Assembly: GCA_001795385.1 (NCBI GenBank)
Contig: MGOU01000010.1
Location: 203-64,202, forward strand
Direction of reading: 5' to 3'
From: Clostridiales bacterium GWD2_32_19
Lineage (GTDB): Bacteria; Bacillota; Clostridia; Lachnospirales; UBA12420
Length of the DNA stretch: 64,000 nt
Made by a program: the position numbers and the translations under genes. Under the pieces are notes generated by a model, which was given only the letters and a program-made list of their open reading frames with translations, did not search any database and was not told the DNA's origin. This document shows, one piece after another, positions 1 to 64,000 of the stretch (within the stretch, counting starts at the first letter, position 1; the number at the start of each line of letters is the position of its first letter).

Positions 1-47
1 AGTGACATCATAAACATATAAAAATAATGATTTCAGGAGGAAGTAAA

Positions 48-224
48 TGAATAGGAAAATAAAGGCAACGGTTATTTCAGGAACGATTTTAGTATCTGGA
101 GTATTAGGTGCAGTGGGATTAGTTGGGGAAGTAAGTAAAGCAGATGATTTAGCTAAACAACAGTTTGGGATATATTTGAGGGATAAAGAAAAATGCAGGA
201 TAAGCAAATTGATCCTAATTTAAA
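48..224 (+). CDS. small predicted membrane-anchored protein (58 aa), absent from ORF track
   Basis: ATG at 48 follows aggagg (34-39). It translates to MNRKIKATVISGTILVSGVLGAVGLVGEV..., with one hydrophobic helix. Its 3' end overlaps the ATG at 193 by 32 nt in another frame. Confidence 0.3.
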
Positions 225-1239
225 GTTAAGTATTGTCGTAGAAAATCATAATAATGGAGTACATATAGATGATACTTTAAAATCTATTATTAATAACGTT
301 TCTGATGAGTATAATTATGAAACAATAGTGGTTGATTATAACTCTACTGATGATAGTAAAAATGATGTACATAAATATACAAAAGGCATATCAAATAATA
401 AGACAATATGCTTGAAAGAAAATGAGAGTAGCCTTGGTAAGGGTTTAAATGAAGCAGTAAAAGCTGCGAAGGGCGAGAAAATACTCTTTTTAGGGCCAGG
501 GAGTGAATTGACTAATAATATCAATGGACTTATAGAGGAGGCAGACAGTACTAAAGCACTGGTTACGATTGGTGGGATTCTTTATTCAGATGGCGAACAG
601 CCTTATGGGTCGGATGAACTAATGAATAAAACAAGTGAAAATACTAATGCAGTACAAACAACTGAAATATTCGGAAGAAGCTCACATGAAGGGATATTAT
701 TTGATACCGAGTTTATTAGTGAAAATATTCGATTTCCAGAGATTGGCGCCGTTGATAACTTTGCAGGTGTATTCCCAGCATATTATATGGCGGAAAATAA
801 AATAAGAATTGCTTGCGAACCAGTTGAAATTATTAAAAAAAGTATAGATGTTAGAAAGTACAAAAAAAATTTAGGTCTTTTTGGATGGCTAGCAGATATC
901 AAGTACGAGAATGCGGTACTAAAAGAAAATGGCAAAGAATTCGCACCTAAGGCTTGGAGTAGATACATAAGGACGATGCTTGGACAGTTAGGACAAAATA
1001 TAGGATATGCAGCTAAAAGCATATGGAATGGTGACGAACAAAAAGAGGTAGAGCTGGATAGCATGTTGCCTTGGAGTGGAAATGATGAAACAAGAGAAGC
1101 GATTGAAGTGAGAGGAATTCTAGATAATAGCCAGGATTATGGATATATGGGTGAAACAGAATTTGTGAAGAATTATAACATAGGTGACAAAAAACTAGAA
1201 AGTCAATTTTCAGAAGTAGAGGAAGCACAGAGTATATAG
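193..1239 (+). CDS. family 2 glycosyltransferase-like protein with long C-terminal extension
   Basis: N-terminus LSIVVENHNNG...ETIVVDYNSTDDS...ILFLGPGSEL fits the GT2 (GT-A fold) pattern. The C-terminal half was not recognised. Confidence 0.65.
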   Translation: MQDKQIDPNLKLSIVVENHNNGVHIDDTLKSIINNVSDEYNYETIVVDYNSTDDSKNDVHKYTKGISNNKTICLKENESSLGKGLNEAVKAAKGEKILFLGPGSELTNNINGLIEEADSTKALVTIGGILYSDGEQPYGSDELMNKTSENTNAVQTTEIFGRSSHEGILFDTEFISENIRFPEIGAVDNFAGVFPAYYMAENKIRIACEPVEIIKKSIDVRKYKKNLGLFGWLADIKYENAVLKENGKEFAPKAWSRYIRTMLGQLGQNIGYAAKSIWNGDEQKEVELDSMLPWSGNDETREAIEVRGILDNSQDYGYMGETEFVKNYNIGDKKLESQFSEVEEAQSI

Positions 1240-1257
1240 ACAAGCTATTTGGATAAT

Positions 1258-1311
1258 AAAAACACTTTCATTTATTGTTTGAATTTTGAACAATAAATGA
1301 AAGTGTTTTTT
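1258..1311 (+). terminator. rho-independent terminator
   Basis: 19-bp stem aacactttcatttattgtt / aacaataaatgaaagtgtt followed by a T-run. Confidence 0.8.
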
Positions 1312-1648
1312 ACATTCTACTGTGATTATAGACAACAAAAATATAATTGACTATTAGATATAAAAAATACAATTAGTTACTAGAATTAATCATTTAAAAT
1401 GAAACTATTGACATATTTTGTTATAAAGTATAAAATTACTTTGATTAATAATATTTTATAAAGAACAATTTGCGTCTATCTTCTTTTTATTAGAATGACC
1501 TCATATAAATGAAAGTTATAGAGTAGCATTTGCAGGGATATCGAATCAGAAGAAGTATTTTTTAAAATTTATGTTAAATGAAAACAATAAGATAACAAAA
1601 TTCTAAGTAATATTATTTTAAATAAGAGGAAAGCAAGGGGGATAAGTA

Positions 1649-2158
1649 ATGATAGATATAAGAGAATTAACAGTTGATAACACAAGTGAATTTTATAGTC
1701 TGGTATTGGAAAGCTCAAAAGAAGTTCCTAATAATTTTAGTTATACATATGAAGAGATTAAAGAAATGTCAACAGAAGAATTTACGAAGAAGTTTTTAAT
1801 AAAAAAAAGTGTAGACGATTTTGTACTTGGAGCATTTGAACAAGAAAAAATGCTGGGCTTTATACAGCTTAAAACTTCTAAAAGAGATAGATTAAAACAT
1901 AAAGGAGAAGTTTCAAAGTTATATATTTCTAGCAACAACAGGGGAAAAGGTGTTGCAAAGAAATTATTAGAAAAATTAATACAAATAGCAAAAAAGATAG
2001 AAGGATTAGAACAGTTAAACTTAATGGTAGTAAGTGAAAATATACAAGCAATAAATTTATATCTTAAGTGTGGATTTAGGATATATGGAATAGAAAAGAA
2101 CAGTATGAAGTTTGAGAATATATATACCGATGCGTTATGTATGCAACTATTCGTGTAA
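1649..2158 (+). CDS. GNAT family N-acetyltransferase
   Basis: 169 aa with the acetyl-CoA motif NRGKGVAKKLLEKLI and a GNAT-like length and layout. Confidence 0.85.
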   Translation: MIDIRELTVDNTSEFYSLVLESSKEVPNNFSYTYEEIKEMSTEEFTKKFLIKKSVDDFVLGAFEQEKMLGFIQLKTSKRDRLKHKGEVSKLYISSNNRGKGVAKKLLEKLIQIAKKIEGLEQLNLMVVSENIQAINLYLKCGFRIYGIEKNSMKFENIYTDALCMQLFV

Positions 2159-2319
2159 TTGCTTAATTAATTAAGGAGTATTAACATAAATGAATACATA
2201 GAAATAGAAACTTGAATATTTTGAAAAAAATCCAGTTAGAAGTACTTAAGATAAAAAATAAATAATATGGTATTATTTTATAAGTTTAATAAATAAAAAA
2301 CCATAAGGGGATAAAATTT

Positions 2320-3021
2320 ATGAATTTGCAGATAGAACAAATAAAATTAAACGCCATATTAACTGGAGATATAAAGAAAGATGTAGAAAATCTATTGAAT
2401 ATATATGGGTGTTCACGTATTGCTGAACATTCAAGAAATGTAGCAGAACAAAGTAAAATATTAGCGTTAAAATTTAACTATGATTTAAGAAAAGCCGAAA
2501 TTGCTGGGTATCTACATGATATTAGTGGGATTATTCCTAATAGCGAGAGAGTAAATGTAGCTGAAAAATTAAATATTGAAATATTGAAAGAAGAAAGAGA
2601 GTTTCCGTTGATATTACACCAAAAGATTTCTGGAGTTATATCAAAAGAAGTTTTCAAAATAGATGATGTGGAGATAATTAATGCCATATCGTGTCATACC
2701 ACATTAAAGAAAGAACCCTCAAAATTAGATTTAATCTTATTTGTAGCTGACAAAATAGCATGGGATCAAGAAGGGAAACCACCATATATAAATGAAGTTT
2801 TAATTGGAATTGATAGTTCATTAGAACAAGGTGCGTATGAATATATAAAATATTTAATTGATAGGAAAGAAGAGTTAAAAGTAGTTCATCCTATTTTGAT
2901 AGATGCATATGAATTTTTAAAAAGAGAGGTTAGTGTTATGAATAACCATATAGTTGATTATGTATATAAAATAGTTGAAGATGAAGCGAAAAAAGATAAG
3001 AGTTTTATTGATTCGAAATGA
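2320..3021 (+). CDS. HD-domain phosphohydrolase (YqeK-like)
   Basis: H...HD signature: EHSRNVAEQS...AGYLHDISG...CHTT...FVADKIAWD. Confidence 0.7.
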   Translation: MNLQIEQIKLNAILTGDIKKDVENLLNIYGCSRIAEHSRNVAEQSKILALKFNYDLRKAEIAGYLHDISGIIPNSERVNVAEKLNIEILKEEREFPLILHQKISGVISKEVFKIDDVEIINAISCHTTLKKEPSKLDLILFVADKIAWDQEGKPPYINEVLIGIDSSLEQGAYEYIKYLIDRKEELKVVHPILIDAYEFLKREVSVMNNHIVDYVYKIVEDEAKKDKSFIDSK

Positions 3022-3109
3022 TACTAGATTGGCATGGTTTTTTAGTAACAAACAAAATGATGATTAAGTTTATGAACCTACTATATAGAAGCAATAGGAG
3101 GAAAAAGTT

Positions 3110-3553
3110 ATGGAGCATATTATATTCATGAATAAGAAAACGGATGATTTTCTAAAGAGGATAGTGACAGGAGAAAAGCCTATTGAGTCGAGGTGGTATA
3201 AGCACAAATACGCACCTTGGGATAGAATCAAGGCGGGCGAGACTGTATATTTTAAAAATTCAGGGGAAAAAGTAACTGTTCGGGCAGTAGTAAAAGAAAT
3301 AATGCAATTTGAAAATCTGGATGAAGAAAAGATAGAAAAAATATGGAATGCTTATGGGAAAGAGATAAACCCTATTACGAAAGACATGAAATCTACGATA
3401 GGGCTGGAAAAGGCGAAGCCATACAAATATTGTGTTTTAGTCTGGGTTAAAGATGTAAAAGAAATAGAGCCATTTGCGATAGACAAAACGGGATACGGGA
3501 ATATGGCGGCGTGGATAGTAGTTGATGATGTGAATAAAATTAGGGTGAAATAG
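3110..3553 (+). CDS. ASCH (PUA-like) domain protein
   Basis: IVTGEKPIESRW matches the ASCH GxKxxExR motif; the length is 147 aa. Confidence 0.65.
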   Translation: MEHIIFMNKKTDDFLKRIVTGEKPIESRWYKHKYAPWDRIKAGETVYFKNSGEKVTVRAVVKEIMQFENLDEEKIEKIWNAYGKEINPITKDMKSTIGLEKAKPYKYCVLVWVKDVKEIEPFAIDKTGYGNMAAWIVVDDVNKIRVK

Positions 3554-3749
3554 AATATAAACCTGTTTGTTCCATTGGAAATTCTAATCCAAAATATGCA
3601 TAGGAATAAAGTCTAATATGCGTTTTTTGCTAATATGATTTATATTCATGATGTAAAGAGAAGGGTTCAAAAGATAAAAAATCAAGTAATATTAAAAGGT
3701 AAGAATGAAGTATTAACAGATGATTAGTAAGCGGTAGAATAAAACACCT

Positions 3750-5309
3750 TCATAATTGGAGGTGTTCTTGTTGCATTTCTTTTTCTTGCATTATACAATG
3801 TATAAGAAGTGGATCTAGCCCTTGCAGTTCTGATTCTTGCTGTTTTTGGCTTTCAGGTTTATCTACTTGCCAATATGGAAGATTTCCTTGATAGTCAAAG
3901 GGTGTAAGAATATTAAGATCTGTTGAATGTGATACACTAATTTTTTCAACATTTGAGCCCATTATATTGTTTAAATTGTAAAAATCTTTATGTGCTTCAG
4001 GCATATCATTGTTTAAGTCTTCACATGTCTGAAATAAGCTAGTAAAATAATTACTTAAAGCGGAAGCAACCATAGAAGGATCTTTATCTTTATTTAAATA
4101 ATTTACTACAGCTCCTGCATTTATTAAAAAATTATTCGAACCTAAATTATTATTTCCTGTATTTGTTTCTTTATCAGGATTTGATAAGAAGATATCATTA
4201 ATGTCAAATTTATTTTCTGTGGCAATTGCGGTTAAAAAGTATAATGCATCACCTATTTCATTTCTTAATAATACTTTTGTAGCAAGCTCTCTACCGTATT
4301 TTTTGTAATATTCTTTTGAATCAGTTAGAGTAATAATTTTCAAAGAGCTTTTAATAAAACTGTGTTCTAAGAAGGTTGTTTTGTTGTCACAATTTATTTT
4401 TGTTCTTTCAACTTCTTTTTGATATTCACTAAAAGTGATGTCAGGATATTTTGATGCCATTGCACTAACGCATGCAGCTGATACATTAACATCTCTTGGT
4501 ACAATAAAATGAGAGGAAATTCTCGAAAAATATTCTCTTTTATCAAATTCATTAGGATATATTTCACGCGTAATGCGATAATTATCTTTTAATATATGTT
4601 CAAGTACCCCATTTTCTTGAATTATAGTTGGATCATAATCAACAATCAAACGACCAATAAAGGTCGTATATGCGATAATGTCTCCAATTTCTTGAATGGT
4701 AGCTAGCTTATCATTACTGCTTATACATTCAATTAATTCCGCTACTTCTGTAAAAAGCTGTTGGGAATGATATGAGGCATTGTTCTTTTTATCGAAATTA
4801 CAGATAAACTCTTCATATTCACGATATGTCTTTATTGGCGTATATGTTCCAGCTAATATATCTTTATATTTTTTACCCAAATTAGATTTTGGATCTGATT
4901 CTTCACTATGCTCTTGTTTTTTTGAAGCCTCATCATTTTTAAAACGTTCTTCTGTAAATGGACCTCTATAACCAAGCTTAATAAGATTGCAATTGGCAGC
5001 GTCTAGTAAAGATGAGCCATGTTCGCTTGCAATAGCTTCTGCAAAAAACATTATATTTCCAAGCGATAAAAAAACTTCAGTTTTTTCATCGCTTGTTAAC
5101 TCAGTAGCTGATTCATAAAAAAATTTTCTATCTTTTTCTTGTGCATTAATTAACATATATTTTTGAGCAATTTTACTCACTTCTGCAAACATACAAATAA
5201 GGAAGAAATTAAGATGTTCTTCTTTAGATATAGTTTTAGATTTTTTATAATCAACAAACATAGAATAGTCTTCAGGCGTGAATCCCATAGCTCTCACTTT
5301 CCTTTCCAT
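3750..5309 (-). CDS. protein with three tandem MazG-like (all-alpha NTP pyrophosphohydrolase-like) repeats
   Basis: Three internal repeats each open like a MazG domain (FTPEDYSMF, TYREYEEF, TFSEYQKEVERT). The second has ExxE (EVAELIE) plus ExxD (EIGDII), and the third has EIGDALYF. Confidence 0.55.
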   Translation of the reverse strand: MERKVRAMGFTPEDYSMFVDYKKSKTISKEEHLNFFLICMFAEVSKIAQKYMLINAQEKDRKFFYESATELTSDEKTEVFLSLGNIMFFAEAIASEHGSSLLDAANCNLIKLGYRGPFTEERFKNDEASKKQEHSEESDPKSNLGKKYKDILAGTYTPIKTYREYEEFICNFDKKNNASYHSQQLFTEVAELIECISSNDKLATIQEIGDIIAYTTFIGRLIVDYDPTIIQENGVLEHILKDNYRITREIYPNEFDKREYFSRISSHFIVPRDVNVSAACVSAMASKYPDITFSEYQKEVERTKINCDNKTTFLEHSFIKSSLKIITLTDSKEYYKKYGRELATKVLLRNEIGDALYFLTAIATENKFDINDIFLSNPDKETNTGNNNLGSNNFLINAGAVVNYLNKDKDPSMVASALSNYFTSLFQTCEDLNNDMPEAHKDFYNLNNIMGSNVEKISVSHSTDLNILTPFDYQGNLPYWQVDKPESQKQQESELQGLDPLLIHCIMQEKEMQQEHLQL

Positions 5310-5474
5310 ACATCTAGTAAAATTATATCATAAAATTCAAATTATGTCAATAAATGTAAAAATAGAAAACTTCATCTATAGAAAATGTAAATTAAAATAT
5401 ATTTAGAGGTTCTCAGTAAATGCTGAAAACCTTTTTTTGACTAATTATTATTTTTATCATAATATATTTTCCAA

Positions 5475-5519
5475 GTGATATCATATTTATATAATCTGCA
5501 TTATTTTTTGTGATATCAT
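5475..5519. promoter_or_regulatory. two identical palindromic boxes gtgatatcat bracketing a tataat hexamer
   Basis: gtgatatcat occurs at 5475-5484 and 5510-5519 (core tgatatca is an 8-bp palindrome), with tataat between them. Confidence 0.3.
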
Positions 5520-5773
5520 TGCACTGAATTGTTGTATTTATGTGGTTATTGTTATTTGTTTCTGTCCTTAATCTAAATCAAGGGGTAGATGCGAAGATAA
5601 AATTAGGTTTCAAAAGTAAATTGAGTTTTAAGCAGAAAGCAGTAATAATTGCGATGTTAAATAGAATAAAAAACATGTATATGAGTTATTTTACAAAATA
5701 ATGCAAGTATAAATATGGTAAATACATTTTCAATAACAGTTTAACTATTTCGTCGAAAAATGTCGTAAAATGA

Positions 5774-5802
5774 TTGACGAATGTCGAATATTGTGTTAAA
5801 AT
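5774..5802 (+). promoter_or_regulatory. sigma-A type promoter for the MCP operon
   Basis: TTGACG (5774-5779), 17-nt spacer, tgt-TAAAAT (extended -10, 5794-5802). Confidence 0.6.
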
Positions 5803-5887
5803 TAATCATATAAAATATAAACTACAGTTAAATGTTTTGATATGTAACTTAGAAAGGAGGTTGCATTTATATTAAAAGGGAGGTTAG

Positions 5888-6955
5888 ATGATGAACTATT
5901 TTATTGCAATTATTATCGTTTTTTTTGCAGTAATTATTACACGACAATTCTATAAAAGTAAAGCAAGTACATATAAGAAGTTAACCGAGCAAGCGGAGTT
6001 AAAAAACAAGGAGATACTCACGGGTATAAATGGTTGTCTTGAAAAGGTTATGAAGGACAATTCTGCAATCAGTGAAAAATTAATGCTAGATATTTTTGAT
6101 TTAATTTCTAATGTAGAAAGTATTAATAATAAGATAAGTAATATTCATGCTGAAAGTGGAAGCATTTCAAATTCTTTTGAAGTAATAGCATTAAGTTTTT
6201 CAGATTCATCTAATGCTAATCAGGTTACGGCAACAGATATTTGTGAAATATCTTCACGGTTAAAGGAAACAATTTCATTAGCTGAGAAGAACGAAGCACT
6301 AGCATCTGAAGCAAAACCACATTTGGCGCAAATAGAGGGAATATTATCCAATACGGAGGTTTTAACTGATAAGTTAAGTCAAAATGCCGTAGAAATAAGT
6401 AGCATTGTTGATACAATTAAAGGGATCACTGAGAAAACAAATCTTTTGGCTTTGAACGCAGCAATAGAAGCAGCACGTGCAGGTGAACAAGGGAGAGGCT
6501 TTGCTGTTGTTGCAGATGAGATAAGAAAGTTAGCAGATAGTAGTAATAAATCTGCAAAGAAAATTGAAGAGCTTATAAAAAACAATCAAGAATCAATAGT
6601 GAACACAGTTAATTATGTTTCTGAAATTAAACTTAATATTGAAAAAGAAGTCTTTTGTATTGATGAACGATTTGAACAAACTAGAAAAACGACTGAAAAG
6701 GTACTCAGTATAAATAACAAGATTGAAAATATTGCAGCGTATACGGAAGAGCAATCTGCTACATCTGAAGAGGTATACGCTACCACAGAACAAATAAATA
6801 ATAAGAGCCAATCTATTGTTAATTCGGTGAAACAAGTTAACGAAAATATTGAAGTACAACTTAAAATTATTCGAGCTCTTGATGATATTCCTATAAAGCT
6901 AAATGATTCATCCGAAGAAATATTCAAACTAATAAAACAAATAAAATCATCATAA
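5888..6955 (+). CDS. methyl-accepting chemotaxis protein, single N-terminal TM, no obvious sensor domain
   Basis: Highly conserved MCP signalling hairpin [34 protein letters not shown]. The only hydrophobic helix is at aa 4-20. Confidence 0.9.
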
Positions 6956-6974
6956 GAATGAGGGGGTAACTATT

Positions 6975-7250
6975 ATGTCTAAACAAAACTGTTGGGAATA
7001 TAAAAATTGTGGAAGGAATCCAGGGGGAGCAAAAGTAGCAGAAATGGGTGTTTGTCCAGCTGCCACTGATGCATCACTTAATAAATGCAATGATGGAGAT
7101 AACGGGGGCAGGATGTGCTGGGCAATAGCAGGAACATTTTGTGGTGGGAAAGTTCAAGGGAGCTTTGCAGAGAAACAATCTTCATGTTTAGGATGTGAAT
7201 TTTTTAAAAAAGTAAAAGAAGAAGAAGAGGGCAAATTTAAATTAAAATAA
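6975..7250 (+). CDS. small Cys-rich 'two-CW'-type protein (91 aa, 8 Cys)
   Basis: Motifs NCWEYKNCG, MCWAIAGTFCGG and CLGCEFF. It starts 20 nt after the MCP stop behind gaggggg, and a shared terminator follows. Confidence 0.7.
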   Translation: MSKQNCWEYKNCGRNPGGAKVAEMGVCPAATDASLNKCNDGDNGGRMCWAIAGTFCGGKVQGSFAEKQSSCLGCEFFKKVKEEEEGKFKLK

Positions 7251-7334
7251 AATGGCAGACTAGTGAAATATACTATTTACATAGGAAAATTATATATAAG
7301 AAAGGAATTATCAAGAGAATTAAATAACAATTTA

Positions 7335-7385
7335 AAACACCCTTTATTTAGTGTTTTTGAACATTAAATAAAGGGTGTTTTTTAT
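7335..7385 (+). terminator. rho-independent terminator
   Basis: aaacaccctttattta / taaataaagggtgttt stem followed by a T-run. Confidence 0.8.
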
Positions 7386-7446
7386 TTAGATTTATAAGCT
7401 TTTTAAAGTATTGTTTTGCGTGTTAGATTACATTGGATTTTAATTT

Positions 7447-7601
7447 CTTAGGGTCAATTCCCCGCAGCTCTGCTGCGTGCGTCCTGTCATTGCGAGGTAC
7501 GAAGCAATCTTGTACTTAAGCTAAAGGAGAGATTGCTTCGTAAAAAGATGCTCGCAATGACAAATAGATACCCCGCAGCTTTGCTGCGGGGAGAATTCAT
7601 T
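7447..7601. repeat. nested-palindrome repeat, family 1, copy A (divergent)
   Basis: Outer ccccgcagc...gctgcgggg, middle gtcattgcgag...ctcgcaatgac, inner gaagcaatct...agattgcttc. Confidence 0.85.
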
Positions 7602-7769
7602 AAGTGTAAAATACAATAACACATAAAAAGTGAAATAAAGTATTGTTAAACACTAAAAAATATGATAAAATACACATAAAAGTAGCCTTTTAAATAGCTA
7701 AAATACTATAAGATATAAGGGTTTTTGGATTCAGAAACAGGCTAAATTATACTAAGGAGGAGAAGTAAA

Positions 7770-9593
7770 ATGAAGAAAATAATTAGTTTGCTGTATGTAG
7801 TATCGTTTATGATAATGTTAATTAATCAAACATCTTTTGCGGATGGAATGGTATTCTCACCACCGACAGGCCCTGCTACGCAAATTGAGGTGATACCCGA
7901 GGAAGAGCAATATTGTTTCATTAACTATAACCAAGATTCACAAAGTATGTTTTTGAGCATTGATTTAAAGACAGAGAATGATAAAAAATCAGTTTGGATA
8001 TTTCCGGTACCAGCAGAGCCTAAAGATGTAATAATGAATGTAATAGATGCGCAGTTTTCCATATCGGGGACTGAAGTAAATGATGCTGCAAAGGATAAAA
8101 TAGAAAAGGTAAAGGATGGCATGTTAGCTACACAAATATACCCATTGCTATTTGAGGATGATGACAATAATTGGGGATACAAATCATATGACGGAATGTC
8201 TGCTATGGGCATCATGACGGATGATAGTAGTATAAACGAAACACAGGGAGTCACAGTATACGAGCAAATAGATAAGATGGGGACGAGGACAGAGTTAATT
8301 ACAGCTGTTGATGAAATGAGTATAAAAAAGTACTTAGAAAGTAATGGGGTATATATAAATGAAAAGATATTAAATAGCTTAAAACAATACATAGGACAAA
8401 AATCAACATTCGTGGTTTCTTGGATAACTGATGAAAATCAGTATAATGAGGAATTGCAAATAACTGATAGTGATTCGTTATATACTACACAAGGTAATAA
8501 AAAAGTGGGAGTAAATGTTGTTTTTCCAGCTAAAGAATTATATTTTCCATTGAAACTTACATCCATTTATGATAGTGTTATCGTTCCAGCGAACATTTAT
8601 GTTGTAGGACATGTTAGTCCAAAGCCATACAGTAAGTTAGAACAGTATCTGGAAACTGAGTATTACATTGATGGAAGTATAGATATAAATTCATCTGACG
8701 ATAAAATGAAAGATATTATGTTGTTAAAAAATGTAAATTTAAGCGGTATGGACTATACAAAAATAACAATTAATTCACCTTCGAAAATTTTATCAGAAGA
8801 TTTAATGATAAATAAAGAATCTCCAATTAAAGTTAGTTTTCTTAAATTTATTGCGGTGAATTCATTATTGTTTGGAATATTGTCAGTAATTATTATTTCG
8901 ATTTTATTATCAATCATTTTAGGAAAAGTATTATACAAACAAAATATATCTTTTAAAAGACTTATTATAATAGGGGCAAGCAACATTTTTTCAATAATAG
9001 GGGTAGCTGCTAGTAGTTTTTTAATTTTAAAAGAAGAAGTAAGCAATGAAAGTAAAATGGTAAAGGATAAAGTAAAAGAATTTAGCATAAGTGCAGAAAA
9101 AATATCGATTTGTGGTATTATGGGATTGGTTATTTTTATAATTGCAGTAATATTATCAAGCCAGTCATATTATAGAACAGAAGAATTTGTTGGAATTCCT
9201 CTGGTAGTATTATATTTTATTTCATTAATATTCTTAAGTATAGAAAAGCAGACTATAGAGGTAGGAGATGCGACTAATAAATATATTATATTTGATGTAA
9301 AGAAGATGATTTATGGATTCTTAGTATATATATGTAGCATTATATTTTGTATAGTTGTTTTACAAATTCGTAGTAGTAGCGGAGGAGTAATTATAAGTAC
9401 ATTAATAGCTTTTGCTGTTGTTTTAGTTACTATGGTATTTGTTAATAAATTGCTCAATAAGTTTACGAAGATTGGAATTATTATATTAAATAAAACAAGT
9501 TATTTGAAATTAATATTTCCTGTATTATTTAGTATAGGATTTGTAATAAGTGTTCTTGTATTTTTAGGTTTGATAAATCTACTAATTAAATAG
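7770..9593 (+). CDS. secreted/membrane protein: signal peptide, ~340-aa extracytoplasmic domain, ~7 C-terminal TM helices
   Basis: N-terminal MKKIISLLYVVSFMIMLINQTSFA is followed by a hydrophilic domain and then repeated hydrophobic stretches. The family was not recognised with confidence. Confidence 0.7.
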   Translation: MKKIISLLYVVSFMIMLINQTSFADGMVFSPPTGPATQIEVIPEEEQYCFINYNQDSQSMFLSIDLKTENDKKSVWIFPVPAEPKDVIMNVIDAQFSISGTEVNDAAKDKIEKVKDGMLATQIYPLLFEDDDNNWGYKSYDGMSAMGIMTDDSSINETQGVTVYEQIDKMGTRTELITAVDEMSIKKYLESNGVYINEKILNSLKQYIGQKSTFVVSWITDENQYNEELQITDSDSLYTTQGNKKVGVNVVFPAKELYFPLKLTSIYDSVIVPANIYVVGHVSPKPYSKLEQYLETEYYIDGSIDINSSDDKMKDIMLLKNVNLSGMDYTKITINSPSKILSEDLMINKESPIKVSFLKFIAVNSLLFGILSVIIISILLSIILGKVLYKQNISFKRLIIIGASNIFSIIGVAASSFLILKEEVSNESKMVKDKVKEFSISAEKISICGIMGLVIFIIAVILSSQSYYRTEEFVGIPLVVLYFISLIFLSIEKQTIEVGDATNKYIIFDVKKMIYGFLVYICSIIFCIVVLQIRSSSGGVIISTLIAFAVVLVTMVFVNKLLNKFTKIGIIILNKTSYLKLIFPVLFSIGFVISVLVFLGLINLLIK

Positions 9594-9642
9594 AAAGATA
9601 GAGTGTATAAGTATAAAGACTTATTGCTGTTGTTAATATATA

Positions 9643-9698
9643 AAAAACGCTTTTGTTTGTTGTTAGAACTTTGAATAATAAACAAAAGTGTTTTTTAT
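9643..9698 (+). terminator. rho-independent terminator
   Basis: aaaacgcttttgttt / aaacaaaagtgtttt stem followed by a T-run. Confidence 0.75.
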
Positions 9699-9796
9699 TT
9701 ACATTTTTTCTGTAAAAATGTTGACTTTAGTGGCAAAATAGGATATATTAAGTATATGTTTTTAAAAAAGTGGATATGGATGGGGGATATAGAAAG

Positions 9797-10927
9797 ATGC
9801 TTTCGCAAGGAGATTTATATGGTAATTTTGTAATAAACATGTTAGAACTTCAAAGAGAAGTTGCTAAAATGAATATTATAATAGATCGTGACACTGAAAA
9901 GGTGCTCAGGATAACACAAATAGATATAGAAGATATGATAACAACATTAAATGAGGAATTAAATACTAACTTTGTTGAAAAATTATTTAGTGGATTTTCT
10001 AAAAAAAATAGAGGGAAGAAAGAAAAAAGTCTAAGTGTTTTAATGAATTTGGTTAATCTTATTAATAATCACAATGCACTTAATACAGAAAAGTTGAGAA
10101 TGGAAATGGATTTGGCAGAGAAAAATGAGGAACTTGATAATCTAAAAGAAAAAGTAATCATAGAGCAGGAAGAAAATTATCTAAATGATGTTAAGATAAA
10201 TGGATTCACAACAATAGGAAACATTGTAAATATATTAGAAGTTAAGTCAAAAGTAGTGCAAAAAGATACAGAAGTTATGATGCTGAATGAAGAGTTTGCT
10301 AAAATAGGATTATTATATATAAATGAGATAATGCCTTTAGGAAGTTATGATGTAAAGGAGAAGGCAATTAAACATTTATTTAATGAAATAGTTAGACAAT
10401 GCACTAATGAAGCTAAGAGTAAGATTCAAAATGAAAAGAGTATAGGTGAAAAAACAGTGCTTGAAGTACTTAGCGAAAATTTGCAGTATGATTTGAGTAT
10501 GTCGATACTAGATAGCGTGAAATTAGAAATGATGGGTTGGAAGACTCTAATATATAAAGAACTTTTTGCAACAACTGGTTGGAATGAGCCATTTAAGAGT
10601 GAAGGTTTTGGATATGATAAAAATACAGATATGATAGATGCGGGAACTACATCTGCATTAAGTGTTATTCAAGTTGAAGTGTGTGATAGAATGGAAGAGT
10701 TAAATAGAAGAATTATGAAAATATTGCCTTTATCGGAATGTCAAAGAAAAGATTTATTTTTGTTACAAGGTAGCGAATACATAAAAAAACATGGTTTTCA
10801 TGACGAATATACGATAGAAGACTTGAAGAAATATGTAATACTTTCAAAAGGAATAAGTGATGTAAAAGTAATGGTAAGAATGGGAAAAGAGATAGAAAGT
10901 CAGATAGAAGAACAACAATTAGCATAG
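9797..10927 (+). CDS. hypothetical cytoplasmic protein with coiled-coil-like N-terminal half
   Basis: The ORF track starts at GTG 9770. I prefer ATG 9797, which lies 10 nt after ggggga. The promoter is TTGACT-N17-TATATT at 9721-9749. No motif was recognised. Confidence 0.6.
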   Translation: MLSQGDLYGNFVINMLELQREVAKMNIIIDRDTEKVLRITQIDIEDMITTLNEELNTNFVEKLFSGFSKKNRGKKEKSLSVLMNLVNLINNHNALNTEKLRMEMDLAEKNEELDNLKEKVIIEQEENYLNDVKINGFTTIGNIVNILEVKSKVVQKDTEVMMLNEEFAKIGLLYINEIMPLGSYDVKEKAIKHLFNEIVRQCTNEAKSKIQNEKSIGEKTVLEVLSENLQYDLSMSILDSVKLEMMGWKTLIYKELFATTGWNEPFKSEGFGYDKNTDMIDAGTTSALSVIQVEVCDRMEELNRRIMKILPLSECQRKDLFLLQGSEYIKKHGFHDEYTIEDLKKYVILSKGISDVKVMVRMGKEIESQIEEQQLA

Positions 10928-11000
10928 CATAATCACTCACATTTTATGTGGGTGATTATTGTTTGAAAGAAAAATGAAAGAAAAAAATACTGAAAAATAC

Positions 11001-11029
11001 TTGTCAAGTTTAGAAAATTATGGTATAAT
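11001..11029 (+). promoter_or_regulatory. sigma-A promoter of the rpsF operon
   Basis: TTGTCA, 17-nt spacer, tgg-TATAAT (extended -10). Confidence 0.7.
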
Positions 11030-11035
11030 GTCATA

Positions 11036-11095
11036 GTTATGTAGTTCCTTGCTCTTTTCAAGAGTGAAAAGGGCCATGAGACCAAAAGGAGGTGT
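11036..11095 (+). promoter_or_regulatory. possible structured rpsF 5' leader
   Basis: ccttgctcttttcaagagtgaaaaggg forms a nested hairpin just before the SD. An S6:S18-binding leader is known in Firmicutes (from memory), but identity was not verified. Confidence 0.3.
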
Positions 11096-11100
11096 AAAAG

Positions 11101-11610
11101 ATGAACAAATACGAATTAGGGGTTATCCTAAAACCAATTTTAACAGCAGAAGAAAAACTTGTACAAGTTGAGAAAGTAAAGTCATTTATTACAAAAGTTG
11201 AGGGCGTTATTACAAACGTTGAAGACTGGGGTAAAAGGATACTTGCTTACGAAATCAAGAAGTTTAAAGAAGGTTATTATGTTATTATTAAGTTCACTAG
11301 TGAAAAAGATGTAGTAGCAAAAATAGAAAACGAATGCAAATTATCTGATGTAGTTATAAGACATATGATAGTTGTAGACGATGTGGTAGAAGAAGTAATA
11401 AAGAAGAGACCACCAAGAAAACCTAGACCAGACTTTAAAAAACCGTTTGTTAGAAGAGATAAAAACGATAGAAATGATAGACCAGTTAGAACTGACAGAC
11501 CAGTTAGAACAGAGTTTAAACCTGCAACAACTGAAGTAAAAGCTGTAGAAACAGAAGTTAAGGCTGTAGAAGCAGAAACTAAAACTGTAACAACAGAAAA
11601 TCAAGAATAA
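11101..11610 (+). CDS. rpsF: 30S ribosomal protein S6 with ~70-aa repetitive C-terminal extension
   Basis: MNKYELGVILKP...WGKRILAYEIKKFKEGYY is S6. The tail contains DRPVRT x2 and TEVKAVE x2-3. Confidence 0.9.
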   Translation: MNKYELGVILKPILTAEEKLVQVEKVKSFITKVEGVITNVEDWGKRILAYEIKKFKEGYYVIIKFTSEKDVVAKIENECKLSDVVIRHMIVVDDVVEEVIKKRPPRKPRPDFKKPFVRRDKNDRNDRPVRTDRPVRTEFKPATTEVKAVETEVKAVEAETKTVTTENQE

Positions 11611-11635
11611 TTTTTTTGGCTTGGAGGTGTAGATA

Positions 11636-12070
11636 ATGAATAAAGTGATGTTAATGGGAAGGTTATCAAAAGATCCTGAAGTTAGATATTCAAGTGCTGC
11701 AGAACCTGTAGCAGTAGCAAGATACTCTTTAGCAGTAAGTAGAAGATATAAAAAAGATGGAGCACAAGATGTTGACTTTATAAATATCGTAGCTTTTGGT
11801 GCTAATGGAGAATTTGCTGAGAAATATTTAAAAAAGGGACAAATGATTGCCATTTCTGGAAGACTTCAAGTAAGAAACTGGGAAGACCAGACAGGAAATA
11901 AAAGAGTTTCAACAGAAGTAATTGTAGAAGACCAATATTTTGCTGAAAGCAAAGGTTCTTCTGATTCTAGAAGAAGCGAATCAACAACTTCAAATAATAA
12001 TAAATCAGAAAATGATAATGGATTTTATCCAACGGATGAAAACATAGAAGATGATAATTTACCATTTTAG
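11636..12070 (+). CDS. ssb: single-stranded DNA-binding protein
   Basis: OB-fold N-terminus MNKVMLMGRLSKDPEVRY and acidic tail ...DDNLPF. Confidence 0.95.
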   Translation: MNKVMLMGRLSKDPEVRYSSAAEPVAVARYSLAVSRRYKKDGAQDVDFINIVAFGANGEFAEKYLKKGQMIAISGRLQVRNWEDQTGNKRVSTEVIVEDQYFAESKGSSDSRRSESTTSNNNKSENDNGFYPTDENIEDDNLPF

Positions 12071-12176
12071 CGTTAGTTGTTCAGGACATGGTTCTGAACC
12101 TATTAATGACTATTATACTACTAGTTTTAGAGTGAAAAAGCTAGTGCAGTTAAAGTAGGAAGGAGGTTTATAAAAA

Positions 12177-12419
12177 ATGGAACCAAAACAACAGCAAAAG
12201 AGAATGATGAAGAAAAGAAAAAAGATTTGTAATTTTTGCTTAAATGAAACAAATAGTTTAGATTATAAAGATTTAAATAAGATAAAGAAATTTATATCTG
12301 AAAGAGGTAAAATATTACCTAGAAGAGTTACAGGAAATTGTGCTAAACATCAAAGACTAGTTACAACGGCGATTAAAAGAGCTAGAATAATGGCGTTACT
12401 TAGTTTCGTAGAAGAATAA
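12177..12419 (+). CDS. rpsR: 30S ribosomal protein S18
   Basis: CNFC...DYKD...[18 protein letters not shown]...KHQR. Confidence 0.95.
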
Positions 12420-12506
12420 AAATAAACTGCCCTGTACTCAATGCGACATATTATGAGTTTTGCTCATGACAAGCTGAGTATAGGCAGTTTTAATTTGTAA
12501 TTATTT

Positions 12507-12670
12507 TTAATCCCTTTGGGTTTAATTCCCCGTCGGCTTGCCGCGTTCTTGTCATTGCGAGGAGGTTCTTTCGACGAAGCAATCTCGTTTTTGAAAGATG
12601 AGATTGCTTTGCAAAAAACGCTCGCAATGACAACATGATACCCTGTCGGCTTGCCACGAGGAGATTCATT
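12507..12670. repeat. nested-palindrome repeat, family 1, copy B
   Basis: Near-identical to copies C and D: ttaatccctttgggtttaattccccgtcggcttgcc...gtcattgcgagg...gaagcaatctc...ctcgcaatgac...ggagattcatt. Confidence 0.9.
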
Positions 12671-12871
12671 AATGAACGAACCGACCCTGAAACACATAAA
12701 AAAGCGAGACAATGGAATTTGAATGAATTATTTGAAAAAAAATTCTAAAAATAATATCTATATATTGCTTTTTTTTGATTTATTTGGTATTATATAGGAA
12801 TAGAACAATAACTAATAATCAGTTATTGTTAAGAGATAGAGAAATTTCAAAATAAAGATAGGAGGACTAAG

Positions 12872-13669
12872 ATGGGTGAAGTAATAGTTATAACTTCAGG
12901 AAAAGGTGGAGTAGGTAAGACTACTACATCTGCTAATTTAGGGATGGGACTCGCACAATCAGATAAAAAAGTAGTTCTTATTGATGCGGACATAGGACTT
13001 AGAAATCTAGATGTTGTAATGGGGCTAGAAAACAGAATAGTATATGATCTGGTAGATGTTGTGGAAGGTCGTTGTAAGACAAAACAAGCTCTTATAAAAG
13101 ATAAAAGATGTCCAAACTTATACTTGTTACCATCTGCACAAACACGTGATAAGACAGCAGTGAATCCAGAGCAAATGAAAAAGCTTACAGCAGAACTAAA
13201 AGAAGAGTTTGATTATGTAATTGTTGACTGTCCAGCAGGTATTGAGCAGGGATTTAAGAATGCTATTGCTGGTGCTGATAGAGCTATAGTGGTAACAACG
13301 CCAGAAGTATCAGCTGTAAGAGATGCTGACAGAATAATAGGTTTACTAGAAGCAAATGAAATAAAGGCACCTTCACTTATAATAAATAGAATAAGAATGA
13401 ATATGGTTAAAAAAGGTGAAATGATGTCAATAGAAGATGTTATGGAAATACTCGCAATAGGCATTATAGGTGTAGTTCCAGATGACGAGTACATAGTTGT
13501 TTCTACAAACCAAGGTGAGCCTGCGATTTTAGATAACAGTTCTTTAGCAGGACAAGCATATAGAAATATAGTTCAAAGACTATTAGGTAATGATGTGCCA
13601 TTAATGGATCTTGAAAATACGAATAAATTTATTACAAAAATAAAAAAATTCTTTAAAATCATTAAATAG
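12872..13669 (+). CDS. minD: septum site-determining ATPase MinD
   Basis: Deviant Walker A SGKGGVGKTT and a C-terminal amphipathic helix KIKKFFKIIK. Confidence 0.95.
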   Translation: MGEVIVITSGKGGVGKTTTSANLGMGLAQSDKKVVLIDADIGLRNLDVVMGLENRIVYDLVDVVEGRCKTKQALIKDKRCPNLYLLPSAQTRDKTAVNPEQMKKLTAELKEEFDYVIVDCPAGIEQGFKNAIAGADRAIVVTTPEVSAVRDADRIIGLLEANEIKAPSLIINRIRMNMVKKGEMMSIEDVMEILAIGIIGVVPDDEYIVVSTNQGEPAILDNSSLAGQAYRNIVQRLLGNDVPLMDLENTNKFITKIKKFFKIIK

Positions 13670-13684
13670 AAAGGAGTATAGATA

Positions 13685-13978
13685 ATGTTTGATATTATAA
13701 AATTTTTAAATTTCAGTACAAAGAAAGAAAAATCTTCTGGTAGTGTAGCAAAAGATAGGTTAAAACTTGTTTTAGTTCATGATCGTTCAAACTGCTCTTC
13801 TGAAATATTAGAAAAGATAAGGGCTGATATTATGGAAGTAATATCAAAATATATGGATATAGATACAGAAGGTTTAGACATACAAATAAGTGAAACAAAA
13901 AGCACTCAAAATGATAGAAATGTTCCAGTACTTTATGCTAATATTCCTATTAAAGGAATGAGGAAATTAGAAGAATAA
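13685..13978 (+). CDS. minE: cell division topological specificity factor MinE
   Basis: AKDRLKLVLVHDR motif; position immediately after minD. Confidence 0.9.
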   Translation: MFDIIKFLNFSTKKEKSSGSVAKDRLKLVLVHDRSNCSSEILEKIRADIMEVISKYMDIDTEGLDIQISETKSTQNDRNVPVLYANIPIKGMRKLEE

Positions 13979-13982
13979 TATG

Positions 13983-14016
13983 AAAGAACTCGCGAAATTT
14001 TGCGAGTTCTTTTTTA
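13983..14016 (+). terminator. rho-independent terminator
   Basis: aagaactcgc / gcgagttctt stem followed by a T-run. Confidence 0.8.
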
Positions 14017-14120
14017 GTTTGAAATATTTTTTCATATTTGCACTTGTAATTAATCCCAAAATAGAGTAAAATATAGGTTGAAGGATAGATTATTAAGACG
14101 CAGAAGGGATTGAATAAAAT

Positions 14121-15263
14121 ATGATGTTTCAGAGGATAAAACATATAGATAAAGTAATACTTGGACTAATACTTTTTTTAGTTGCTATAAGTATAATCGC
14201 TATAACTAGTGCCACAAGAGCAAATATAACAGGAGATTATTCATATGTTATTAAGCAATGTATGTGGTTTGGAATAGGATTTGTGGCTATGTTATTTATT
14301 ATAGTATATGATTTTAGTCAATTTGATGAAAACTTTAGAATGTTTGGTGCAATTGTAATATATTTTTTAAATATAGCACTACTTGTGTTTGTTTTGTTCA
14401 TAGGAACAACAGCGAAAGGAGCCGAAAGGTGGATTGAAATAGTAGGGTTTAGATTCCAACCATCAGAATTTGCAAAGGTAATTATGATTTTTTGTATTGC
14501 TGTTTTTTTGAGTAAGAGTGCGGAGAACATAAATAAAATATGGGTACTAGCTATAAATTTAATATTACTCGCTATACCTATGATACTTATTATAATACAA
14601 CCTTCATTATCAACAAGCCTCGTTTTTATAGCTATTTTTGCTGCGCAGATATTTGTTGCAGATATAGATTATAAATACATAATCTTTGGGGTAGTGCTAG
14701 TAGTTTTATTGCTTTTTGCTCTTAGACTTGATGCAAAACAGGAAGATCCAATATTTTTAAGAGATTATCAAGCAAAAAGAATATTGGCCCTTTTTGAACC
14801 GGATAAATATCAAAAAGAAGAAGCATATCAAACTAGAAAGTCTGTGGAAGCTATCGGTTCAGGGCAGCTAGCTGGTAAAGGCATATATAAAGGAAATTTA
14901 AACAAAGCCGAGTACTTACCAGAACCACACACTGACTTTATATTTTCTATAATAGCTGAAGAATCAGGATTTTTGATGTGTGCAATGATAATTATTATTT
15001 ATGCACTATTAATATATAGAATTGTTGACATTGCTTTAAGAGTGTCAGATAAATTTAAAAAATATCTTGTAGTTGGGGTTGCTGCTATGATTGCATTTCA
15101 AGCGTTTGTAAACATAGGTGTTGTTAGTGGCATGTTACCTAGTACGGGTATGCCACTGCCTTTTCTAAGCTATGGTGGGAGTTCTATGATAACAAACATG
15201 ATAGCGATTGGTATGGTTTTAAATTTGGATACAAGCAGTAAAAATAGATATATGTTAATTTAA
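14121..15263 (+). CDS. rodA: FtsW/RodA/SpoVE family peptidoglycan polymerase (RodA-like by context)
   Basis: Polytopic membrane protein with QPSEFAK, PEPHTDFIF and LPFLSYGGSS motifs, located downstream of minDE. Confidence 0.85.
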   Translation: MMFQRIKHIDKVILGLILFLVAISIIAITSATRANITGDYSYVIKQCMWFGIGFVAMLFIIVYDFSQFDENFRMFGAIVIYFLNIALLVFVLFIGTTAKGAERWIEIVGFRFQPSEFAKVIMIFCIAVFLSKSAENINKIWVLAINLILLAIPMILIIIQPSLSTSLVFIAIFAAQIFVADIDYKYIIFGVVLVVLLLFALRLDAKQEDPIFLRDYQAKRILALFEPDKYQKEEAYQTRKSVEAIGSGQLAGKGIYKGNLNKAEYLPEPHTDFIFSIIAEESGFLMCAMIIIIYALLIYRIVDIALRVSDKFKKYLVVGVAAMIAFQAFVNIGVVSGMLPSTGMPLPFLSYGGSSMITNMIAIGMVLNLDTSSKNRYMLI

Positions 15264-15332
15264 TCAATTTGATAAGGACGGACTCATCTGGGTATTTATT
15301 ACTAAAGAAATTAATAATAAGGAGGTGTATAT

Positions 15333-16373
15333 GTGTTTGATTTTTTAAATCGAAATAAAACTAAGACTCAAATAATGGAACTTAATTATTCTAGGGAAAG
15401 TGATATATTGCAAGAAATAAATAGGATAGCTTTTAAAACCAAAGATTTAACAGAAGCCAACAAAATAATAGCAGATATACTATCAAAATACTATAATATA
15501 GAATATTGCAGTTTGTTTTTATATAGTTCAGGTAAAATGAATATTAGTTATACAAATATAGATAAAAGTTGCCGGAATGAAATAGAAAAGTTCGTAAATG
15601 AAATGTATCACGAAAGGTTTTTCGATGAAAAAGAAGATATAGATGCGTATATAATTAAGTCTGAAAATGGTTTGCAATATCCTACAGCAGAAGAAAGAAG
15701 AATTGTTCATATGATGTTTATACCACTTATTCTTGATCAAGTATTAGGCGGAATAATGATAGAAAACACGTCGAATGATATGGATGAATTAGAATATGAA
15801 TTTTTTCAAGTTGTAATTGATAATATATCAATAATAATTCAAAACTTATTATATTTTAAACAAATCATTGATAATTCAAATATTGATGGACTTACAAACA
15901 TATACAATCGATATTATCTAAATTCACATTTGAGTAGGCAAATAGAAATATTTTCAGAGAAGACAGGAATATTTTCAATAACAATGGTTGATATTGATCA
16001 TTTTAAAATATTTAATGATAACTATGGGCATTTGCATGGGGATAAGGTTTTAAGAGCAGTTGCACAATACATTAAAGACAATATAAGAGAAATAGATACT
16101 GTATATAGATATGGTGGAGAGGAATTCATAATAGACATGCCAAATTTACAAGCTAGTGATGCTTTTAATAAGATTGAGAGTATTCGAGAAGGAATATCAA
16201 ACATGGAAGTTTACACTGATGATGGGCATTTGACTAGAGTAACTGCTAGTTTTGGAATAGCTGAATTCCCCACGGTAAGTGATTCTATGAATGGTTTAAT
16301 AGAGTGTGCTGACAAATCACTCTATGTAGCTAAAGAATCAGGAAGAAATCAAACAGTGATTTATAAAATATAG
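15333..16373 (+). CDS. diguanylate cyclase (GGDEF) with GAF-like N-terminal domain
   Basis: GTG start after aggaggtg; active-site RYGGEEF; DGLTNIYNRYY linker. Confidence 0.9.
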   Translation: MFDFLNRNKTKTQIMELNYSRESDILQEINRIAFKTKDLTEANKIIADILSKYYNIEYCSLFLYSSGKMNISYTNIDKSCRNEIEKFVNEMYHERFFDEKEDIDAYIIKSENGLQYPTAEERRIVHMMFIPLILDQVLGGIMIENTSNDMDELEYEFFQVVIDNISIIIQNLLYFKQIIDNSNIDGLTNIYNRYYLNSHLSRQIEIFSEKTGIFSITMVDIDHFKIFNDNYGHLHGDKVLRAVAQYIKDNIREIDTVYRYGGEEFIIDMPNLQASDAFNKIESIREGISNMEVYTDDGHLTRVTASFGIAEFPTVSDSMNGLIECADKSLYVAKESGRNQTVIYKI

Positions 16374-16428
16374 ATGTTGCAGGGCTGAGTAAATAATCAA
16401 TAAATAATAATAGAAAGGAGAACATATA

Positions 16429-18633
16429 ATGGATTTATTAAAGGGACTTAATGATAAACAAAAAGAAGCAGTACTACACATGGAGGGATCGCTTTTGATC
16501 CTGGCAGGCGCAGGGAGTGGAAAAACAAAAGTTTTGACAAATAGGATAGCATATCTAATACAAGAAAAGAAGGCATTGCCATCTGAAATTTTAGCGATTA
16601 CATTTACAAATAAAGCAGCAAGTGAGATGAAAGAAAGAGTAGAAAAATTAGTTGGTAAGGATTCAAAAGATATATGGATAAGTACTTTTCATTCTATGTG
16701 TGTTAGAATACTAAGACAAACAATACATAATATTGGCTATACTAATCAATTTACTATTTATGATGCAGATGATCAAAAGAAATTGGTAAGTGAAGTAATA
16801 AAAGAGCTAGGGTATGATGATAAGATATATCCTTCAAAAAAAGCATTGAATATGATAAGCACACAAAAAAATGATTTTATTACTCCTGAGCAATATGAAA
16901 ATCAGATGCTTGGAGACTTTGTTGGAACAAAATACGCTAATATATATCGATTATATCAAGAAAAGCTTGAGAAAAATAATAGCTTAGATTTTGACGATTT
17001 AATTTTCAAAACTATACAAGTTCTAAAAGGATATCCAGAAGTTGGTGGATATTATCAAGAAAGGTTTAAGTATATACTTGTTGATGAATACCAAGATACT
17101 AATAATTCACAGTTTATTTTAATAGAAACATTGGGATTAAAACATAGAAATGTTTGCGTTGTAGGTGACCCTGACCAAAGTATTTATAAATGGAGAGGCG
17201 CGAACATAAGGAATATTTTAGATTTTGAAACTAATTTTGAAGAATCAAAAACGATAATGCTTGAAGAAAACTATAGATGTACAAAGGTAATATTAGATGC
17301 TGCAAACGAAGTAATTAAAAACAATTGTAATAGAAGAGAAAAAAGTTTATGGACGATGAATGATGAAGGTGAAAAGATAGTAATATACAATGCTCTTGAT
17401 GACAGGGATGAAGGTAATTTCGTTGCAAATACAATAATAAGAGAAGTAGAGGCAGGCAACGAGGACTATAATAGTTTTGCGATACTTTACAGAACCAATG
17501 CACAATCGCGTGTTTTAGAAGAGGCCTTTATAAACAAAAACATACCGTATCAACTTTTTGGCGGAGTTAAATTTTATGAAAGAAAAGAGATAAAAGATAT
17601 TTTGTCTTACTTAAAGCTTATTATAAATTCGAGGGATAATATAGCTTTAGACAGAATTATAAATGTACCAAGAAGAGGCATAGGAGATACTAGCATAGAC
17701 AGGATTGCAGCGTATGCAAAAGAGAATAAAAAGAGTATGTATGAGGCACTGCTTGTAATAAATGAAATTAGTGAACTTAGAAATGCAGCTATTAAAATTG
17801 CAGGATTTACTGAGATTATTGAAAGTATAAAAGAAAATATTGAAAGTAAAAAAATAGCAGAAATAGTTGAGATGATAATAGATAAAACATCATATATAAA
17901 TGTTCTAAAAGCTGAAGGTACAGATGAAGCAAGGGATAGAATAGAAAATATATACCAATTTATTGCAAAAGCACAGGAATATGATGAAACTAGAGAGGAA
18001 GGAACACTGTCAAACTTTTTGGAAGAAGTATCACTTGTAGCAGATATAGATAATTATGAGGAGAAGAATAATTCTGTTAAACTTATGACTTTACACAGCG
18101 CAAAAGGACTTGAGTTCCCTCATGTATTTATTTCAGGAGTGGAAGAGGGAATATTTCCAAGTTATATGAGTTTGAGTAGTGATGATGGGGATGAACAAGA
18201 AGAAGAAAGAAGAATTTGCTATGTTGGTATAACAAGAGCTAGGAAACAGTTATATATAACTTACGCAAATGCAAGAAGACAGTTTGGCAAAACAGTGTTT
18301 AATACACCATCTAGGTTTCTTGCTGAGATACCAGATGAATACAAAAACGATTTAAGTATTAAAAGGGATGAAGTTAAAGAGAAGACAAAAAAACCAAAAA
18401 AAGAAGTTAAAAAATACACCAACTTTTCGACAACAAATTATAATATATTGGTGACTCCAACCAATGTTGATATGGATTTTAAAGTAGGAGATAGTGTAGA
18501 ACACGATAGATTTGGACATGGAGTAATAGATGCTGCAAGACCAGCAGGTGCAGATTATGAACTTACGATAAACTTTGAAATACTTGGGGTAAAAAAACTA
18601 ATGAGTAAATTTGCAAATTTAAAGAAAATATAA
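16429..18633 (+). CDS. pcrA: ATP-dependent DNA helicase PcrA/UvrD family
   Basis: AGAGSGKTKVLT Walker A, VDEYQDTN, and 734 aa in length. Confidence 0.9.
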   Translation: MDLLKGLNDKQKEAVLHMEGSLLILAGAGSGKTKVLTNRIAYLIQEKKALPSEILAITFTNKAASEMKERVEKLVGKDSKDIWISTFHSMCVRILRQTIHNIGYTNQFTIYDADDQKKLVSEVIKELGYDDKIYPSKKALNMISTQKNDFITPEQYENQMLGDFVGTKYANIYRLYQEKLEKNNSLDFDDLIFKTIQVLKGYPEVGGYYQERFKYILVDEYQDTNNSQFILIETLGLKHRNVCVVGDPDQSIYKWRGANIRNILDFETNFEESKTIMLEENYRCTKVILDAANEVIKNNCNRREKSLWTMNDEGEKIVIYNALDDRDEGNFVANTIIREVEAGNEDYNSFAILYRTNAQSRVLEEAFINKNIPYQLFGGVKFYERKEIKDILSYLKLIINSRDNIALDRIINVPRRGIGDTSIDRIAAYAKENKKSMYEALLVINEISELRNAAIKIAGFTEIIESIKENIESKKIAEIVEMIIDKTSYINVLKAEGTDEARDRIENIYQFIAKAQEYDETREEGTLSNFLEEVSLVADIDNYEEKNNSVKLMTLHSAKGLEFPHVFISGVEEGIFPSYMSLSSDDGDEQEEERRICYVGITRARKQLYITYANARRQFGKTVFNTPSRFLAEIPDEYKNDLSIKRDEVKEKTKKPKKEVKKYTNFSTTNYNILVTPTNVDMDFKVGDSVEHDRFGHGVIDAARPAGADYELTINFEILGVKKLMSKFANLKKI

Positions 18634-18695
18634 TAAAAAATCATTTCAAGTAAGCTAGAGAACTACTGAAAAAGTGAACTTCTCTTACTAACAAA

Positions 18696-18743
18696 TAAAA
18701 AATACTGTCCTACACTCAATCTGAGTACAAGACAGTATTTTAT
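18696..18743. terminator. bidirectional terminator between pcrA and the ferredoxin gene
   Basis: aatactgtc / gacagtatt stem flanked by an A-run and a T-run. Confidence 0.65.
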
Positions 18744-18750
18744 AATATAC

Positions 18751-18924
18751 TTATTCAGCCTTTTTTGGTGCTTCTACTGGGCAAACATCAGCACATGCCC
18801 CACATTCTATGCATTGGCTAGCATCTATAACATATTTCTCTTTACCTTCTGCTATGCAACTAACTGGACATTCAGCTGCACAAGCTCCACAGCTTATACA
18901 ATCTTCATTAATAAAATATGCCAA
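18751..18924 (-). CDS. clostridial-type 2x[4Fe-4S] ferredoxin (57 aa)
   Basis: Two CxxCxxCxxxCP motifs. I place the start at TTG 18922-18924 behind ggaggtg, giving M-AYFINEDC. The tracked 73-aa version has no RBS. Confidence 0.85.
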   Translation of the reverse strand: MAYFINEDCISCGACAAECPVSCIAEGKEKYVIDASQCIECGACADVCPVEAPKKAE

Positions 18925-19114
18925 TTTTACACACCTCCATTTATCGATTACAGTGCACAATATATAATGCACAATTATTAAAACTATAGATAGATTTTAT
19001 TATATTTTTTAAAATAAGTCAAGAGAAAGCAAAGTAATTTTAAAAAAAACGACAGTTTTACATTTTTTTATACAAAAGTCTTTTAAATTTTATTTTTATA
19101 TGATAAAATAAGTT

Positions 19115-19278
19115 TTAATCTCTTTGGGTTTAATTCCCCGTCGGCTTGCCGTGTTCTTGTCATTGCGAGGAGGTTCTTTCGACGAAGCAATCTCGTTTTT
19201 GAAAGATAAGATTGCTTCGCAAAAAACGCTCGCAATGACAATATGATACCCCGTCGGCTTGCCACGGGGAGATTCATT
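19115..19278. repeat. nested-palindrome repeat, family 1, copy C
   Basis: Same architecture as copy B; it ends 19 nt before the rsmE ATG. Confidence 0.9.
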
Positions 19279-19296
19279 TAGGAAGGAGTAGATATT

Positions 19297-20034
19297 ATGC
19301 CCAAATTTTTTATAGATGAGAATCAGATAAATGGAGATAATATTGTAATTACAGGAGAAGATGTAAAACATATAAAGGTATTTAGATGTAAGTTAGATGA
19401 TATTATTACCTTGTGTCATATGGAAAGATATGATTACGAATGCAAAATTATTCAAATTGATGCAGATAAAGTGATAGCAAGGATAGTGAATAAAAAAGAA
19501 ATTAATTCGGAAGCTAAAACAAATGTTACAATATACCAAGGACTTGCAAAGAGCGACAAAATGGAGTATATTATACAAAAAGCTGTTGAGCTAGGTGTAA
19601 ATAGAATTGTACCTTTGATAACGAAAAATACAGTAGTAAAAATAGATGATATTAAGAAAGAAGAGAGAAAGTTAGAAAGATGGAATAAAATATCAGAAGC
19701 AGCTGCAAAACAAGCAGGAAGAGGAATGATACCAAAAGTTGATAGAATAATGACCCTAGATGAAGCAATTGCTGATAATAAAGATAACGACTTGAAAATT
19801 TTATTATATGAAAATGAAAAAAAGTTGACAATTCATCAAATATTTGATATAAGTATAGAGTACAAGAATATAAGTGTTTTTATAGGTCCTGAAGGCGGAC
19901 TACAAGAATCAGAAGTAAAGAAAGCAAAAGAAAACGATATAAAGGTAATAACGCTAGGAAATAGGATACTTAGAACAGAGACAGTCAGTATAGTAATACT
20001 TGCTATTATAATGTATAATATGGGGGAGATATAA
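19297..20034 (+). CDS. rsmE: 16S rRNA (uracil1498-N3)-methyltransferase RsmE
   Basis: MPKFFIDE...GEDVKHIKVFR N-terminus and the C-terminal SPOUT motif FIGPEGG...LGNRILRTET. Confidence 0.9.
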   Translation: MPKFFIDENQINGDNIVITGEDVKHIKVFRCKLDDIITLCHMERYDYECKIIQIDADKVIARIVNKKEINSEAKTNVTIYQGLAKSDKMEYIIQKAVELGVNRIVPLITKNTVVKIDDIKKEERKLERWNKISEAAAKQAGRGMIPKVDRIMTLDEAIADNKDNDLKILLYENEKKLTIHQIFDISIEYKNISVFIGPEGGLQESEVKKAKENDIKVITLGNRILRTETVSIVILAIIMYNMGEI

Positions 20035-20403
20035 ATGTCAGAATTAAAGGTAGTAATAGTAGATGATGCGATGTTTATGAGAACGGTACTTAAAAACTTA
20101 TTGCTAGAAGAAAATATAGAAGTTATAGGCGAAGCAAGTAATGGGCTTGAAGCAATTGAGATGGCTATGGAAAAGAAACCAGATATTATGACGCTCGATA
20201 TAACAATGCCAGAGCTTGATGGTATAAGTGCTATACCTAGGATACTAGAGGCGAGTCCCAATACTAAGATAATAATGGTATCTGCTATGGGACAACAAGG
20301 TATGGTTATAGATGCGATTAAAAAAGGTGCAAAAGATTTCATAACAAAACCATTCGAAAAATCTAGAGTTTTACAAGCGATAAAGAAAGTAATGGAATTA
20401 TAA
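20035..20403 (+). CDS. single-domain CheY-like response regulator
   Basis: VVIVDDAMFMR...DIMTLDITMPELDG...KDFITKPF; the ATG abuts the rsmE stop. Confidence 0.85.
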   Translation: MSELKVVIVDDAMFMRTVLKNLLLEENIEVIGEASNGLEAIEMAMEKKPDIMTLDITMPELDGISAIPRILEASPNTKIIMVSAMGQQGMVIDAIKKGAKDFITKPFEKSRVLQAIKKVMEL

Positions 20404-20453
20404 AAGGAAAAGTGCAAGCAGTGAGCTTGCATTTTTTGATTTAGGGGGTAACT

Positions 20454-23400
20454 ATGAGTATACAATTTGTTTTTGGCCTTTCGGGAACGGGAAAAACTGA
20501 GTATCTAATAGATAAAGTTACTAATTTAGGCTACGAACAAAAGATTTTTTATATTGTTCCTGAGCCGGAAGTTATTTGCATGCAAAAGAAAATTATAGCA
20601 CATAAGAAGTCAAAGGGTCTAATTAATATAGAAGTTTTAAGTTTTGAAAAACTGATCTATAGGGTTTTTGAAGAAGTTGGGCTATATAGAGAAAATAAAA
20701 TAGACAAGCTTCAAAACAGCATGTTAATTACAAAAATTTTATTAGAAAATAAAAAGCTTAATATTAATAAGAATTATATAACCGAAATGTGTAAAGTTAT
20801 TTCAGAGTTTATTAAATATAATATAGGGCCAGAGTTTTTAGAAAATAAAATAAAGGGACTAAGAGATCAAAATGAAGAGCTATTTTATAAAATAAGTGAA
20901 ATAAAAAAGATATATGAAAGCTATTTAATTCATACAGATAATCTAAATATGATACCTGAACAAAGCATTGAACTTATTATAGATAAAATAAATGAAGTAG
21001 AGATTATAAATAATGCAGTATTTTGTATAGATGAATTTTATGATTTTTCTCCGTTTCAACTTGAAATAATAAAAGCACTCTTAAATATTAGCAAGCATAT
21101 GTATATGACATTGCCTATGGAAGCAAAATCTGATAAGAAGTTTGCTTCCATAGTGAAAACAATAGGGGATTTAAAGTATTTTTGCATAGTTAAAAATATA
21201 AAGGTTGAAGATGATATTTATTTAAAACAAAATAAGAGATATGAAAGAATACAAGATATTGCGCATCTTGAGAAGAATTTTTTAAGAGATAAGGTTGAAA
21301 AATTTGATGGTGACCCTATTAATGTTTGCTGCTCGTCAGCCTCAAATGTCTATGAAGAAGTGGAATATGTAACTATGGAAGTTTTAAAGCTTGTGCATAG
21401 TGGAAATTATAGATATAAGGACATAGCTATTGCGTATAGTAATCAAGGTTCATATAAAGATGAACTTTTAAAAGTCTTAAACGATAGTAGAATACCAGTG
21501 TCGTTTATTTATAAAGATAACATTACGAATTATTCGCTCGTAAGGTTTGTTTTGACTGTATTTGAAGTTTTGAAAAATGATTTTGATCATGAAAGTGTTA
21601 ACAAATATTTAAAAACTAACTACGCCAACATATCCGAAGATGATGCATCGCAATTAGACAAATACATACTTTCATATGGTATAAAAGGCTATGAAACTTG
21701 GGTGAAAGATAAGTGGAATTATGAATATATGAATAAGTATAGTCAAGATAAAGACGGTGAAAGTATAAATATATTTAAAAATAAAGTTATTGAGCCTTTT
21801 GTGAACCTAAATAATAAGCTTGAAACAAATGAGATTAAAACAGTTGAAAAATATACTTTATATTTATATGAGTTTTTAGAAGAAGTAGGTGTACCAGAGA
21901 AAGTCAAGGATAAGTATAATCACGAAATATATGGAGAATACAACATAAAGCTTATTCAAGTTTGGAACCAGCTAGTACAAGCTTTAGATAGTATAATTAA
22001 AGTAGTAGGGAAAGAAGAAGTCACAATAGAACAGTACATGAGCATACTTGATATTGCAATTAATAATATAACAGATGATGAGAAAAATGATTTTATAGAT
22101 GCTGCTTTGGTGGAAGATGTTAAGAAAATCATGGTATCTGATAAGAAAGTGCTATTTTTATTAGGTGTAAATGATGGATACATCCCCGAAAAAAAATCTT
22201 TTGCAGGGTTACTTAATAGAGAAGAACGAGATTTTCTTTATGAAGTAGGGATAAATATCGAGAGATATAATGAAGACAAGATATATGAGGAACAAATACA
22301 ATTATATACTACGACAATGAAAGCTGAGGAAAAGGTGTATTTTTCATATGCGTTGCAAGACACTGAAGGGAAAAGCATAAACCCAGCAATGTTTATAAAT
22401 AAGCTTAAAAAAATGTTTGAGAAATTGATTATATCAAAATATGAAAAGATTGAGAATAAAACCGATGGAAAGAGTACATGTTCAAAAGAAATGTATAAGC
22501 TTACAAGCGATGTGGTGGGTACACTTTACCCGGGAGATATCAGGATGAGTGCCACGAGCCTACAAGATTATGCCATGTGCCCATTTAAATTTTTTGCTAA
22601 GTATAATTTAAAGGCTCTAGAGAAACAAGTATATAGATTACAAAACCTTGATATTGGAAAGCTCTATCATGCTATACTAAATATGTTTTTTGAAAAGATA
22701 AATGCGGAAGATATAGATATAGCTGATCTTAATGAAGAAAAAATTAGAATAATATTAGATGAATTAATTTGTGAGTACATAATGGAAAATAATATTTTTA
22801 GTGCAAACTCAAAATATAAGTTTATAACATCAAGCTTGAAAAATATACTGTTAAAATCGATAAAGGTGATGACGGAGCATATAAATGCTGGAGATTTTGC
22901 TCCTACTTATTTTGAACTTGGATTTAGTACCGATGGTATACTAAAACCCCTTAAGATAGATATTGATAATGGAAAACAAATAATAATGAACGGTAAAATA
23001 GATAGAGTTGATTTGCTCAAAAGAGATGGAAAAACATATGTGAAAGTCATTGATTACAAATCAGGCAATATGAAATTTGATATAGAGGATGTAAACGATA
23101 ATGTGAATATGCAACTGGTTTTATATATGATGGCGATACTTGAAGATAAAGGGTTTGCAAAAGATTCTGAAGTATTACCAGCAGGTGTATTTTACTTTAA
23201 GATAGGCAATAAAAAAATAAAACTAGAAGATTCGAATATTGATAATATAGAAGATCTGTTAAAGAAAAAATATAAAATGTCTGGACTTATAATTGGAGAT
23301 AAAGATATGGCGAAGTCCATGGATAAAGAGATGGAAGCCAAATCAAATATAATACCAGTAGAATTTAAAAAAGATGGAGAACTTACAAAAAAGTCTAGTG

Positions 23401-23573
23401 TAACTGGAGTGGAAGAATTCTATAAGATAATTGAGCAGATGAAGGAAAACATAACTCAGATTGGAAAAGAAATATTAGAAGGCAATGTAGAAGCAAAGCC
23501 ATACAAAAAAGGAAGCATAAAAGCATGTGAATACTGTGAGTATAAAGATATATGTGGTATTGATGTGCGTTAG
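20454..23573 (+). CDS. addB: helicase-nuclease AddAB subunit B (AddB/RexB type with Fe-S cluster)
   Basis: N-terminal GLSGTGKT, nuclease motif GKIDRVD...VIDYKSG, and 4 Cys (CPFKFF ... CEYCEYKDIC). Confidence 0.8.
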   Translation: MSIQFVFGLSGTGKTEYLIDKVTNLGYEQKIFYIVPEPEVICMQKKIIAHKKSKGLINIEVLSFEKLIYRVFEEVGLYRENKIDKLQNSMLITKILLENKKLNINKNYITEMCKVISEFIKYNIGPEFLENKIKGLRDQNEELFYKISEIKKIYESYLIHTDNLNMIPEQSIELIIDKINEVEIINNAVFCIDEFYDFSPFQLEIIKALLNISKHMYMTLPMEAKSDKKFASIVKTIGDLKYFCIVKNIKVEDDIYLKQNKRYERIQDIAHLEKNFLRDKVEKFDGDPINVCCSSASNVYEEVEYVTMEVLKLVHSGNYRYKDIAIAYSNQGSYKDELLKVLNDSRIPVSFIYKDNITNYSLVRFVLTVFEVLKNDFDHESVNKYLKTNYANISEDDASQLDKYILSYGIKGYETWVKDKWNYEYMNKYSQDKDGESINIFKNKVIEPFVNLNNKLETNEIKTVEKYTLYLYEFLEEVGVPEKVKDKYNHEIYGEYNIKLIQVWNQLVQALDSIIKVVGKEEVTIEQYMSILDIAINNITDDEKNDFIDAALVEDVKKIMVSDKKVLFLLGVNDGYIPEKKSFAGLLNREERDFLYEVGINIERYNEDKIYEEQIQLYTTTMKAEEKVYFSYALQDTEGKSINPAMFINKLKKMFEKLIISKYEKIENKTDGKSTCSKEMYKLTSDVVGTLYPGDIRMSATSLQDYAMCPFKFFAKYNLKALEKQVYRLQNLDIGKLYHAILNMFFEKINAEDIDIADLNEEKIRIILDELICEYIMENNIFSANSKYKFITSSLKNILLKSIKVMTEHINAGDFAPTYFELGFSTDGILKPLKIDIDNGKQIIMNGKIDRVDLLKRDGKTYVKVIDYKSGNMKFDIEDVNDNVNMQLVLYMMAILEDKGFAKDSEVLPAGVFYFKIGNKKIKLEDSNIDNIEDLLKKKYKMSGLIIGDKDMAKSMDKEMEAKSNIIPVEFKKDGELTKKSSVTGVEEFYKIIEQMKENITQIGKEILEGNVEAKPYKKGSIKACEYCEYKDICGIDVR

Positions 23574-23605
23574 ATAAAAAAGAAAGAAAGAAAGAAGGTG
23601 TAACT

Positions 23606-24394
23606 ATGAATATAGAAAATATGATTAAAATTGCAAAAGATGAAGATGAGAAAATATTTATGAAAAAGATGATAGATATATTTGAAAAGGTCTTAGAAAA
23701 AGGTTATGTACAGTTAACAAACTTTTTAGACCCTGGGCAGGTGTATTTACTCAAGTACATAGCAGGCACTTATAAAGATATAAATGTTAATATAACAGGT
23801 GGGTATAATCAAGCAGAAAGAGTACGGGTGGCCTTGGCACCTGAAATGCTTACATATTTAGAGTCTGACTTTGAGATAGAGACTTTAATGATAAAGTCTA
23901 ATAAATTTACAAGAGAGCTAAAACATAGAGATTTGTTAGGAAGCATACTTGGTTGTGGAGTGACTAGAGAGCAAATAGGTGATATAATAGTAACAGAGGA
24001 TAATGATGCATATTTATTTGTTACGAAAGGTATAGCAAAGTATTTGTTAGAGAATACAAGTAAAGTAGGAAGAGAGCATATAACTATTGAGAAGATTGAG
24101 GATTTTAATATAGAATCATTAAAAGTAAAGAAAGATATGATAGAGGAGACCATAATTTCGACTTCTCTGAGACTTGACAATGTAATATCAAGTGCATTTT
24201 TAATATCTAGAACAGTTGCAGGAGAACTTGTAGAACAAGAAAGAGTAAAGTTAAACCATAGACTAGAGGACAGAAAACATAAGGAAATAGAAGAAAAGGA
24301 TATGATTTCTGTTAGAGGTTATGGTAGATGCGTAATAATTAAAATAAAAGGCGAGACTAAAAAAGGACGAAGAGTGATAGAAATTGAAAAATAG
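23606..24394 (+). CDS. YlmH-like RNA-binding protein with C-terminal S4 domain
   Basis: LRLDNVISSAFLISRTVAGELVEQERVKLN is an S4-like segment, and size and layout match YlmH. Confidence 0.65.
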   Translation: MNIENMIKIAKDEDEKIFMKKMIDIFEKVLEKGYVQLTNFLDPGQVYLLKYIAGTYKDINVNITGGYNQAERVRVALAPEMLTYLESDFEIETLMIKSNKFTRELKHRDLLGSILGCGVTREQIGDIIVTEDNDAYLFVTKGIAKYLLENTSKVGREHITIEKIEDFNIESLKVKKDMIEETIISTSLRLDNVISSAFLISRTVAGELVEQERVKLNHRLEDRKHKEIEEKDMISVRGYGRCVIIKIKGETKKGRRVIEIEK

Positions 24395-24397
24395 TGA

Positions 24398-24426
24398 TTG
24401 ACATATGTTGTATATTGCTGTAAAAT
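24398..24426 (+). promoter_or_regulatory. sigma-A promoter of the valS leader
   Basis: TTGACA, 17-nt spacer, TAAAAT. Confidence 0.75.
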
Positions 24427-24432
24427 ACTAAT

Positions 24433-24745
24433 AATAAAAAACAGAGAAAGAGAAGAGTATGCTAATACTACTTTTAGAGAGGAAAATCCAGAGGCTGAAA
24501 GATTTTCTAAGGAAAGATTAGCAGAATGTAGCTCTGGAGTTTTTGGAAGAACGCAGCTAGTGAAATGTGCTAGTGGCTAGTAGAACCAACCGTATACCAG
24601 CGTTAATGGGAAATGAGAATTGTCAATTGCACATTTGAATTGTCAATTAATATAGGTGGTACCACGGGTAGAAACTCGTCCTAAGATAAAAATAAGATAT
24701 CAGTAGTTAGATATCAGATTTTATTTTAGGACGAGTTTTTTATTG
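24433..24745 (+). promoter_or_regulatory. T-box riboswitch leader (valS)
   Basis: T-box sequence aatataggtggtaccacggg at 24648-24668. The terminator is aaactcgtcctaagataaaa / ttttattttaggacgagttt followed by a T-run. Stem I has agaga elements, and the specifier region gaauguag contains GUA. Confidence 0.85.
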
Positions 24746-24783
24746 ACTTGACTTTTAACCTCCGAATGACAGGGAGGGAGAAG

Positions 24784-24855
24784 ATAATACTGATAAAATA
24801 TATTGAATATGAAGGGATAGTGTAGTATTTAGTACTATAAATATTTTACACTACC
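24784..24855 (+). repeat. family 2 hairpin repeat, copy 1 (long form), upstream of valS
   Basis: Core gggatagtgtagtatttagtactataaatattttacactacc at 24814-24855, with a 5' extension ataatactgataaaatatattgaata. It ends 24 nt before the ATG. Confidence 0.9.
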
Positions 24856-24878
24856 AATATAAGAAGGGAGAGATTTTA

Positions 24879-27524
24879 ATGAAAAAAGAGTTAGAAACAA
24901 AATATAATCCACAGGAGATGGAAGATAGAATTTATAAAAAATGGCAGGATGAAAAGTATTTTGAGGCAGTGGTTGACAAGAGCAAAAAACCCTACAGTAT
25001 AGTAATGCCACCACCAAATGTAACGGGGGTTTTACATATAGGGCACGCGCTTAACAATTCTTTACAAGACATACTTATAAGATGGAAAAGAATGCAGGGA
25101 TACTCTGTGCTTTGGGTACCTGGGACCGATCATGCTAGTATATCAACAGAGGTAAAAGTTGTTGATAAACTTTTAAAGGAAGGTATAAAGAAAACTGATA
25201 TAACAAGGGAAGAATTTTTAAAAGAAGCATGGGATTGGACTCATAAGTATGGGGGAACTATAGTTAGTCAATTAAGAAAGCTAGGGGTATCATGTGACTG
25301 GTCTCGTGAGAGATTTACAATGGACGAAATGTGTAGTAAAGCAGTACTTGAATCATTCGTTAAGCTTTATGAAAAAGGGTATATATATAGAGGTGAGAGG
25401 ATAACAAATTGGTGTCCACACTGTAAGACAACTATATCTGATGCAGAGGTAGAATATGAAGAGGTTGGGGGCAAATTTTATCATATAAAATATATGATAG
25501 AAGGAACTGATGAATTTCTACAAGTGGCTACAACAAGACCTGAGACAATGTTTGGAGATACTGCTGTAGCGGTAAATCCAAATGACACAAGATACAAAAA
25601 GTATGTTGGTAAAAATGTAATATTACCTATTACAAATAAAAAGATACCAGTAGTTGCTGACGAGCACGCAGATATGGAGTTTGGAACAGGTGTTGTCAAA
25701 ATAACTCCAGGGCATGATCTTAATGATTTTGAAGTAGGTAAAAGAAAAAAATTACCTATAGTTATATGTATAAATGACGATGGTACAATGAATAAAAACG
25801 CTATGCAATATGAGGGTATGGATAGATATGAATGTAGAAAACAAGTTGTAAAGGACCTTGAAACACAAGGACTGTTAGTTAAAGCAGAGGAGCACATTCA
25901 CAATGTAGGAACTCATGATAGATGTAAAATTGTTATTGAACCAATAGTTAAAATGCAATGGTTTGTAGCTATGGAAGAACTTGTAAAACCAGCAATAAGA
26001 GTAGTAAAAACAGATGAAGTACATTTCGTAACAGAAAGGTATGAAAAAATATATATGCACTGGCTAGAAAATATAAGAGACTGGTGTATATCAAGACAAC
26101 TTTGGTGGGGACACAGGATACCTGCTTACTATTGTGATGATTGTGGAGAGATTACTGTATCTATGACTACGCCAAGCAAGTGTAACAAATGTAGTAGTAG
26201 CAATTTAAAACAAGATGAAGATGTTCTTGATACATGGTTCAGCTCTGCATTATGGCCCTTCTCAACTATGGGATGGCCAGATAAAACAGAAGATTTGGAA
26301 TTTTTTTATCCTACAGATGTTTTGATAACAGGTCCTGATATAATATTCTTTTGGGTAGCTCGTATGGTGTTTTCAGGACTTGAATATATGGATAAAATAC
26401 CTTTTAAAGATGTGCTTATAAATGGTATTGTTCGTGACTCAGAAGGTAGAAAAATGAGTAAGTCACTAGGTAATGGTATTGATCCGATAGATGTTGTAGA
26501 AAAATATGGTGCTGATGCTATGAGGTTTATGCTTGTTAGCAATAACACACCAGGAAATGACATGAGATTCTATTGGGATAAGGTTGAAGCAAGTCGTAAT
26601 TTTGCAAACAAGATATGGAACGCGACAAGATTCATAATGATAAACATGGATGAAGAGATGTCAGATATAAATACAGAAAACCTCACCATATCGGATAAAT
26701 GGATATTATCTAGAGTAAATACACTTGCAAAAGAAGTAACAGAGAATATGGAAAAATATGATTTAGGAGTTGGAGCACAGAAAATACAAGACTTCTTGTG
26801 GAGCGAGTACTGCGACTGGTATGTAGAAATGGTAAAGCCAAGATTATATAATAAAGAGGATGAAACCCGACATGCAGCACTCTGGACACTAAAGACTGTA
26901 CTAATAAATGCATTGAAACTGCTACATCCATATATGCCTTTTATCACAGAAGAAATATTTACTACGCTTCAAGATACTGAGGAGACAATAGTACATGCTA
27001 AATGGCCGGAATACAATTTTAAATGGAATTTTGCGAGTGAAGAAGAACAAACAGAAATCATAAAAGATATAGTAAAAGGTATTAGAAATGCAAGACTAGA
27101 AAAGAATATAGTACCATCAAGAAAAATAAGGGCAGTGATAGTGACAGAGGATAGAACTCTTATGGATACAATAGAAAAACAAAAAGATATATTTAATATA
27201 CTTGTTAATACAAATGAGATAAGTGTTTTAACACAAAAAAATACAGATACAGACAATGCTATATCTATAATAGTAAAAAATGCAATCGTTTATTTACCAC
27301 TTAAAGGGCTTATAGATTTTGATCAGGAGATAGAAAGATTAGGTAAGGAAAAAGAAAGACTAGAAAAAGAAATAGAAAGAATAGATGTTAAATTAGCAAA
27401 CGAAGGTTTTGTAGCAAAAGCTCCAGCTAAAGTAATAGAGGAAGAAAAGGAAAAAAGGAATGGATACAAAAATATGTTAGGAAAAGTTTCGGAAGAGATA
27501 AAAAGTTTAGAAGTTAACAAATAG
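24879..27524 (+). CDS. valS: valine--tRNA ligase
   Basis: HIGHALN and KMSKS motifs, a C-terminal coiled coil, 881 aa. Confidence 0.97.
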   Translation: MKKELETKYNPQEMEDRIYKKWQDEKYFEAVVDKSKKPYSIVMPPPNVTGVLHIGHALNNSLQDILIRWKRMQGYSVLWVPGTDHASISTEVKVVDKLLKEGIKKTDITREEFLKEAWDWTHKYGGTIVSQLRKLGVSCDWSRERFTMDEMCSKAVLESFVKLYEKGYIYRGERITNWCPHCKTTISDAEVEYEEVGGKFYHIKYMIEGTDEFLQVATTRPETMFGDTAVAVNPNDTRYKKYVGKNVILPITNKKIPVVADEHADMEFGTGVVKITPGHDLNDFEVGKRKKLPIVICINDDGTMNKNAMQYEGMDRYECRKQVVKDLETQGLLVKAEEHIHNVGTHDRCKIVIEPIVKMQWFVAMEELVKPAIRVVKTDEVHFVTERYEKIYMHWLENIRDWCISRQLWWGHRIPAYYCDDCGEITVSMTTPSKCNKCSSSNLKQDEDVLDTWFSSALWPFSTMGWPDKTEDLEFFYPTDVLITGPDIIFFWVARMVFSGLEYMDKIPFKDVLINGIVRDSEGRKMSKSLGNGIDPIDVVEKYGADAMRFMLVSNNTPGNDMRFYWDKVEASRNFANKIWNATRFIMINMDEEMSDINTENLTISDKWILSRVNTLAKEVTENMEKYDLGVGAQKIQDFLWSEYCDWYVEMVKPRLYNKEDETRHAALWTLKTVLINALKLLHPYMPFITEEIFTTLQDTEETIVHAKWPEYNFKWNFASEEEQTEIIKDIVKGIRNARLEKNIVPSRKIRAVIVTEDRTLMDTIEKQKDIFNILVNTNEISVLTQKNTDTDNAISIIVKNAIVYLPLKGLIDFDQEIERLGKEKERLEKEIERIDVKLANEGFVAKAPAKVIEEEKEKRNGYKNMLGKVSEEIKSLEVNK

Positions 27525-27558
27525 GTATGTTCTCGATGCCCTAAAATAGGAGGATAAC

Positions 27559-28896
27559 ATGGATAAAAAATATTATATAATTTATAATAAAGAGAATGCA
27601 GAAGATATAAAGAAATTGGTTGTAGACTTTAAAAACATTGGGATGATAATTATTAGACAAGAGCTTGGGAAAAAAGAGAAGTTCGATTTGAAGAGCTTAA
27701 AGGTTCGTGAAAATGGGCAGAAAGAGATTGACGAAAACTCTGTACTTTTATTTTATATGGATAGCGATGTAGAACAAGTATCTATGCCAAAAGGTTATGA
27801 ACAGCATGCAATATACATATACAAGGGCGTAAAAGCAGGAAAAAAAGATAGTTCTTTATTATTAGATGAACTTTATGACAATTATTATAAAGACTTATTA
27901 CAAGCGTCAGAACCTGAAAAGGCTAATGAATATATAGAGCTTTTTAGGATAAAATCCATTCAAAACGATTTAGACAAAGATACAGAGTTATTGAAATTTT
28001 TAGATAAATATGGTGAAACTAAAAATTATTTGACACTTAAAGCAAATACAATATACCGCAGGAAGCAATTTAAAGAAGCGAGAGAACTGATGGATAAGGC
28101 ACTTACCATTACTTTAAATGATCCAAGGGAAAGCTTCGAATATGCTATATTATTAGAAGATTATTACGAAGAGTATGGCAAAGCTTGTAAGTACTACGAA
28201 AGAGCGATAGAGTTAGATAAAAAGTTTTATGAGGCATACTTTAATCTTGGAGTAATATATGCTAAACACTTTAATGACTATGTAAAGGCGGAGAAATATT
28301 ATGATATGCTAATAGAAGCAGATATCGCGGATGAGAAGGTATATTATAATAAAGCAATTATCATAATGAAGATAACAGGAAATGTAGAAGAAGCCATATG
28401 TTCATATAAAAAGGCTATAGAGATTGATCCTAAGCATTTTTCGGCATACAATAACTTAGCTAACTTGTACTTAAAAGAGCTTAACGACCCGGATAAAGCC
28501 AAGGAGTGCTACGAAAAAGCAATAGATATAACACCTCAAGATTTTGGAGTACATTTTAATCTTGGAAATATATACAAAAGTTGTTTTAATGACTATGAAA
28601 AAGCTAAAGAGTGTTATGAAAACTCGATAAAAGTAGAAGATAATATATATGCAAGAATGAATCTTGCTATTCTCCTTGAAGAAAATTTCGATGACTACAA
28701 TGGTGCAATAGAAAACTTAAATAAAGTGCTTGAATTCCAACCTAATAATATAACGATAATGAATCAAATCGCAAGTATATACGAACTTGTGAGTGACTAT
28801 GAAAATGCATTAAAATTTTATGAGAAGATACTTGAGTATAAAGTTGATGATGCCTCTGCAAAATATAATATGGCAAGAATGAGGCAAAAAATGTAG
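27559..28896 (+). CDS. TPR-repeat protein with unassigned ~130-aa N-terminal domain
   Basis: About 8 TPR-like units recur in the C-terminal two thirds (A..YE.AIE.D..., Y.NLG.IY). Confidence 0.75.
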   Translation: MDKKYYIIYNKENAEDIKKLVVDFKNIGMIIIRQELGKKEKFDLKSLKVRENGQKEIDENSVLLFYMDSDVEQVSMPKGYEQHAIYIYKGVKAGKKDSSLLLDELYDNYYKDLLQASEPEKANEYIELFRIKSIQNDLDKDTELLKFLDKYGETKNYLTLKANTIYRRKQFKEARELMDKALTITLNDPRESFEYAILLEDYYEEYGKACKYYERAIELDKKFYEAYFNLGVIYAKHFNDYVKAEKYYDMLIEADIADEKVYYNKAIIIMKITGNVEEAICSYKKAIEIDPKHFSAYNNLANLYLKELNDPDKAKECYEKAIDITPQDFGVHFNLGNIYKSCFNDYEKAKECYENSIKVEDNIYARMNLAILLEENFDDYNGAIENLNKVLEFQPNNITIMNQIASIYELVSDYENALKFYEKILEYKVDDASAKYNMARMRQKM

Positions 28897-28949
28897 AGAG
28901 TAGAAATATGTAAAAAAATAGAAAAAAGAGTTGACAAATGAAGTTTTTT

Positions 28950-28992
28950 CTGATAAATTAATATATTGTAGCATAATAAATTAATTTATCAG
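28950..28992 (+). promoter_or_regulatory. 13-bp perfect inverted repeat abutting the SD of the acetate-transporter gene
   Basis: ctgataaattaat (28950-28962) pairs with attaatttatcag (28980-28992), and the 3' arm runs directly into the aggagg SD. Confidence 0.35.
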
Positions 28993-29001
28993 GAGGATAA
29001 C

Positions 29002-29619
29002 ATGAATACAAATCAAACACAAGATGTTAAAGTAGTAAATGCAGATCCATCAGCATTAGGATTGTTTGGACTTGCAATGGTAACATTAGTAGCTTCATCT
29101 CAAAAACTTGGTATTACAGACGGGACTGCCTTTATACTGCCATGGGCAATTTTTTTGGGGGGATTTGCACAATTATTTGCATGTATCAATGATTCAAAGA
29201 GACAAAATGTTTTTGGAACAGTAGCATTCGGGGGATACGCGTTTTTCTGGTTCGGGGTAGCAGCTTCTTGGCTTATCCAAGCAGGAGTATTTGGACAAGA
29301 ATTAGCTAGTAAAGTGGATCCAAAACAGTTAGGCGTTGCATTTGTAGGATATTTAATATTCTCAATATTTATGACAATAGGTGCTATGGAAACTAATAAA
29401 GTATTATTTGTTATATTATTTTTCATCGATTTATTGTTTATAGGACTTGCGGCAACATCTTTCAACATTATGCCTGAAGTAGCCCATAAATTAGCAGCAT
29501 ATTCAGAGATGATTATTGCAGTATTATCTTTTTATGCTTCAGCAGCAGCAGTGTTAAATGCTCATTTTGGGAAGATATTTTTACCAACTGGCAAAGCATT
29601 TGGAATATTTAAGAAGTAA
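29002..29619 (+). CDS. GPR1/FUN34/YaaH (AceTr/SatP) family acetate-succinate transporter
   Basis: NADPSALGLFGLAMVT N-terminal signature, 6 TM helices, 205 aa. Confidence 0.85.
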   Translation: MNTNQTQDVKVVNADPSALGLFGLAMVTLVASSQKLGITDGTAFILPWAIFLGGFAQLFACINDSKRQNVFGTVAFGGYAFFWFGVAASWLIQAGVFGQELASKVDPKQLGVAFVGYLIFSIFMTIGAMETNKVLFVILFFIDLLFIGLAATSFNIMPEVAHKLAAYSEMIIAVLSFYASAAAVLNAHFGKIFLPTGKAFGIFKK

Positions 29620-29748
29620 TTTTAATTACAAAATATTACAAATAAATAACAAATTATAATCGTAAGATAATTAACAGAATAAGAATTTTAAATTACCAAT
29701 ATAGAAGAGCAGAGGAAAACAGCTTGAAGTAAGGACATAATTAAATAT

Positions 29749-29789
29749 GAAAAAAACAGCATATGTTTTTGAAACAATGCTGTTTTTTC
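29749..29789. terminator. bidirectional terminator
   Basis: aaaaacagcat / atgctgttttt stem between convergent genes. Confidence 0.75.
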
Positions 29790-29810
29790 ATGCTTTAATT
29801 AGGGGGATAA

Positions 29811-30212
29811 TTAAACTGCATTTCTTACTATTGCAACTATTTTATCAATTGGGATGTCAACTACCGAACCAATATTGAAAATGAAGCCTCTATCGCATTT
29901 TCTATCAGGGTCAGGGCATCCACCGCCTCTTCTTCCACCATAGCCTAGGCCACCATAACCGTCATAACCTCTGCCATAGTTGCCATAGTCTCCACATCCA
30001 CCCCTTGAGCATCCGTTTCCTAAAGCGCATCCAGGAGCAGGGCCGATACATGTAGTTATTCTTATAAAACATGGGTTAACTTTTATAATTACACCTGTGA
30101 ATCCACAACCAGATTGTCCTCCGCTTTCAGTAAATATTGTTACTGTTTCACCAATTTGATCGACCAAGTGGTCTACGAGTTTTACATCGCAACAAAAATT
30201 ATTATCTGACAT
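29811..30212 (-). CDS. Cys/Gly/Tyr-rich protein, probable spore coat-type structural protein
   Basis: 133 aa with 13 Cys. The central low-complexity region is GCSRGGCGDYGNYGRGYDGYGGLGYGGRRGGGC, flanked by beta-rich segments. It has a strong SD (aagggaggg) and a sigma-K-like promoter upstream. Confidence 0.6.
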   Translation of the reverse strand: MSDNNFCCDVKLVDHLVDQIGETVTIFTESGGQSGCGFTGVIIKVNPCFIRITTCIGPAPGCALGNGCSRGGCGDYGNYGRGYDGYGGLGYGGRRGGGCPDPDRKCDRGFIFNIGSVVDIPIDKIVAIVRNAV

Positions 30213-30227
30213 ATTAAGCCCTCCCTT

Positions 30228-30265
30228 ATATTATATAGTAGGATTTTAATCCTACTATATAATAT
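30228..30265. promoter_or_regulatory. 38-bp perfect palindrome overlapping the candidate -10 of the Cys/Gly-rich gene
   Basis: atattatatagtaggatt-tt-aatcctactatataatat, with 18-bp arms and no mismatch. Confidence 0.6.
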
Positions 30266-30285
30266 GAACAAGCTATAAAATGTGT
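30258..30285 (-). promoter_or_regulatory. sigma-K-like promoter (AC-N17-CATATTATA)
   Basis: The minus strand reads ac-(17 nt)-catattata, matching the B. subtilis sigma-K consensus AC-N16/17-CATAnnnTA (from memory). Confidence 0.4.
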
Positions 30286-30363
30286 TACAGCTTGTCTAAA
30301 ATACTTATTTAAAAATGGTTTTGATAAATAAAAAATAATTAATCAAAAATTTTCATAAATTCA

Positions 30364-30392
30364 TTGACAAAAATAAAGAAATAGAATATAAT
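30364..30392 (+). promoter_or_regulatory. consensus sigma-A promoter for the DUF134-trx operon
   Basis: TTGACA, 17-nt spacer, TATAAT, followed by the palindrome tgcatatgca (30394-30403). Confidence 0.75.
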
Positions 30393-30424
30393 ATGCATAT
30401 GCACAAAATACCAGGAGGTATAAA

Positions 30425-30703
30425 ATGCCAAGGAATAAAAAAGAGAAAAACTGTAGATGTTTAGAGGGTGAAATATGCTACTCGCCGATAGACAAAAAGG
30501 GAATAGAAGGTGAAATAAACCTTATAGAACTCGCTGAATTTGAAGCAATGAGGTTATGTGATCTTGAAGGTAAAAGTCAGATAGAAGCCGGAACTATAAT
30601 GAACATTTCACGGGGTACGGTGCAGAGATTACTAGAGATAGGGCGCAAAAAAGTAATAGATTCACTACTTAACTATAAATGCATAAAAGTTAAGAAATTA
30701 TAA
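30425..30703 (+). CDS. DUF134/UPF0251 family putative DNA-binding protein
   Basis: MPRNKKEKNCR...EFEAMRLCDLEGKSQIEAGTIMNISRGTVQRLL has a sigma-70 region-4-like HTH typical of DUF134. Confidence 0.75.
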   Translation: MPRNKKEKNCRCLEGEICYSPIDKKGIEGEINLIELAEFEAMRLCDLEGKSQIEAGTIMNISRGTVQRLLEIGRKKVIDSLLNYKCIKVKKL

Positions 30704-30722
30704 AATAAAAGGAGGAATAAAG

Positions 30723-31037
30723 ATGGTAAAGGTATTAGATAGTACAAATTTTGATTCAGCAATTAATACGGGTGTAACGATAGTTGATTTCTACGCAGAT
30801 TGGTGTGGGCCATGTAAGATGATGGGGCCAGTTATGGAAAATATATCAGATGAAGTTGAAAATGTGAGCGTATGCAAGGTAAATGTTGATAAGGCCAATG
30901 ATATTGCAGCGAAATACAATGTAATGAGCATTCCTACATTTATTATATTTAAAGACGGTAATCAGGTAGAAACTTTTAAAGGTGCAATGCCGAAAGAGAT
31001 GATTACAAGCAAGTTAAATAAGTTCATAAATCAGTAA
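30723..31037 (+). CDS. trxA: thioredoxin
   Basis: WCGPCK active site, 104 aa. Confidence 0.95.
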   Translation: MVKVLDSTNFDSAINTGVTIVDFYADWCGPCKMMGPVMENISDEVENVSVCKVNVDKANDIAAKYNVMSIPTFIIFKDGNQVETFKGAMPKEMITSKLNKFINQ

Positions 31038-31058
31038 TCAGTAATCAGTAATCAGTAT
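31031..31058 (+). repeat. 7-bp tandem repeat (tcagtaa x3 plus tcagtat) starting in the trx stop codon
   Basis: Direct reading: tcagtaatcagtaatcagtaatcagtat. Confidence 0.9.
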
Positions 31059-31210
31059 TTGAAAATGCACATGTCCAAGGTGTGTATTTTTATGTTAAGA
31101 ATTAACTATTTATATTTCAAAAGCATAAAAATTATAGAATTTACTATAAATGCATAATATAGAAAACAAGACATAAATATGTAGTAACTATAAATCGCAG
31201 GAGGTAGAAC

Positions 31211-31393
31211 ATGAAATTAGTAGTTAAAAAAGATAGATGCCCCCAGAATCATCCATGTCCATCAATTAGAGTATGTCCAGTAAATGCATTAAAGCAGAAA
31301 GGATATTCAGCACCAGAAGTGGATCAAGAGGTGTGTATAAAATGTGGCAAGTGTGTCAAGTATTGCCCAATGAAAGCGTTGGTATTAGAATAA
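31211..31393 (+). CDS. small 4Fe-4S cluster-binding protein (60 aa)
   Basis: CIKCGKCVKYCP plus CPQNHPCPSIRVCP. Confidence 0.7.
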   Translation: MKLVVKKDRCPQNHPCPSIRVCPVNALKQKGYSAPEVDQEVCIKCGKCVKYCPMKALVLE

Positions 31394-31491
31394 AATAAAC
31401 CACAAAATATCATGATAAACTTATAAACTCCAAAGTATGATGTTTGCTGAAAAATTGACTAAACTCTAGTATAGGGTTGGTCAATTATTAT

Positions 31492-31645
31492 AAACAATGA
31501 AGTTTATAATAACTCTACAATGACGATCTTATCAGTAGATAAAGTATTGGAAAAAATAATTTATATGATATATTTAATATTCTCTTTCGAAAATAAAGAG
31601 GATATTTTTTGTGTAAAAAATTCTTTCATTTCACTTAATTGTTCT
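31492..31645. repeat. ~150-bp direct repeat, copy 1 (ABC-exporter 3'-end remnant plus genuine splB 3' end)
   Basis: Aligns with 34691-34839 at roughly 85% identity by eye. 31492-31543 mimics the last codons of the ABC gene, with a 1-nt deletion. Confidence 0.8.
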
Positions 31646-32568
31646 TTTGTGTAAACATACTTTCCATAGCCGAATTGACCGTATTTAAATTTCCTTTCAT
31701 CTTCATTCATGGGTAATGTTGTGTTTGGAAAGACATTTAATATTTTATTTTTGGCTGTTATTGTATATCTATGAGAAATAACTTCGAAGGATATATCATG
31801 TTTATAATTTTTTGGTACTTTAGCTGATAATTCATCAATAAGTTCAGAGTAATCCGTTTTCCAATCATCATACAAAAACACAGGTGCAATTATGAATCCA
31901 GATGGATAACCTGCATTCATAATCTTTTGGCTAGCTTCGATACGTCTTGACTTTGAGGGAGTGGAATGCTCGTATGCACTTATGATTTTGTCAGTATTAA
32001 TGCTAAATCTTATGGTCGTGTGGTTGTTATGATCAAGAGTAAGAAGTGTATCTACATCGGTATATTTTGTAACAAATCGGAACAGGCCATTTTTTTCTTT
32101 TGCAAAGAAATTGATTGTTCTCTCAAGTATATTTGTATAAGGCTCAACAGGGATTGGGTCAGAAGTTGCTGAACCTTCAAATATAGTTATATTGTCACTT
32201 TTGGCTATATACTTTTTCGCATTATCTAATATATCATCAACATTAACAAAGACCTTTGTATATGGTTTGTCTCCTAATTTGGTATTTAAATAACAATATT
32301 CACATTGTCCTGTACATCCAGATATGAGGGGAAGTTGGTAATCAGCCGAAGGTTTACATGTCTCGAACTTAGATACTCGTTTTACCCCGACAACTAATGT
32401 TTGTTTACCCTCTTTATATTTTAGAGCAGGATTATCATTTGCTTGAAAATGAACTCTATTATCTATTATAATGTCTACATTTTTATCTTTAAATTTATCA
32501 TATATTTTCTGACCTATCGCGTATTCTAATGCTTTCTTTTCAAAGAAAATTCTTTTTGGAACAAACAT
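31561..32568 (-). CDS. splB: spore photoproduct lyase (radical SAM)
   Basis: CTGQCEYCYL (CxxxCxxC) and collinear similarity to B. subtilis SplB (FVP...ALEY, RFVTK, GYP.GFI.APV). The start is moved to ATG 32566-32568 behind aggaggga, because the tracked 415-aa form adds an implausible N-terminus. Confidence 0.9.
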   Translation of the reverse strand: MFVPKRIFFEKKALEYAIGQKIYDKFKDKNVDIIIDNRVHFQANDNPALKYKEGKQTLVVGVKRVSKFETCKPSADYQLPLISGCTGQCEYCYLNTKLGDKPYTKVFVNVDDILDNAKKYIAKSDNITIFEGSATSDPIPVEPYTNILERTINFFAKEKNGLFRFVTKYTDVDTLLTLDHNNHTTIRFSINTDKIISAYEHSTPSKSRRIEASQKIMNAGYPSGFIIAPVFLYDDWKTDYSELIDELSAKVPKNYKHDISFEVISHRYTITAKNKILNVFPNTTLPMNEDERKFKYGQFGYGKYVYTKEQLSEMKEFFTQKISSLFSKENIKYII

Positions 32569-32682
32569 ATGATCCCTCCTTTTTGTACTAGTATAACCTG
32601 AAAATTTAAAAATAGTTGGTGTGGAGTTTATTCTTATAATATTACATAAAATTAACAAAAAATGACAAATTACAGTAAAATA

Positions 32683-32711
32683 TTGACAAAATAATGAAAT
32701 AGACATATAAT
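32683..32711 (+). promoter_or_regulatory. perfect consensus sigma-A promoter upstream of the ABC exporter
   Basis: TTGACA (32683-32688), 17-nt spacer, TATAAT (32706-32711). Confidence 0.75.
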
Positions 32712-32739
32712 AATTTAAAATACATAAGAGAAAGTGTCT

Positions 32740-32817
32740 ATGATGATTAATTTTGTGAATGATACTAGAAATGAATATGTAAGTTATATTGTAGATACTA
32801 ATTGTCAAGTTTTATAG
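32740..32817 (+). CDS. candidate 25-aa leader peptide
   Basis: ATGATG... translates to MMINFVNDTRNEYVSYIVDTNCQVL. It lies between the consensus promoter and a hairpin plus T6. The SD is weak (agagaaag). Confidence 0.3.
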   Translation: MMINFVNDTRNEYVSYIVDTNCQVL

Positions 32818-32860
32818 AGTTACTTTTATTTTGAAAAATAAAATAAAATAATATATAAAT

Positions 32861-32892
32861 GGTACCGTGTCTATGTAGGTACGGTGTTTTTT
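32861..32892 (+). terminator. candidate attenuator/terminator
   Basis: ggtaccgtgtctatgtaggtacggtg followed by tttttt; the stem is ~8 bp including G-U pairs. Confidence 0.45.
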
Positions 32893-32909
32893 GATTGGCA
32901 ATTATTAGT

Positions 32910-32951
32910 GGGATAGTGTAGTATTTAGTACTATGAATATTTTACACTACC
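32910..32951 (+). repeat. family 2 hairpin repeat, copy 2, upstream of the ABC exporter
   Basis: gggatagtgtagtatttagtactatgaatattttacactacc; ends 24 nt before the ATG. Confidence 0.9.
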
Positions 32952-32974
32952 AGTAGTGAAGAGAGGGTGACTTA

Positions 32975-34741
32975 ATGAAAGATTTAGAAAATGAAGAAAA
33001 GAAGTTTACGAAAGAAGAAACAATAGGTCTAGTAAAAAAAATATGGGTATACATGAGTAAATATAAAAAACTTGTTGTTATTATATTAACTATGACAACG
33101 ATAATGAGTTTTTTACAAATATTTAATGCATTAATTTGGGCTAAAGGGTTAGCAAATTTAATAAAAAATGATTTTAAAATGTTTATTATGTATTTTATAT
33201 TATTTGCTATATTGTGGGTAATAGATACAATATTTGTTTTAATAAATAATAATTCATATGCAAGATTTGAGAGTAACTTTATAACAGATATAAAAAGGGA
33301 AATGTATGAGAAGGTATTGAATGTAGGAGTAAATATCTTTGATAATAAAAAGAGTGGAGAAATAATAAATAAGGTATCTTCAGAGCCAAATATTGTAATT
33401 AACAATTTAAAACAAATATTTAGTATATTTGTGGGATTATTAACAGCAGCAGGGGTTGTAGTTTTCGCCTATATTTTATGTCCTCCAATAGGGATGTATT
33501 ATTTGATAGCTTTAACCATTACTTATATATTGTTTAAGCAAAATGGAGTAAAGATTAAAAAGATACAAAATAGTATAAAAAGATCAGATGATAAAGTAGT
33601 AAGTATATTAAACCAGAGTATACAAGGGATAAGAGAAGTGAAAGGATTAGGAATAAAGGAGAGTATATTGTCGAAGTTTATAGTTTATTTATATGTATTA
33701 AGAAAAAAACAATTAAAAAATACATATATAACAATAAGCTTCGATATAAGTATTTCGATTCTAAAGGTAATTACAATAGTGAGTATTCTTATTACTGGTG
33801 GGTGGTATGTATACACAGGAAAACTTGCATTAGAATATTTTTTAGTAATAGATGGTTGCACATGGTTTGCATTGCAGCAATTTGATAAAATATCATCACT
33901 AAATCAATTAGTACAAGGATTGAATGTGTCGTTAACTAGAATATTTGAGGTTCTTGATGATGATGTATACACAATTGAAAAGTTTGGAGACAAAAATGTA
34001 GAGAATGTATACGGACAAATTGAAATCAAAGATTTATCATTTGCGTACGACAACAATAGTAAAGTACTAGAAAAAGTAAATATACATATACCAAAGAATA
34101 AAAAGATAGCTATAGTAGGAAAAAGCGGAAGTGGAAAAAGTACATTGTTTAGTCTTTTACTTAGGTTTTATGACTACGAAGAGGGCGAGATATTAATCGA
34201 TGGAATAAACATAAAAGAATTTACTGAGGAGTCTTTAAGAAAACATATATCGGTTATAAGACAGGAGCCGTTTTTATTTAATTCTACAATAAAAGAAAAT
34301 CTAGCTATGGTAAAACCAGATGCAATATTGGATGAAATAAGGGAATCATGTAAAATTGCATATATTGATGAGTATATAATGAATTTGCCGAAGCAGTATG
34401 ATACATTAATAGGAGAAGGCGGAGTAAACCTATCTGGTGGACAGAAGCAAAGATTAGCAATAGCAAGAGCAATGCTAAAAAAATCGAAGATTATGCTATT
34501 TGACGAAGCAACGAGTGCACTTGATAATGAATCACAATATAATGTGAAAAAAGCTATTGATGAAGTAGCAAGAGAGCATACAGTAATCATAATAGCTCAT
34601 AGGCTCTCAACCGTAATAGATTGCGATGAGATGATACTGCTTGACAGCGGAAAAGTTGTAGCAAGAGGTACGCACGATGATTTGATTAAAAACAGTGAAG
34701 TTTATAATAAACTATACAATGTCGATCTTATCAATGGATAA
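32975..34741 (+). CDS. ABC exporter, fused permease/ATPase (MsbA/multidrug type)
   Basis: 6-TM N-terminal half, Walker A GKSGSGKST, signature LSGGQKQR, Walker B IMLFDEATSALD. Confidence 0.9.
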   Translation: MKDLENEEKKFTKEETIGLVKKIWVYMSKYKKLVVIILTMTTIMSFLQIFNALIWAKGLANLIKNDFKMFIMYFILFAILWVIDTIFVLINNNSYARFESNFITDIKREMYEKVLNVGVNIFDNKKSGEIINKVSSEPNIVINNLKQIFSIFVGLLTAAGVVVFAYILCPPIGMYYLIALTITYILFKQNGVKIKKIQNSIKRSDDKVVSILNQSIQGIREVKGLGIKESILSKFIVYLYVLRKKQLKNTYITISFDISISILKVITIVSILITGGWYVYTGKLALEYFLVIDGCTWFALQQFDKISSLNQLVQGLNVSLTRIFEVLDDDVYTIEKFGDKNVENVYGQIEIKDLSFAYDNNSKVLEKVNIHIPKNKKIAIVGKSGSGKSTLFSLLLRFYDYEEGEILIDGINIKEFTEESLRKHISVIRQEPFLFNSTIKENLAMVKPDAILDEIRESCKIAYIDEYIMNLPKQYDTLIGEGGVNLSGGQKQRLAIARAMLKKSKIMLFDEATSALDNESQYNVKKAIDEVAREHTVIIIAHRLSTVIDCDEMILLDSGKVVARGTHDDLIKNSEVYNKLYNVDLING

Positions 34742-34839
34742 AGCCGTTGACAAAACAATTTATATGATATAAAAAATATTCTCTTTAAAATAAAGAGGAT
34801 ATTTTTATGTTAAAAGTCCTTCATTTCACTTAATTGTTC
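34691..34839. repeat. ~150-bp direct repeat, copy 2 (genuine ABC 3' end plus splB 3'-end remnant)
   Basis: See copy 1. The minus strand of 34762-34839 reads EQLSEMKDF*, a truncated echo of the splB C-terminus EQLSEMKEFF... Confidence 0.8.
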
Positions 34840-34840
34840 C

Positions 34841-34887
34841 TATAGTTTCAACAAGTTTTTAAAAACTTGTTGAAACTATACAATTTT
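34841..34887 (+). terminator. 40-bp perfect palindrome followed by a T-run
   Basis: tatagtttcaacaagttttt|aaaaacttgttgaaactata, then caattttttt. Confidence 0.7.
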
Positions 34888-34985
34888 TTTGTTATAATAA
34901 AATTTAATATGGATGAAATTGCTAATACAAAAGTGTAAAATACTTATTTTTAAAAAGATAAAATAAGATAATGTGGAGAGTGGAT

Positions 34986-36815
34986 ATGAATAGGGTGCAA
35001 AAAAAACAAAATAATAAAAAAGGATTTACATTATTAGAACTAATTGCAGTATTAGTAATATTAGCAATAATTTCAATGATAGCAGTACCATTATTCATGA
35101 ACAAAAGTGTGGCAGCAAAACAAATAGCACATAATGAAAATGTTAGAATATTATTCTCACAAGGGCAAGCGTATTTAGTAAAAGAAAAAGTAAGTTTTCC
35201 ACAAGTTAATATAATAGATGATATGGTAGCAAAAGGATACATAAAGGAAATACCTGATAACCCACTAGGAGGTGCCCCTTATATTGTAGCGGTAAATGAT
35301 AGTGGAGTAATAACAGTAACACCAGAGATGGTAGAAGTAACAGGGGTGATTGTTGAGGAGTTAGATACTATTGTACCAACAGTAGTAATAACAGCAAATA
35401 CACTAGATTCGACATCAGAATCAATCATCACATACACAATGGAATTCAGTGAAAATATTATAGAGTTTGGCACAGAAGATGTAGTAGTAACAAATGGAAC
35501 AAAAGGTATATTTACCGCAGTAGACCAAAAAATATATACATTGGTAGTAACAAACAGCGGACCATGTACCCAAACAGTAACAGTAAATGAAGGAGTATGT
35601 ACAGATGAAGTAGGGAACAACAATGTAAGTGGAAGCAAGAGCATAATAATAACAGCGCTAATATATAATGGAACACATAATATCCCAAAACTCGTAACGG
35701 GAATGACACCAGTAAAATGGGTAGGAACCACAGAAACAGAAACAATATCAACAGACCCACTCTGGTACCTATATAATGGAGACATAGAAAGCACAGTAGG
35801 TGGTACACAATACACAGCAGATAAATGGGCAAATGTAAAATTAGTAGATGGAAGTTTATTTGTATGGATACCAAGATACACATACAATATAAAAGAAAGT
35901 GGCGGGACAAGTAAAATATGGATAAAATATAGTAATGGAACGATAGACGACACAAGTTTAAATGCAGCAAATAGTAACACACCATTTAAGGTACATCCAG
36001 CCTTTAACTTTGGGGGTAAACAACTAACAGGAATATGGGTAGCTAAATTTGAAGCGAGTAATAATGGAAGTGGTAAAGTACAGGTGAGACCTGGAATAGT
36101 GAGTTGGACAGGTATAGGTGTAGATGCTATATTTACAGCATGTAGAGCAATGCAAAACGCTAGTAACCCATATGGAATAAGCACAGATACAAATGTAATA
36201 GATACGCACATGATGAAAAATAACGAATGGGCAGCAGTGGCATATCTCACGGAAGCTATAAGAGATAGAAATGAAATAGAAATGAATAGTGATAATAACT
36301 GCTATACAGGTGGAAGTAGTACAGTTACAACAGTATATGGAGCAAATGTAGTGCAAGGTAATACAGGAAATGTATACGCAATATATGACCTAAGTGGTGG
36401 AGCTTGGGAATATGCTGCGAGTTATGTACAAAATCATGATGTACCAGGGGATGGAGTAGAAAACTATGATTTTGGATATCTAGTAACATATGCAAATAGC
36501 TTAATAAGTGCAGTAACAGACTATAAAAATGAGCTAACAGGAGCATTTGACGGAACACAGGAAACAGCATATAATGTGACATCAACACAAACAGATGGAA
36601 TGGCACTACATGAAATAGCGGACTCATTTTCATTAACTAGTACGTTCCAAGGATACGGTGATTATCAATCGTTTGCGTATAGTATGTTTCCAGTTTTCAT
36701 TCGCGGTGGGTGCTATAGTAATACTGGTTCTGCGGGTGTATTCGCGTATATGAGTACCAGCGGAGCAGGTAATACTACTCGTTCTTTCCGTCCTGTGTTA
36801 ATAGGGTTTGAGTAA
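34986..36815 (+). CDS. modular type IV pilin-like protein: prepilin signal/pilin head, Ig-like domain, FGE-sulfatase (SUMF1)-like domain
   Basis: KKG|FTLLELIAVLVILAIISMIAVP is a class III signal with E5. The FGE-like C-terminus shows GIWVAKFEAS, VSWTGIGVDAIFTACRAM, NNEWAAVAYL, YDLSGGAWEYAASYV and FIRGGCY...SFRPVL. The start is chosen at ATG 34986 after ggagag. Confidence 0.75.
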   Translation: MNRVQKKQNNKKGFTLLELIAVLVILAIISMIAVPLFMNKSVAAKQIAHNENVRILFSQGQAYLVKEKVSFPQVNIIDDMVAKGYIKEIPDNPLGGAPYIVAVNDSGVITVTPEMVEVTGVIVEELDTIVPTVVITANTLDSTSESIITYTMEFSENIIEFGTEDVVVTNGTKGIFTAVDQKIYTLVVTNSGPCTQTVTVNEGVCTDEVGNNNVSGSKSIIITALIYNGTHNIPKLVTGMTPVKWVGTTETETISTDPLWYLYNGDIESTVGGTQYTADKWANVKLVDGSLFVWIPRYTYNIKESGGTSKIWIKYSNGTIDDTSLNAANSNTPFKVHPAFNFGGKQLTGIWVAKFEASNNGSGKVQVRPGIVSWTGIGVDAIFTACRAMQNASNPYGISTDTNVIDTHMMKNNEWAAVAYLTEAIRDRNEIEMNSDNNCYTGGSSTVTTVYGANVVQGNTGNVYAIYDLSGGAWEYAASYVQNHDVPGDGVENYDFGYLVTYANSLISAVTDYKNELTGAFDGTQETAYNVTSTQTDGMALHEIADSFSLTSTFQGYGDYQSFAYSMFPVFIRGGCYSNTGSAGVFAYMSTSGAGNTTRSFRPVLIGFE

Positions 36816-36885
36816 TCCTAGACCTTGGTATTTTCAAAGCAGTATTAAACAGTGTAAAGCAGAAAAATAAAGAAAAAATAAATGA

Positions 36886-36920
36886 AAAATGACATATATA
36901 TAATATATGTCATTTTTCGT
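36886..36920 (+). terminator. rho-independent terminator
   Basis: aaaaatgacatatat / atatatgtcattttt. Confidence 0.75.
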
Positions 36921-37012
36921 TAAAAAAAATATCTATTGTGTTGAAATATCTATGAAAGTGGTATATAATGTAAGTATATTTGAACAACATAAGAAAGGGG
37001 CAAAAGACATAT

Positions 37013-39139
37013 ATGGAAGTGGCTAGAAAATTACTTAAGCAGTACTTTGGATATGATGAGTTTAGAAAAGGACAAAAAGATATAATAGAAAGCATTTTAA
37101 ATAAAAAAGATGTAATGGGTATTATGCCAACGGGTGGTGGTAAATCTATATGTTTTCAGATACCAGCACTTATATTTGAAGGTGTTACGATAGTGATATC
37201 ACCACTTATATCGCTTATGAAAGACCAAGTAGATTCATTGAATATAGTAGGAATACCTGCTACATTTATTAATAGTTCATTATCTACAACGGAGTATAGA
37301 AATAGAATGATGGCTATACAAAACAACAAATATAAAATCATATATGTTGCACCTGAAAGACTTGAAAGTGAGGCATTTATAGCCTCAATGAAGAGGATAA
37401 ACATATCTCAAATAGCCATAGATGAGGCTCATTGCGTATCACACTGGGGGCATGATTTTAGAAAAAGCTATATAAAGATAAAAGATTTTATTGATATTTT
37501 TAGTATTAGACCTATAATTACAGCATTTACAGCTACTGCGACAGAAGAAGTAAAAAAAGATATTACAGTGCAGTTAGGACTTAAATCTCCTAATATCACA
37601 ATAACAGGTTTTGACCGAGAAAACCTAAAATTGATTATAGTGAGAAATGCTAGCAAACAAAAGTTTATAGTAAGTTACATAGAAGAAAATAAACATGTTT
37701 CGGGTATAATATATTGTGCTACAAGAAAAGAAACTGACAAATTACACACTTTGCTTAGCAAATTAGGGTATAGTGTGGGGAAATATCATGCCGGAATGAG
37801 TGAAAGTTCGAGAGAAAAGAGTCAGGAAGATTTTTTGTATGATAACAAAAGCATTATGATAGCTACCAATGCTTTCGGTATGGGGATAGATAAGTCTAAT
37901 ATACGTTATGTTATACATAATAATATGCCAAAAAATCTGGAAGCATATTATCAAGAAATAGGTAGAGCGGGTCGTGATGGTGAGAAGAGCGAGTGCGTAT
38001 TGCTGTTTGGAAGTCAAGATATAATACTTCAAAAATACTTTATTGAAGAGCTTGGAGATAGCTCAGAAGCTGTAAAGCAAAACAAATACGAGCAACTCCA
38101 AAGAATGATAGATTATTCATATACTACAAGCTGCCTAAGAAAGCATGTTTTAAATTATTTTGGAGAGGAACGTGCGGATGAAAAATGTGATAACTGTAGC
38201 AATTGTAGTGATTATTTAGAAAAGAAGGATATGACGATAGAGGCTCAAAAAATATTATCATGTGTATATAGAATGAACCAGCGTTTTGGAACAAACATAG
38301 TGACAAAAGTACTCAAAGGTTCACACGCACAGCAAACAGATTCATTTAGGGAGTTATCTACATTTGGAATCATGAAAGAATGTGCAGTGAACGATATAAA
38401 AGAATATATAAATGTACTAATAGCAGACGGATATTTGAAAATGGAGGGTGACAAGTACCCTATAATAAAACTTACAGAGAATTCTGCAAAAATTTTAAAA
38501 GAAAATGATAAGGTATACATACAAACCATAAAACACAAAGAAGTGTCAGAAAATGAGGGACTGTTCGAGATATTAAGACAACTTAGAAAAGAAATTTCGG
38601 TAGAAGAAAATGTACCGCCATTTGTTGTATTTAGTGATGCAACACTCAAAGAAATGTCGAGTAGATATCCAATAAGTAAGGCACAGATTTTGAATATATC
38701 TGGAGTGGGAGAAGTAAAATATGAAAAATATGGAGAAAGATTTATAGATGAGATAAAAGCATATATACATAACAATAATTTAGACATAGATAATATGAAA
38801 TCAGATACTAAAACTTATACTTCACATAAAATAAAAGAAACAAATAAAGAAGCCAGCTACATCACAACAGCAAACCTATATTTAAACCTTAGAGATATGG
38901 ATGCAGTAGTCAAAGAGCGAAATCTAAAGCCAATGACAATACAGGATCATATAATATCTGCATACATGGAAGGATTTCAATTAGACATAAATGAGTTTAT
39001 TCCTAAAGGACAAGAAAGTTTTGTACTTGAAGCAATCAAAAAGGTAGGCACAGAAAAGTTAAGGCCGATAAAAGATCTACTACCAGAGGATGTAAGCTAC
39101 CTAACAATAAAGGCAGTAATAGCAAAACATAAGTTATAA
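37013..39139 (+). CDS. recQ: ATP-dependent DNA helicase RecQ
   Basis: MPTGGGKS, DEAHCVSHWGHDFR, a Zn-binding Cys cluster (CDNCSNC), and an HRDC-like region. ATG 37013 is preferred over the tracked TTG 36980. Confidence 0.92.
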   Translation: MEVARKLLKQYFGYDEFRKGQKDIIESILNKKDVMGIMPTGGGKSICFQIPALIFEGVTIVISPLISLMKDQVDSLNIVGIPATFINSSLSTTEYRNRMMAIQNNKYKIIYVAPERLESEAFIASMKRINISQIAIDEAHCVSHWGHDFRKSYIKIKDFIDIFSIRPIITAFTATATEEVKKDITVQLGLKSPNITITGFDRENLKLIIVRNASKQKFIVSYIEENKHVSGIIYCATRKETDKLHTLLSKLGYSVGKYHAGMSESSREKSQEDFLYDNKSIMIATNAFGMGIDKSNIRYVIHNNMPKNLEAYYQEIGRAGRDGEKSECVLLFGSQDIILQKYFIEELGDSSEAVKQNKYEQLQRMIDYSYTTSCLRKHVLNYFGEERADEKCDNCSNCSDYLEKKDMTIEAQKILSCVYRMNQRFGTNIVTKVLKGSHAQQTDSFRELSTFGIMKECAVNDIKEYINVLIADGYLKMEGDKYPIIKLTENSAKILKENDKVYIQTIKHKEVSENEGLFEILRQLRKEISVEENVPPFVVFSDATLKEMSSRYPISKAQILNISGVGEVKYEKYGERFIDEIKAYIHNNNLDIDNMKSDTKTYTSHKIKETNKEASYITTANLYLNLRDMDAVVKERNLKPMTIQDHIISAYMEGFQLDINEFIPKGQESFVLEAIKKVGTEKLRPIKDLLPEDVSYLTIKAVIAKHKL

Positions 39140-39207
39140 TACTGATAAAATATATTGAATAAAAAGGGATAGTGTAGTATTTAGTACTATAAATATTTTA
39201 CACTACC
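39136..39207 (+). repeat. family 2 hairpin repeat, copy 3 (long form), overlapping the recQ stop
   Basis: ataatactgataaaatatattgaata...gggatagtgtagtatttagtactataaatattttacactacc. Confidence 0.9.
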
Positions 39208-39223
39208 TAATGGAGATGGAGGG

Positions 39224-39844
39224 ATGAATATGGAAAATAACATAATAGATGGAAAATTTATAGGTGAACTTAATAACAACCCCGACATTACAAAATATAA
39301 TCAGTTAAAAGAGGTATTACAAAAACGATTTAACACTAATATTAAAATGTGTTTAGGAGTTTTAGAAAAGCATAAAGAAGAATTAGCAGAGCAAGATGGT
39401 TATCTTACAGTAGAGGACGAAATCGAAAGTCAATTTTTAGATATAACTTTCGATAGTATAGAAAATAATTACATAATATATTATTCGCAAGAAATAGAAG
39501 GAGATTATAATGAATTTACAGCAGTAATATCGATATCAACCAAAATAAAAGTTGAGGAAGATTATGTCCCAATATGTGATGGTAGAATATTAGATGGATT
39601 GGTTCAAGTAAAATCTGAGTTAGATGGCATAAAATCTGAATATTATGAAGTAAATCTTAGGAAAGTAGATTTAGAGACTGCAGAGCATATATTTAGCATG
39701 AAAAAACTAAGTGATCAAACCCCTGATCTAGTTAAGGAAGTACCTTATTTAGTAAGAATAGAAGATCCTTTCAATTCTGTGCTACAAGAAATGAGCGATG
39801 TCCCTATATATGATTTAACAATGTATTGCTTGCCAGAATTATAA
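39224..39844 (+). CDS. acidic hypothetical protein (206 aa; alternative start ATG 39230)
   Basis: ORF preceded by ggagatggaggg; no motif recognised. Confidence 0.6.
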   Translation: MNMENNIIDGKFIGELNNNPDITKYNQLKEVLQKRFNTNIKMCLGVLEKHKEELAEQDGYLTVEDEIESQFLDITFDSIENNYIIYYSQEIEGDYNEFTAVISISTKIKVEEDYVPICDGRILDGLVQVKSELDGIKSEYYEVNLRKVDLETAEHIFSMKKLSDQTPDLVKEVPYLVRIEDPFNSVLQEMSDVPIYDLTMYCLPEL

Positions 39845-39854
39845 CAATGTAATA

Positions 39855-39892
39855 TAAATAGAAGGACAGATTATCCAATCTGTCCTTCTATT
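39855..39892. terminator. bidirectional terminator
   Basis: aaatagaaggacagatt / aatctgtccttctattt, 17-bp arms. Confidence 0.8.
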
Positions 39893-41271
39893 TATATGGT
39901 TTTTACCTGTGAAGCCATGTGTGCATCGTGTTTGTGGCCAAGGTGTTTCAGTTCTTTATATATCCATATTGCTGTTACGATTGATGCCAAAAAGTCGGCT
40001 ACGGGACCAGCCATTATTATTCCATGAATCCCAAAAAATAATGGAAGAATTAAAACAGCTGGTATAAGGAAAATCAGTTGGCGTGATAGACTGAGGAATG
40101 CAGATTGTTTTGGTTTACCCACTGCGGTAAAGTAATTTGCACCTACAATTTGAAAGCCTATAATAGGTAACATTATGAAGAATACTCTTAATGCATAAAC
40201 AGTAAACTCGATTAGTTCAGGATTTGTTTTATTAAAAAGCAGCACTATTGGTACAGTGAAAACTTCAACAATTATAAATCCTATAACTGATAATGTAGTA
40301 GCACCAAATATGGCTAATTTGAATGCTTCTTGTACTCTATCATATTTTTTTGCTCCATAGTTAAATCCTATAATCGGCTGAGAGCCTTGGTTTATCCCTA
40401 TAACAGGCATAAGCATAAGAGCTTGAAGGCTTGTAACTATACCCATTCCTGTTATTGCGATGTTACCGCCATATTGTATTAAACTTTTATTAAATATAAT
40501 ACTAACAAGGCTTGCTGCTAACTGCATTAAAAATGGAGCAGATCCAAGAGCGACAATTTTAGTAATGATGGCTTTATTTGGAACAATATTTGCAACTCTT
40601 ATTTTAAGTGAACTTTTCTTTGAAAAGAAATAACTTAGAACCCATGCAGCAGAACAGGCTTGAGCTAGTACGGTAGCTAAAGCAGAACCACCTACGCCCA
40701 TTCCGAAACCAAATATAAATATTGTACAAAATACTACATTAAGAAAAGCCCCTAAAAGCATAGTATACATAGCCATTCTTGGATTTCCTTCACCACGGAT
40801 GAAGACATTTAAACCAAAGCTAATAGCATGAAATATAGTACCTAGGAGTATAATGTGCATAAATTCTTTTGCGTAAGGTAAAATTTCTTTAGTAACTCCT
40901 AATGCTTGTAATAACGGGTCCAAAAAAACTAATCCCAAAACGGTTATTGATAATGAAGTTAGAATTAATAAGAATACTGCATTACCTAAAATATGTTCAG
41001 CCTCTTCTTTTTTGTTTTGTCCTAACCTTATAGAAACAAGTGAATTAGCACCCATGCCGATAAGTACCATAAAAGCAAAAGTTGCAAGCATAACAGGAAA
41101 GCATATAGTTATTCCAGCTATACCTAAATCACCCGAAATACTATTGCCAACAAAAATTCTGTCAACCACATTATATAGGGCATTTACAAGCATTCCAATA
41201 ATTGCAGGAATGGAGAATTTTATTAGTAAAGATGATATTTTTGCTTCGCTTAATTGCTTTGAATGTTCCAT
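39892..41271 (-). CDS. MATE family efflux transporter
   Basis: 459 aa, 12 TM helices, N-terminus LLIKFSIPAIIGMLVNALYNVVDRIFVG typical of MATE. Confidence 0.88.
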   Translation of the reverse strand: MEHSKQLSEAKISSLLIKFSIPAIIGMLVNALYNVVDRIFVGNSISGDLGIAGITICFPVMLATFAFMVLIGMGANSLVSIRLGQNKKEEAEHILGNAVFLLILTSLSITVLGLVFLDPLLQALGVTKEILPYAKEFMHIILLGTIFHAISFGLNVFIRGEGNPRMAMYTMLLGAFLNVVFCTIFIFGFGMGVGGSALATVLAQACSAAWVLSYFFSKKSSLKIRVANIVPNKAIITKIVALGSAPFLMQLAASLVSIIFNKSLIQYGGNIAITGMGIVTSLQALMLMPVIGINQGSQPIIGFNYGAKKYDRVQEAFKLAIFGATTLSVIGFIIVEVFTVPIVLLFNKTNPELIEFTVYALRVFFIMLPIIGFQIVGANYFTAVGKPKQSAFLSLSRQLIFLIPAVLILPLFFGIHGIIMAGPVADFLASIVTAIWIYKELKHLGHKHDAHMASQVKTI

Positions 41272-41467
41272 TTGTCTACCTCATTTCTCTAAACATTAGT
41301 TTTGCACAGTATATAACATAATATTACAAAAATCTTACAATGTCAATTATTTTTTAAAAATGGAACATAAAAATTATTGTATTAGAAATGAATATATGGT
41401 AGAATAATGATTAGTAATAAAGGAAAAATTTATGAAGATACTATATATAAATGGAGGATGAAGACGA

Positions 41468-42304
41468 ATGATAGAACTAGGGAAGATGCAATATTTGAAA
41501 ATAGATAAAATGGGACCGATTGGTTTATTGCTTATATCAGAGGATAACAGCCGCGAGGATGTACTACTTCCAGCTGAGCAAGTGCCTACTGGAGGGGTAC
41601 AAGTTGGAGATGAGATTGAGGTGTTTGTATATAAAGATACTAATGATGATTTAACAGCCACAACACAAAAACCAAAGTTAGAGGTTGGTGAAATAGATTA
41701 TTTAAATGTAGTTGATCTAACACAAGTAGGAGCATTTCTTGATTGGGGTCTTAAAAAAGACTTATTTATACCGTACACAGAACAAAAAGGAAAATTGGTA
41801 AAAAATGAAAAATACTTGGTTGGATTATATATAGATAAAAGTGATAGGATATGTGCGACTATGTATATCGACAATGTACTAAAAAGTGACTCTCCATATC
41901 AAAAAAATGATAAAGCAGAAGGGTTTATATATGATATAAAGGAAGACATGGGAGCATTTGTAGCAGTAGATAGGAAGTACCACGGACTTATACCAAAAAG
42001 TGAATTATACAAATACTATAGCTTAGGTGATGAAGTGGAAGTTAGGATAACTAATGTAAGAGAAGATGGAAAGCTAGATCTCAGTCTAAGAGAAAAGGCA
42101 TATTTACAGATGGATATGGATGCAGAAACAATAATGGAACGATTAAATAATAATGATGGTATACTGAATTTAAATGACAATAGCTCTCCTGAAAATATAA
42201 AGTTGCAACTAAACATAAGTAAGAAAGCCTTTAAAAGGGCAGTAGGAACTTTACTCAAAAATGGAAAGATTGAGTTTGTCGATGATGGCATAAAATTAGT
42301 GTGA
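41468..42304 (+). CDS. cvfB: S1-domain RNA-binding protein (CvfB/YitL family)
   Basis: MIELGKMQYLKIDK...LLPAEQVP...GDEIEVFVYKD and repeated S1-like segments. Confidence 0.7.
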   Translation: MIELGKMQYLKIDKMGPIGLLLISEDNSREDVLLPAEQVPTGGVQVGDEIEVFVYKDTNDDLTATTQKPKLEVGEIDYLNVVDLTQVGAFLDWGLKKDLFIPYTEQKGKLVKNEKYLVGLYIDKSDRICATMYIDNVLKSDSPYQKNDKAEGFIYDIKEDMGAFVAVDRKYHGLIPKSELYKYYSLGDEVEVRITNVREDGKLDLSLREKAYLQMDMDAETIMERLNNNDGILNLNDNSSPENIKLQLNISKKAFKRAVGTLLKNGKIEFVDDGIKLV

Positions 42305-42317
42305 TAGGAGAAAAGAA

Positions 42318-42509
42318 ATGAATGGAAAGAATAGAAGTGATGTAAAAATAGGAACGCATGTTCAAATTGTACAAAAACAAGATCAGCGTTCTGGAAAGCT
42401 AACGGATGGAACGGTTGAGAGGATTTTGACTAATAGTCTAACTCATCCACATGGAATAAAAGTTCAATTAGTCGGTGGGATTGTAGGAAGAGTGCAGAAC
42501 ATTATTTAA
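42318..42509 (+). CDS. ywbE: YwbE family small protein
   Basis: VQIVQKQDQRSGKLTDGTVERILTNS..HPHGIKV.L..G..GRV. Confidence 0.75.
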   Translation: MNGKNRSDVKIGTHVQIVQKQDQRSGKLTDGTVERILTNSLTHPHGIKVQLVGGIVGRVQNII

Positions 42510-42542
42510 TGTGAGATATGAGACAAATATGTTGAATATAAA

Positions 42543-42584
42543 GGGATAGTGTAGTATTTAGTACTATAAATATTTTACACTATC
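42543..42584 (+). repeat. family 2 hairpin repeat, copy 4
   Basis: gggatagtgtagtatttagtactataaatattttacactatc; ends 24 nt before the ATG at 42608. Confidence 0.9.
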
Positions 42585-42607
42585 ACATAAACCAAGGGGG
42601 AATATAT

Positions 42608-42826
42608 ATGTCAGAAATCAAATTTGAAATAACTAAGGAAATAGCGGTTTTGTCTGAAAGAGCTGGTGGGTGGACGAAAGAGATTAATATGGTTAGTTGG
42701 AATGATAGACCAGCCAAGTATGATATAAGGGAATGGACGACAGATCATGATAAGATGGGTAAAGGGATTACAATAAGTGAGGAAGAGATGATAGAATTAA
42801 AGAGGGCACTGGATAATTTAAAATAA
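42608..42826 (+). CDS. YdbC/PC4-like single-stranded nucleic-acid-binding protein
   Basis: FEITKEIAVLSE..GGWTKEINMVSWNDRPAKYDIREW. Confidence 0.7.
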   Translation: MSEIKFEITKEIAVLSERAGGWTKEINMVSWNDRPAKYDIREWTTDHDKMGKGITISEEEMIELKRALDNLK

Positions 42827-42901
42827 ATTTTGATAAAAAACAGTACTCATATCGAAATGCCCTATCAGTATGACATATAGAGGAAGTTTGGAGGAATTGA
42901 C

Positions 42902-43759
42902 TTGTATATAGTTTTATCATTAATTTCGGGAATTTTATTAGGTTTTTTTTATATAGCAAAAAAACAGGTCCTGAAAAATAACGATGTTATTGCAGTTTTG
43001 GCTACATATACAGTTATAAATCTCCTAATAAACTTAATAGACTATAAAATTGCATTTGAGATAGATAAGAAAATTTTAATATATATATTTATAAAAGCAG
43101 TTATTATATATATAGGTTGGATTTTATCAGGAAAAGCAATAAAAGAGCTACCACTTAGCATTTCTAGTCCATTAGGTATACTGTCCCCAGTGTTTACAGT
43201 AATTATAGGTATTTTGATACTCCATGAGAAATTGGGATATTCGCAGATTGCAGGGGTACTAATAATATTTGCGGGCTATTACTTTATAGGAAAAGTAGGT
43301 AAAGAAGAGGTAAACGATATATTTAAAAACAAATATGTTTATTATATGGCGATTGCTATGTCTATTGGAGCCATAAGTGCTACAATAGATAAGGTGCTTT
43401 TGAAGGAAGTTAAAGTTGAGCAATTACAATTTTGGTTTTACTTATTTATGGCTGTTTTATATGTAATTACAATTTTAATAATGAATGGTATCAACAAATA
43501 TAAAAATAAACCACTTATAAAATTTGAATTTACTTATATGATTGTTGTTGTGAGTGTGTTACTGTATTTGGCAGATAAGATATATTTTTATGCAGTAAAG
43601 CTTCCAGATAGCAGCATATCTATAGTTATGCCGCTTAGGTATGTATCTATAATTATATCTACTATAGTAGGAGGTATAATATTTAAGGAACAAAACATAA
43701 GCTTAAAGTTTAAATATATGATAGGAATTGCAATAGGGATAATTTTGATATTTATCTGA
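42902..43759 (+). CDS. EamA/DMT family transporter
   Basis: 10-TM layout, 285 aa, TTG start. Confidence 0.7.
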   Translation: MYIVLSLISGILLGFFYIAKKQVLKNNDVIAVLATYTVINLLINLIDYKIAFEIDKKILIYIFIKAVIIYIGWILSGKAIKELPLSISSPLGILSPVFTVIIGILILHEKLGYSQIAGVLIIFAGYYFIGKVGKEEVNDIFKNKYVYYMAIAMSIGAISATIDKVLLKEVKVEQLQFWFYLFMAVLYVITILIMNGINKYKNKPLIKFEFTYMIVVVSVLLYLADKIYFYAVKLPDSSISIVMPLRYVSIIISTIVGGIIFKEQNISLKFKYMIGIAIGIILIFI

Positions 43760-44432
43760 GTTTATCTAAATCAACAATACTTACTCTTTGTCTATCGAAG
43801 GTTATCATTCCTTCATCCCTCATCCGACAGAGCTCACGAGACATTGAAGAACGGGATACATTTAGAAAATCAGCGAGGTCATTGCGATTATGAGGCAAGG
43901 TAAAGGATGGATTGCCTGCCTTTTTATATTCATCCAAAATATAAGTAACCAGCTTTTGTCTCATACTTTTTATAGTGAGGTAGTCTACCTTTTTATTTAG
44001 CATGAGTACTTTTTTTGATAGTATTTCAAGTAAATTTTTTATTAGAATATTATGGTGAGAGCAGGTGTTTTCACATTGCCCTGGTATTTTTTCTTTAGGT
44101 ATGTACATGATTTTTGTATTTTCTATTGATAAAATTGATACAGGATATATGGCTTTATCCATGAATATTAGGGCTTCACCAAAAATATCACCTTGTTTTA
44201 GGATTCCTATTAAAGAGCTACTTCCAGAGTAGCTTTCTTTTATTAAAGATATAGAACCTTGAAGTACTACAGATAGATATCTCGCGGTGTCTCCCCGTAA
44301 AACGATATACTCGCTTTTAGTATAATCTTTTATAACTGGATTTAAGCAGGTTAGAAGACCTTCCAATTTTTTTGTTGAAATATTTGCAAATAGTTGGTTT
44401 TGGGATAATATTTTTATATAATCTTTAAACAT
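43752..44432 (-). CDS. Crp/Fnr family transcriptional regulator
   Basis: cNMP-binding-like N-terminus and C-terminal HTH RNDLADFLNVSRSSMSRELCRMRDEGMI. Confidence 0.88.
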   Translation of the reverse strand: MFKDYIKILSQNQLFANISTKKLEGLLTCLNPVIKDYTKSEYIVLRGDTARYLSVVLQGSISLIKESYSGSSSLIGILKQGDIFGEALIFMDKAIYPVSILSIENTKIMYIPKEKIPGQCENTCSHHNILIKNLLEILSKKVLMLNKKVDYLTIKSMRQKLVTYILDEYKKAGNPSFTLPHNRNDLADFLNVSRSSMSRELCRMRDEGMITFDRQRVSIVDLDKLR

Positions 44433-44449
44433 AGTTTGTTTTCTCCTTT

Positions 44450-44465
44450 TGTAGCTATAGCAACA
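44450..44465. promoter_or_regulatory. candidate Crp/Fnr-type operator
   Basis: tgtagctatagcaaca is palindromic at 7 of 8 pairs (TGT-N10-ACA) and lies in the divergent intergenic region. Confidence 0.4.
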
Positions 44466-44533
44466 GACTTTTGAACATTATTATATTATAATATGAACAT
44501 AAAGTCAATAACAGATGAAAGGGGATGTTTTTT

Positions 44534-45247
44534 ATGTTAAGGAATATAATAAAGATTGATGCAGATAAATGTAATGGTTGTGGACTTTGTGTAAGTGCAT
44601 GTCATGAAGGAGCACTACAATTAATAGATGGTAAGGCAAAACTTATGTCTGAGTCATATTGTGATGGGTTAGGTGATTGCTTGCCAGAATGTCCAGTGGG
44701 TGCGATAATTATAGAAGAAAGGGAAGCCGCTGTATATGACGAGGAAGCTGTGAAACAACACATAGAGAGTAAGAAAGAGGAAGTAAAACCTCTTGCGTGC
44801 GGTTGTCCAGGCACTCATTCGAGAAGTATAGAAAGGAAATTACACAAAGTAGAGTCAAAGCAAGAAAATACTAAGGTGGAATCAGAACTTAGACAGTGGC
44901 CTTGCCAGATTAAGCTTGTACCAGTAAATGCGCCGTATTTTGAAAATGCAAATTTGCTAATAGCGGCAGACTGTACAGCATATGCTTATGCTAATATTCA
45001 TAATGATTTTATGAGAAATAAGATTACTATAATTGGCTGTCCAAAGCTTGATGAAGGAGACTATGCTGATAAATTGACACAAATACTTGAGAATAATAAT
45101 ATAAAGAGTGTTACGGTATTGAGGATGGAAGTACCATGTTGTGGAGGTTTAGCACATGCAGCAAAATGTGCACTTATAAATTGTGGAAAAATGATTCCGT
45201 GGAGTATTGTGACTATAGGGACGGATGGAAGTGTGATAGAGGATTAA
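44534..45247 (+). CDS. 4Fe-4S dicluster domain protein with Cys-rich C-terminal domain
   Basis: CNGCGLCVSAC and CDGLGDCLPECP. ATG 44534 is preferred because aaagggg lies 9 nt upstream; the tracked start is 44525. Confidence 0.8.
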   Translation: MLRNIIKIDADKCNGCGLCVSACHEGALQLIDGKAKLMSESYCDGLGDCLPECPVGAIIIEEREAAVYDEEAVKQHIESKKEEVKPLACGCPGTHSRSIERKLHKVESKQENTKVESELRQWPCQIKLVPVNAPYFENANLLIAADCTAYAYANIHNDFMRNKITIIGCPKLDEGDYADKLTQILENNNIKSVTVLRMEVPCCGGLAHAAKCALINCGKMIPWSIVTIGTDGSVIED

Positions 45248-45285
45248 AGAAAAAACCTAATTATTTAGGTTTTTTTCTTTAATCC
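45241..45285 (+). terminator. rho-independent terminator with ~20-bp stem
   Basis: ggattaaagaaaaaacctaa / ttaggtttttttctttaatcc. Confidence 0.8.
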
Positions 45286-45512
45286 TTAACTATATATATT
45301 GTTATTACGAGAAGGAATGAAAAAGTAATTTCGCGTTCTTTACTGAGACACATAGACTAATAGTAAAGATAGTCTCTTTCTTTTTAAAAGCCCAAAAAGA
45401 AACAAAAAGCCTTTTTCACCCTAAATCCCGCTAGGGACTTTGCTCACAAACTTTTGCTACTCCGCTATCGCGTCACACGCACGATTGCGAGTAAGGAGCT
45501 TTGCGAATTTAT

Positions 45513-45568
45513 TTAAAAGATTAAAAGATTAAAAGATTAAAAGATTAAAAAGATAAAAGATTAAAATA
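45513..45568. repeat. 8-bp microsatellite (ttaaaaga x4 perfect, then 3 degenerate units)
   Basis: Direct reading: ttaaaagattaaaagattaaaagattaaaagattaaaaagataaaagattaaaata. Confidence 0.9.
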
Positions 45569-45639
45569 ATTAAACTTGATAAGTTTAATTATTTTTGATA
45601 TGATAGTACAAAGATAAAAAGTTATATGAGGTGATGTTA

Positions 45640-46920
45640 GTGGAAAGAGATTTATATGTGAGTGTTTCGGATTTAAATAAATATATAAAAGATAGATTGA
45701 AGTCAGATGAAGCTCTTATGAATGTGTTTATAAGAGGAGAAATCTCCAATTTTAAAGATCATTTTAGGGGGCATTATTATTTTAGTATAAAAGATGAAGG
45801 TTCTAAGATTGATGCAGTTATGTTTTCAAATAAAAATAAATATTTAAATTTTAAACCGCGTGATGGTATGAAAGTTTTAGTTGTAGGAGCTATAGATGTA
45901 TATGAGGTCACAGGCTCTTACCAAATATATGTTGAGATTATGGAAGAGGATGGACTAGGAAATCTACATATGAAATTTGAAAAGTTAAAAGAAAAACTTG
46001 CAAATGAGGGACTTTTTGATGTAGTGCATAAGAAGGAAATACCAAAATTTCCACATACGATAGGGATCGTAACTGCACCAACGGGCGCGGCAGTAAAAGA
46101 CATATTAAGTACCATCGAAAGAAGGAACCCTGCTACAAAGACTATAATTTTTCCTACACTGGTTCAAGGAGAAGGCGCAAAAGAAAGCATAGCACTTCAA
46201 ATAGAGAGAGCACAAAACTACGATATAGATGTACTAATTGTCGGTCGTGGAGGTGGCTCTATTGAGGATTTGTGGGCATTTAATGAGGAAATAGTAGCTA
46301 GAGCAATATATAACTCCAAAATACCTATTATATCAGCTGTAGGCCATGAGATAGATTTCACGATAGCTGATTTTGTAGCTGACATGAGAGCACCGACTCC
46401 AACAGGAGCAGCAGAAATGGCAGTACCTAATGTGTTAGATGTATTAGAGAACTTGGAGCAAATGAATACCAGGATGACAAACAGTATGAAGAATACGATT
46501 AAGACATATATGACAAAGCTAGAAACACTAACAAATTCTAGAGTTTTGACAAAACCTATGGAAATGTATGCATTAAAAGAACAACAGCTCGATAATATAT
46601 TGGAGAGATTTAGAGTAGGATTTATTAATTATTATAATACTAAAAATAATAATATTGATTACTTGATTGACAAATTAAACATGCTGAGCCCTCTAAATAG
46701 TTTGAAAAGGGGATATTCTTTTACAACATTAGAAGACGGAAATATGCTCAAGTCGGTGAATAATGTAAGAATAGGAGAAAGAGTTACTATAGAAGTAGTT
46801 GATGGCAAACTTTCAGCGATAGTAGGAGCCACGCATATGGGTAGTAAAGCATTAGAAGGCAGAAAAAAGGTCAAGATAAAAGGTGAAAATATAGACGATA
46901 TACAATTAAAATTAGAATAG
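45640..46920 (+). CDS. xseA: exodeoxyribonuclease VII large subunit
   Basis: VSDLNKYIK...ISNFKDH..GHYYFSIKD OB-fold N-terminus and ARGGGS-like GRGGGSIEDLW. The start is ambiguous (GTG 45631, ATG 45634 or GTG 45640). Confidence 0.9.
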   Translation: MERDLYVSVSDLNKYIKDRLKSDEALMNVFIRGEISNFKDHFRGHYYFSIKDEGSKIDAVMFSNKNKYLNFKPRDGMKVLVVGAIDVYEVTGSYQIYVEIMEEDGLGNLHMKFEKLKEKLANEGLFDVVHKKEIPKFPHTIGIVTAPTGAAVKDILSTIERRNPATKTIIFPTLVQGEGAKESIALQIERAQNYDIDVLIVGRGGGSIEDLWAFNEEIVARAIYNSKIPIISAVGHEIDFTIADFVADMRAPTPTGAAEMAVPNVLDVLENLEQMNTRMTNSMKNTIKTYMTKLETLTNSRVLTKPMEMYALKEQQLDNILERFRVGFINYYNTKNNNIDYLIDKLNMLSPLNSLKRGYSFTTLEDGNMLKSVNNVRIGERVTIEVVDGKLSAIVGATHMGSKALEGRKKVKIKGENIDDIQLKLE

Positions 46921-46922
46921 AA

Positions 46923-46964
46923 AGGATAGTGTAGTATTTAGTACTATAAATATTTTACACTACC
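46923..46964 (+). repeat. family 2 hairpin repeat, copy 5, between xseA and xseB
   Basis: aggatagtgtagtatttagtactataaatattttacactacc; ends 24 nt before the ATG at 46988. Confidence 0.9.
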
Positions 46965-46987
46965 ATAGAAAGGAAGGAGATATAAGA

Positions 46988-47209
46988 ATGGAAAAGGAAA
47001 CGACATTTGAAAGTTCTTTAAAAGAGCTTGAAGGTATAGTGAAAAAGCTAGAAACAGGGGATGTAGAACTTGACAAGGCGATGGAATATTTTAAAAAAGG
47101 GGTAGAACTGTCTAAGTTTTGTCATGATAAGCTAACTGCGACTGAAGAAAGTGTAAATAAGATTTTAGCTGAAAATGGAGATTTAATAAAGTTTGCAATC
47201 AAGAACTAA
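46988..47209 (+). CDS. xseB: exodeoxyribonuclease VII small subunit
   Basis: FESSLKELEGIVKKLETGDVELDKAMEYFKKG. Confidence 0.92.
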   Translation: MEKETTFESSLKELEGIVKKLETGDVELDKAMEYFKKGVELSKFCHDKLTATEESVNKILAENGDLIKFAIKN

Positions 47210-47225
47210 TGATCGGGGTGAAGAA

Positions 47226-47825
47226 GTGGAACATTATTTTACTGAAAATACTGAAGTAGAGCATAATATAAAAGAAATGAAATTTGAGATAAATTATGAG
47301 AAATTTAGTTTTTCAACTGATAATGCAGTATTTTCTAAGGCTAGGGTTGATTTTGGTTCTGAACTTTTAATAAAGACAGTACTTAACGAAGAAACTAAAC
47401 CTGATAGTATACTGGATGTTGGTTGTGGATATGGGCCTATAGGGATAACTCTTGCTAGGTTTTATTTTGACGCTATTGTATGTATGTGTGATATAAATAA
47501 TAGAGCAATTGATTTGGCCCACGCTAATATAAAGAAAAACGACATAAAAAATGCAGAAGCGATAAATTCTAATATATATGGAGATATTAAAGGAAAGTAT
47601 GAACTCATAGTAACTAACCCACCTATAAGAGCAGGCAAAAAGGTTGTACATGAGATACTTGAAAAAGCGAAAGAACATCTAAAAGTAAACGGCAAAATAT
47701 ATGCAGTAATACAAAAGAAGCAAGGAGCAGAAAGTGCAAAAAAGAAACTAGAAGTAGCATTTGGAAACTGTGAGATAGTAGAAAAAAAGGCAGGTTTCTG
47801 GATACTCAGAAGCGTGAGAAACTGA
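47226..47825 (+). CDS. class I SAM-dependent methyltransferase (RsmC/YbxB-like small MTase domain)
   Basis: ILDVGCGYGPIGITLA (motif I) and NPPIRAGK (motif IV). A GTG start at 47226 after ggggtgaag is preferred over the tracked start at 47193. Confidence 0.8.
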   Translation: MEHYFTENTEVEHNIKEMKFEINYEKFSFSTDNAVFSKARVDFGSELLIKTVLNEETKPDSILDVGCGYGPIGITLARFYFDAIVCMCDINNRAIDLAHANIKKNDIKNAEAINSNIYGDIKGKYELIVTNPPIRAGKKVVHEILEKAKEHLKVNGKIYAVIQKKQGAESAKKKLEVAFGNCEIVEKKAGFWILRSVRN

Positions 47826-47910
47826 AATCTAAGAATAAACTTAAAACTACTTGAAAAAAAATGGATTATATGTTAATATTTCTTATATAATACTATTAGA
47901 ACAAAACAAG

Positions 47911-47935
47911 TTTGTACTTTGTTATTTGTACTTTG
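47911..47935 (+). repeat. family 3 direct repeat tttgtactttg x2 just upstream of the HIT gene SD
   Basis: tttgtactttg at 47911-47921 and 47925-47935. Confidence 0.85.
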
Positions 47936-47951
47936 AATTGGGGGTGATTGG

Positions 47952-48362
47952 GTGCAGGAAGAAGGATGTATATTTTGTAAAATAGTAAATGGTGAGATAC
48001 CAAGTATTACTGTGTATGAAGATGAGGAATTTAAGGTTATTTTTGATAAGTTTCCAGCAAATAATGGACATATGCTTGTTATACCCAAAGAGCATATTGA
48101 AAATATATTTGAAATAAGTGATGAGAAAGCAGCGAGAGCATTTGCTGTCGTTTCAGAGATGGCTAAGAAAATGCAGAAAAACCTTGAGTTTGAAGGTTTG
48201 AACATAGTTCAAAATAATGGCAGTGTAGCCGGACAGAGTGTGTTTCACTTTCATATCCACTTAATACCGAGGTATAAAGATGATGGAGTTAATGTTAGTT
48301 GGGAAAGTAAACAAGCAAATGATCAAGAATTAGAAGAGATTAAAAGGAGGATATACAAATGA
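47952..48362 (+). CDS. HIT family nucleotide hydrolase
   Basis: HFHIHLIP histidine triad and N-terminal CIFCKI. Confidence 0.9.
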   Translation: MQEEGCIFCKIVNGEIPSITVYEDEEFKVIFDKFPANNGHMLVIPKEHIENIFEISDEKAARAFAVVSEMAKKMQKNLEFEGLNIVQNNGSVAGQSVFHFHIHLIPRYKDDGVNVSWESKQANDQELEEIKRRIYK

Positions 48363-48772
48363 TGGTAGAAAATTTTATGACTAAAGAAGTGAAGTGTGTA
48401 GTAACTGAGGACAATATATTAAAAGCAGCAAAAATAATGGCAGAACTAAACATTGGTTGTGTACCAGTAAAAAATAATGATAAAGTAATAGGAATGGTAA
48501 CAGATAGAGATATCGTTATTAGGGGACTTGCATCTGATAAAGATTTATCAAAAATAAAATGTGAAGATGTAATGAGTCATACAGTTATGAGTATAGATAA
48601 AAATGAAAGTGCAGGAGTAGCTTTGAAATTTATGGCAGAACATAAAATAAGAAGACTTATGGTTACTGATAATGGTGAATTAGCTGGTGTTATTTCAATT
48701 GGAGACATTGCTGATAGTGAATTTTCTGTTGAAGACATAGGGAGAACGCTTTCAAAAATAAGTGAGAAATAA
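48359..48772 (+). CDS. CBS domain pair protein
   Basis: Two CBS-like units (MTKEV..V....ILKAAKIM.E.NIGCVPV; VMSHTVMSID...KIRRLMVTDNGELAGVISIGDI). Confidence 0.85.
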   Translation: MMVENFMTKEVKCVVTEDNILKAAKIMAELNIGCVPVKNNDKVIGMVTDRDIVIRGLASDKDLSKIKCEDVMSHTVMSIDKNESAGVALKFMAEHKIRRLMVTDNGELAGVISIGDIADSEFSVEDIGRTLSKISEK

Positions 48773-48813
48773 AGAGTAACACAAGATTACAATTATAATT
48801 GGAGGAGATTTAT

Positions 48814-49518
48814 ATGGATTTTAATAACATGAATAATATGAATAACAATAATAATCATGGTGTTTATCAAACAAGTTTTTCAGGTATTATGAATAAAGTG
48901 TATGGAATAATGTTTTTAGGTCTTTTGCTTACAGCAGGAATTGCATATGCAGTATCGAGTAGTCCTACAATGATGAATTTAATATATGAGAATATGGTAT
49001 TATTAATAGTACTAATAGTAGTTGAATTAGGACTTGTATGGTACCTATCGAGTAGAGTTCTTGAGATGAGTAGTGGTAAGGCAATGTTTATGTTTGGACT
49101 ATATTCTGCACTTAATGGAATTACATTAGCATATATATTTATAGTATATGATTTGGGTGCAATATATATGGCATTCTTCACAACAGCGATAACATTTGGA
49201 GTTATGAGTGTTTATGGATATTTTACTAAAACAGATTTGACTGGTATAGGTAAGATACTATTTTTTGGACTTATAGGTATAATAATAGCAAGTGTAGTTA
49301 ATATGTTTGTAGGAAGTTCACAAGTGAATTTATATATAAGTTATGCAGGTGTTATAATATTTTTAGGACTTACAGCGTATGATACACAAAAAATTAAAGA
49401 AGTATACTCTCAAGTTCCAAATGAAAATGTTGCAGTACTTGGAGCATTAACTCTGTATTTAGATTTTATTAACTTATTCCTAATGTTACTTAGAATATTT
49501 GGTATGAATAAAGATTGA
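48814..49518 (+). CDS. Bax inhibitor-1/YccA family membrane protein
   Basis: 7-TM layout with the C-terminal motif GALTLYLDFINLFLMLLRIFG. ATG 48814 after ggagg is preferred. Confidence 0.85.
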   Translation: MDFNNMNNMNNNNNHGVYQTSFSGIMNKVYGIMFLGLLLTAGIAYAVSSSPTMMNLIYENMVLLIVLIVVELGLVWYLSSRVLEMSSGKAMFMFGLYSALNGITLAYIFIVYDLGAIYMAFFTTAITFGVMSVYGYFTKTDLTGIGKILFFGLIGIIIASVVNMFVGSSQVNLYISYAGVIIFLGLTAYDTQKIKEVYSQVPNENVAVLGALTLYLDFINLFLMLLRIFGMNKD

Positions 49519-49555
49519 AAAACTGCAATAATTAATTTAAGAGGAGACTTTTGTT

Positions 49556-50629
49556 ATGAACAAAATAATATTTACTGGTGGTGGAACTGCTGGGCATGTA
49601 GTGCCTAATATGGTTCTAATATCAGAACTTAGTAAAGAAGGTTGGGATATAAACTATATAGGTAGTGAAAATGGTATGGAAAGAGAGCTTATAGAAAAGA
49701 TGGGCACACCATATCATGCCATAGCTACAGGAAAGCTTAGGAGATATTTTGATGTAAAAAACTTTACAGACCCATTTAAAGTAATAAAGGGAGTATTTGA
49801 AGCAGTAGGAGTGATAAGAAAAATAAAGCCAGATATCCTTTTCTCTAAGGGTGGATTTGTCTCTGTACCTGCAGTACTTGCTGGATGGTTAAATGGAGTA
49901 CCTGTCATTATACATGAATCTGACATGACACCAGGGCTTGCAAACAAAATATCAATGGCATTTTCAAAAAAAGTATGTGTTAACTTTCCAGAAACTCTAA
50001 GTTACATAGGCAAAAATAAAGCAGTGCTCACAGGAACACCAATGAGAGAAGAACTATTTAAAGGAAGCAAATTAAAAGGGTTTGAAATTTGTGAATTTAA
50101 TAAAGAAAAACCAGTTCTATTACTTATAGGTGGTAGCCAGGGTTCAAAAAAATTAAATAGTATTCTAAGGGACGGAATAAATGAGTTACTTGAAAAGTTT
50201 CAAATTGTGCATTTATGTGGAAAAGGCAATATTGACAAAGAACTAAGTAGTATAAATAGCTACAAACAGTTTGAATATTTAACAGATGAGTTAACACACA
50301 TATTTGCGATTACAGATATTGTTGTATCAAGAGCAGGAGCTAATACAATATATGAATTATTACAACTACAAAAACCAAATATTTTAATACCACTATCTGC
50401 AAAATCAAGTAGAGGCGATCAAATATTAAATGCAAAATCATTTCAAAAGCAGGGCTTTAGCATAGTTCTTGATGAGGATGAAATTACTACAAAAGATTTT
50501 GTGAACAAAATCTACGAACTTTATGATAATAGAGAAATATATATAAATAATATGAAGAAAAGTACATTGAAAGATGGAAAAGATGCAATTATCAGTTTAA
50601 TAAAACAAGAATCAAAAAAATCGAGCTAA
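49556..50629 (+). CDS. murG: undecaprenyldiphospho-muramoylpentapeptide beta-N-acetylglucosaminyltransferase
   Basis: GGGTAGHVVP N-terminus and the ...GGSQGS... and SRAGANTI motifs. Confidence 0.92.
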   Translation: MNKIIFTGGGTAGHVVPNMVLISELSKEGWDINYIGSENGMERELIEKMGTPYHAIATGKLRRYFDVKNFTDPFKVIKGVFEAVGVIRKIKPDILFSKGGFVSVPAVLAGWLNGVPVIIHESDMTPGLANKISMAFSKKVCVNFPETLSYIGKNKAVLTGTPMREELFKGSKLKGFEICEFNKEKPVLLLIGGSQGSKKLNSILRDGINELLEKFQIVHLCGKGNIDKELSSINSYKQFEYLTDELTHIFAITDIVVSRAGANTIYELLQLQKPNILIPLSAKSSRGDQILNAKSFQKQGFSIVLDEDEITTKDFVNKIYELYDNREIYINNMKKSTLKDGKDAIISLIKQESKKSS

Positions 50630-50644
50630 TGCTCGATTTTTTTG
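50613..50644. terminator. bidirectional terminator overlapping the murG stop
   Basis: A-run, atcgagc-taat-gctcgat, T-run. Confidence 0.7.
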
Positions 50645-50645
50645 A

Positions 50646-51890
50646 TTACATATATCTTCTACTTCTAAGTCTTGGTCGACATGAACGACAACCTGAAAAA
50701 TCATCCTTATCGTCGTCATCAAGATTAAAAGCAGATACAGCAGTTTTATAAGGTTCTCTTCTGCCGTTACAATTTATACAGTCTTCGTTACAACCACAAC
50801 CAAACTCACAATCATAACCACACATATTATCTTCGGTTATAAAGTGTTTGCCCTTTTCGCAGAAAATATCTTCCTCATATTCATCAGGCATATATAAATC
50901 ATTCTCGGGTAACATTTCATCATTTTCGTAAGCACCTCTCACATCCATGTTAGGTGAAACATTATTTTGGTAAGCACCGCTCACATCCATGTTAGGTGAA
51001 ACATTGTTTTGGTAAGCACCGCTCACATCCATGTTAGGTGAAACATTATTTTGATAAGCACCTCTTACATCCATGTTAGGTGAAACATTATTTTGATAAG
51101 CACCTCTTACATCCATGTTAGGTGAAACATTGTTTTCGTAAGCACCTCTTACATCCATATTAGGTGAAACATTGTTTTCGTAAGCACCTCTCACATCCAT
51201 GTTAGGTGAAACATTGTTTTGGTAAGCACCTCTCACATTCATATTAGGTGAAATATTATTTTCATAATTATCTCCCATGAAAAGAGGTTCGAAATCTTCA
51301 TCTTCCATGTCAAAATCATTTTCTATTGGTAGCTCTTTGTTTACACCTAGAACATTATTATCGTTTTCCATTGCTCTGTAGCTTATACAGAACCTTTTGT
51401 AATAGTTTTCAAGAATGTTATAATGCATAATTTCAGCTCTCAATATGGTGGTAAGTATCGTCTTAATGCGTGTATCTGCTATCTCACTTATTAATTTTCT
51501 ATATCCGTCAATACCAGCTTTTTTTAGAGACATATCAGATTTTAACATATCACAAATATTTTTCTTATAATCTACCAATTTAGCAGACCAATACTCTGAT
51601 TTATGATTGCTATATTTATACTCAGGGTCACCACCAAGCGTTATAATTAAGTCAGCAAGGATGTGCATATGTTCCATATCATCAACGTGTATTTCTTCTA
51701 CATCTTCTGCTAAATCTTTATTAACATCCTCATAAAAGTTTAAATGATACATATATTGCATAACCAGTGTAAGCTCGCTTACTTCACCAGCATAAATATT
51801 CATTAACATATCAGCATAATCTCTGTTTAAATCCATGGTATTTGCTTCTGGATTTATAGGTTTATTATTTGAAGTATAGTTGTCATACAT
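50646..51890 (-). CDS. ferritin-like diiron-motif domain, 8 x 14-aa tandem repeats and a Cys-rich tail (spore coat-like)
   Basis: N-terminal E(36/39), E73xxH76, E136 and E153xxH156 ligand pattern (GEVSE, MEHMH, LISE, AEIMH). Repeats are NNVSPNMDVRGAYQ/E x8. The tail has CEFGCGCNEDCINC and GCRSC. Confidence 0.7.
   Translation of the reverse strand: MYDNYTSNNKPINPEANTMDLNRDYADMLMNIYAGEVSELTLVMQYMYHLNFYEDVNKDLAEDVEEIHVDDMEHMHILADLIITLGGDPEYKYSNHKSEYWSAKLVDYKKNICDMLKSDMSLKKAGIDGYRKLISEIADTRIKTILTTILRAEIMHYNILENYYKRFCISYRAMENDNNVLGVNKELPIENDFDMEDEDFEPLFMGDNYENNISPNMNVRGAYQNNVSPNMDVRGAYENNVSPNMDVRGAYENNVSPNMDVRGAYQNNVSPNMDVRGAYQNNVSPNMDVSGAYQNNVSPNMDVSGAYQNNVSPNMDVRGAYENDEMLPENDLYMPDEYEEDIFCEKGKHFITEDNMCGYDCEFGCGCNEDCINCNGRREPYKTAVSAFNLDDDDKDDFSGCRSCRPRLRSRRYM
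50925..51260 (-). repeat. 42-bp in-frame tandem repeat, 8 copies
   Basis: The unit ggtgaaacattrttttsgtaagcaccgctcacatccatgtta recurs head to tail. Copies differ at a few positions, giving R/S and Q/E changes. Confidence 0.95.
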
Positions 51891-51981
51891 AAAAAATCCC
51901 CCCCTTTAATATGTTACCAGATACCGATACCACACGATAGTTGCAAAAATTTTAATGGTATTTGGTATTCGATTATCATTA

Positions 51982-52008
51982 TATAATATGTTAAATTATC
52001 AAAAATGT
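51982..52008 (-). promoter_or_regulatory. sigma-K-like promoter (AC-N16-CATATTATA)
   Basis: The minus strand reads ac-(16 nt)-catattata, about 90 nt upstream of the ATG at 51890. Confidence 0.35.
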
Positions 52009-52012
52009 TTAC

Positions 52013-52045
52013 CAATAAAAAAGCATCTCACTAAATGAGAGATGC
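52013..52045 (-). terminator. rho-independent terminator of the small Cys-rich gene
   Basis: The minus strand reads gcatctctcatttagtgagatgc followed by ttttttatt. Confidence 0.7.
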
Positions 52046-52057
52046 AGATGGGTATAT

Positions 52058-52234
52058 TTAATAATTATAATAATTGCCTCTAGCAAAAGGACAAGATGGA
52101 CGATATCTAATATCAATCTGATTGCAGTTAAAACAACAACAGTCATTAGGCCACACTAAACCAAAACTGGGATTAAGACCTTTAGTGCCTCTGCAACAGC
52201 CGCAACCTATATAATGTAAACCTAAAACATACAT
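52058..52234 (-). CDS. untracked 58-aa Cys-rich protein
   Basis: ggaggtgaaatt-ATG; hand translation MYVLGLHYIGCGCCRGTKGLNPSFGLVWPNDCCCFNCNQIDIRYRPSCPFARGNYYNY* (9 Cys); it has its own terminator. Confidence 0.65.
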   Translation of the reverse strand: MYVLGLHYIGCGCCRGTKGLNPSFGLVWPNDCCCFNCNQIDIRYRPSCPFARGNYYNY

Positions 52235-52308
52235 AATTTCACCTCCGAATTAGGGAATCAATTTAATGAATATGCTTGTACATATAGAGGGGGAATATCC
52301 TCTTACTA

Positions 52309-52336
52309 TATTATATGAAATAGGAGGTGAGAATGT
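52309..52336 (-). promoter_or_regulatory. sigma-K-like promoter (AC-N17-CATATAATA)
   Basis: The minus strand reads ac-(17 nt)-catataata, about 75 nt upstream of the ATG at 52234. Confidence 0.35.
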
Positions 52337-52491
52337 GAATATAGGGCATAGTTGAAATAAAATAATAATAAAAGATGATAAAAATTCAAAAATATAAAAT
52401 CATTAGTATGAAATACTAAAAAATGGTTATATTAATAGTAGTATAATTTTTAAAAATTGTGCATTATGCATTGAATACGAGGTGAATAAAT

Positions 52492-52806
52492 ATGACACAG
52501 CATCTTACAGCTGAAACATTTAATACGGAAGTAATGAATTCATCAGAACCAGTACTTGTGGATTTTTATGCTACATGGTGTGGCCCTTGCAAAATGATGG
52601 CTCCAGTGATAGAAGAACTAGCAGAAGAATTAAAAGGTGAAGCAAAAATATTCAAAGTAGACATAGACAAAGCACAAGAACTAGCTAGAAGATATAGCAT
52701 AATGAGCGTTCCAACATTTATGATATTTAAAGATGGAGAGGTAAAGGATCAAGTATTAGGTGCAGTACCAAAACAACAATTAGCGGATAAAATAAAGAAT
52801 AGTTAA
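52492..52806 (+). CDS. trxA: thioredoxin (second paralogue)
   Basis: WCGPCK active site, 104 aa. Confidence 0.95.
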   Translation: MTQHLTAETFNTEVMNSSEPVLVDFYATWCGPCKMMAPVIEELAEELKGEAKIFKVDIDKAQELARRYSIMSVPTFMIFKDGEVKDQVLGAVPKQQLADKIKNS

Positions 52807-52836
52807 CGGTGGCTATAAACAGCACCGTTTTTTTAT
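52804..52836 (+). terminator. rho-independent terminator
   Basis: aacggtg...caccgtt followed by ttttttt. Confidence 0.7.
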
Positions 52837-52850
52837 TTACTAGGAAAGTC

Positions 52851-52888
52851 CTCCGATTTGTCATTGCGAGGAACGAAGCAATCTCGTA
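52851..52888. repeat. family 1 repeat, half-copy E
   Basis: cctccgatttgtcattgcgaggaacgaagcaatctcg; only the left half is present. Confidence 0.7.
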
Positions 52889-52981
52889 TTTTCAAGCATA
52901 AAAATAAAAACGTGCTGGTTAAATTCATTTTTTATTATGTTTTTTGTAAGTTATAATATTGAAAAAAATGCATTTTTTTAC

Positions 52982-53009
52982 TTGCAAAAAATATATTTAA
53001 TGGTATAAT
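52982..53009 (+). promoter_or_regulatory. sigma-A promoter of the fab cluster
   Basis: TTGCAA, 16-nt spacer, tgg-TATAAT (extended -10). Confidence 0.65.
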
Positions 53010-53022
53010 AGAAAATATAAAA

Positions 53023-53039
53023 TAGTTTGATAGTCAAAC
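53023..53039. promoter_or_regulatory. FabT-type palindromic operator candidate 1
   Basis: tagtttgatagtcaaac contains GTTTGA-tag-TCAAAC (6+3+6 perfect) between the -10 and the fabI SD. Confidence 0.55.
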
Positions 53040-53061
53040 ATAATTTGGAGGTAAGGGCACA

Positions 53062-53832
53062 ATGAGTAAATTATTGGAGAATAAAAACATTATAATTATG
53101 GGAGTAAGAAATAAATGGAGTATTGCATGGGGTATTGCAGAGAAGGCAGCAAAAGAGGGGGCAAACTTGATATTTACATGCCAGTCAGATAGGTCGATAG
53201 AGATGACTAATAAGCTTATCAGTGAACTAGGGAATTTTGAGGTTATAGATTGTAATGTGTCATCAGATGAGAGTATAGAAAATGCATTTAGTATAATAAA
53301 AGAAAAGTATGGTATTATTCATGGTGTAGTACATGCGGTGGCTCATGCAAAAACAGAAGATTTGCAGAATGATTTTGTAATGACATCTAGGGATGGATTT
53401 TTGCATGCCCTTAATATAAGTGCATACTCACTTGTAGGAGTAACTAGATGTGCTAAAGAACTAATGACAGAAGGCGGAAGTATAGTAACACTTACATATC
53501 TTGGTTCAGAAAAGGTAATAAAAAATTATAATGTAATGGGTGTAGCTAAAGCAGCACTTGAGTGTAGTGTAAGATATTTGGCGAATGACCTTGGACGAGA
53601 TAATATAAAAGTAAATGCCATATCAGCAGGTCCGATTAAGACACTTGCTGCAAAAGGAATAAAAGATTTTAACACAATACTTGACATAGTTGAAGAAAAG
53701 GCACCACTAAGAAAAAATGTAACAATAGAAGATGTAGGAAACACAGCAACATATCTACTAAGTGAATTATCGACTGGGGTAACAGGTGAAGTAATACATT
53801 TAGATAGTGGATATAGTATAATGGGTCTGTGA
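53062..53832 (+). CDS. fabI: enoyl-[acyl-carrier-protein] reductase (NADH), FabI
   Basis: IIIMGVRNKWSIAWGIAEKA N-terminus and the SDR-like Y/K region ...YNVMGVAKAALE. Confidence 0.9.
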   Translation: MSKLLENKNIIIMGVRNKWSIAWGIAEKAAKEGANLIFTCQSDRSIEMTNKLISELGNFEVIDCNVSSDESIENAFSIIKEKYGIIHGVVHAVAHAKTEDLQNDFVMTSRDGFLHALNISAYSLVGVTRCAKELMTEGGSIVTLTYLGSEKVIKNYNVMGVAKAALECSVRYLANDLGRDNIKVNAISAGPIKTLAAKGIKDFNTILDIVEEKAPLRKNVTIEDVGNTATYLLSELSTGVTGEVIHLDSGYSIMGL

Positions 53833-53868
53833 ACAATGCATAATTAAAAGACAAAGTCGGTGGGTTGT

Positions 53869-54318
53869 ATGAAAAGTGAAGAGGTTAATACGCTTAATGA
53901 ATTGTTAGTTAAAAATTTTAAAGATATTTTAAGAACAGAAGAAAAGGTTTTAAATGATAAGGAAGAAACGAAAGAATTATCAATGAATGAGATACATACC
54001 CTTGAAATAATAGGAATAGATGGGCAATTAATAATGAGTGAGATATCTAGAAAATTAAGAATAACGATAAGCACTTTATCAATAACTATTAGTAGACTCC
54101 TAAAAAAAGGATATATTAAAAAAGTAAAATCAGATATTGATAGAAGGGCGATAAAAATAGGTCTTACAGGAAAAGGAATAATAGCGTTTAAAGCACACGA
54201 GCAGTTTCATAAAGAAATGATAGATGCTGTAATAAAAGAATTATCGATTGACGAATTCAAAGTAATAATTGAATTTTTAGGTAGAATAAATAAGTTTTTT
54301 TCTAATAAGTACAAGTAA
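53869..54318 (+). CDS. MarR family regulator (FabT-like by context)
   Basis: Winged-helix segment MSEISRKLRITISTLSITISRLLKKGYIKKVKSDIDRRA. ATG 53869 is preferred over the tracked GTG 53860. Confidence 0.8.
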   Translation: MKSEEVNTLNELLVKNFKDILRTEEKVLNDKEETKELSMNEIHTLEIIGIDGQLIMSEISRKLRITISTLSITISRLLKKGYIKKVKSDIDRRAIKIGLTGKGIIAFKAHEQFHKEMIDAVIKELSIDEFKVIIEFLGRINKFFSNKYK

Positions 54319-54339
54319 AATGATTGTAAGGAGAATATT

Positions 54340-55314
54340 ATGATAAAAAACATTAAGATAATAGGATATGGTAGTTGCACCCCATCAAATGTGGTAACAA
54401 ATCATGATTTGTCTGAGATTATTGATACTACAGACGAATGGATTTCAAAAAGAACAGGTATAAAAGAACGAAGAATATCTAAAGGTGAATCAACCTCGAG
54501 TTTAGCAATAGCTGCAGCAAAGAAAGCTTTGAATGTAGCTGGTATAACAGCGGCAGAGTTAGATTTAATAATAGTTGCGACTTCTACACCTGATTGTTTT
54601 TTTCCATCAACAGGATGTATTGTTCAGAGTGAGATAGGTGCTATAAATGCCACCAGCTTTGATTTAGCAGGAGCCTGCACTGGTTTTGTATATGCAACTG
54701 ATGTTGCAATACAATACCTGAAGACGGGTAGATTTAAAAGAGCTTTGGTTATCGGTGCAGAAGTTATGTCAAAGATTATTGATTGGAATGACAGGGGAAC
54801 TGCAATATTATTTGGTGATGGAGCAGGAGCTATAGTGATAACGACAACTGATGAAAAGAAAATAACAGAGGTATATACTAAATCAGATGGCACAAAATCT
54901 GAGGTATTAAAACTCCCAGCTGTACCAATAATAGATATGTATGATAATGTAAAAGTGATAGATAGAAGTATAATGACTATGAATGGGCAAGAAGTTTTCA
55001 AATTTGCATGTAATGTAATAATTGAAACCATAGATGAGTTAATTTCAAAATCAAATATTAAGCTAGAAGATGTTGATTATATTGTTTTACATCAAGCAAA
55101 CAGTAGAATAATAGAATATGTTTCAAATAAAGTAAATATTAATATAGAAAAGTTTTTTATGAATCTAGACAAGTATGGAAATACATCTGCTGCAAGCATA
55201 CCGATAGCCTTAGATGAAATGTATGGGAAAAACATGCTGAAATCAGGACAAAAACTGATGTTAATTGGTTTTGGTGGAGGGCTTACTTGGGGAGGAATAT
55301 TACTCGAATTATAA
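54340..55314 (+). CDS. fabH: 3-oxoacyl-ACP synthase III
   Basis: Active-site AGACTGF, HQAN and GNTSAASIP. Confidence 0.95.
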   Translation: MIKNIKIIGYGSCTPSNVVTNHDLSEIIDTTDEWISKRTGIKERRISKGESTSSLAIAAAKKALNVAGITAAELDLIIVATSTPDCFFPSTGCIVQSEIGAINATSFDLAGACTGFVYATDVAIQYLKTGRFKRALVIGAEVMSKIIDWNDRGTAILFGDGAGAIVITTTDEKKITEVYTKSDGTKSEVLKLPAVPIIDMYDNVKVIDRSIMTMNGQEVFKFACNVIIETIDELISKSNIKLEDVDYIVLHQANSRIIEYVSNKVNINIEKFFMNLDKYGNTSAASIPIALDEMYGKNMLKSGQKLMLIGFGGGLTWGGILLEL

Positions 55315-55433
55315 AATTTATTATTTATTTTGTAAAAAAAGTAAAAAAATAGTTGACAATTTGCAAAAAAAAATATAAAGTATAGTATGTAAATACCATA
55401 TTTTATTATATATTATTCAAGGGGGCTTATAAA

Positions 55434-55664
55434 ATGATATACGACAAAATCAAGGAAATAATAATTGATCAATTAGGAGTAAATGGGGAAGAAATAACAA
55501 TGGAAGCAAGTTTTACTGATGATCTGGGTGCAGATTCATTAGATGTTTTCCAAATAGTTATGGCTATTGAGGAAGAATTCGATATGGAAGTAGCAGAAAA
55601 TGATGCAGAAAAGATAAAGACTGTTGGCGACGCTGTAAAATATATTGAATCAAAAACTGAGTAA
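55434..55664 (+). CDS. acpP: acyl carrier protein
   Basis: DLGADSLD phosphopantetheine attachment site. Confidence 0.95.
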
Positions 55665-55680
55665 TTGAATACTTTATATT

Positions 55681-55712
55681 AAAAGGTCAAGTACACAGGT
55701 ATTTGGCCTTTT
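55681..55712 (+). terminator. hairpin plus T-run after acpP (partial terminator or attenuator)
   Basis: aaaggtcaa...ttggccttt followed by tatat. Confidence 0.45.
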
Positions 55713-55723
55713 ATATGTAAAAA

Positions 55724-55740
55724 TAGTTTGCATGTCAAAG
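55724..55740. promoter_or_regulatory. FabT-type operator candidate 2
   Basis: tagtttgcatgtcaaag shares aaTAGTTTG-N-GTCAAA with box 1 and lies 22 nt upstream of the fabK ATG. Confidence 0.5.
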
Positions 55741-55761
55741 TAGTTTTAGAGGAGGACAAAA

Positions 55762-56697
55762 ATGAAAAATTCAAGAATAACAGATATGTTTGGTGTAAAA
55801 TACCCAATACTACAAGGTGCAATGGCTTGGATAGCGGATAGTTCTCTTGCAGCAGCGGTTTCAAATGCTGGGGGACTAGGCATTATAGCTGGCGGTAATG
55901 CACCAGTTGATATTGTAAGAGAGGAAATAAAGAAAGCAAAGAAACTTACAGATAAACCATTTGGATTAAATATAATGCTTCTTAGTCCTTTTGCTGATGA
56001 TATAGCAAAGCTTGCATGTGAAGAAAAATTAGCATTTGTAACAACAGGAGCAGGAAACCCAAGCAAATATATGGAAATGTGGAAAGCAGCAGGAATAAAA
56101 GTAATCCCGGTAGTTCCATCAGTAGCATTAGCCATAGGTATGGAAAGAATAGGGGCAGATGCTGTAATTGCTGAAGGACTTGAAGGTGGAGGACATATTG
56201 GTAAATTGACAACAATGGTACTAATACCACAAGTTGTGGATGCAGTGAGTATACCTGTAATAGCCGCAGGGGGAATTGGAGACGGTCGAGGAATAGCAGC
56301 AGCAAAGATGCTAGGAGCGGATTGTGTACAAATTGGTACTAGATTTTTAGTAGCAAAAGAATGTACAGTACATATAAATTACAAAGAAAAAGTATTAAAA
56401 GCAACAGATATTGATACAGTTGAAACAGGACGATGCACAGGACACCCAGTAAGAGTACTTAGAAATCCATTATCAAGAATGATGATGAAAATGGAATCAG
56501 AAATGGACGATAAATCAGCGGCAATAGAATTTGAAAAGATGGGTTTAGGAACATTGCAATTGGCGGCTCGTGGAGGAGATGTTCAAAACGGATCAATAAT
56601 GGCAGGACAAATAGCTGGGATGGTTCACAAAGAGCAAACAGCTAAGGAAATGATAGAAGAAATGGTAGATGAGGCATATAAATTATTAAATATATAA
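55762..56697 (+). CDS. fabK: enoyl-[acyl-carrier-protein] reductase II, FabK (FMN, NPD family)
   Basis: YPILQGAMAWIADSSLAAAVSNAGGLGIIAGG and IAAGGIGDGRG. Confidence 0.9.
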   Translation: MKNSRITDMFGVKYPILQGAMAWIADSSLAAAVSNAGGLGIIAGGNAPVDIVREEIKKAKKLTDKPFGLNIMLLSPFADDIAKLACEEKLAFVTTGAGNPSKYMEMWKAAGIKVIPVVPSVALAIGMERIGADAVIAEGLEGGGHIGKLTTMVLIPQVVDAVSIPVIAAGGIGDGRGIAAAKMLGADCVQIGTRFLVAKECTVHINYKEKVLKATDIDTVETGRCTGHPVRVLRNPLSRMMMKMESEMDDKSAAIEFEKMGLGTLQLAARGGDVQNGSIMAGQIAGMVHKEQTAKEMIEEMVDEAYKLLNI

Positions 56698-56725
56698 ATA
56701 CTTATATGAATAATGTGTGTTGAAA

Positions 56726-56843
56726 TCTCCTCTAGCTGTCATTGCGAGAAGGAATAACGAAGCAATCTCGTCTTTTATTGAATGAAATACTGAGATTGCT
56801 TCGTCGAGAAGAACACTCTCGCTCGCAATGACAGGCTGGGAGA
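56726..56843. repeat. family 1 repeat, variant copy F, between fabK and fabD
   Basis: tctcctctagctgtcattgcgag...cgaagcaatctcg...gagattgcttcg...ctcgcaatgacaggctgggaga. Confidence 0.85.
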
Positions 56844-56887
56844 ACTATTCACTATCCACTATTACCTACTAAAACGGAGGATTTCAT

Positions 56888-57829
56888 ATGAGAAAAATAG
56901 CATTTTTATTTGCAGGTCAAGGGGCACAGTATATTGGAATGGGTAAAGAATTGTATGAAAACTATTCTGAAGCCAGAGATGTTTTTGATATTGCAAATGA
57001 AGTTTTAGACATAGATGTAAATGAGTTATGCTTCAATGGACCCAAAGAGGAACTTGATATAACTAAAAATACACAGCCAACTGTGCTTACTACGAGTATT
57101 GCAGCACTTAGGGTGTTAGTAAAAAATAATATAAAGCCTGATGTAGTTGCAGGACTAAGTTTAGGCGAATATGGAGCATTAGTATGTAGTGGAGTTTTGG
57201 AGTTTAAAGATGCAGTAAAATTAGTACAAAAAAGAGGCAAGTATATGGAAGAGGCGTTGCCAAACGGTGTAGGAAGTATGGCAGCTATTATAGGATTAGA
57301 AAGAGAAAAGATAGTGCAGGTATGTGAATGTTTAAGCACAGAAGGATTTGTAACACCAGCAAACTATAATTGCCCAGGGCAAGTTGTTATTGCAGGTGAA
57401 ACTGCTATGATTGATAAGGCATGTGAAGCTATGAAAGAGGCAGGAGCAAAAATTGCTATGAAACTACCAGTAAGTAGTGCATTTCATACTAAAATGCTAC
57501 AAGACGCAGCAGATAAACTGAAAGTTGAGTTAGAGAACATAAATATAAATAATATGAAAATTCCGGTTATAACAAATGTTACAGCCGATTACATAGAAGA
57601 TATTAAAGAAGTGAAAGAAATTCTAGTTAAACAAGTGACTAGTCCAGTTTTGTGGGAAGACACCATAAAAAGGATGATAGATGATGGCGTAGACACATTT
57701 ATCGAGATAGGCCCAGGTAAAACATTATCAGGGTTTGTAAAAAAGATAGATAAAACGAAAACTATACTTAATGTGGAAGATGGAGCTTCGTTAGAAAAGA
57801 CGATGGAAGAATTGAAAAAATTAAAATAA
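56888..57829 (+). CDS. fabD: malonyl CoA-ACP transacylase
   Basis: FLFAGQGAQ and GLSLGEY. Confidence 0.95.
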   Translation: MRKIAFLFAGQGAQYIGMGKELYENYSEARDVFDIANEVLDIDVNELCFNGPKEELDITKNTQPTVLTTSIAALRVLVKNNIKPDVVAGLSLGEYGALVCSGVLEFKDAVKLVQKRGKYMEEALPNGVGSMAAIIGLEREKIVQVCECLSTEGFVTPANYNCPGQVVIAGETAMIDKACEAMKEAGAKIAMKLPVSSAFHTKMLQDAADKLKVELENININNMKIPVITNVTADYIEDIKEVKEILVKQVTSPVLWEDTIKRMIDDGVDTFIEIGPGKTLSGFVKKIDKTKTILNVEDGASLEKTMEELKKLK

Positions 57830-57883
57830 GAGGATAGGGGGCATGTTTTGGCCTAAGTATTCGATTATAAAGGAGCGAGGTTT

Positions 57884-58624
57884 ATGTTGGAAGATAAAGT
57901 AGCTGTAGTTACTGGAGCGAGTAGTGGGATAGGTAGAGAGATAGCATTGACTTTAGCTTTAAAAGGTGCTAAAATAGTAGTAAATTATAGGGGAAATGAT
58001 GAGGAAGCAAATAAGGTTGTATTAGATATTGAAAACGCAGGATCAAAAGCAATAGCAGTTAAGGGTGATGTGAGTAAAGCTACAGATATGGAAAAACTTA
58101 TAAAAACAGCCGTTAGTACATTTGGAAAAGTAGATATACTAGTAAATAATGCGGGAATAACCAAAGATAATCTACTACTTAAGATGACGGATGAACAGTT
58201 TAGTGATGTAATAGATATAAATTTAAAAGGAACTTTTAACTGTACAAAAGCGGTTACAAAATACATGTTAAAACAAAGAAGTGGGAAAATAATAAACATA
58301 GCATCAGTAATAGGTATAGTTGGAAATGCAGGGCAATCTAATTATGCAGCGAGTAAGGCAGGAATTATTGGTTTCACAAAATCAGTAGCGAAAGAACTTG
58401 CATCAAGAGGCATAACAGCAAATGCAGTAGCACCTGGATTTATAAGAACTAAAATGACAGATATACTTTCAGAAGATGTAAAACAGGAAATATTAAAAAA
58501 CATACCACTAAAGAAATTCGGAGAGGCACAAGATGTTGCAAAGATAGTAGCGTATTTAGCATCAGATGATGCAAATTACATAACAGGTCAAGTAATAAAC
58601 ATAGATGGCGGAATGGTAATGTAA
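57884..58624 (+). CDS. fabG: 3-oxoacyl-ACP reductase
   Basis: VTGASSGIG, NNAGIT, YAASKAG. Confidence 0.95.
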   Translation: MLEDKVAVVTGASSGIGREIALTLALKGAKIVVNYRGNDEEANKVVLDIENAGSKAIAVKGDVSKATDMEKLIKTAVSTFGKVDILVNNAGITKDNLLLKMTDEQFSDVIDINLKGTFNCTKAVTKYMLKQRSGKIINIASVIGIVGNAGQSNYAASKAGIIGFTKSVAKELASRGITANAVAPGFIRTKMTDILSEDVKQEILKNIPLKKFGEAQDVAKIVAYLASDDANYITGQVINIDGGMVM

Positions 58625-58648
58625 ATTAAATAAAACGGAGGGAAAAAA

Positions 58649-59884
58649 ATGAAAAGAGTTGTAATAACAGGACTTGGGGCGATTACTCCACTAGGTAACG
58701 ATGTAGATACTTTTTGGGATAATATTAAACAAAATAAATGTGCGATAGAGAATATCACTAAATTTGATATTACAGACTATAAGACAAAGCTTGCAGCAGA
58801 AGTAAAAGACTTTGAAGTTGAGAAGTATATTGATAAAAAAGAAGCAAAAAGATTAGACCAGTTTTCTCACTATGCTATTGCAGCGGCAAAACAGGCATTA
58901 GAAGATTCTAAGGTAGTTGTAGAAGATGTAGATGTAAATAGATTTGGAGTGTATATTGGTTCAGGGATTGGGGGTATGTCTACTTGGGAAGATGAAAGTA
59001 GAAACCTAATTCAAAAGGGAAACAAGAGAATTTCTCCATTTTTCATACCAATGACGATAGGCAATATGGCAGCAGGGAATGTTGCTATAGCGGTAGGCGC
59101 AAAAGGGCCTTGCCTTTCTATCGTAACAGCTTGTGCAACAGGTACGCATAGCATAGGTGAAGCGTATAGACTTATAAAATCAGGTGGCGCAGATGTTATG
59201 CTTGCTGGAGGTTCAGAGTCTTCTATTACTCAAATGGGTATTGCAGGGTTCGAGGCACTTAGAGCTTTAAGCTTTAGTCACGACAAAGATAGAGCATCTA
59301 TTCCTTTCGATAACGAAAGAGATGGTTTCGTAATGGGTGAAGGAGCAGGAGTTATAGTGCTTGAAAACCTTGAATTTGCGCAAAGTCGCGGAGCAAGGAT
59401 ATATGGTGAGTTAGTTGGATATGGTTCTACATGTGATGCATATCATATGACTTCTCCAGCACCAGAAGGAGAAGGCGCTGCAAGGGCTATGCAAGTAGCA
59501 ATAAGTGATGCAGGAATAAGCAAAGAAAGTATAGACTATATAAATGCACACGGAACGAGTACAAAATATAATGATGAAAACGAAACAAAAGCTATAAAAG
59601 CTGTTTTTGGGGAGCATGCGTATAAACTAGCAGTTAGCTCTACGAAGTCAATGATAGGTCACTTACTTGGAGCAGCAGGTGGAGTAGAAGCTGTAATATG
59701 TGCAAAAGCTATAGTTGATGGATTTATGCCTGCTACGATAAACTATAGAGAAAAAGACCCAGAATGTGATTTGGATTATATACCAAATATAGGTAGGGAA
59801 AAGGAAGTAAATTGTGTAATGTCAAATTCTCTTGGATTTGGTGGTCACAATGCATGTATAATAATTAAAAAATTTACAGAATAA
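58649..59884 (+). CDS. fabF: 3-oxoacyl-ACP synthase II
   Basis: Active-site ACATG, HGTST and GHLLGAAG. Confidence 0.95.
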
Positions 59885-59913
59885 ATTGCAAATTTGAGAC
59901 GGAGGCGAAAGTA

Positions 59914-60378
59914 TTGGATATAAAAGAAATAAATGAGCTTATTGATAAAATAAACGAGTCAAAATTAACAGAGTTTAGGTATGAAACTGAGAATCTTAAT
60001 TTAGTGATAAAGAAAGAAAAAGCAGAGGTTACATATGAGGAAAGTCACACAGCACAAAAGATGATTCCACAGGTTGCTGTAAATACAATATTAGCATCGG
60101 AACAAACAACAAATGTGGTACCTGTACAAGAAGAAAACCAAGATCATATAGTTAAATCACCTATCGTTGGTACATATTATGCAGCAGCAAATGCAAAAGC
60201 AGAAGCGTTTGTAAAAGTAGGCGATAAAGTAAAAAAAGGTGATGTTTTATGTATAATAGAAGCAATGAAACTCATGAATGAAATAGAATCAGAAGCAACA
60301 GGAGAAATCATAGATATTCTTGTGAAAAATGCACAGATGGTAGAATACGGACAACCATTATTTGTAGTAAAAGAGTAG
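59914..60378 (+). CDS. accB: acetyl-CoA carboxylase biotin carboxyl carrier protein
   Basis: EAMKLMNEIE biotinylation motif; TTG start. Confidence 0.9.
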   Translation: MDIKEINELIDKINESKLTEFRYETENLNLVIKKEKAEVTYEESHTAQKMIPQVAVNTILASEQTTNVVPVQEENQDHIVKSPIVGTYYAAANAKAEAFVKVGDKVKKGDVLCIIEAMKLMNEIESEATGEIIDILVKNAQMVEYGQPLFVVKE

Positions 60379-60442
60379 TCGAAGCAAAGCTTGGACTACT
60401 ATGTTTGTATGAACTGCTGTGTTAATGTATTAGGGTAATAGT

Positions 60443-60606
60443 TTAATCTCTTTGGGTTTAATTCCCCGTCGGCTTGCCGCGTTCTTGTCATTGCGAGGAG
60501 GTTCTTTCGACGAAGCAATCTCGTTTTTGAAAGATGAGATTGCTTCGCAAAAAACGCTCGCAATGACAACATGATACCCCGTCGGCTTGCCATGGGGAGG
60601 TTCATT
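60443..60606. repeat. family 1 repeat, copy D, between accB and fabZ
   Basis: Near-identical to copies B and C. Confidence 0.9.
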
Positions 60607-60684
60607 GTTCTCCCCTGCAAAAGGGAGGAACCAAAGGCACAATTCTTAGCAAATATATTTAGAATAAAATAAGAGGTGATATAA

Positions 60685-61107
60685 ATGTTAAATATAATGG
60701 AAATTCAACAGATAATTCCTCATAGACATCCATTTTTACTAGTGGATAAGGCTGAAATAGATGAAGCTAATAATAAAGCGATTGGTTATAAAAATGTAAC
60801 AATCAATGAGCATTTTTTCATTGGGCATTTTCCAGGAAATCCAGTAATGCCAGGTGTTCTTATAATAGAAGCACTTGCTCAAGTAGGAGCAATATATATA
60901 TTAAGCAAAGAAGCATTCAAAGGTAAAACAGCATATTTTGGTGCTATAAATAATGCCAGATTTAAAAGAATGGTTGTTCCAGGGGATGTTTTAAAACTAG
61001 AAATTGAGATAATAAAGATGAAAGGTCCAGTAGGAATAGGGCACGCAGTAGCCACAGTAGATGGTGAACTAGCTGCAGAAGCCGAATTGACATTTGTAAT
61101 AAAATAG
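60685..61107 (+). CDS. fabZ: 3-hydroxyacyl-ACP dehydratase
   Basis: [11 protein letters not shown] and [19 protein letters not shown]. Confidence 0.95.
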
Positions 61108-61196
61108 ATAGCAGAAAAAAAACAGATATTGCTCCATTGCTTTAGAGCGGATGGGTCGTGTCAGCTATTTGATATCTAAACGAAGGAGTGAAGAAC

Positions 61197-62546
61197 ATGT
61201 TTAAAAAAATACTTATTGCTAATCGCGGAGAGATTGCGATAAGAATAATAAGAGCCTGTAGGGAAATGGGTATTGAAACAGTGGCTGTTTATTCAAAGGT
61301 GGATAAAGATGCTTTGCATACACAAATGGCTGATGAGGCGATATGCATAGGTGAAGCAGCTTCACAAGATAGTTATTTAAATATACAAAACATACTTAGT
61401 GCGACTATTCTTTCTGGTGCAGAAGCAATACACCCAGGTTTTGGATTTTTATCTGAAAACAGTAGGTTTGCAAGGATGTGCCAGGAATGCAACATAAAAT
61501 TTATAGGACCAAAACCAGAAGTAATTGATAAAATGGGAAATAAATCAAAAGCTAGAGAAATAATGAAGCAAGCTGGTATCAGTGTAGTACCTGGATCAGA
61601 AGGCATAGTGCTAGATGGCTATGAAGCATTAAAGCTAGCAGATAAAATAGGATATCCAGTTATGATTAAAGCTTCAGCAGGTGGTGGCGGAAGAGGCATG
61701 AGGCTTGCTAGACAAAGGGAAGAGTTTTTGAAATTGTTTGACACTGCCCAAACAGAAGCCAAAATAGGATTTGGAGACCCATCTATGTATGTAGAAAAAT
61801 TCATAGAAAACCCAAAACACATAGAAATTCAAATACTAGCCGATGAACACGGCAATGTAATACATTTAGGTGAAAGAGACTGTTCTATCCAAAGAAGACA
61901 TCAAAAGATGATTGAGGAAGCACCGTCAGTGCTTTTAGATGAAGTTCTAAGAAAGAAAATGGGTGAAACTGCGGTAAGAGCTGCCAGGACTGTAAAATAT
62001 CAGAATGCAGGTACTATAGAGTTTTTAGTAGATAAAAATAAAAATTTCTATTTTATGGAGATGAACACAAGAATTCAGGTGGAACATCCAATAACAGAAA
62101 TGATAACAGGAATCGATATAGTTAAAGAACAAATACTGATAGCAACAGGAAAAAAACTTGAAATTATGCAAAAAGATGTTAAAATAAATGGTCATGCAAT
62201 AGAATGTAGAATAAATGCAGAGGATCCAGAGCATAACTTTAGACCATCACCAGGAAAGATAGAAAACATGCATATTCCAGGGGGCTTAGGCGTTAGAGTG
62301 GACAGTGCTATTTATAATGGATACACAATTCCACCCAATTACGATTCAATGCTCACAAAGCTTATTGTTCACGCTAAAACAAGAACAGAAGCAATAGCAA
62401 AAATGAAGAGAGCACTGAGTGAGTTTATAGTAGATGGAGTAAAGACAAATATAGACTTTCACTTCCAAATTTTAAATAATGAAATGTTTAAAAATGGAAC
62501 ATATGACACAGGTTTTATTGAGCATATGAAGGAAGGAATTAGATGA
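61197..62546 (+). CDS. accC: acetyl-CoA carboxylase biotin carboxylase subunit
   Basis: [18 protein letters not shown] and an ATP-grasp region [11 protein letters not shown] 61197 is preferred over GTG 61188. Confidence 0.95.
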
Positions 62547-62640
62547 CAAAGTACAAAGTGCAAAGTGAAAATGGCAAAGAAAAAGAATATAGATGGATAG
62601 TTTTTAAATTTGTACTTTGAACCTTGTTCTTTGTACTTTG
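62547..62640. repeat. family 3 repeats in the accC-accD spacer (inverted plus two direct copies)
   Basis: caaagtacaaag (62547-62558) is the reverse complement of ctttgtactttg (62629-62640). tttgtactttg also occurs at 62609-62619. Confidence 0.85.
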
Positions 62641-62659
62641 AAAACCGGAGGTTTTATAT

Positions 62660-63529
62660 ATGGGAATGTTTAGTTCGAAAAAATACATTACACTTGATAT
62701 AAGGAAACATATTGAGACAAGCGATAAGTCAGAAGATAAGGAATATAAGCCTTATATACCTAATGGTATGTGGGTTAAATGTCCTGAGTGCGGAATGACT
62801 TTATATAAGGAAGATCTTGAAAAGGGAAATTTGGTTTGTATTCATTGTCACTCACATTTGAGGATGGGAGTTGCAGAGAGGATAAAACTTATAATAGATG
62901 AGGGTACATTTGAAGAAATTGATAGAAATATAGAAAGTGATAATCCGCTTAATTTTACTGATTACGATATAAAAAAATATCAAAATAAAACAGGACTTAA
63001 GTCAGCGGTAGTAACAGGAAAAGGAAATATAAATAAACACCCAATTATGGTAGCTATTATGGAGTTTGGATTTAAGGGTGGCAGCATGTCAGTGGCCGAA
63101 GGTGAAAAAATAACTAGAGCTATTGAAAAGGCGACTGCTGAAAAACTGCCGATTATTATATTCACTGCATCAGGTGGAGCAAGGATGGAAGAAGGGATAT
63201 TCTCTCTTATGCAAATGGCTAAAACGAGTGCAGCGCTTGCAAGGCATAGCCAAGCAGGACTGTTATACATAACTGTACTTACCGACCCAACAACAGGAGG
63301 AATTACAGCAAGTTTTGCAATGCTTGGAGATATTATACTTGCAGAACCAGGAACTCTAGTCGGATTTGCTGGAAAACGCGTAATAGAACAGACTATCAAA
63401 CAACAGTTGCCTAATGGATTTCAGACATCAGAGTTCTTATTAGAACATGGATTTATAGATAAAATAGTACCAAGAGGCGAACTTAAAACAACGATTGGGA
63501 AAATATTAGAAATGCATAAGATAGATTAG
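62660..63529 (+). CDS. accD: acetyl-CoA carboxylase carboxyltransferase beta subunit
   Basis: Zn ribbon CPECG...CIHC and GGSMS. Confidence 0.95.
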   Translation: MGMFSSKKYITLDIRKHIETSDKSEDKEYKPYIPNGMWVKCPECGMTLYKEDLEKGNLVCIHCHSHLRMGVAERIKLIIDEGTFEEIDRNIESDNPLNFTDYDIKKYQNKTGLKSAVVTGKGNINKHPIMVAIMEFGFKGGSMSVAEGEKITRAIEKATAEKLPIIIFTASGGARMEEGIFSLMQMAKTSAALARHSQAGLLYITVLTDPTTGGITASFAMLGDIILAEPGTLVGFAGKRVIEQTIKQQLPNGFQTSEFLLEHGFIDKIVPRGELKTTIGKILEMHKID

Positions 63530-63544
63530 AAGGATGTGGTTTAC

Positions 63545-64000
63545 ATGAATAAAGTGTGGAGTAAAGTTGAGCTTGCGAGACATGCAGACAGACCAGCAGC
63601 TCTTGATTATATAAATATAATATTTACTGATTTTATAGAGCTACACGGAGATAGGCTATTTGCGGATGACAAGGCTTTTGTATGTGGTATCGCGAAGTTT
63701 AACGACCAGCCTGTAACAATCATAGCGCAACAAAAAGGAAGAAATACAAAAGAAAAAATAGAGAGAAACTTTGCTATGCCTCATCCAGAGGGATATAGAA
63801 AGGCACTTAGGTTTATGAAACAGGCAGAGAAATTTAAGCGTCCGATTATTTGTTTTGTAGATACGCCAGGAGCATTTTGTGGAATAGGAGCAGAAGAAAG
63901 AGGGCAAGGTGAAGCAATAGCGAGAAATTTACTAGAGATGTCGCAGCTAAAGGTGCCAGTAATTTCAATCATAATAGGTGAAGGTGGAAGTGGTGGAGCA
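63545..64000 (+). CDS. accA: acetyl-CoA carboxylase carboxyltransferase alpha subunit (5' partial, runs off the window)
   Basis: My translation: [23 protein letters not shown]...[23 protein letters not shown]...[11 protein letters not shown]. It is not in the ORF track because there is no stop within the window. Confidence 0.9.

What the first reader, a model, noticed from the sequence alone, without database searches (positions are those of the whole stretch)
5888..7250. Sensor-less membrane-anchored MCP translationally coupled to an 8-Cys 'two-CW' mini-protein
The 355-aa MCP has one N-terminal TM helix and the canonical signalling hairpin, but I could not recognise any periplasmic or PAS/Cache-type input domain.

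Twenty nt after its stop, behind a strong SD, lies a 91-aa protein with the motifs NCWEYKNCG, MCWAIAGTFCGG and CLGCEFF (8 Cys, 2 conserved Trp). The two genes share one promoter (5774-5802) and one terminator (7335-7385).

I recall this Cys/Trp module being labelled a two-CW domain and occurring fused to the N-terminus of signalling proteins, with no established function. Here it is a free-standing partner. That arrangement suggests a split redox- or metal-sensing chemoreceptor in which the small protein supplies the input.
Basis: partly seen in the sequence, partly recalled or inferred. Interest (0 to 1): 0.6.

Follow-up and report, generated by a model that had tools for sequence, protein, structure and literature searches.

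The report
Split chemoreceptor with two-CW cysteine sensor
A chemotaxis receptor that has no sensing domain of its own is encoded next to a tiny, very conserved cysteine-rich "two-CW" protein, and comparison with other genomes suggests the small protein is the receptor's detachable, probably metal-based, sensor, though nobody has tested what this module does.

Summary
A 355-aa receptor (5888-6955) has one N-terminal membrane helix and only the MCP signalling domain. Nineteen nt later, behind its own ribosome-binding site, lies a 91-aa protein (6975-7250). It is a full-length match to NCBIfam NF045718, "two-CW domain" (106 bits, cutoff 35).

Corrections:
- Seven, not eight, cysteines are invariant; C38 is lineage-specific.
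- Free-standing is the usual form of the family (142 of 173 genes surveyed).
- In fusions the domain sits at either end of the protein.

Support for a split receptor:
- Eight of ten loci examined (the window plus nine close relatives) place the small gene beside a short MCP without a sensor domain. There are four different arrangements, in either gene order.
- Two MCP fusion proteins carry the domain at their C-terminus, the same order as here.
- Elsewhere the free-standing gene sits inside chemotaxis operons (CheW–TCW–CheA; CheB–TCW).
- The domain is fused to histidine kinases, Ser/Thr kinases, PP2C, GGDEF, PilZ, STAS and receiver domains.

A confident AlphaFold model (pLDDT 84) matches no solved structure, and I found no literature on the family. 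The closest known system is CetA/CetB.

Cofactor, sensed signal and physical interaction are untested. I judge this a new variant of a known kind, interest about 0.6.

The parts
5774..5802 (+). Promoter-like site: TTGACG, 17-nt spacer, TAAAAT, with TG before the -10
   Evidence: Consensus scan, 10 of 12 matches. Not evidence of function; the scan found 18 promoter-like sites against 14.4 expected in shuffles.
5853..5883 (+). Leader with two SD-like sequences (AAAGGAGG at 5853-5860, GGGAGG at 5878-5883) and a 4-codon mini-ORF (5861-5875)
   Evidence: Read directly from the sequence. Gene callers on sister contigs start the MCP at 5888 or 5891, giving 355 or 354 aa.
5888..6955 (+). MCP gene (355 aa), membrane-anchored and without a recognisable sensor domain
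   Evidence: Pfam MCPsignal 132.6 bits, with no HAMP, PAS or Cache hit. Identical protein P0386 is annotated from Clostridiales MAGs. It is 35-52% identical over its full cytoplasmic length to the other two-CW-adjacent MCPs.
5894..5944 (+). Single N-terminal transmembrane helix (residues ~3-19), followed by the basic stretch [13 protein letters not shown]
   Evidence: Kyte-Doolittle 19-residue windows above 1.6 occur only at the N-terminus. The topology, with the signalling part in the cytoplasm, is inferred from the positive-inside rule.
6308..6802 (+). MCP signalling domain (residues 141-305), including the hairpin-tip motif [32 protein letters not shown]
   Evidence: Pfam PF00015 coordinates. 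The tip block is invariant among the partner MCPs.
6960..6966 (+). Shine-Dalgarno sequence (GAGGGGG) of the two-CW gene, 8 nt before the ATG and 4 nt after the MCP stop codon
   Evidence: Read directly from the sequence.
6975..7250 (+). Free-standing two-CW domain protein (91 aa): 7 invariant Cys, 2 invariant Trp
   Evidence: NCBIfam NF045718, 106.2 bits against a cutoff of 35. More than 588 homologues at 60-81% identity. Invariant columns. AF2 model pLDDT 84.
7334..7390 (+). Intrinsic-terminator-like hairpin (20-pair stem) plus a T run, closing the two-gene unit
   Evidence: Terminator scan: 4 sites found against 0.6 expected in shuffles.

Best explanation
The two genes encode a two-part (bipartite) cytoplasmic-sensing chemoreceptor.

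**The transducer.** The 355-aa MCP is only a membrane-anchored signalling hairpin. It has one TM helix and then about 330 residues of coiled-coil bundle. By simple counting, about 22 heptads follow the tip, which is consistent with the long 44H-type class.

**The sensor.** The 91-aa two-CW protein is a cofactor-bearing sensor module made from the same transcript. It acts in trans on the MCP.

**Proposed mechanism (inferred).** The seven invariant cysteines hold one or two metal centres. My preferred guess is oxygen- or redox-sensitive iron-sulfur cluster(s). A Zn-thiolate switch is the alternative. Two copies of the small protein would dock on the membrane-proximal end of the MCP dimer's four-helix bundle. 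That is where the domain is tethered in natural MCP–two-CW fusions. A change in the state of the metal centre would change helix packing there. This would alter CheA kinase control at the distal tip, giving a redox, oxygen or metal taxis response.

**What is shown and what is not.**
- Shown: the gene anatomy, family membership, conserved adjacency, the fusions, and embedding in che operons.
- Inferred: co-transcription, physical interaction, the docking site, the cofactor and the signal.
For: **1. The MCP has no input domain.** Only MCPsignal and one TM helix are found.

**2. Adjacency is conserved in close relatives of the small protein.**
- MCP then two-CW: gaps of 19 nt (window), 12 nt (L165; MCP 52% identical) and 8 nt (L166).
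- Two-CW then MCP: Clostridium cellulovorans L160, plus L162 and L167 (417-419-aa MCPs), L163 (348 aa) and L169 (490 aa).
- Overall: 8 of the 10 loci, counting the window. One lacks an adjacent MCP (L168). One contig ends 398 nt upstream of the gene, but the downstream MCP is present.
- Six of the eight partner MCPs (A3) have 1-2 TM helices, only MCPsignal, and are homologous over their full length. L163 (two TM helices) and L169 are also MCPsignal-only by Pfam, but are not close homologues of those six.

**3. Negative control.** The nearest sensor- and HAMP-bearing MCP homologue, P0390, has no two-CW neighbour.

**4. Rosetta-stone fusions.** P0232 (NIT–MCPsignal–two-CW at residues 635-721) and P0235 (HAMP–MCPsignal–two-CW at residues 629-710) carry the domain C-terminal to the MCP. 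This is the gene order in the window.

**5. Stand-alone two-CW genes lie inside che operons in other phyla.**
- MCP–CheW–TCW–CheA–CheC–CheD–CheY in L085; L105 has the same MCP–(165-aa gene)–TCW start, not Pfam-checked.
- CheA–MCP–CheW/CheZ–CheW–CheB–TCW in Nitrospiraceae.

**6. The domain behaves like a mobile input module.** It is fused to HATPase/HisKA kinases (13 of 50 long representatives), cNMP-binding–Ser/Thr kinase (8), receiver domains (6), PP2C (3), PilZ (3), GGDEF (2) and STAS (2). Kinase and phosphatase neighbours both carry it.

**7. Stand-alone genes are enriched for signalling neighbours.** 41 of 244 genes at ±1, against 23 of 272 at four or more genes away (odds ratio 2.2, p=0.005).

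**8. Features consistent with a metal centre.**
- Seven invariant Cys, with a C-P and a CxxC motif.
- Extreme conservation across bacterial phyla and archaea.
- A compact all-helical AF2 model that becomes confident only with a deep alignment (pLDDT 54, then 84).

**9. A tested precedent for the architecture.** CetA/CetB and CetA2/CetB2 are experimentally studied two-protein chemoreceptors (PMC2628428, PMC12442639).
Against: - Across the family at large, immediate MCP adjacency is rare. It is 2 of 173 genes, with MCP or CheB within ±3 for 13. About three quarters of stand-alone genes have no detected signalling neighbour at ±1.
- No interaction prediction or measurement exists.
- No known metal-binding family or fold was matched: Pfam none, PDB sequence none, Foldseek PDB E>6.
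- Seven rather than eight Cys fits no textbook cluster motif.
- Receiver–two-CW proteins could mean the domain is an output or effector rather than an input.
- In che operons the gene sits next to CheW, CheA or CheB. Its target could therefore be the array or the adaptation enzymes rather than the MCP itself.
- Che genes of this organism are not in the 64-kb window, so a working chemotaxis pathway is assumed.
Confidence: 0.55

Rival explanations
1. The two-CW protein is a modulator of the chemosensory array or of adaptation, not the MCP's input sensor. It would bind CheA, CheW or CheB, or the receptor's adaptation region. Its role would be to tune gain, clustering or methylation, in the way CheD, CheV or PilZ-type add-ons do.
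For: - In other phyla the stand-alone gene sits between cheW and cheA (L085; L105 likewise after an uncharacterised 165-aa gene) or directly after cheB (6 loci).
- It also pairs with MCPs that have their own sensors: L054 CHASE8–HAMP and L085 with a cytochrome-c-like periplasmic part.
- Both MCP fusions already have N-terminal input parts (NIT, HAMP).
- Receiver–two-CW proteins exist.
Against: - In the window's lineage the partner is consistently an MCP with no sensor at all. The pair stands alone, away from che genes.
- The domain is equally fused to kinases, phosphatases and cyclases that have nothing to do with chemotaxis arrays.
- That distribution fits a general input module better than a Che-specific accessory.
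Confidence: 0.2
2. The bipartite receptor is the same, but the cysteines form Zn-thiolate site(s) that act as a thiol-oxidation or zinc switch. It would work like the CZB domain of TlpD/DgcZ rather than through an iron-sulfur cluster.
For: - The domain distribution resembles that of CZB: the C-terminus of MCPs, fusion to GGDEF, and stand-alone forms (CZB described in PMC6715182 and PMC8262984).
- A CxxC motif and paired Cys at helix ends are also typical of zinc knuckles.
- There are no His or Asp invariants.
Against: - There is no sequence or profile similarity to CZB or to any Pfam zinc domain.
- CZB uses a 3His/1Cys site in a four-helix bundle, which is unlike this domain.
- The C-P motif, the flanking aromatic residues and the bias of hits towards anaerobic lineages fit Fe-S somewhat better.
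- None of this is decisive.
Confidence: 0.15
3. The adjacency has no functional meaning. The small protein would be an independent small metalloprotein, for example an electron carrier or metal buffer, that merely shares a transcript with an MCP. The MCP would be an array-filling or indirectly activated receptor.
For: - Most stand-alone family members have no detected signalling neighbour.
- The neighbours are heterogeneous: sulfur transporter, T2SS-F, chorismate synthase.
Against: - An adjacent MCP occurs at 8 of 10 loci (the window plus 7 of 9 close relatives), in four distinct arrangements and both gene orders. From my own knowledge, MCPs make up about 1% of genes, so this is very unlikely by chance.
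- Covalent fusions to MCPs and to many other signalling outputs exist.
- The gene is embedded in che operons.
Confidence: 0.08

Closest known systems
CetA/CetB bipartite energy-taxis receptor of Campylobacter jejuni, and CetA2/CetB2 of Magnetospirillum gryphiswaldense
   Same: - A membrane-anchored transducer that has the MCP signalling domain but no sensor.
- A small separate cytoplasmic sensor protein encoded beside it and co-transcribed.
- Related single-chain versions exist: Aer there, MCP–two-CW fusions here.

Sources: PMC2628428, PMC12442639.
   Different: - The sensor here is a cysteine-rich two-CW domain, not a PAS–FAD domain.
- The transducer has one TM helix and no HAMP domain. CetA has a TM hairpin plus HAMP.
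- The single-chain versions carry the sensor at the C-terminus, not the N-terminus.
- Interaction and the sensed signal are untested here.
CZB (chemoreceptor zinc-binding) domain of TlpD / DgcZ
   Same: - A cytoplasmic metal-thiolate sensor module.
- Found at the C-terminus of MCPs, on diguanylate cyclases, and as stand-alone proteins.
- Senses oxidants or redox state (PMC6715182, PMC8262984).

The two-CW domain has the same kind of distribution.
   Different: - No sequence relationship: no Pfam hit at E<=1.
- CZB is a four-helix bundle with a 3His/1Cys zinc site. Two-CW has 7 invariant Cys, no His, and a predicted fold with no PDB match.
NCBIfam NF045718 'two-CW domain-containing protein'
   Same: The 91-aa protein is a full-length member (106 bits against a cutoff of 35).
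   Different: The family entry only names the domain. I found no paper that assigns a cofactor, structure, partner or function. The recurrent pairing with MCPs lacking a sensor domain, and the che-operon contexts, are findings of this analysis.
Aer / HemAT / DcrH-type cytoplasmic-sensing chemoreceptors (PAS-FAD, globin, hemerythrin)
   Same: An MCP signalling module driven by a cofactor-bearing cytoplasmic domain that reports oxygen or redox state (general knowledge; PMC2886117).
   Different: Those are single polypeptides with well-known folds. Here the sensor is separate and its fold is uncharacterised.

Membership tests
two-CW domain (NCBIfam NF045718) | Score at or above the curated cutoff of the family HMM, over the full model | tested here: met
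   106.2 bits against a cutoff of 35; residues 4-83 on model positions 1-80 of 80.
two-CW domain (NCBIfam NF045718) | Two Cys-Trp motifs and the conserved Cys pattern | tested here: met
   C6-W7 and C48-W49 are invariant, as are C12, C27, C56, C71 and C74, in alignments of 31 and 150 sequences. C38 of this protein is not conserved.
Methyl-accepting chemotaxis protein (Pfam PF00015 MCPsignal) | Signalling-domain HMM above the gathering score, with the conserved hairpin tip | tested here: met
   132.6 bits against 34.6, residues 141-305. The tip block is invariant among partner MCPs.
Methyl-accepting chemotaxis protein (functional receptor) | Methylation sites, CheR/CheB adaptation, and coupling to CheA/CheW in the same organism | not tested
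   No che genes lie in the 64-kb window. Methylation sites were not analysed.
Bipartite chemoreceptor of the CetA/CetB type | Membrane-anchored transducer with the MCP signalling domain and no sensor domain | tested here: met
   One TM segment and only MCPsignal.
Bipartite chemoreceptor of the CetA/CetB type | HAMP domain in the transducer | tested here: not met
   No HAMP hit at E<=1.
Bipartite chemoreceptor of the CetA/CetB type | Separate PAS-FAD sensor protein | tested here: not met
   The partner is a two-CW protein with no PAS or other Pfam hit. The window pair is therefore analogous to CetA/CetB, not a member of that family.
Bipartite chemoreceptor of the CetA/CetB type | Co-transcription of the two genes | tested here: inconclusive
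   19-nt gap, one promoter-like site upstream, one terminator-like site downstream and none between. These are consensus scans only; no RNA data.
Bipartite chemoreceptor of the CetA/CetB type | Physical interaction of sensor and transducer | not testable with these tools
The indirect support is conserved adjacency and the MCP–two-CW fusions.
CZB zinc-binding domain | Match to the CZB profile, with its 3His/1Cys site | tested here: not met
   No Pfam family at E<=1. There is no invariant His.
Ferredoxin-type Fe-S proteins | CxxCxxCxxxCP motif, or a Fer4-type profile or fold | tested here: not met
   No Pfam hit, no PDB sequence hit, no Foldseek PDB match. Only a C-P and a CxxC motif are present. 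Fe-S binding itself is not testable here.

The most novel reading that the evidence does not exclude
The two-CW domain is a previously uncharacterised fold that senses through a metal cluster. With 7 Cys it might hold a 4-Cys site plus a 3-Cys site with an open coordination position for a gas or small ligand. Anaerobic bacteria and archaea would use it as a general cytoplasmic input module, in cis or in trans, for every major output class: MCP/Che, histidine kinases, Ser/Thr kinase with PP2C pairs, GGDEF, HD-GYP and PilZ. The window's pair would then be the simplest natural example of its trans mode. It would be a minimal two-protein redox or gas chemoreceptor without HAMP or PAS.
Probability: 0.3. 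Interest if true: 0.8.

Novelty: new variant of a known kind. Interest (0 to 1): 0.6.

Why it matters
**Why the family matters**
- It is large: 1,789 clusters at 50% identity.
- It is present in several hundred species-level genomes from many bacterial phyla and from archaea.
- It is unusually conserved, at 60-80% identity across phyla.
- It has no structure, no cofactor, no function and no literature.

**What follows if the domain is a sensor**
- It would add a new input type to prokaryotic signal transduction.
- It would explain how a class of chemoreceptors without a sensor domain gets its signal.

**Why this pair is a good test case**
- The window's two-gene unit and its counterpart in the cultured Clostridium cellulovorans are small and separable.
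- The hypothesis can be tested directly by anaerobic purification, spectroscopy, interaction assays and taxis phenotypes.

**The limit**
- The concept of a split chemoreceptor is already established by CetA/CetB.
- What is new is the sensor module and its mechanism, not the architecture.

Tried and rejected
**Things that led nowhere**
- The first AF2 run, with a 31-sequence alignment, gave pLDDT 54 and was unusable. A 150-sequence alignment raised it to 84.
- Foldseek against the PDB gave no match (best E 6.6, TM 0.23).
- Model coordinates are not exposed, so Cys-Cys geometry could not be measured.
- A PDB sequence-profile search found nothing at E<=10.
- Literature searches for the family name, the accession and the motif strings found nothing relevant.
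- Searching with the C-terminus of the MCP–two-CW fusion P0235 returned mostly stand-alone proteins. It gave no count of such fusions.
- The search with the window's MCP scored only 8,000 word-sharing candidates. It missed the known partner MCPs, so it cannot serve as a census. It did supply a negative control.

**Methods with known weaknesses**
- My first gene map lost two-CW ORFs in GC-rich loci to spurious antisense ORFs, and I redid it.
- Neighbour domains in the wide survey were detected with single-seed phmmer. Those counts are lower bounds.

**Ideas considered and dropped**
- The conserved MCP C-terminal 'LNxSSEELF' as a docking motif. It may simply be the C-terminal helix of the bundle, since an unrelated MCP fusion (P0235) ends in a similar way (otherwise my own knowledge of MCP C-termini).
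- The Cys at MCP residue 50 as an eighth cluster ligand. It is absent from the L160/L162 partners.
- Strict translational coupling, because the gene has its own SD and a 19-nt spacer.
Full report
**Observation**

The region contains two same-strand ORFs: 5888-6955 (355 aa) and 6975-7250 (91 aa).

For the larger protein, Pfam finds only the MCP signalling domain (residues 141-305; 132.6 bits against a cutoff of 34.6). There is no HAMP, PAS, Cache or other input domain at E<=1. A hydropathy scan finds one hydrophobic segment, at the extreme N-terminus (residues ~3-19), followed by a basic stretch. The protein is therefore a membrane anchor plus about 330 residues of cytoplasmic hairpin. Counting from the tip motif AGEQGRGF gives about 22 heptads on the C-terminal arm. 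This is consistent with the long 44H-type class, but it is my counting, not a formal classification.

The stop codon is at 6953-6955. GAGGGGG lies at 6960-6966 and the ATG at 6975, so the spacer is 19 nt. A promoter-like site (5774-5802) and a strong terminator-like hairpin (7334-7381 plus a T run) bracket the pair. No terminator was called between the genes. These are consensus matches, not proof of an operon.

The window matches contigs of an uncultured Clostridiales bacterium (GCA_003518385.1 and others). There the same two genes stand alone between unrelated genes.

**Identity of the small protein**

It has no Pfam hit. It matches NCBIfam NF045718 'two-CW domain' end to end, at 106 bits against a cutoff of 35.

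The family is large and remarkably conserved:
- More than 588 hits at 60-81% identity, from Clostridia, Nitrospirota, Desulfobacterota, Zixibacteria, Omnitrophota and others.
These include archaea: Methanoregulaceae, Hydrothermarchaeota, Thaumarchaeota and Hermodarchaeota.
- 1,789 representatives at 50% identity with E<=1e-3.

In alignments of 31 and 150 sequences, C6, W7, C12, G13, R14, C27, R46, C48, W49, C71 and C74 are invariant, and C56 is invariant or nearly so. C38 of the window protein is not conserved. The family signature is therefore seven cysteines, not eight.

**Structure**

AlphaFold2 with 31 sequences gave an unusable model (pLDDT 54). With 150 diverse sequences the model is confident (pLDDT 84, pTM 0.72). 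It is built from six short helices with no strands.

**What the family does elsewhere**

I surveyed 156 loci holding 173 family genes.
- 142 genes are stand-alone.
- 31 are fused: two-CW–cNMP-binding–Ser/Thr kinase (14), two-CW–PP2C (9), histidine kinases (4), STAS, and others. Pfam confirmed these architectures.

Among the 50 longest of the top 150 representatives, fusion partners were HATPase/HisKA (13), Pkinase (8), receiver (6), PP2C (3), PilZ (3), MCPsignal (2), GGDEF (2) and STAS (2).

The domain can be N-terminal (kinases, PP2C). It can also be C-terminal (MCP, HWE-type kinase, GGDEF, receiver).

Ser/Thr kinase and PP2C neighbours often both carry the domain. They are sometimes preceded by a hemerythrin gene.

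Stand-alone genes show a modest enrichment for signalling neighbours: 41 of 244 genes at ±1, against 23 of 272 at four or more genes away (odds ratio 2.2, p=0.005). Detection was insensitive, so this is a lower bound.

This is the distribution expected of a mobile regulatory or sensory module.

**Link to chemotaxis**

Three independent lines connect the family to chemoreceptors.

1. *Conserved adjacency in close relatives.*

| Locus | Order | Gap | Partner MCP |
|---|---|---|---|
| window | MCP then two-CW | 19 nt | 355 aa |
| L165 (P0002) | MCP then two-CW | 12 nt | 380 aa, 52% identical to the window's |
| L166 (P0047) | MCP then two-CW | 8 nt | 398 aa |
| L160 (C. cellulovorans, P0073) | two-CW then MCP | 86 nt | 417 aa |
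| L162 (P0003) | two-CW then MCP | 242 nt | 419 aa |
| L167 (P0033) | two-CW then MCP | 128 nt | at least 273 aa, cut by the contig end |
| L163 (P0010) | two-CW then MCP | 88 nt | 348 aa |
| L169 (P0072) | two-CW then MCP | 203 nt | 490 aa |
| L168 (P0087) | no adjacent MCP | – | – |

   Six of these MCPs align over their full length at 35-49% identity. They have one or two TM helices with no periplasmic domain and only MCPsignal. The nearest sensor- and HAMP-bearing homologue of the window's MCP has no two-CW neighbour.

2. *Fusions.* P0232 (NIT–MCPsignal–two-CW) and P0235 (HAMP–MCPsignal–two-CW) carry the domain at the C-terminus. This is the same order as the genes in the window.

3. *Che operons.* In L085 the stand-alone gene lies between cheW and cheA, in the operon MCP–CheW–TCW–CheA–CheC–CheD–CheY; L105 starts the same way (MCP–165-aa gene–TCW), though those neighbours were not Pfam-checked. 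In six Nitrospiraceae-type loci it directly follows cheB, at the end of a CheA–MCP–CheW/CheZ–CheW–CheB cluster.

Across the family as a whole, however, immediate MCP adjacency is rare (2 of 173). The MCP pairing is one of several uses of the module and is concentrated in particular lineages.

**Mechanism**

The best-supported reading is a two-protein chemoreceptor. The MCP is the membrane-anchored transducer. The two-CW protein is its cytoplasmic sensor, acting in trans. In the natural fusions the domain is tethered to the end of the C-terminal helix, which is the membrane-proximal end of the four-helix bundle. I infer that the free protein docks there and alters bundle packing, and so CheA control, according to the state of a metal centre held by the seven cysteines.

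Several features make an iron-sulfur centre my preferred guess:
- the C-P and CxxC motifs;
- aromatic residues next to Cys;
- the absence of conserved His or Asp;
- dependence of the fold prediction on a deep alignment;
- the predominance of anaerobic lineages.

A zinc-thiolate redox switch of the kind seen in CZB remains a serious alternative. None of this was or could be tested here.

The main rival is that the protein modulates the array or the adaptation enzymes rather than providing the input. That would fit the cheW/cheA/cheB contexts and the pairing with sensor-bearing MCPs in some loci.

**Comparison with known systems**

In function, the pair most resembles CetA/CetB of Campylobacter and CetA2/CetB2 of Magnetospirillum. 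In those systems a transducer without a sensor domain and a separate PAS-FAD protein form one receptor (PMC2628428, PMC12442639). The window pair is not a member of that family, because it has no HAMP and no PAS.

In distribution, the domain resembles CZB of TlpD/DgcZ (PMC6715182, PMC8262984). There is no sequence or fold relationship to it.

The small protein itself is an ordinary member of the catalogued but uncharacterised family NF045718.

**Verdict**

- seven cysteines, not eight, are conserved;
- free-standing is the norm for the family;
- the domain is fused at either terminus.

The split-chemoreceptor interpretation is substantially strengthened by comparative genomics but remains an inference. 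Cofactor and signal are unknown. I rate it a new variant of a known kind, with interest about 0.6.

Noticed in passing
window 7459-7592 (partial second copy at 52859-52902): A ~135-nt near-perfect palindromic element, richer in G+C than its surroundings, lies between the two-CW terminator and the next gene. As RNA it folds at -74.8 kcal/mol (z = -8.1). A ~40-nt core recurs once more in the window. No Rfam family matches. It may be a MITE- or REP-like repeat.
   Followed up: partly
window 24435-24686 (+): A T-box leader (Rfam RF00230, 112 bits against a gathering score of 93) lies upstream of an 881-aa ORF (24879-27524), presumably an aminoacyl-tRNA synthetase. It is the only Rfam hit in the window, and there are no tRNA genes.
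   Followed up: no
window 5853-5883: The MCP leader has two SD-like sequences. The first is followed by a 4-codon mini-ORF (TTG CAT TTA TAT TAA, 5861-5875). Gene callers disagree between ATG 5888 and ATG 5891 as the MCP start.
   Followed up: no
L085 3389-6378; L105 797-3170: A stand-alone two-CW gene is embedded between cheW and cheA in a full che operon (MCP–CheW–TCW–CheA–CheC–CheD–CheY). The operon's 902-aa MCP has a cytochrome-c-like motif in its periplasmic part.
   Followed up: partly
L020, L035, L038, L047, L080, L088 (Nitrospiraceae-type loci): The two-CW gene is the last gene after cheB in a CheA–MCP–CheW/CheZ–CheW–CheB cluster. This is a second, independent che-operon context.
   Followed up: partly
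L011 5803-8617; L021 2559-5229; L032, L033, L072: Two-CW–cNMP-binding–Ser/Thr kinase genes are immediately followed by two-CW–PP2C phosphatase genes, often with a hemerythrin gene just upstream. In some proteins (P0124, P0257) kinase and phosphatase are fused into one chain. Antagonistic enzymes sharing one putative sensor is a notable design.
   Followed up: partly
P0121, P0122, P0123 (187-265 aa): These proteins consist of two tandem two-CW domains. This hints that the domain works as a pair or dimer.
   Followed up: no
L169 1280-2752 (MCP residues 131-197): This 490-aa partner MCP carries its own short, degenerate Cys-rich stretch that weakly resembles a two-CW domain (hmmsearch E 1e-4 in a 4-sequence search). 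It also has a full stand-alone two-CW gene upstream.
   Followed up: partly
window 3750-5309 (-) and 7770-9593 (+): The flanking genes are poorly characterised. One is a divergently transcribed 519-aa protein with only a weak MazG-like stretch. The other is a 607-aa multi-TM protein with a marginal DUF2330 match (23 bits, below the cutoff).
   Followed up: no

Follow-up and report, generated by a model that had tools for sequence, protein, structure and literature searches.

The hairpin repeat set before start codons in Clostridiales bacterium GWD2_32_19 is a MITE with a 40-bp core

A short repeat that precedes the start codons of unrelated genes in Clostridiales bacterium GWD2_32_19 is a MITE, i.e., a non-autonomous DNA transposon. 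Its placement is probably best explained by oriented, targeted insertion beside translation-initiation signals, which the transposase seems to read, and choice of the insertion site accounts better for the register than an RNA action of the element does. The window, i.e., the whole analyzed stretch of 64,000 nucleotides (MGOU01000010.1:203-64202), holds five of the 36 non-redundant copies considered here, and the remaining ~31 lie on metagenome contigs of a sister species. This sample comprises one genome window and loci fetched by an exact 19-mer, and diverged or differently placed copies could be missed in it.

Copies in the window and architecture of the element

A first-pass annotation of the window had described a 42-nt repeat at five sites in one orientation, and all five are indeed present on the + strand with 0-1 mismatches, where none are expected (100 shuffles; Table 1). 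Its gene names also stand. NCBIfam confirmed valS, the MsbA-like ABC exporter, xseB and xseA, while the 72-aa gene after copy 4 is of the PC4/YdbC type according to a Pfam match on the sister-species orthologue. Copy 1 lies between valS and the preceding T-box with its terminator, copies 3-5 are intercistronic, and a 5' arm is common to copies 1 and 3 and partial in copy 4, all as previously described. The T-box matches RF00230 (24435-24686), and copies 3-5 sit after the stop codons of recQ, ywbE and xseA. The near-constant gap to the ATG stands as well, though the earlier values of 24, 24, 23, 24 and 24 are counts by position, and the intervening bases number 23, 23, 22, 23 and 23. At copy 3 the plausible start is ATG 39230: it is preceded by GGAGGG at a distance of 6 nt, and this motif directly adjoins ATG 39224. 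The boundary of the repeat had to be moved: copy 5 and the target-site duplications place the first two G of the 42-mer outside the mobile core, which begins GATAG.

Table 1. Positions of the repeat copies, their modules and flanking duplications, and the T-box leader in the window
Feature	Position	Strand	Remark
valS T-box leader and terminator	24435-24743	+	RF00230, 112 bits; just upstream of copy 1
42-mer, copies 1 to 5	24814-24855, 32910-32951, 39166-39207, 42543-42584, 46923-46964	+	
Copy 1, left-hand modules	24757-24783	+	degenerate; A remnant with nested insert, then B: cagggagggagaag
Copy 1, module C	24784-24815	+	ATAATACTGATAAAATATATTGAATATgAAGG
Copy 1, core D	24816-24855	+	GATAGTGTAG...TACACTACC, 40 bp; 23 nt before valS ATG 24879
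Copy 2, left target-site duplication	32904-32911	+	ATTAGTGG; 6/8 match to right flank
Copy 2, solo core D	32912-32951	+	A26G variant; 23 nt before ABC-exporter ATG 32975
Copy 2, right target-site duplication	32952-32959	+	AGTAGTGA
Copy 3, module C	39136-39167	+	first bases overlap recQ stop codon (39137-39139)
Copy 3, core D	39168-39207	+	22 nt before ATG 39230; SD GGAGGG 39218-39223
Copy 4, module C	42510-42544	+	diverged or partial; immediately 3' of ywbE stop codon
Copy 4, core D	42545-42584	+	C41T; 23 nt before PC4/ydbC-like ATG 42608
Copy 5, left target-site duplication	46917-46924	+	ATAGAAAG; includes xseA stop TAG (46918-46920)
Copy 5, solo core D	46925-46964	+	23 nt before xseB ATG 46988
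Copy 5, right target-site duplication	46965-46972	+	ATAGAAAG; perfect 8/8; xseB SD GAAGGAG directly next

The minimal mobile unit is the 40-bp core (GATAGTGTAGTATTTAGTAC/TATAAATATTTTACACTACC, i.e., GATAGTGT...ACACTACC). It has terminal inverted repeats, with GATAGTGT(A/C)... at the left end and GGTAGTGTAAAATA... as the reverse complement of the right end, and 15-16 positions are paired between the halves of the 40-mer. As the core consists of two imperfect inverted ends placed back to back, a hairpin fold is unavoidable. Among the 36 copies the core carries 0-2 substitutions, and the units span 40-330 bp and contain no transposase gene. Longer forms (72-330 bp), which contain cargo modules as well as nested MITEs, have a right end identical to that of the core; as their left end the end motif occurs a second time (GATAGTGTCAAAAG... 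or GATAGAAT...). The 32-nt module C was found in 25 of the 36 copies, and the left-hand modules of copy 1 match a consensus (...aaacctc...aatgaCAGGGAGGGGGAAG) present in ~20 composite copies. At the left boundaries of copies 1, 3 and 4 neither an end nor a duplication is recognizable; deletion, 5' truncation and repeated insertion at the same spot are possibilities for their history. A simple insertion model does not explain locus L023, where modules A-B-C lack the core and yet lie 23 nt from an ATG with a 7/8 duplication.

Evidence for mobility and the search for a parent element

The first-pass annotation had contrasted the repeat with MITEs, and this contrast was wrong: the ends of the repeat are inverted, 8-bp target-site duplications flank it, and the sister species lacks the element at three of the five sites in the window (valS, ywbE/PC4 and xseA/xseB). 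The duplications match at 8/8 positions at copy 5, L004, L027 and L010 and at 7/8 in three other copies; the null probability of a flank match of at least 7/8 is 0.0026 per pair. Between xseA and xseB the sister species has a precise empty site, reading ...gagTAGAAAGGAAGGGG... in L034 and likewise empty in L035 and L036, and the filled site shows an exact gain of 48 bp (40+8). Merely 14 nt separate ywbE and the PC4 gene there, and the valS site, at which core D of copy 1 follows the T-box terminator, is without an element (L056-L058).

In the sister species, at 88-89% protein identity, other genes have ~30 near-identical copies. Between the two species the copies share 98-100% identity and the flanking coding DNA only 85-91%. 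Such near-identity across diverged flanks indicates young insertions, and their distribution therefore mirrors insertion and not long selection.

A search of ~450 kb of related loci, phage and plasmid records, and viral contigs brought up neither an autonomous element nor a transposase with these ends. Pairs of left and right ends 0.5-3.5 kb apart did not occur in any locus, the viral contigs gave no match to the core or the left end, and the plasmid and phage records gave no BLAST match to the 116-nt composite. Eighteen viral-contig matches to the 17-nt right end were all attributable to chance. So was the only match of the core 19-mer in the genome collection, which fell within coding sequence of a MAG that is unrelated; this collection evidently does not include the source species. 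As no transposase was found, we infer both its family and the targeting mechanism. Ends of the form G(A/G)...TG with 8-bp duplications would presumably fit IS256, IS1, IS6 or ISL3.

Register to start codons and its possible causes

The fixed register and orientation pointed out earlier are real and unusual, and they hold in 36 independent copies from two species. Every copy (36/36) is sense to the downstream gene, whose SD and start codon come next on the strand of the element. Some 70% of the copies (25-27 of 36) have a 23-nt spacer before the start codon, and in most of the remainder it measures 22-26 nt; the G-run of the Shine-Dalgarno sequence begins at +11/+12 from the element, and solo 40-bp copies have the same orientation and spacer as the longer forms. 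The 8-bp target has no consensus beyond background, and a sharply phased SD at -12 to -8 is the sole mark of occupied sites. The element-to-start distance has a standard deviation of 1.36 compared to ~2.3 simulated for SD-only targeting (p = 0.0002), with 1.6-1.8 for the background SD-to-start spacing, and the offset is related to the SD-to-start spacing with r = -0.72. Nearly all copies lie where GC skew is positive, so that gene orientation is confounded with leading-strand orientation; because the skew tracks local gene orientation, it cannot separate gene from replication orientation. Upstream neighbours were also classified by stop-to-stop ORFs, but noise on the antisense strand made the result unusable.

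From this distribution we propose that a transposase acting in trans would make 8-bp staggered cuts at a target determined by the neighbouring translation-initiation region, recognized as DNA, and not by the 8-bp target sequence. Insertion would always be in sense, with 11-12 bp from the right end to the GGAGG core downstream of it and 23 bp from the right end to the start codon. The SD and start codon would stay intact after insertion, which might explain why insertions are tolerated before essential genes, in operons and after a T-box terminator; a stop codon within the target would be duplicated, as at xseA. Once inserted, the element would be co-transcribed as a hairpin of ~-12 kcal/mol at about -63 to -24, and any influence on mRNA stability or translation is a putative side effect. 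We tentatively consider a DDE-type system whose selector reads the DNA of the SD core and the start codon, which are about one helical turn apart. Integration in fixed orientation one further turn upstream could then make the repeat a 'start-codon-homing' MITE with a 40-bp minimal unit, a possibility to which we give somewhat less than even weight. In a stronger form of this reading, the inserted hairpin may have been co-opted as a general 5' or intercistronic mRNA module in these Clostridia.

It is unlikely that the element is instead an exapted RNA module, i.e., a 5' or intercistronic stabilizer, a site of RNase processing, or a translational operator worked by a protein or an sRNA, with register and orientation set by selection for that function. 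The hairpin predicted earlier was confirmed (-11.8 kcal/mol, z = -2.7) and occurs in transcribed positions, after the T-box terminator and between cistrons; the antisense strand, however, folds equally well (-11.6 kcal/mol). Sense-strand pairing is preserved through G-U or G-C by 8/8 distinct stem transitions, with one-sided wobble changes in 8 pairs, which would agree with an RNA role. The excess is, however, not significant (p ~0.06) once the 19-mer ascertainment and base composition are allowed for, given that the 5' half was fixed by the search 19-mer and that the free stem bases are mostly A or C. Covariation is not significant (score 0.099 compared to 0.092 in shuffles, 71/500 as high), and the copies are too similar to inform. 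In Rfam the element has no match at the gathering threshold or at E<=1, and the T-box alone reaches the threshold in the window. Variants with half of the hairpin deleted or without the core keep the same register (L026, L027 and L023), the downstream genes are unrelated in function, and selection has had too little time to shape the distribution of such young copies.

Selection could also have acted on random insertions into any AT-rich intergenic site in either orientation, such that only sense insertions just upstream of the SD survive. Intergenic DNA is short in this genome, and insertions nearer the SD or within genes would be harmful. We still regard this as very unlikely, as selection could impose a minimum distance and not a maximum one, none of the 36 copies lies farther upstream, at gene 3' ends or reversed, and the copies are near-identical and hence young. 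In addition, a second MITE family (170 nt) in the same genomes keeps no register and is tolerated at distances of 12-195 nt from the next start. A portable promoter or 5'-UTR cassette, whose outward promoter, perhaps along with a 5' hairpin, would serve the downstream gene, is highly improbable. Sequence inspection finds a resemblance to an extended -10 box in module C (TGATAAAAT), and promoter-bearing repeats have precedents in Correia elements and Neisseria REP2 (PMC3184786). However, module C is absent from the solo 40-bp copies, the element holds no sigma-70 consensus on the sense strand, and copies lie within operons (ywbE/PC4 and xseA/xseB) and behind the T-box, which a constitutive promoter would bypass. 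The element contains no terminator in either orientation. We see scarcely any chance that the repeat is a REP/RAYT-type or IS200/IS605-derived palindromic element (PATE) moved as single-stranded hairpin DNA, a reading already contradicted by the presence of 8-bp duplications. Such families are not known to make target-site duplications and insert on the 3' side of a fixed short motif, while the duplications found here vary in sequence and the empty site shows the exact 40+8 bp gain. Although the repeat is a small imperfect palindrome whose strict strand bias coincides with positive GC skew, its stem is A+T-rich and not G+C-rich, and copies are absent from gene 3' ends. A transcription-factor operator marking a regulon, which would be expected as degenerate sites before genes of related function and at conserved orthologous places, was rejected, as the copies are near-identical, the genes unrelated and the orthologous sites empty in the sister species.

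Implications and relation to known systems

If the register of this MITE reflects target choice, it would be the second mobile DNA homing to start signals after IS900, mechanistically different from it, and the first such DNA to have inverted ends and to duplicate its target site. This would also indicate a so far undescribed target-selection module able to gauge how far it is from the SD and start codon. The very small 40-bp substrate suits biochemical study. For annotation, a hairpin that recurs in identical form before many unrelated genes need not point to an RNA motif or a regulon; the present ones are the trace of a recent burst of transposition. With one and the same hairpin at -24 before dozens of genes, valS with its T-box and operon-internal genes among them, the insertions are a natural experiment in which one could measure how upstream structure affects translation and mRNA decay.

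Bacterial MITEs such as Nezha, Correia/NEMIS, RUP and bcr1 are similarly short and non-coding, with inverted ends, target-site duplications, many near-identical copies, filled versus empty sites in relatives, a transcribed hairpin and nesting. They differ in being merely 'intergenic' or in targeting short sequences such as TA, and a 40-bp minimal unit is unusually small for a MITE. Reviews of MITEs from 2024 and of small repeats from 2011 contain no MITE with a fixed start-codon distance and orientation (PMC10969869; PMC3184786).

Neisseria REP2 and Borrelia IR repeats lie in sense immediately upstream of many unrelated genes and have internal stem-loops (PMC3184786). Those repeats contain the promoter, RBS and ATG themselves and have no terminal inverted repeats. 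The present repeat, in contrast to REP2, stops 23 nt before the ATG, its flanks diverge immediately, and the SD pre-exists at the empty site. A REP2-type promoter/RBS repeat is thereby ruled out, as ATG and SD lie outside the repeat, which has no sigma-70 consensus. Mycobacterial MIRUs share the trait of being small repeats between operon genes in the direction of transcription; they overlap the flanking stop and start codons and form tandem units. To our knowledge, target-site duplications and inverted ends are not defining features of MIRUs.

IS900 of the IS110 family is described, in the account of it in PMC8141618 (citing Doran et al., 1997), as targeting the RBS and ATG in one orientation at the motif CATGNNNNNNTCTCCTT. 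The IS110 family uses a DEDD transposase with seekRNA-guided targeting (PMC11187229). The two elements share only the targeting of translation-initiation signals; IS900 inserts between RBS and ATG, whereas the present element lies 11 bp upstream of the SD. IS110 family members, which use a fixed target core, are not known to have terminal inverted repeats or to make target-site duplications, and the inverted ends and 8-bp duplications of arbitrary sequence rule out membership of the IS110/IS900 type.

Tn7, which TnsD directs to attTn7 downstream of glmS, serves only as a working analogy. It has 5-bp duplications, TGT...ACA ends, multiple TnsB sites and a single chromosomal site, and no Tn7 genes were seen here. 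The likeness lies in an adjoining conserved sequence that fixes the distance and orientation of insertion, so that the duplicated target itself is not the determinant and a harmless 'safe site' results.

Structure and mobility of the repeat

The 42-mer GGGATAGTGTAGTATTTAGTACTATAAATATTTTACACTACC matches the window at five positions, all on the forward strand and with 0-1 mismatches, while the chance expectation is none. A five-copy repeat in one orientation, at a nearly constant distance from the next start codon, had been described in the first-pass annotation, and both points hold. For copy 3 the distance is counted to ATG 39230, chosen for the GGAGGG 6 nt upstream. The described gene contexts are also borne out: the Rfam placement of the T-box puts copy 1 downstream of the T-box terminator and upstream of the valS Shine-Dalgarno sequence (SD), and copies 3, 4 and 5 come after the stop codons of recQ, ywbE and xseA, respectively.

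Features in and around the repeat copies (window coordinates unless a locus is named)
Feature	Position	Strand	Details
Copy 1	24814	+	valS downstream; 23 bases to start codon
Copy 2	32910	+	MsbA-like ABC exporter downstream; 23 bases
Copy 3	39166	+	204/206-aa ORF downstream; 22 bases
Copy 4	42543	+	72-aa PC4/YdbC-type gene downstream; 23 bases
Copy 5	46923	+	xseB downstream; 23 bases
Element left end			GATAGTGT
Element right end			ATTTTACACTACC
T-box	24435-24686		Rfam
Promoter-like site	32683-32711		perfect TTGACA-17-TATAAT, ABC-exporter leader
Terminator-like hairpin and T-run	32861-32895		just before copy 2
Second MITE-like repeat, ~170 nt	7435-7607, 12502-12676, 19110-19284, 60438-60612
Core-less element (modules A-B-C), metagenome locus L023	~160 nt upstream of ATG at reverse-complement ~11830	-

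The conserved block runs from GATAG (not GGG) to CACTACC, and a solo element measures 40 bp. On either side of copy 5 stands the same 8-mer, ATAGAAAG, as a perfect direct repeat, and the syntenic xseA/xseB site of a sister species reads ...gagTAGAAAGGAAGGGG... uninterrupted; thus, the window gained exactly 40 + 8 bp. The valS site of the sister species also lacks the element, and the ywbE/PC4 junction measures 98 nt in the window vs 14 nt in that species. Composite forms share the 40-mer as right end and start further left, at GATAGTGTCAAAAGTTTTATG when they carry the left-hand module A and at GATAGAAT in metagenome locus L010. Among the 11 copies with an A-type left end, flanking duplications match at 8/8 positions in two, 7/8 in three and 6/8 in one, the chance of at least 7/8 being 0.0026 per pair, and L010 adds a perfect duplication, TGGCTAAC. 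These duplications show that units of 98-329 bp, some with nested copies of another MITE, moved whole.

The element copies are 98-100% identical between the two species, whereas the flanking coding DNA is only 85-91% identical, and none of the insertion sites examined is common to both. Judged from these near-identical copies beside diverged flanks and from the unshared sites, the insertions are recent. The element is mobile DNA integrated with an 8-bp stagger, and its boundaries, duplications, empty sites and young age together identify it as a new MITE family; it is no free-standing RNA motif. What looks like a hairpin is a pair of inverted transposon ends placed back to back.

Some copies are atypical. 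Copies 1, 3 and 4 have no recognisable end at their left boundary, and in copy 4 the left-hand module C is much more diverged than the adjoining, nearly perfect core. This pattern suggests either more than one insertion in this register or deletions that came afterwards. The opening four bases of copy 3's module C (39136-39139) include the recQ stop codon TAA (39137-39139); the equivalent place in the sister species has TAG and then unrelated sequence. The core-less element of L023 ends 23 nt before its ATG, between flanks CAATAAAC and GAATAAAC (7/8 match), and may be an excision product or footprint of the core, or have an alternative right end.

Occurrence and start-codon register

A scan of representative genomes with a 19-mer from the core gave one chance match only. 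The same scan of metagenomes gave 32 loci, 27 with genuine copies and five in unrelated DNA that match by chance. The window's XseA and ValS match those of the MAG Clostridiales bacterium GWD2_32_19 at 100% identity. One locus (L059) is the window species from a different sample, with copies 1 and 2 unchanged. Loci with the prefixes Ga0209000, Ga0154497 and C687J13239 appear to be mainly the sister species, which includes GCA_001797235.1 and whose XseA and ValS are 88% and 89% identical to those of the window. After removal of duplicates, 36 copies remained, and every one (36/36) shows the repeat, ~11 nt, an SD G-run, ~7 nt and a start codon on the same strand.

Of the 36 copies, 25-27 have a spacer of 23 nt between element and start codon, most others one of 22-26 nt and three one of 27-28 nt (automated call). 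Counted from the last element base, a perfect GGAGG begins at +11 to +13, most commonly +12. The SD-to-start distance of element-free genes in the same DNA has an sd of 1.6-1.8 (n = 98 and 213). Despite noise in the automatic start calls, the element-to-start sd is 1.36, vs ~2.3 expected if only the SD were sensed (p = 0.0002), and the element-to-SD and SD-to-start distances compensate mutually (r = -0.72). Solo 40-bp copies keep the register, as do variants lacking half of the hairpin (L026, L027). The duplicated 8-mer has no consensus above the local A+T-rich background; the hallmark of occupied sites is instead a sharply phased G-run at -12 to -8.

The genes downstream of two copies are interrupted by in-frame stops or frameshifts; one is YyaL-like with a thioredoxin domain (L017, 5593 onward), the other a NUDIX gene (L029, 1270 onward). 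L017 has ATA at the expected start position. These broken genes may be pseudogenes or assembly errors.

In the same genomes, the second MITE-like family, TTTAATCTCTTTGGG...tgtcattgcga...tcgcaatgaca...GGGGAGATTCATT, keeps no fixed distance to the following start codon (12-195 nt). The register is thus specific to the hairpin MITE family and not general to intergenic repeats. Most second-family copies are 95-98% identical to sister-species copies, while window 7435-7607, L009, L014, L019 and L020 are at ~70-78%. A nested insert of ~80-100 nt with inverted ends tgtcattgcga/tcgcaatgaca is found at aaaaATGA^CAGGG in the composites of L002, L003, L005, L007, L009 and L027, in an orientation that differs by copy.

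In the sister species, a two-gene cassette of a DUF6036 protein and a 114-aa ORF separates the valS T-box terminator from valS (L056, 8740-10000; compared with window 24435-24878), where the window has the MITE. Foreign DNA has thus landed repeatedly in the T-box-to-valS spacer. The ABC-exporter leader (32683-32895) matches no Rfam family and may therefore be an undescribed attenuator or riboswitch.

RNA function or target choice

The first-pass annotation had read the register as unusual and as setting the element apart from MITEs; the 36 copies support the former, while the duplications and empty sites speak against the latter. The predicted fold was reproduced (-11.8 kcal/mol, z = -2.7), though the antisense strand folds equally well. 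A hairpin of about -12 kcal/mol ending at -24 could possibly affect mRNA decay or ribosome loading, and all 8 distinct stem transitions preserve sense-strand pairing. However, ~71% of random transitions would do so too (p ~0.06), since copies were collected with a 19-mer that leaves the 5' half invariant and most of the free stem positions are A or C. Covariation in the stem was not significant across copies, the element matched nothing in Rfam, and it contains no sigma-70 promoter or terminator consensus. RNA function thus found no support and is unnecessary for explaining the data.

The insertion sites have a strict orientation, although orientation to the gene is confounded with leading-strand orientation, and a narrow distance to SD and start codon. 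We infer that this distribution reflects target choice and not selection, because the copies are young, selection could enforce a lower limit on the distance but no upper one, and insertions of the second MITE family are tolerated whatever their distance. This would require an asymmetric target selector that reads the translation-initiation region as DNA and also orients the transpososome, as symmetric recognition cannot yield one orientation in 36/36. The steps from the insertion point to the GGAGG core and on to the ATG each span ~11-12 bp, close to one helical turn, so that all three could, speculatively, lie on one DNA face. The outcome is a safe site, with SD and start codon left intact; at xseA, the stop codon lies within the target and was merely duplicated.

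Comparison with known elements

No transposase with these ends was found in ~450 kb of related loci, viral contigs, and phage and plasmid records. The ends, G(A/G)nnnTG, and 8-bp duplications would be compatible with several IS families, such as IS256, IS1, IS6 or ISL3. The IS110 family, including IS900, is not known to have inverted ends or to make duplications, whereas the window element has both. The strict start-codon register has no counterpart in a 2024 MITE review or a 2011 small-repeat review (PMC10969869, PMC3184786) and is apparently undescribed. IS900, of the RNA-guided DEDD IS110 family (PMC11187229), is reported in PMC8141618 (citing Doran 1997) to target the RBS plus ATG, with the motif CATGNNNNNNTCTCCTT. 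The window element would resemble IS900 only in its targeting of translation-initiation signals.

What the first reader, a model, noticed from the sequence alone, without database searches (positions are those of the whole stretch)
34986..36815. Orphan 609-aa modular type IV pilin with Ig-like and FGE-sulfatase-like modules
The N-terminus KKG|FTLLELIAVLVILAIISMIAVP is a textbook prepilin peptidase site with Glu5. It is followed by a ~100-aa pilin or pseudopilin head.

The chain then continues with an Ig-like segment (VVITANTLDSTSESIITYTMEFSENIIEFGTEDVVVTNG...). After that comes a C-terminal region whose spaced motifs match the FGE-sulfatase/SUMF1 (C-type-lectin-like) fold: GIWVAKFEAS, VSWTGIGVDAIFTACRAM, NNEWAAVAYL, YDLSGGAWEYAASYV and FIRGGCY...SFRPVL.

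No PilB, PilC, PilD or PilM-O genes are in the window; the neighbours are an ABC exporter and recQ. The gene also looks compositionally different. It supports stop-free antisense ORFs up to 323 aa, which is unusual for this AT-rich genome. Modular pilins carrying adhesive modules are known in Streptococcus sanguinis (from memory). A pilin displaying an FGE-like module would be an unusual cargo.
Basis: partly seen in the sequence, partly recalled or inferred. Interest (0 to 1): 0.65.

Follow-up and report, generated by a model that had tools for sequence, protein, structure and literature searches.

The report
Pilin carrying a retroelement-type binding module
This gene encodes a surface protein that joins a type IV pilin anchor, an Ig-like spacer and a large lectin-fold binding head; related copies, including one in the same genome, have that head rewritten by a mutagenic retroelement, but this copy appears to be fixed.

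Summary
The 609-aa ORF at 34986-36815 is real. It starts with a canonical prepilin signal (KKG|FTLLE, Glu5) and a small pilin module. A Big_12 Ig-like domain follows, then a ~380-aa C-terminal module.

The AlphaFold model (pLDDT 90) best matches TaqVP, Mtd and TvpA, the variable proteins of diversity-generating retroelements (DGRs). The window protein itself misses Pfam FGE-sulfatase.

The module defines a large uncharacterised family: more than 3,000 clusters at 50% identity, mostly in uncultured Clostridia and Bacilli. It usually sits on pilin-like N-termini.

At least six homologous loci are genuine DGR targets. One is the paralog A2Y18_06425 in the same MAG, where 22 of 22 variable/template repeat mismatches fall at template adenines.

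The window copy keeps the DGR footprint in its last 42 codons: adenine 0.19 versus 0.40, and Arg 3/3 CGY versus 7/7 AGR. It has no template repeat or reverse transcriptase within 64 kb and does not match the genome's known template.

Best reading: a pilin-displayed adhesin whose binding site is a retired, or possibly remotely targeted, DGR variable region. The higher GC and the long antisense ORFs are by-products of amino-acid composition.

The parts
34870..34898 (+). Promoter-like site: TTGAAA, 17-nt spacer, TG-extended TATAAT
   Evidence: 11 of 12 consensus matches with a TG before the -10 hexamer. It lies 88 nt upstream of the ATG, after the ABC exporter's terminator-like hairpin. This is a consensus match only.
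34975..34980 (+). Ribosome-binding site GGAGAG, 5 nt before ATG 34986
   Evidence: Read from the sequence. It supports the 609-aa start over the upstream ATG at 34971.
34986..36815 (+). Complete coding sequence of the 609-aa modular pilin-like protein (stop codon included)
   Evidence: Identical to OGO83482.1 / A2Y18_07640.
34986..35024 (+). Class III (prepilin) leader peptide MNRVQKKQNNKKG, with predicted cleavage after Gly13
   Evidence: PF07963 at residues 9-33 and TIGR02532 at residues 11-34, both above their cut-offs. Gly-1, Phe+1 and Glu+5 are read from the translation.
35025..35360 (+). Mature pilin module (residues 14 to ~125): hydrophobic alpha1 helix and a small head
   Evidence: AF2 model with helix 16-67, short helix 77-82 and a beta hairpin 100-112, pLDDT about 90. 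The family profile hits solved pilins: PilE1 8pfb at E 1e-8 and PilA5 8qqj at E 2e-7. It is 34-44% identical to stand-alone 121-141-aa pilins over up to 92% of its length.
35364..35645 (+). Big_12 bacterial Ig-like domain (residues 127-220), a spacer
   Evidence: PF19078 at E 3e-10, 40.6 bits. The AF2 beta-sandwich spans 133-222. Foldseek hits the Ig-like domains of invasin, InvD, S-layer and adhesin proteins.
35676..36812 (+). C-terminal module with the FGE-subtype C-type-lectin fold (residues ~231-609), the predicted ligand-binding head
   Evidence: AF2 pLDDT 90.1, pTM 0.92. Foldseek against the PDB gives TaqVP 5vf4 at E 1e-10, Mtd at 1e-3 and TvpA at 1e-2. The BFVD viral library gives 24 phage tail-fibre or SUMF-like hits at E<=1e-3. 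Twenty of 39 homologous modules hit PF03781 weakly.
36687..36812 (+). Variable-region-equivalent segment: the last 42 codons, FPVFIRGGCYSNTGSAGVFAYMSTSGAGNTTRSFRPVLIGFE
   Evidence: It aligns codon for codon, without indels, to the DGR template repeat of the paralog locus L084. Adenine fraction is 0.19 against 0.40-0.45 upstream. Adenine-free codons make up 52% against 15%, and Arg is 3/3 CGY against 7/7 AGR. Its adenines sit at the template's adenine sites (15/32 against 9/96, p = 1.4e-5).
36884..36918 (.). Terminator-like hairpin closing the monocistronic unit
   Evidence: One search finds a 16-pair stem. folds 36800-36935 with z = -6.0 against shuffles.

Best explanation
The gene encodes a monocistronic, three-module surface protein.

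1. [quoted passage not shown] Inferred: a prepilin peptidase encoded elsewhere cleaves after Gly13, and the Phe1/Glu5 hydrophobic helix anchors the protein in the membrane and lets it enter a type IV filament. A cargo of about 480 aa most likely places it at the filament tip.

2. A Big_12 Ig-like spacer.

3. A ~380-aa head with the FGE subtype of the C-type-lectin fold. Its last ~42 residues form the ligand-binding surface. This head is homologous to the variable proteins of diversity-generating retroelements and to phage receptor-binding tips. It is a binding module, not an FGE enzyme.

Shown here: the protein belongs to a large family in uncultured Firmicutes in which this head usually sits on pilin-like N-termini. 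Some members, including a paralog in the same genome, have their C-terminal 42 codons rewritten by a DGR.

The window copy still carries the codon footprint of such a variable region. It has no cognate template repeat or reverse transcriptase within 64 kb and has diverged from the genome's known template. It is therefore most likely a fixed-specificity adhesin descended from a DGR target.
For: Architecture:
- N_methyl, TIGR02532 and Big_12 all score above their cut-offs.
- The two AF2 models are confident, pLDDT 90 each.
- The pilin module resembles solved pilins by profile and stand-alone 128-aa pilins.

Head:
- Foldseek gives TaqVP at E 1e-10, then Mtd and TvpA. A sequence profile hits TaqVP at E 6e-7 and 2.8e-4, PvdO at 0.025 and SUMF2 at 0.21.
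- Twenty-four phage tail-fibre or SUMF-like models match at E<=1e-3.
- TaqVP has the FGE subtype of the C-type-lectin fold, with its variable region in the last 40 aa (PMC6328139).
- No Cys is invariant or nearly invariant in the family, so the FGE Cys pair is absent.

Family:
- 3,103 cluster representatives at E<=1e-30.
- At least 584 loci among GTDB species representatives.
- N-termini are mostly GFTLxE or GITLIAL-type.

DGR link:
- Variable/template repeat pairs have mismatches at template adenines: L084 22/22, L044 17/17, L079 20/21, L033 22/25.
- RT and bAvd genes lie alongside.
- L084 encodes P0003 = OGO82272.1, from the same MAG as the window gene.
- In the sister MAG, near-identical alleles of P0009 differ at 13 of 23 positions within the last 42 aa.

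Window footprint: adenine 0.19 against 0.40; Arg 3/3 CGY against 7/7 AGR; adenines concentrated at the template's adenine sites, p = 1.4e-5.

No local DGR: no repeat of the 3' end in the window, no RT among the ORFs scanned, and 33% mismatch at non-adenine sites against the genome's known template.
Against: - No prepilin peptidase, assembly ATPase or platform protein is in the window or within +/-10 kb of about 85 homologous loci. A TadA-type ATPase lies near L003 only.
- Foldseek of the N-terminal model returned only Ig-like hits, not pilins, and the modelled pilin head is minimal, a two-stranded hairpin.
- About half of the family lacks Glu5, which questions filament assembly for the family as a whole.
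- The window protein itself has no Pfam FGE-sulfatase hit.
- A remote template repeat cannot be excluded, because only 64 kb of a 191-kb contig of a MAG was visible. The public-collection scans did not even find the gene itself.
- 'Same genome' rests on MAG binning.
- Nothing here is experimental.
Confidence: 0.55

Rival explanations
1. The window gene is a live, remote (trans) DGR target. A template repeat and reverse transcriptase elsewhere in the genome still rewrite its last 42 codons, so it is a hypervariable adhesin.
For: - Its variable-region footprint is as strong as that of the DGR-positive locus L033.
- Remote targets are documented for cellular DGRs (PMC5758913).
- In the sister MAG, P0009 has no template repeat within +/-10 kb, yet its alleles differ mainly in the variable region, and that region matches the L084 template with 12 of 16 mismatches at adenines.
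- Only 64 kb of the genome was visible.
Against: - The only known template in this genome mismatches the window segment at 33% of non-adenine sites.
- That DGR's reverse transcriptase carries an in-frame TAG in two independent assemblies.
- The two deposited copies of the window protein are identical.
- The 3' end (TTTCCGTCCTGTGTTAATAGGGTT) is more AT-rich than the GC-rich end of the L084 repeats.
Confidence: 0.15
2. The pilin-like N-terminus is only a membrane anchor or export signal. The protein is a cell-surface receptor that never polymerises into a filament, comparable to class III signal peptides on archaeal bindosome sugar-binding proteins (from established knowledge).
For: - Family members and even the related small pilins are scattered singly among housekeeping genes, away from any pilus operon.
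- Many family members lack Glu5 or carry ordinary signal peptides or transmembrane segments instead.
- The modelled pilin head is minimal.
Against: - The window protein has the full canonical motif: Gly-1, Phe+1, Glu+5, Pro+22.
- It has a complete small pilin module 34-44% identical to stand-alone pilins.
- Modular pilins with bulky cargo are experimentally established filament subunits in S. sanguinis (PMC8179133).
- Minor pilin genes are often unlinked from the machinery genes (from established knowledge).
Confidence: 0.25
3. The C-terminal module is an FGE/SUMF1-type or EgtB/OvoA-type enzyme displayed on a pilus, the 'unusual enzymatic cargo' reading.
For: The fold is shared with FGE, OvoA and EgtB at low Foldseek significance (E 0.17-2). 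Half of the homologs hit Pfam FGE-sulfatase weakly.
Against: - No conserved Cys pair. The single Cys in RGGC is a variable position in the family.
- No DinB-type iron-binding domain.
- The best matches are non-enzymatic variable proteins and phage receptor-binding tips.
- The equivalent segment is hypermutated by DGRs in relatives, which is incompatible with a fixed active site.
Confidence: 0.03
4. The gene is a prophage or phage-derived tail-fibre (receptor-binding) gene rather than a cellular surface protein.
For: The head is structurally similar to phage tail-fibre tips and to Mtd.
Against: - The flanks are housekeeping genes: ABC exporter, recQ, spore photoproduct lyase, valS.
- GC3 is native.
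- The prepilin signal and Ig-like spacer are cellular surface-display features.
- The unit is monocistronic, with its own promoter and terminator.
Confidence: 0.02

Closest known systems
Modular type IV pilins (PilB and PilC of Streptococcus sanguinis; survey in Raynaud et al. 2021, PMC8179133)
   Same: [quoted passage not shown] The architectures IPR012902-IPR005532 (pilin + FGE-sulfatase, 8 proteins) and IPR012902-IPR044048 (pilin + Big_12, 7 proteins) are already in that paper's Dataset S1.
   Different: This protein has three modules: pilin, Big_12 and a divergent lectin-fold head that current Pfam models do not detect. The gene is not in a pilus operon. Relatives of the head are DGR-diversified, which is not described for modular pilins. 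Filament incorporation is untested here.
DGR variable proteins with the FGE-subtype C-type-lectin fold (TaqVP 5VF4, Mtd 1YU0, TvpA 2Y3C)
   Same: These are the best structural and profile matches. The variable region occupies the last ~40-45 residues and ends in a conserved ...FR(P)V... strand. Scaffold residues use adenine-free codons. Family members, including a same-genome paralog, have variable/template repeat pairs with adenine-specific mismatches plus a reverse transcriptase.
   Different: The window copy has no template repeat or reverse transcriptase within 64 kb and does not match the known template. The head is fused to a pilin and an Ig-like domain, rather than being a lipoprotein (TvpA), a phage fibre (Mtd) or a single domain (TaqVP). 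Identity to TaqVP is only ~17%, TM-score 0.46.
DGR-diversified type V pilus adhesins of Bacteroides (bioRxiv 10.1101/2024.11.15.621889)
   Same: The concept is the same: a DGR rewrites the adhesive tip component of a pilus in gut bacteria (abstract seen).
   Different: A different pilus class (type V, lipoprotein and strand-exchange assembly) and a different phylum. This family has a type IV prepilin N-terminus and occurs in Firmicutes.
Pfam FGE-sulfatase (PF03781): FGE/SUMF1, PvdO, EgtB and OvoA C-terminal domains
   Same: The same superfamily fold. The ...YG(I/V)YD(L/M)xG(G/N)(A/V)WE(Y/W)... motif and the C-terminal RGG...FR motif are shared.
   Different: The window protein scores below any reporting threshold. 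The catalytic Cys pair is absent. The N-terminal half of the module (MTPIKW...WANA...VWIPRY...HPAF) is family-specific.

Membership tests
Type IV pilin / class III signal peptide proteins (PF07963, TIGR02532) | N-terminal methylation/cleavage motif scoring above the curated cut-offs | tested here: met
   PF07963 scores 31.5 bits (cut-off 21.2). TIGR02532 scores 31 bits (cut-off 16.3).
Type IV pilin / class III signal peptide proteins (PF07963, TIGR02532) | Short basic leader ending in Gly-1, then Phe+1, Glu+5 and about 20 hydrophobic residues | tested here: met
   MNRVQKKQNNKKG|FTLLELIAVLVILAIISMIAVP, read from the translation.
Type IV pilin / class III signal peptide proteins (PF07963, TIGR02532) | Pilin fold: extended ~50-residue alpha1 helix packed on a beta-sheet head | tested here: inconclusive
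   The AF2 model has helix 16-67 but only a two-stranded hairpin at 100-112. Foldseek returned Ig-like hits only. Sequence profiles do match solved pilins over 90-120 residues.
Type IV pilin / class III signal peptide proteins (PF07963, TIGR02532) | Processing by a prepilin peptidase and assembly by a type IV filament machinery | not testable with these tools
   No such genes are in the 64-kb window. The rest of the genome could not be read.
Modular pilins (sensu Raynaud et al. 2021) | A pilin module plus at least one extra domain not specific to type IV pilus biology | tested here: met
   Big_12 plus the lectin-fold head. Definition taken from PMC8179133.
Pfam FGE-sulfatase (PF03781) | Match to the family HMM at the gathering threshold | tested here: not met
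   No hit at E<=1 for the window protein. Twenty of 39 homologous modules hit at E<=1, the best at 3.8e-6.
Pfam FGE-sulfatase (PF03781) | FGE-subtype C-type-lectin fold | tested here: met
   Foldseek: TaqVP E 1e-10 (an FGE-subtype fold according to PMC6328139), Mtd, TvpA, then PorK, OvoA, FGE and EgtB at E 0.1-2.
Formylglycine-generating enzymes proper | Conserved catalytic Cys pair in the C-terminal segment | tested here: not met
   No Cys is among the invariant or >=90% conserved columns of 102- and 39-sequence alignments. The one Cys in RGGC is at a variable position.
DGR variable (target) proteins | Lectin-fold domain with the variable region at the extreme C-terminus | tested here: met
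   Fold. The last 42 codons align without gaps to the template and variable repeats of the same-genome paralog.
DGR variable (target) proteins | Cognate template repeat whose mismatches to the variable repeat are confined to template adenines | tested here: not met
   No repeat of the 3' end occurs in 64 kb. Against the genome's known template there are 49 mismatches, 32 of them at non-adenine sites. A remote template outside the window could not be tested.
DGR variable (target) proteins | DGR reverse transcriptase (with or without Avd) in the locus or genome | tested here: inconclusive
   None among the window ORFs scanned. One lies next to paralog P0003 in the same MAG, but it is interrupted by an in-frame TAG.
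DGR variable (target) proteins | Adenine-poor variable region with scaffold residues in adenine-free codons | tested here: met
   Adenine 0.19 against 0.40. Adenine-free codons 52% against 15% (z +2.7 against -2 to -3 in most upstream blocks). Arg 3/3 CGY. Register concordant with the template's adenines, p = 1.4e-5.

The most novel reading that the evidence does not exclude
The window gene is one of at least three paralogous type IV pilins in this genome whose lectin-fold heads are, or can be, rewritten by a DGR acting in cis on one copy and in trans on the others. Together they would form a repertoire of programmable, hypervariable pilus adhesins in uncultured Firmicutes. The window copy would then be a live remote target, not a fossil.
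Probability: 0.15. Interest if true: 0.85.

Novelty: new variant of a known kind. Interest (0 to 1): 0.6.

Why it matters
Modular pilins and DGR variable proteins are each known. Their combination is a type IV prepilin carrying a DGR-type lectin-fold head. It forms a family of thousands of clusters in gut, rumen and groundwater Firmicutes, and it is essentially undescribed. No paper in the searchable library combines DGRs with prepilins or type IV pilins, and one survey lists a 'G-type pilin' domain only among rare variable-region-holding domains.

If these proteins are real filament subunits, type IV pili in these bacteria would carry adhesins whose specificity can be rewritten by targeted hypermutation. 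That would parallel the recent finding for type V pili in Bacteroides.

The window genome offers a natural comparison: a DGR-linked copy, the fixed-looking copy in this window, and a third paralog with no template repeat within 10 kb. This makes testable how DGR targets are retired or recruited.

For annotation, the family deserves its own profile, because Pfam FGE-sulfatase misses many members.

Tried and rejected
- **Template repeat in the window.** The repeat finder with a 9-nt seed and blastn with word size 7 on the whole gene found nothing above chance.
- **Remote template repeat in public collections.** I used patterns in which each non-A base may also be A. Two scans of metagenome contigs and one of viral contigs gave 0 hits. 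They did not find the gene itself either, so these scans are uninformative. Both patterns do match the gene in the window.
- **Window gene as a target of the genome's known template.** Rejected: 33% mismatch at non-adenine sites.
- **Variable-region variants of the window protein.** The only other cluster member is identical.
- **Pilus machinery.** Regex motifs for T2SSE-type ATPases and A24 peptidases across 89 loci found nothing, but the test is weak because it also missed the ATPase in L003. That ATPase is TadA-type, so I did not use it as a probe.
- **Fold search of the N-terminal model.** It was dominated by the Ig-like domain and gave no pilin hits.
- **Short-query homology search.** The N-terminal 127 aa returned only 10 hits and missed known paralogs, so it is not a census.
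- **Horizontal transfer and an antisense gene.** Both rejected: GC3 is native and the antisense ORF length lies within the range of codon permutations.
Full report
**1. The observation**

The ORF exists as described. The ORF listing gives 34971..36815 (+). An identical 609-aa protein is deposited as OGO83482.1 (A2Y18_07640) from the metagenome-assembled genome 'Clostridiales bacterium GWD2_32_19'.

Pfam and NCBIfam confirm two domains above their curated cut-offs. One is the prepilin N-terminal methylation motif (PF07963 at residues 9-33, TIGR02532). The other is a Big_12 bacterial Ig-like domain at residues 127-220. Nothing is reported for residues ~230-609, not even FGE-sulfatase at E<=1.

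The gene looks monocistronic. A TTGAAA-17-TGnTATAAT promoter-like site lies at 34870-34898, and a strong hairpin lies at 36884-36918.

The flanks are housekeeping genes:
- spore photoproduct lyase (- strand);
- an ABC exporter;
- recQ;
- a MatE transporter;
- further away, valS with a T-box leader, addB, pcrA, fatty-acid synthesis genes and others.

No second prepilin motif occurs in any frame of the window.

**2. The compositional claims**

The gene's GC (0.358) exceeds its neighbours' (0.28-0.34) only at codon position 2 (0.41). GC3 is 0.21, as in the neighbours. The difference therefore reflects a Gly/Thr/Ser/Ala-rich protein, not foreign origin.

The long antisense ORF (340 stop-free codons) is reached by 5% of synonymous-codon permutations of the same protein (mean 194 +/- 65). 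It needs no separate explanation.

**3. The N-terminal third**

An AlphaFold2 model of residues 1-230 (pLDDT 90.5) shows these elements:
- a continuous helix at 16-67;
- a short helix at 77-82;
- a beta hairpin at 100-112;
- an Ig-like sandwich at 133-222.

A profile of the family matches solved type IV pilins over 90-120 residues: PilE1 of S. sanguinis 8pfb at E 1e-8, PilA5 8qqj at 2e-7, and MshA, PilA and GspG. The first 127 residues are 34-44% identical to stand-alone 121-141-aa N_methyl proteins over up to 92% of their length.

Foldseek on this model returned only Ig-like domains of adhesins, invasins and S-layer proteins. The pilin fold is therefore supported by sequence and secondary structure, not by a fold match.

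The same pilin module (61-63% identity over the aligned N-terminal 230 residues) carries a different cargo, DUF6273, in P0112 and in P0115 of the sister MAG GWD2_32_59. It behaves as a carrier with exchangeable heads. This is the 'modular pilin' design defined experimentally for S. sanguinis PilB and PilC (PMC8179133).

**4. The C-terminal module**

A model built on 102 homologs is confident (pLDDT 90.1, pTM 0.92). Its best matches among solved structures are:

| Structure | Foldseek E-value |
|---|---|
| TaqVP, 5vf4 (TM-score 0.46) | 1e-10 |
| Mtd | 1e-3 |
| TvpA | 1e-2 |
| PorK, OvoA, FGE, EgtB | 0.1-2 |

The first three are the variable proteins of diversity-generating retroelements. The TaqVP paper states that TaqVP, Mtd and TvpA have the FGE subtype of the C-type-lectin fold, with the variable region in the last 40-45 residues (PMC6328139).

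Sequence profiles agree: TaqVP at E 6e-7 and 2.8e-4, PvdO at 0.025, SUMF2 at 0.21. Twenty of 39 homologous modules hit Pfam FGE-sulfatase at E<=1 (best 3.8e-6), although the window copy does not.

Among predicted viral structures, 24 match at E<=1e-3. Most are annotated as gut-phage tail fibres, and one as a 'sulfatase-modifying factor enzyme-like' protein.

No cysteine is conserved in the family, so the FGE catalytic pair is absent.

The closest relatives, however, are hypervariable receptor-binding heads, not enzymes.

**5. A large family, usually on pilin-like anchors**

- The first homology search gave more than 1,000 hits, mostly covering the C-terminal 62% of the query.
- An exhaustive profile search found 3,103 cluster representatives (50% identity) at E<=1e-30 and 5,260 at E<=1e-10.
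- At least 584 loci occur among GTDB species representatives. Nearly all are uncultured Clostridia, Bacilli or 'Mollicutes' from gut, rumen and environmental samples, often with several copies per genome.

N-termini fall into three groups:
- canonical GFTLxE prepilins;
- a related K/R-G-ITLIALV type without Glu5;
- a minority with ordinary signal peptides or transmembrane segments.

Middle modules vary: Big_12, DUF5011, fn3, CHB_HEX_C_1.

The genes are typically solitary among housekeeping genes. 'Orphan' is thus a property of the family, not of this locus.

The survey of modular pilins already lists pilin + FGE-sulfatase (8 proteins) and pilin + Big_12 (7 proteins) as architectures.

**6. The DGR connection**

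I blasted the last 240-260 nt of each family gene against its own locus. This gave classic variable repeat (VR) / template repeat (TR) pairs in five loci:

| Locus | VR/TR mismatches at template adenines |
|---|---|
| L084 | 22 of 22 |
| L044 | 17 of 17 |
| L079 | 20 of 21 |
| L033 | 22 of 25 |
| L074 (degenerate pair) | 19 of 37 |

L030 has a further repeat pair next to an RT-like motif. Reverse transcriptase, and in two cases bAvd, genes lie alongside. The templates of different loci are homologous to one another at 69-91% identity.

L084 encodes P0003, a canonical prepilin (KKGFTLLELLAVLVILAALATIAIPIF) whose head is 59% identical to the window's. P0003 carries two accessions. One is OGO82272.1 (A2Y18_06425) of Clostridiales bacterium GWD2_32_19, the MAG that holds the window gene. 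A third paralog, P0011 (A2Y18_07085), is in the same MAG.

The window's genome therefore contains a DGR that targets a sister pilin. Its reverse transcriptase is interrupted by one in-frame TAG in two independent assemblies. The variable repeat is identical in all four assemblies seen. This suggests recent inactivation.

In the sister MAG, near-identical alleles of P0009 differ at 23 residues. Thirteen of these fall in the last 42 residues, at the template-variable positions. No template repeat lies within +/-10 kb, and its variable region matches the L084 template with 12 of 16 mismatches at adenines. Remote targeting therefore probably occurs in this family.

**7. The window copy**

Its last 42 codons (36687-36812) align codon for codon, without indels, to the L084 template and variable repeats. 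They carry the typical footprint of a variable region:

| Measure | Last 42 codons | Rest of the gene |
|---|---|---|
| Adenine fraction | 0.18-0.20 | 0.40-0.45 |
| Codons without adenine | 52% | 15% |
| Arg codons | 3/3 CGY | 7/7 AGR |
| Thr codons | 4/4 ACY | 50/60 ACA |

- The low adenine fraction places these windows among the lowest 0.2% of + strand windows in the 64 kb.
- Across 16 genes of the window, 88% of Arg codons are AGR.
- The remaining adenines sit where the template has adenines: 15 of 32 sites against 9 of 96, p = 1.4e-5.
- Amino-acid differences from the template concentrate in recodable codons: 13 of 19 against 6 of 23, p = 0.012.

Across the family this footprint is a continuum. 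DGR-positive loci lie at the strong end. Copies with AGR arginines and little adenine depletion lie at the weak end. The window copy sits in the upper-middle, similar to the DGR-positive L033.

Against current activity:
- the window holds no template repeat and no reverse transcriptase;
- the segment differs from the genome's known template at 33% of non-adenine sites;
- the only other deposited copy is identical.

Searches of public collections for a remote template were uninformative, because they did not contain this organism's contig.

**8. Mechanism proposed**

Shown:
- the domain architecture;
- the fold;
- family membership;
- DGR targeting of relatives, including a same-genome paralog;
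- the variable-region-like codon footprint;
- the absence of a local DGR.

Inferred:
- cleavage after Gly13 by a prepilin peptidase encoded elsewhere;
- membrane anchoring and filament entry through the Phe1/Glu5 helix;
- display of the Ig-like spacer and lectin head, most plausibly at a filament tip, as argued for bulky modular pilins (PMC8179133);
- ligand binding through the C-terminal 42 residues, with the specificity now fixed.

The main rival for display is a non-polymerising, membrane-anchored receptor. The main rival for dynamics is a live remote DGR target.

**9. Novelty**

Modular pilins and lectin-fold DGR targets are both known. DGR diversification of type V pilus adhesins has been reported for Bacteroides.

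A type IV prepilin fused to a DGR-type head, forming a very large family in Firmicutes, appears not to have been described as such:
- no paper in the library combines DGRs with 'prepilin' or 'type IV pilin';
- the largest survey of DGR targets does not mention pilins.

I classify the finding as a new variant of known kinds. The specific window locus is a probably retired member of that family.

Noticed in passing
window 24784-24872, 32880-32968, 39136-39224, 42513-42601, 46893-46981 (weak copy at 29668-29714): An intergenic repeat family containing GGGATAGTGTAGTATTTAGTACTATAAATATTTTACACTACC. Several copies lie directly upstream of + strand genes, including valS, the ABC exporter next to the target gene, and the ORF at 39224. 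It could be a shared regulatory site or a small repetitive element.
   Followed up: no
window 12499-12679, 19107-19287, 60435-60615 (partial copy at 7543-7594): A 181-nt intergenic repeat, 89-93% identical between copies, with a GC-rich hairpin (CCCCGTCGGCTTGCCACGGGG). It is among the most adenine-poor stretches of the window. It might be a MITE-like element or a small RNA. No Rfam family matched at the gathering threshold.
   Followed up: no
window 50876-51337: A tandem array of 42-nt units (at least 8 overlapping 168-nt copies, 65-95% identical) inside the - strand ORF 50646-51890. That ORF has a ferritin-like N-terminal domain, so the array encodes a 14-aa repeat region.
   Followed up: no
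window 31511-31607 and 34710-34806: A 97-nt direct repeat (77% identical) brackets the block formed by the spore photoproduct lyase gene (- strand) and the ABC exporter gene. The second copy covers the exporter's 3' end and its terminator, immediately upstream of the target gene's promoter. It may be the scar of a duplication or insertion.
   Followed up: no
L084 11892-12923 (same MAG as the window); also L090: The DGR reverse transcriptase next to paralog P0003 is split into 133-aa and 203-aa parts by a single in-frame TAG at 12291-12293. Two independent assemblies show it. This cassette has no Avd gene, and the template repeat lies downstream of the RT.
   Followed up: partly
L085 (P0009) and cluster members P0267-P0269, sister MAG GWD2_32_59: P0009 and P0268, alleles in one 90%-identity cluster, differ at 23 residues. 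Thirteen lie in the last 42 residues, at template-variable positions, yet no template repeat lies within +/-10 kb. The variable region matches the L084 template with 12 of 16 mismatches at adenines. This suggests remote DGR targeting.
   Followed up: partly
L003 7858-12400 and L088 180-3379: In two unrelated contigs, a prepilin-type gene sits directly after the spoIIAA-like (STAS) and sigma-factor genes; L003 also has the anti-sigma kinase (spoIIAB-like) gene between them. The prepilin gene is the 799-aa family member P0004 in L003 and the 121-aa pilin P0122 in L088. In L088 it is followed by spoVA genes. This may indicate a link to sporulation-specific expression.
   Followed up: no
P0112, P0115, P0106, P0049 (P0106 and P0115 are in sister MAG GWD2_32_59; the other two come from unnamed ENA/NCBI assemblies): The same pilin carrier module carries DUF6273 cargo instead of the TaqVP-like head. 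Over the aligned N-terminal 230 residues, identity to the window protein is 61-63% for P0112 and P0115 and 47-51% for P0106 and P0049. P0106 and P0049 also have a Big_12 domain. The carrier appears to accept exchangeable heads.
   Followed up: partly
Family-wide: About half of the family has a pilin-like N-terminus, K/R-G-ITLIALV(I/V)TI(I/V)VLLILAG, that lacks Glu5. Glu5-less pilins such as GspK are tip subunits in known systems (from established knowledge). This subfamily could consist of obligate tip subunits or of non-polymerising anchors.
   Followed up: no
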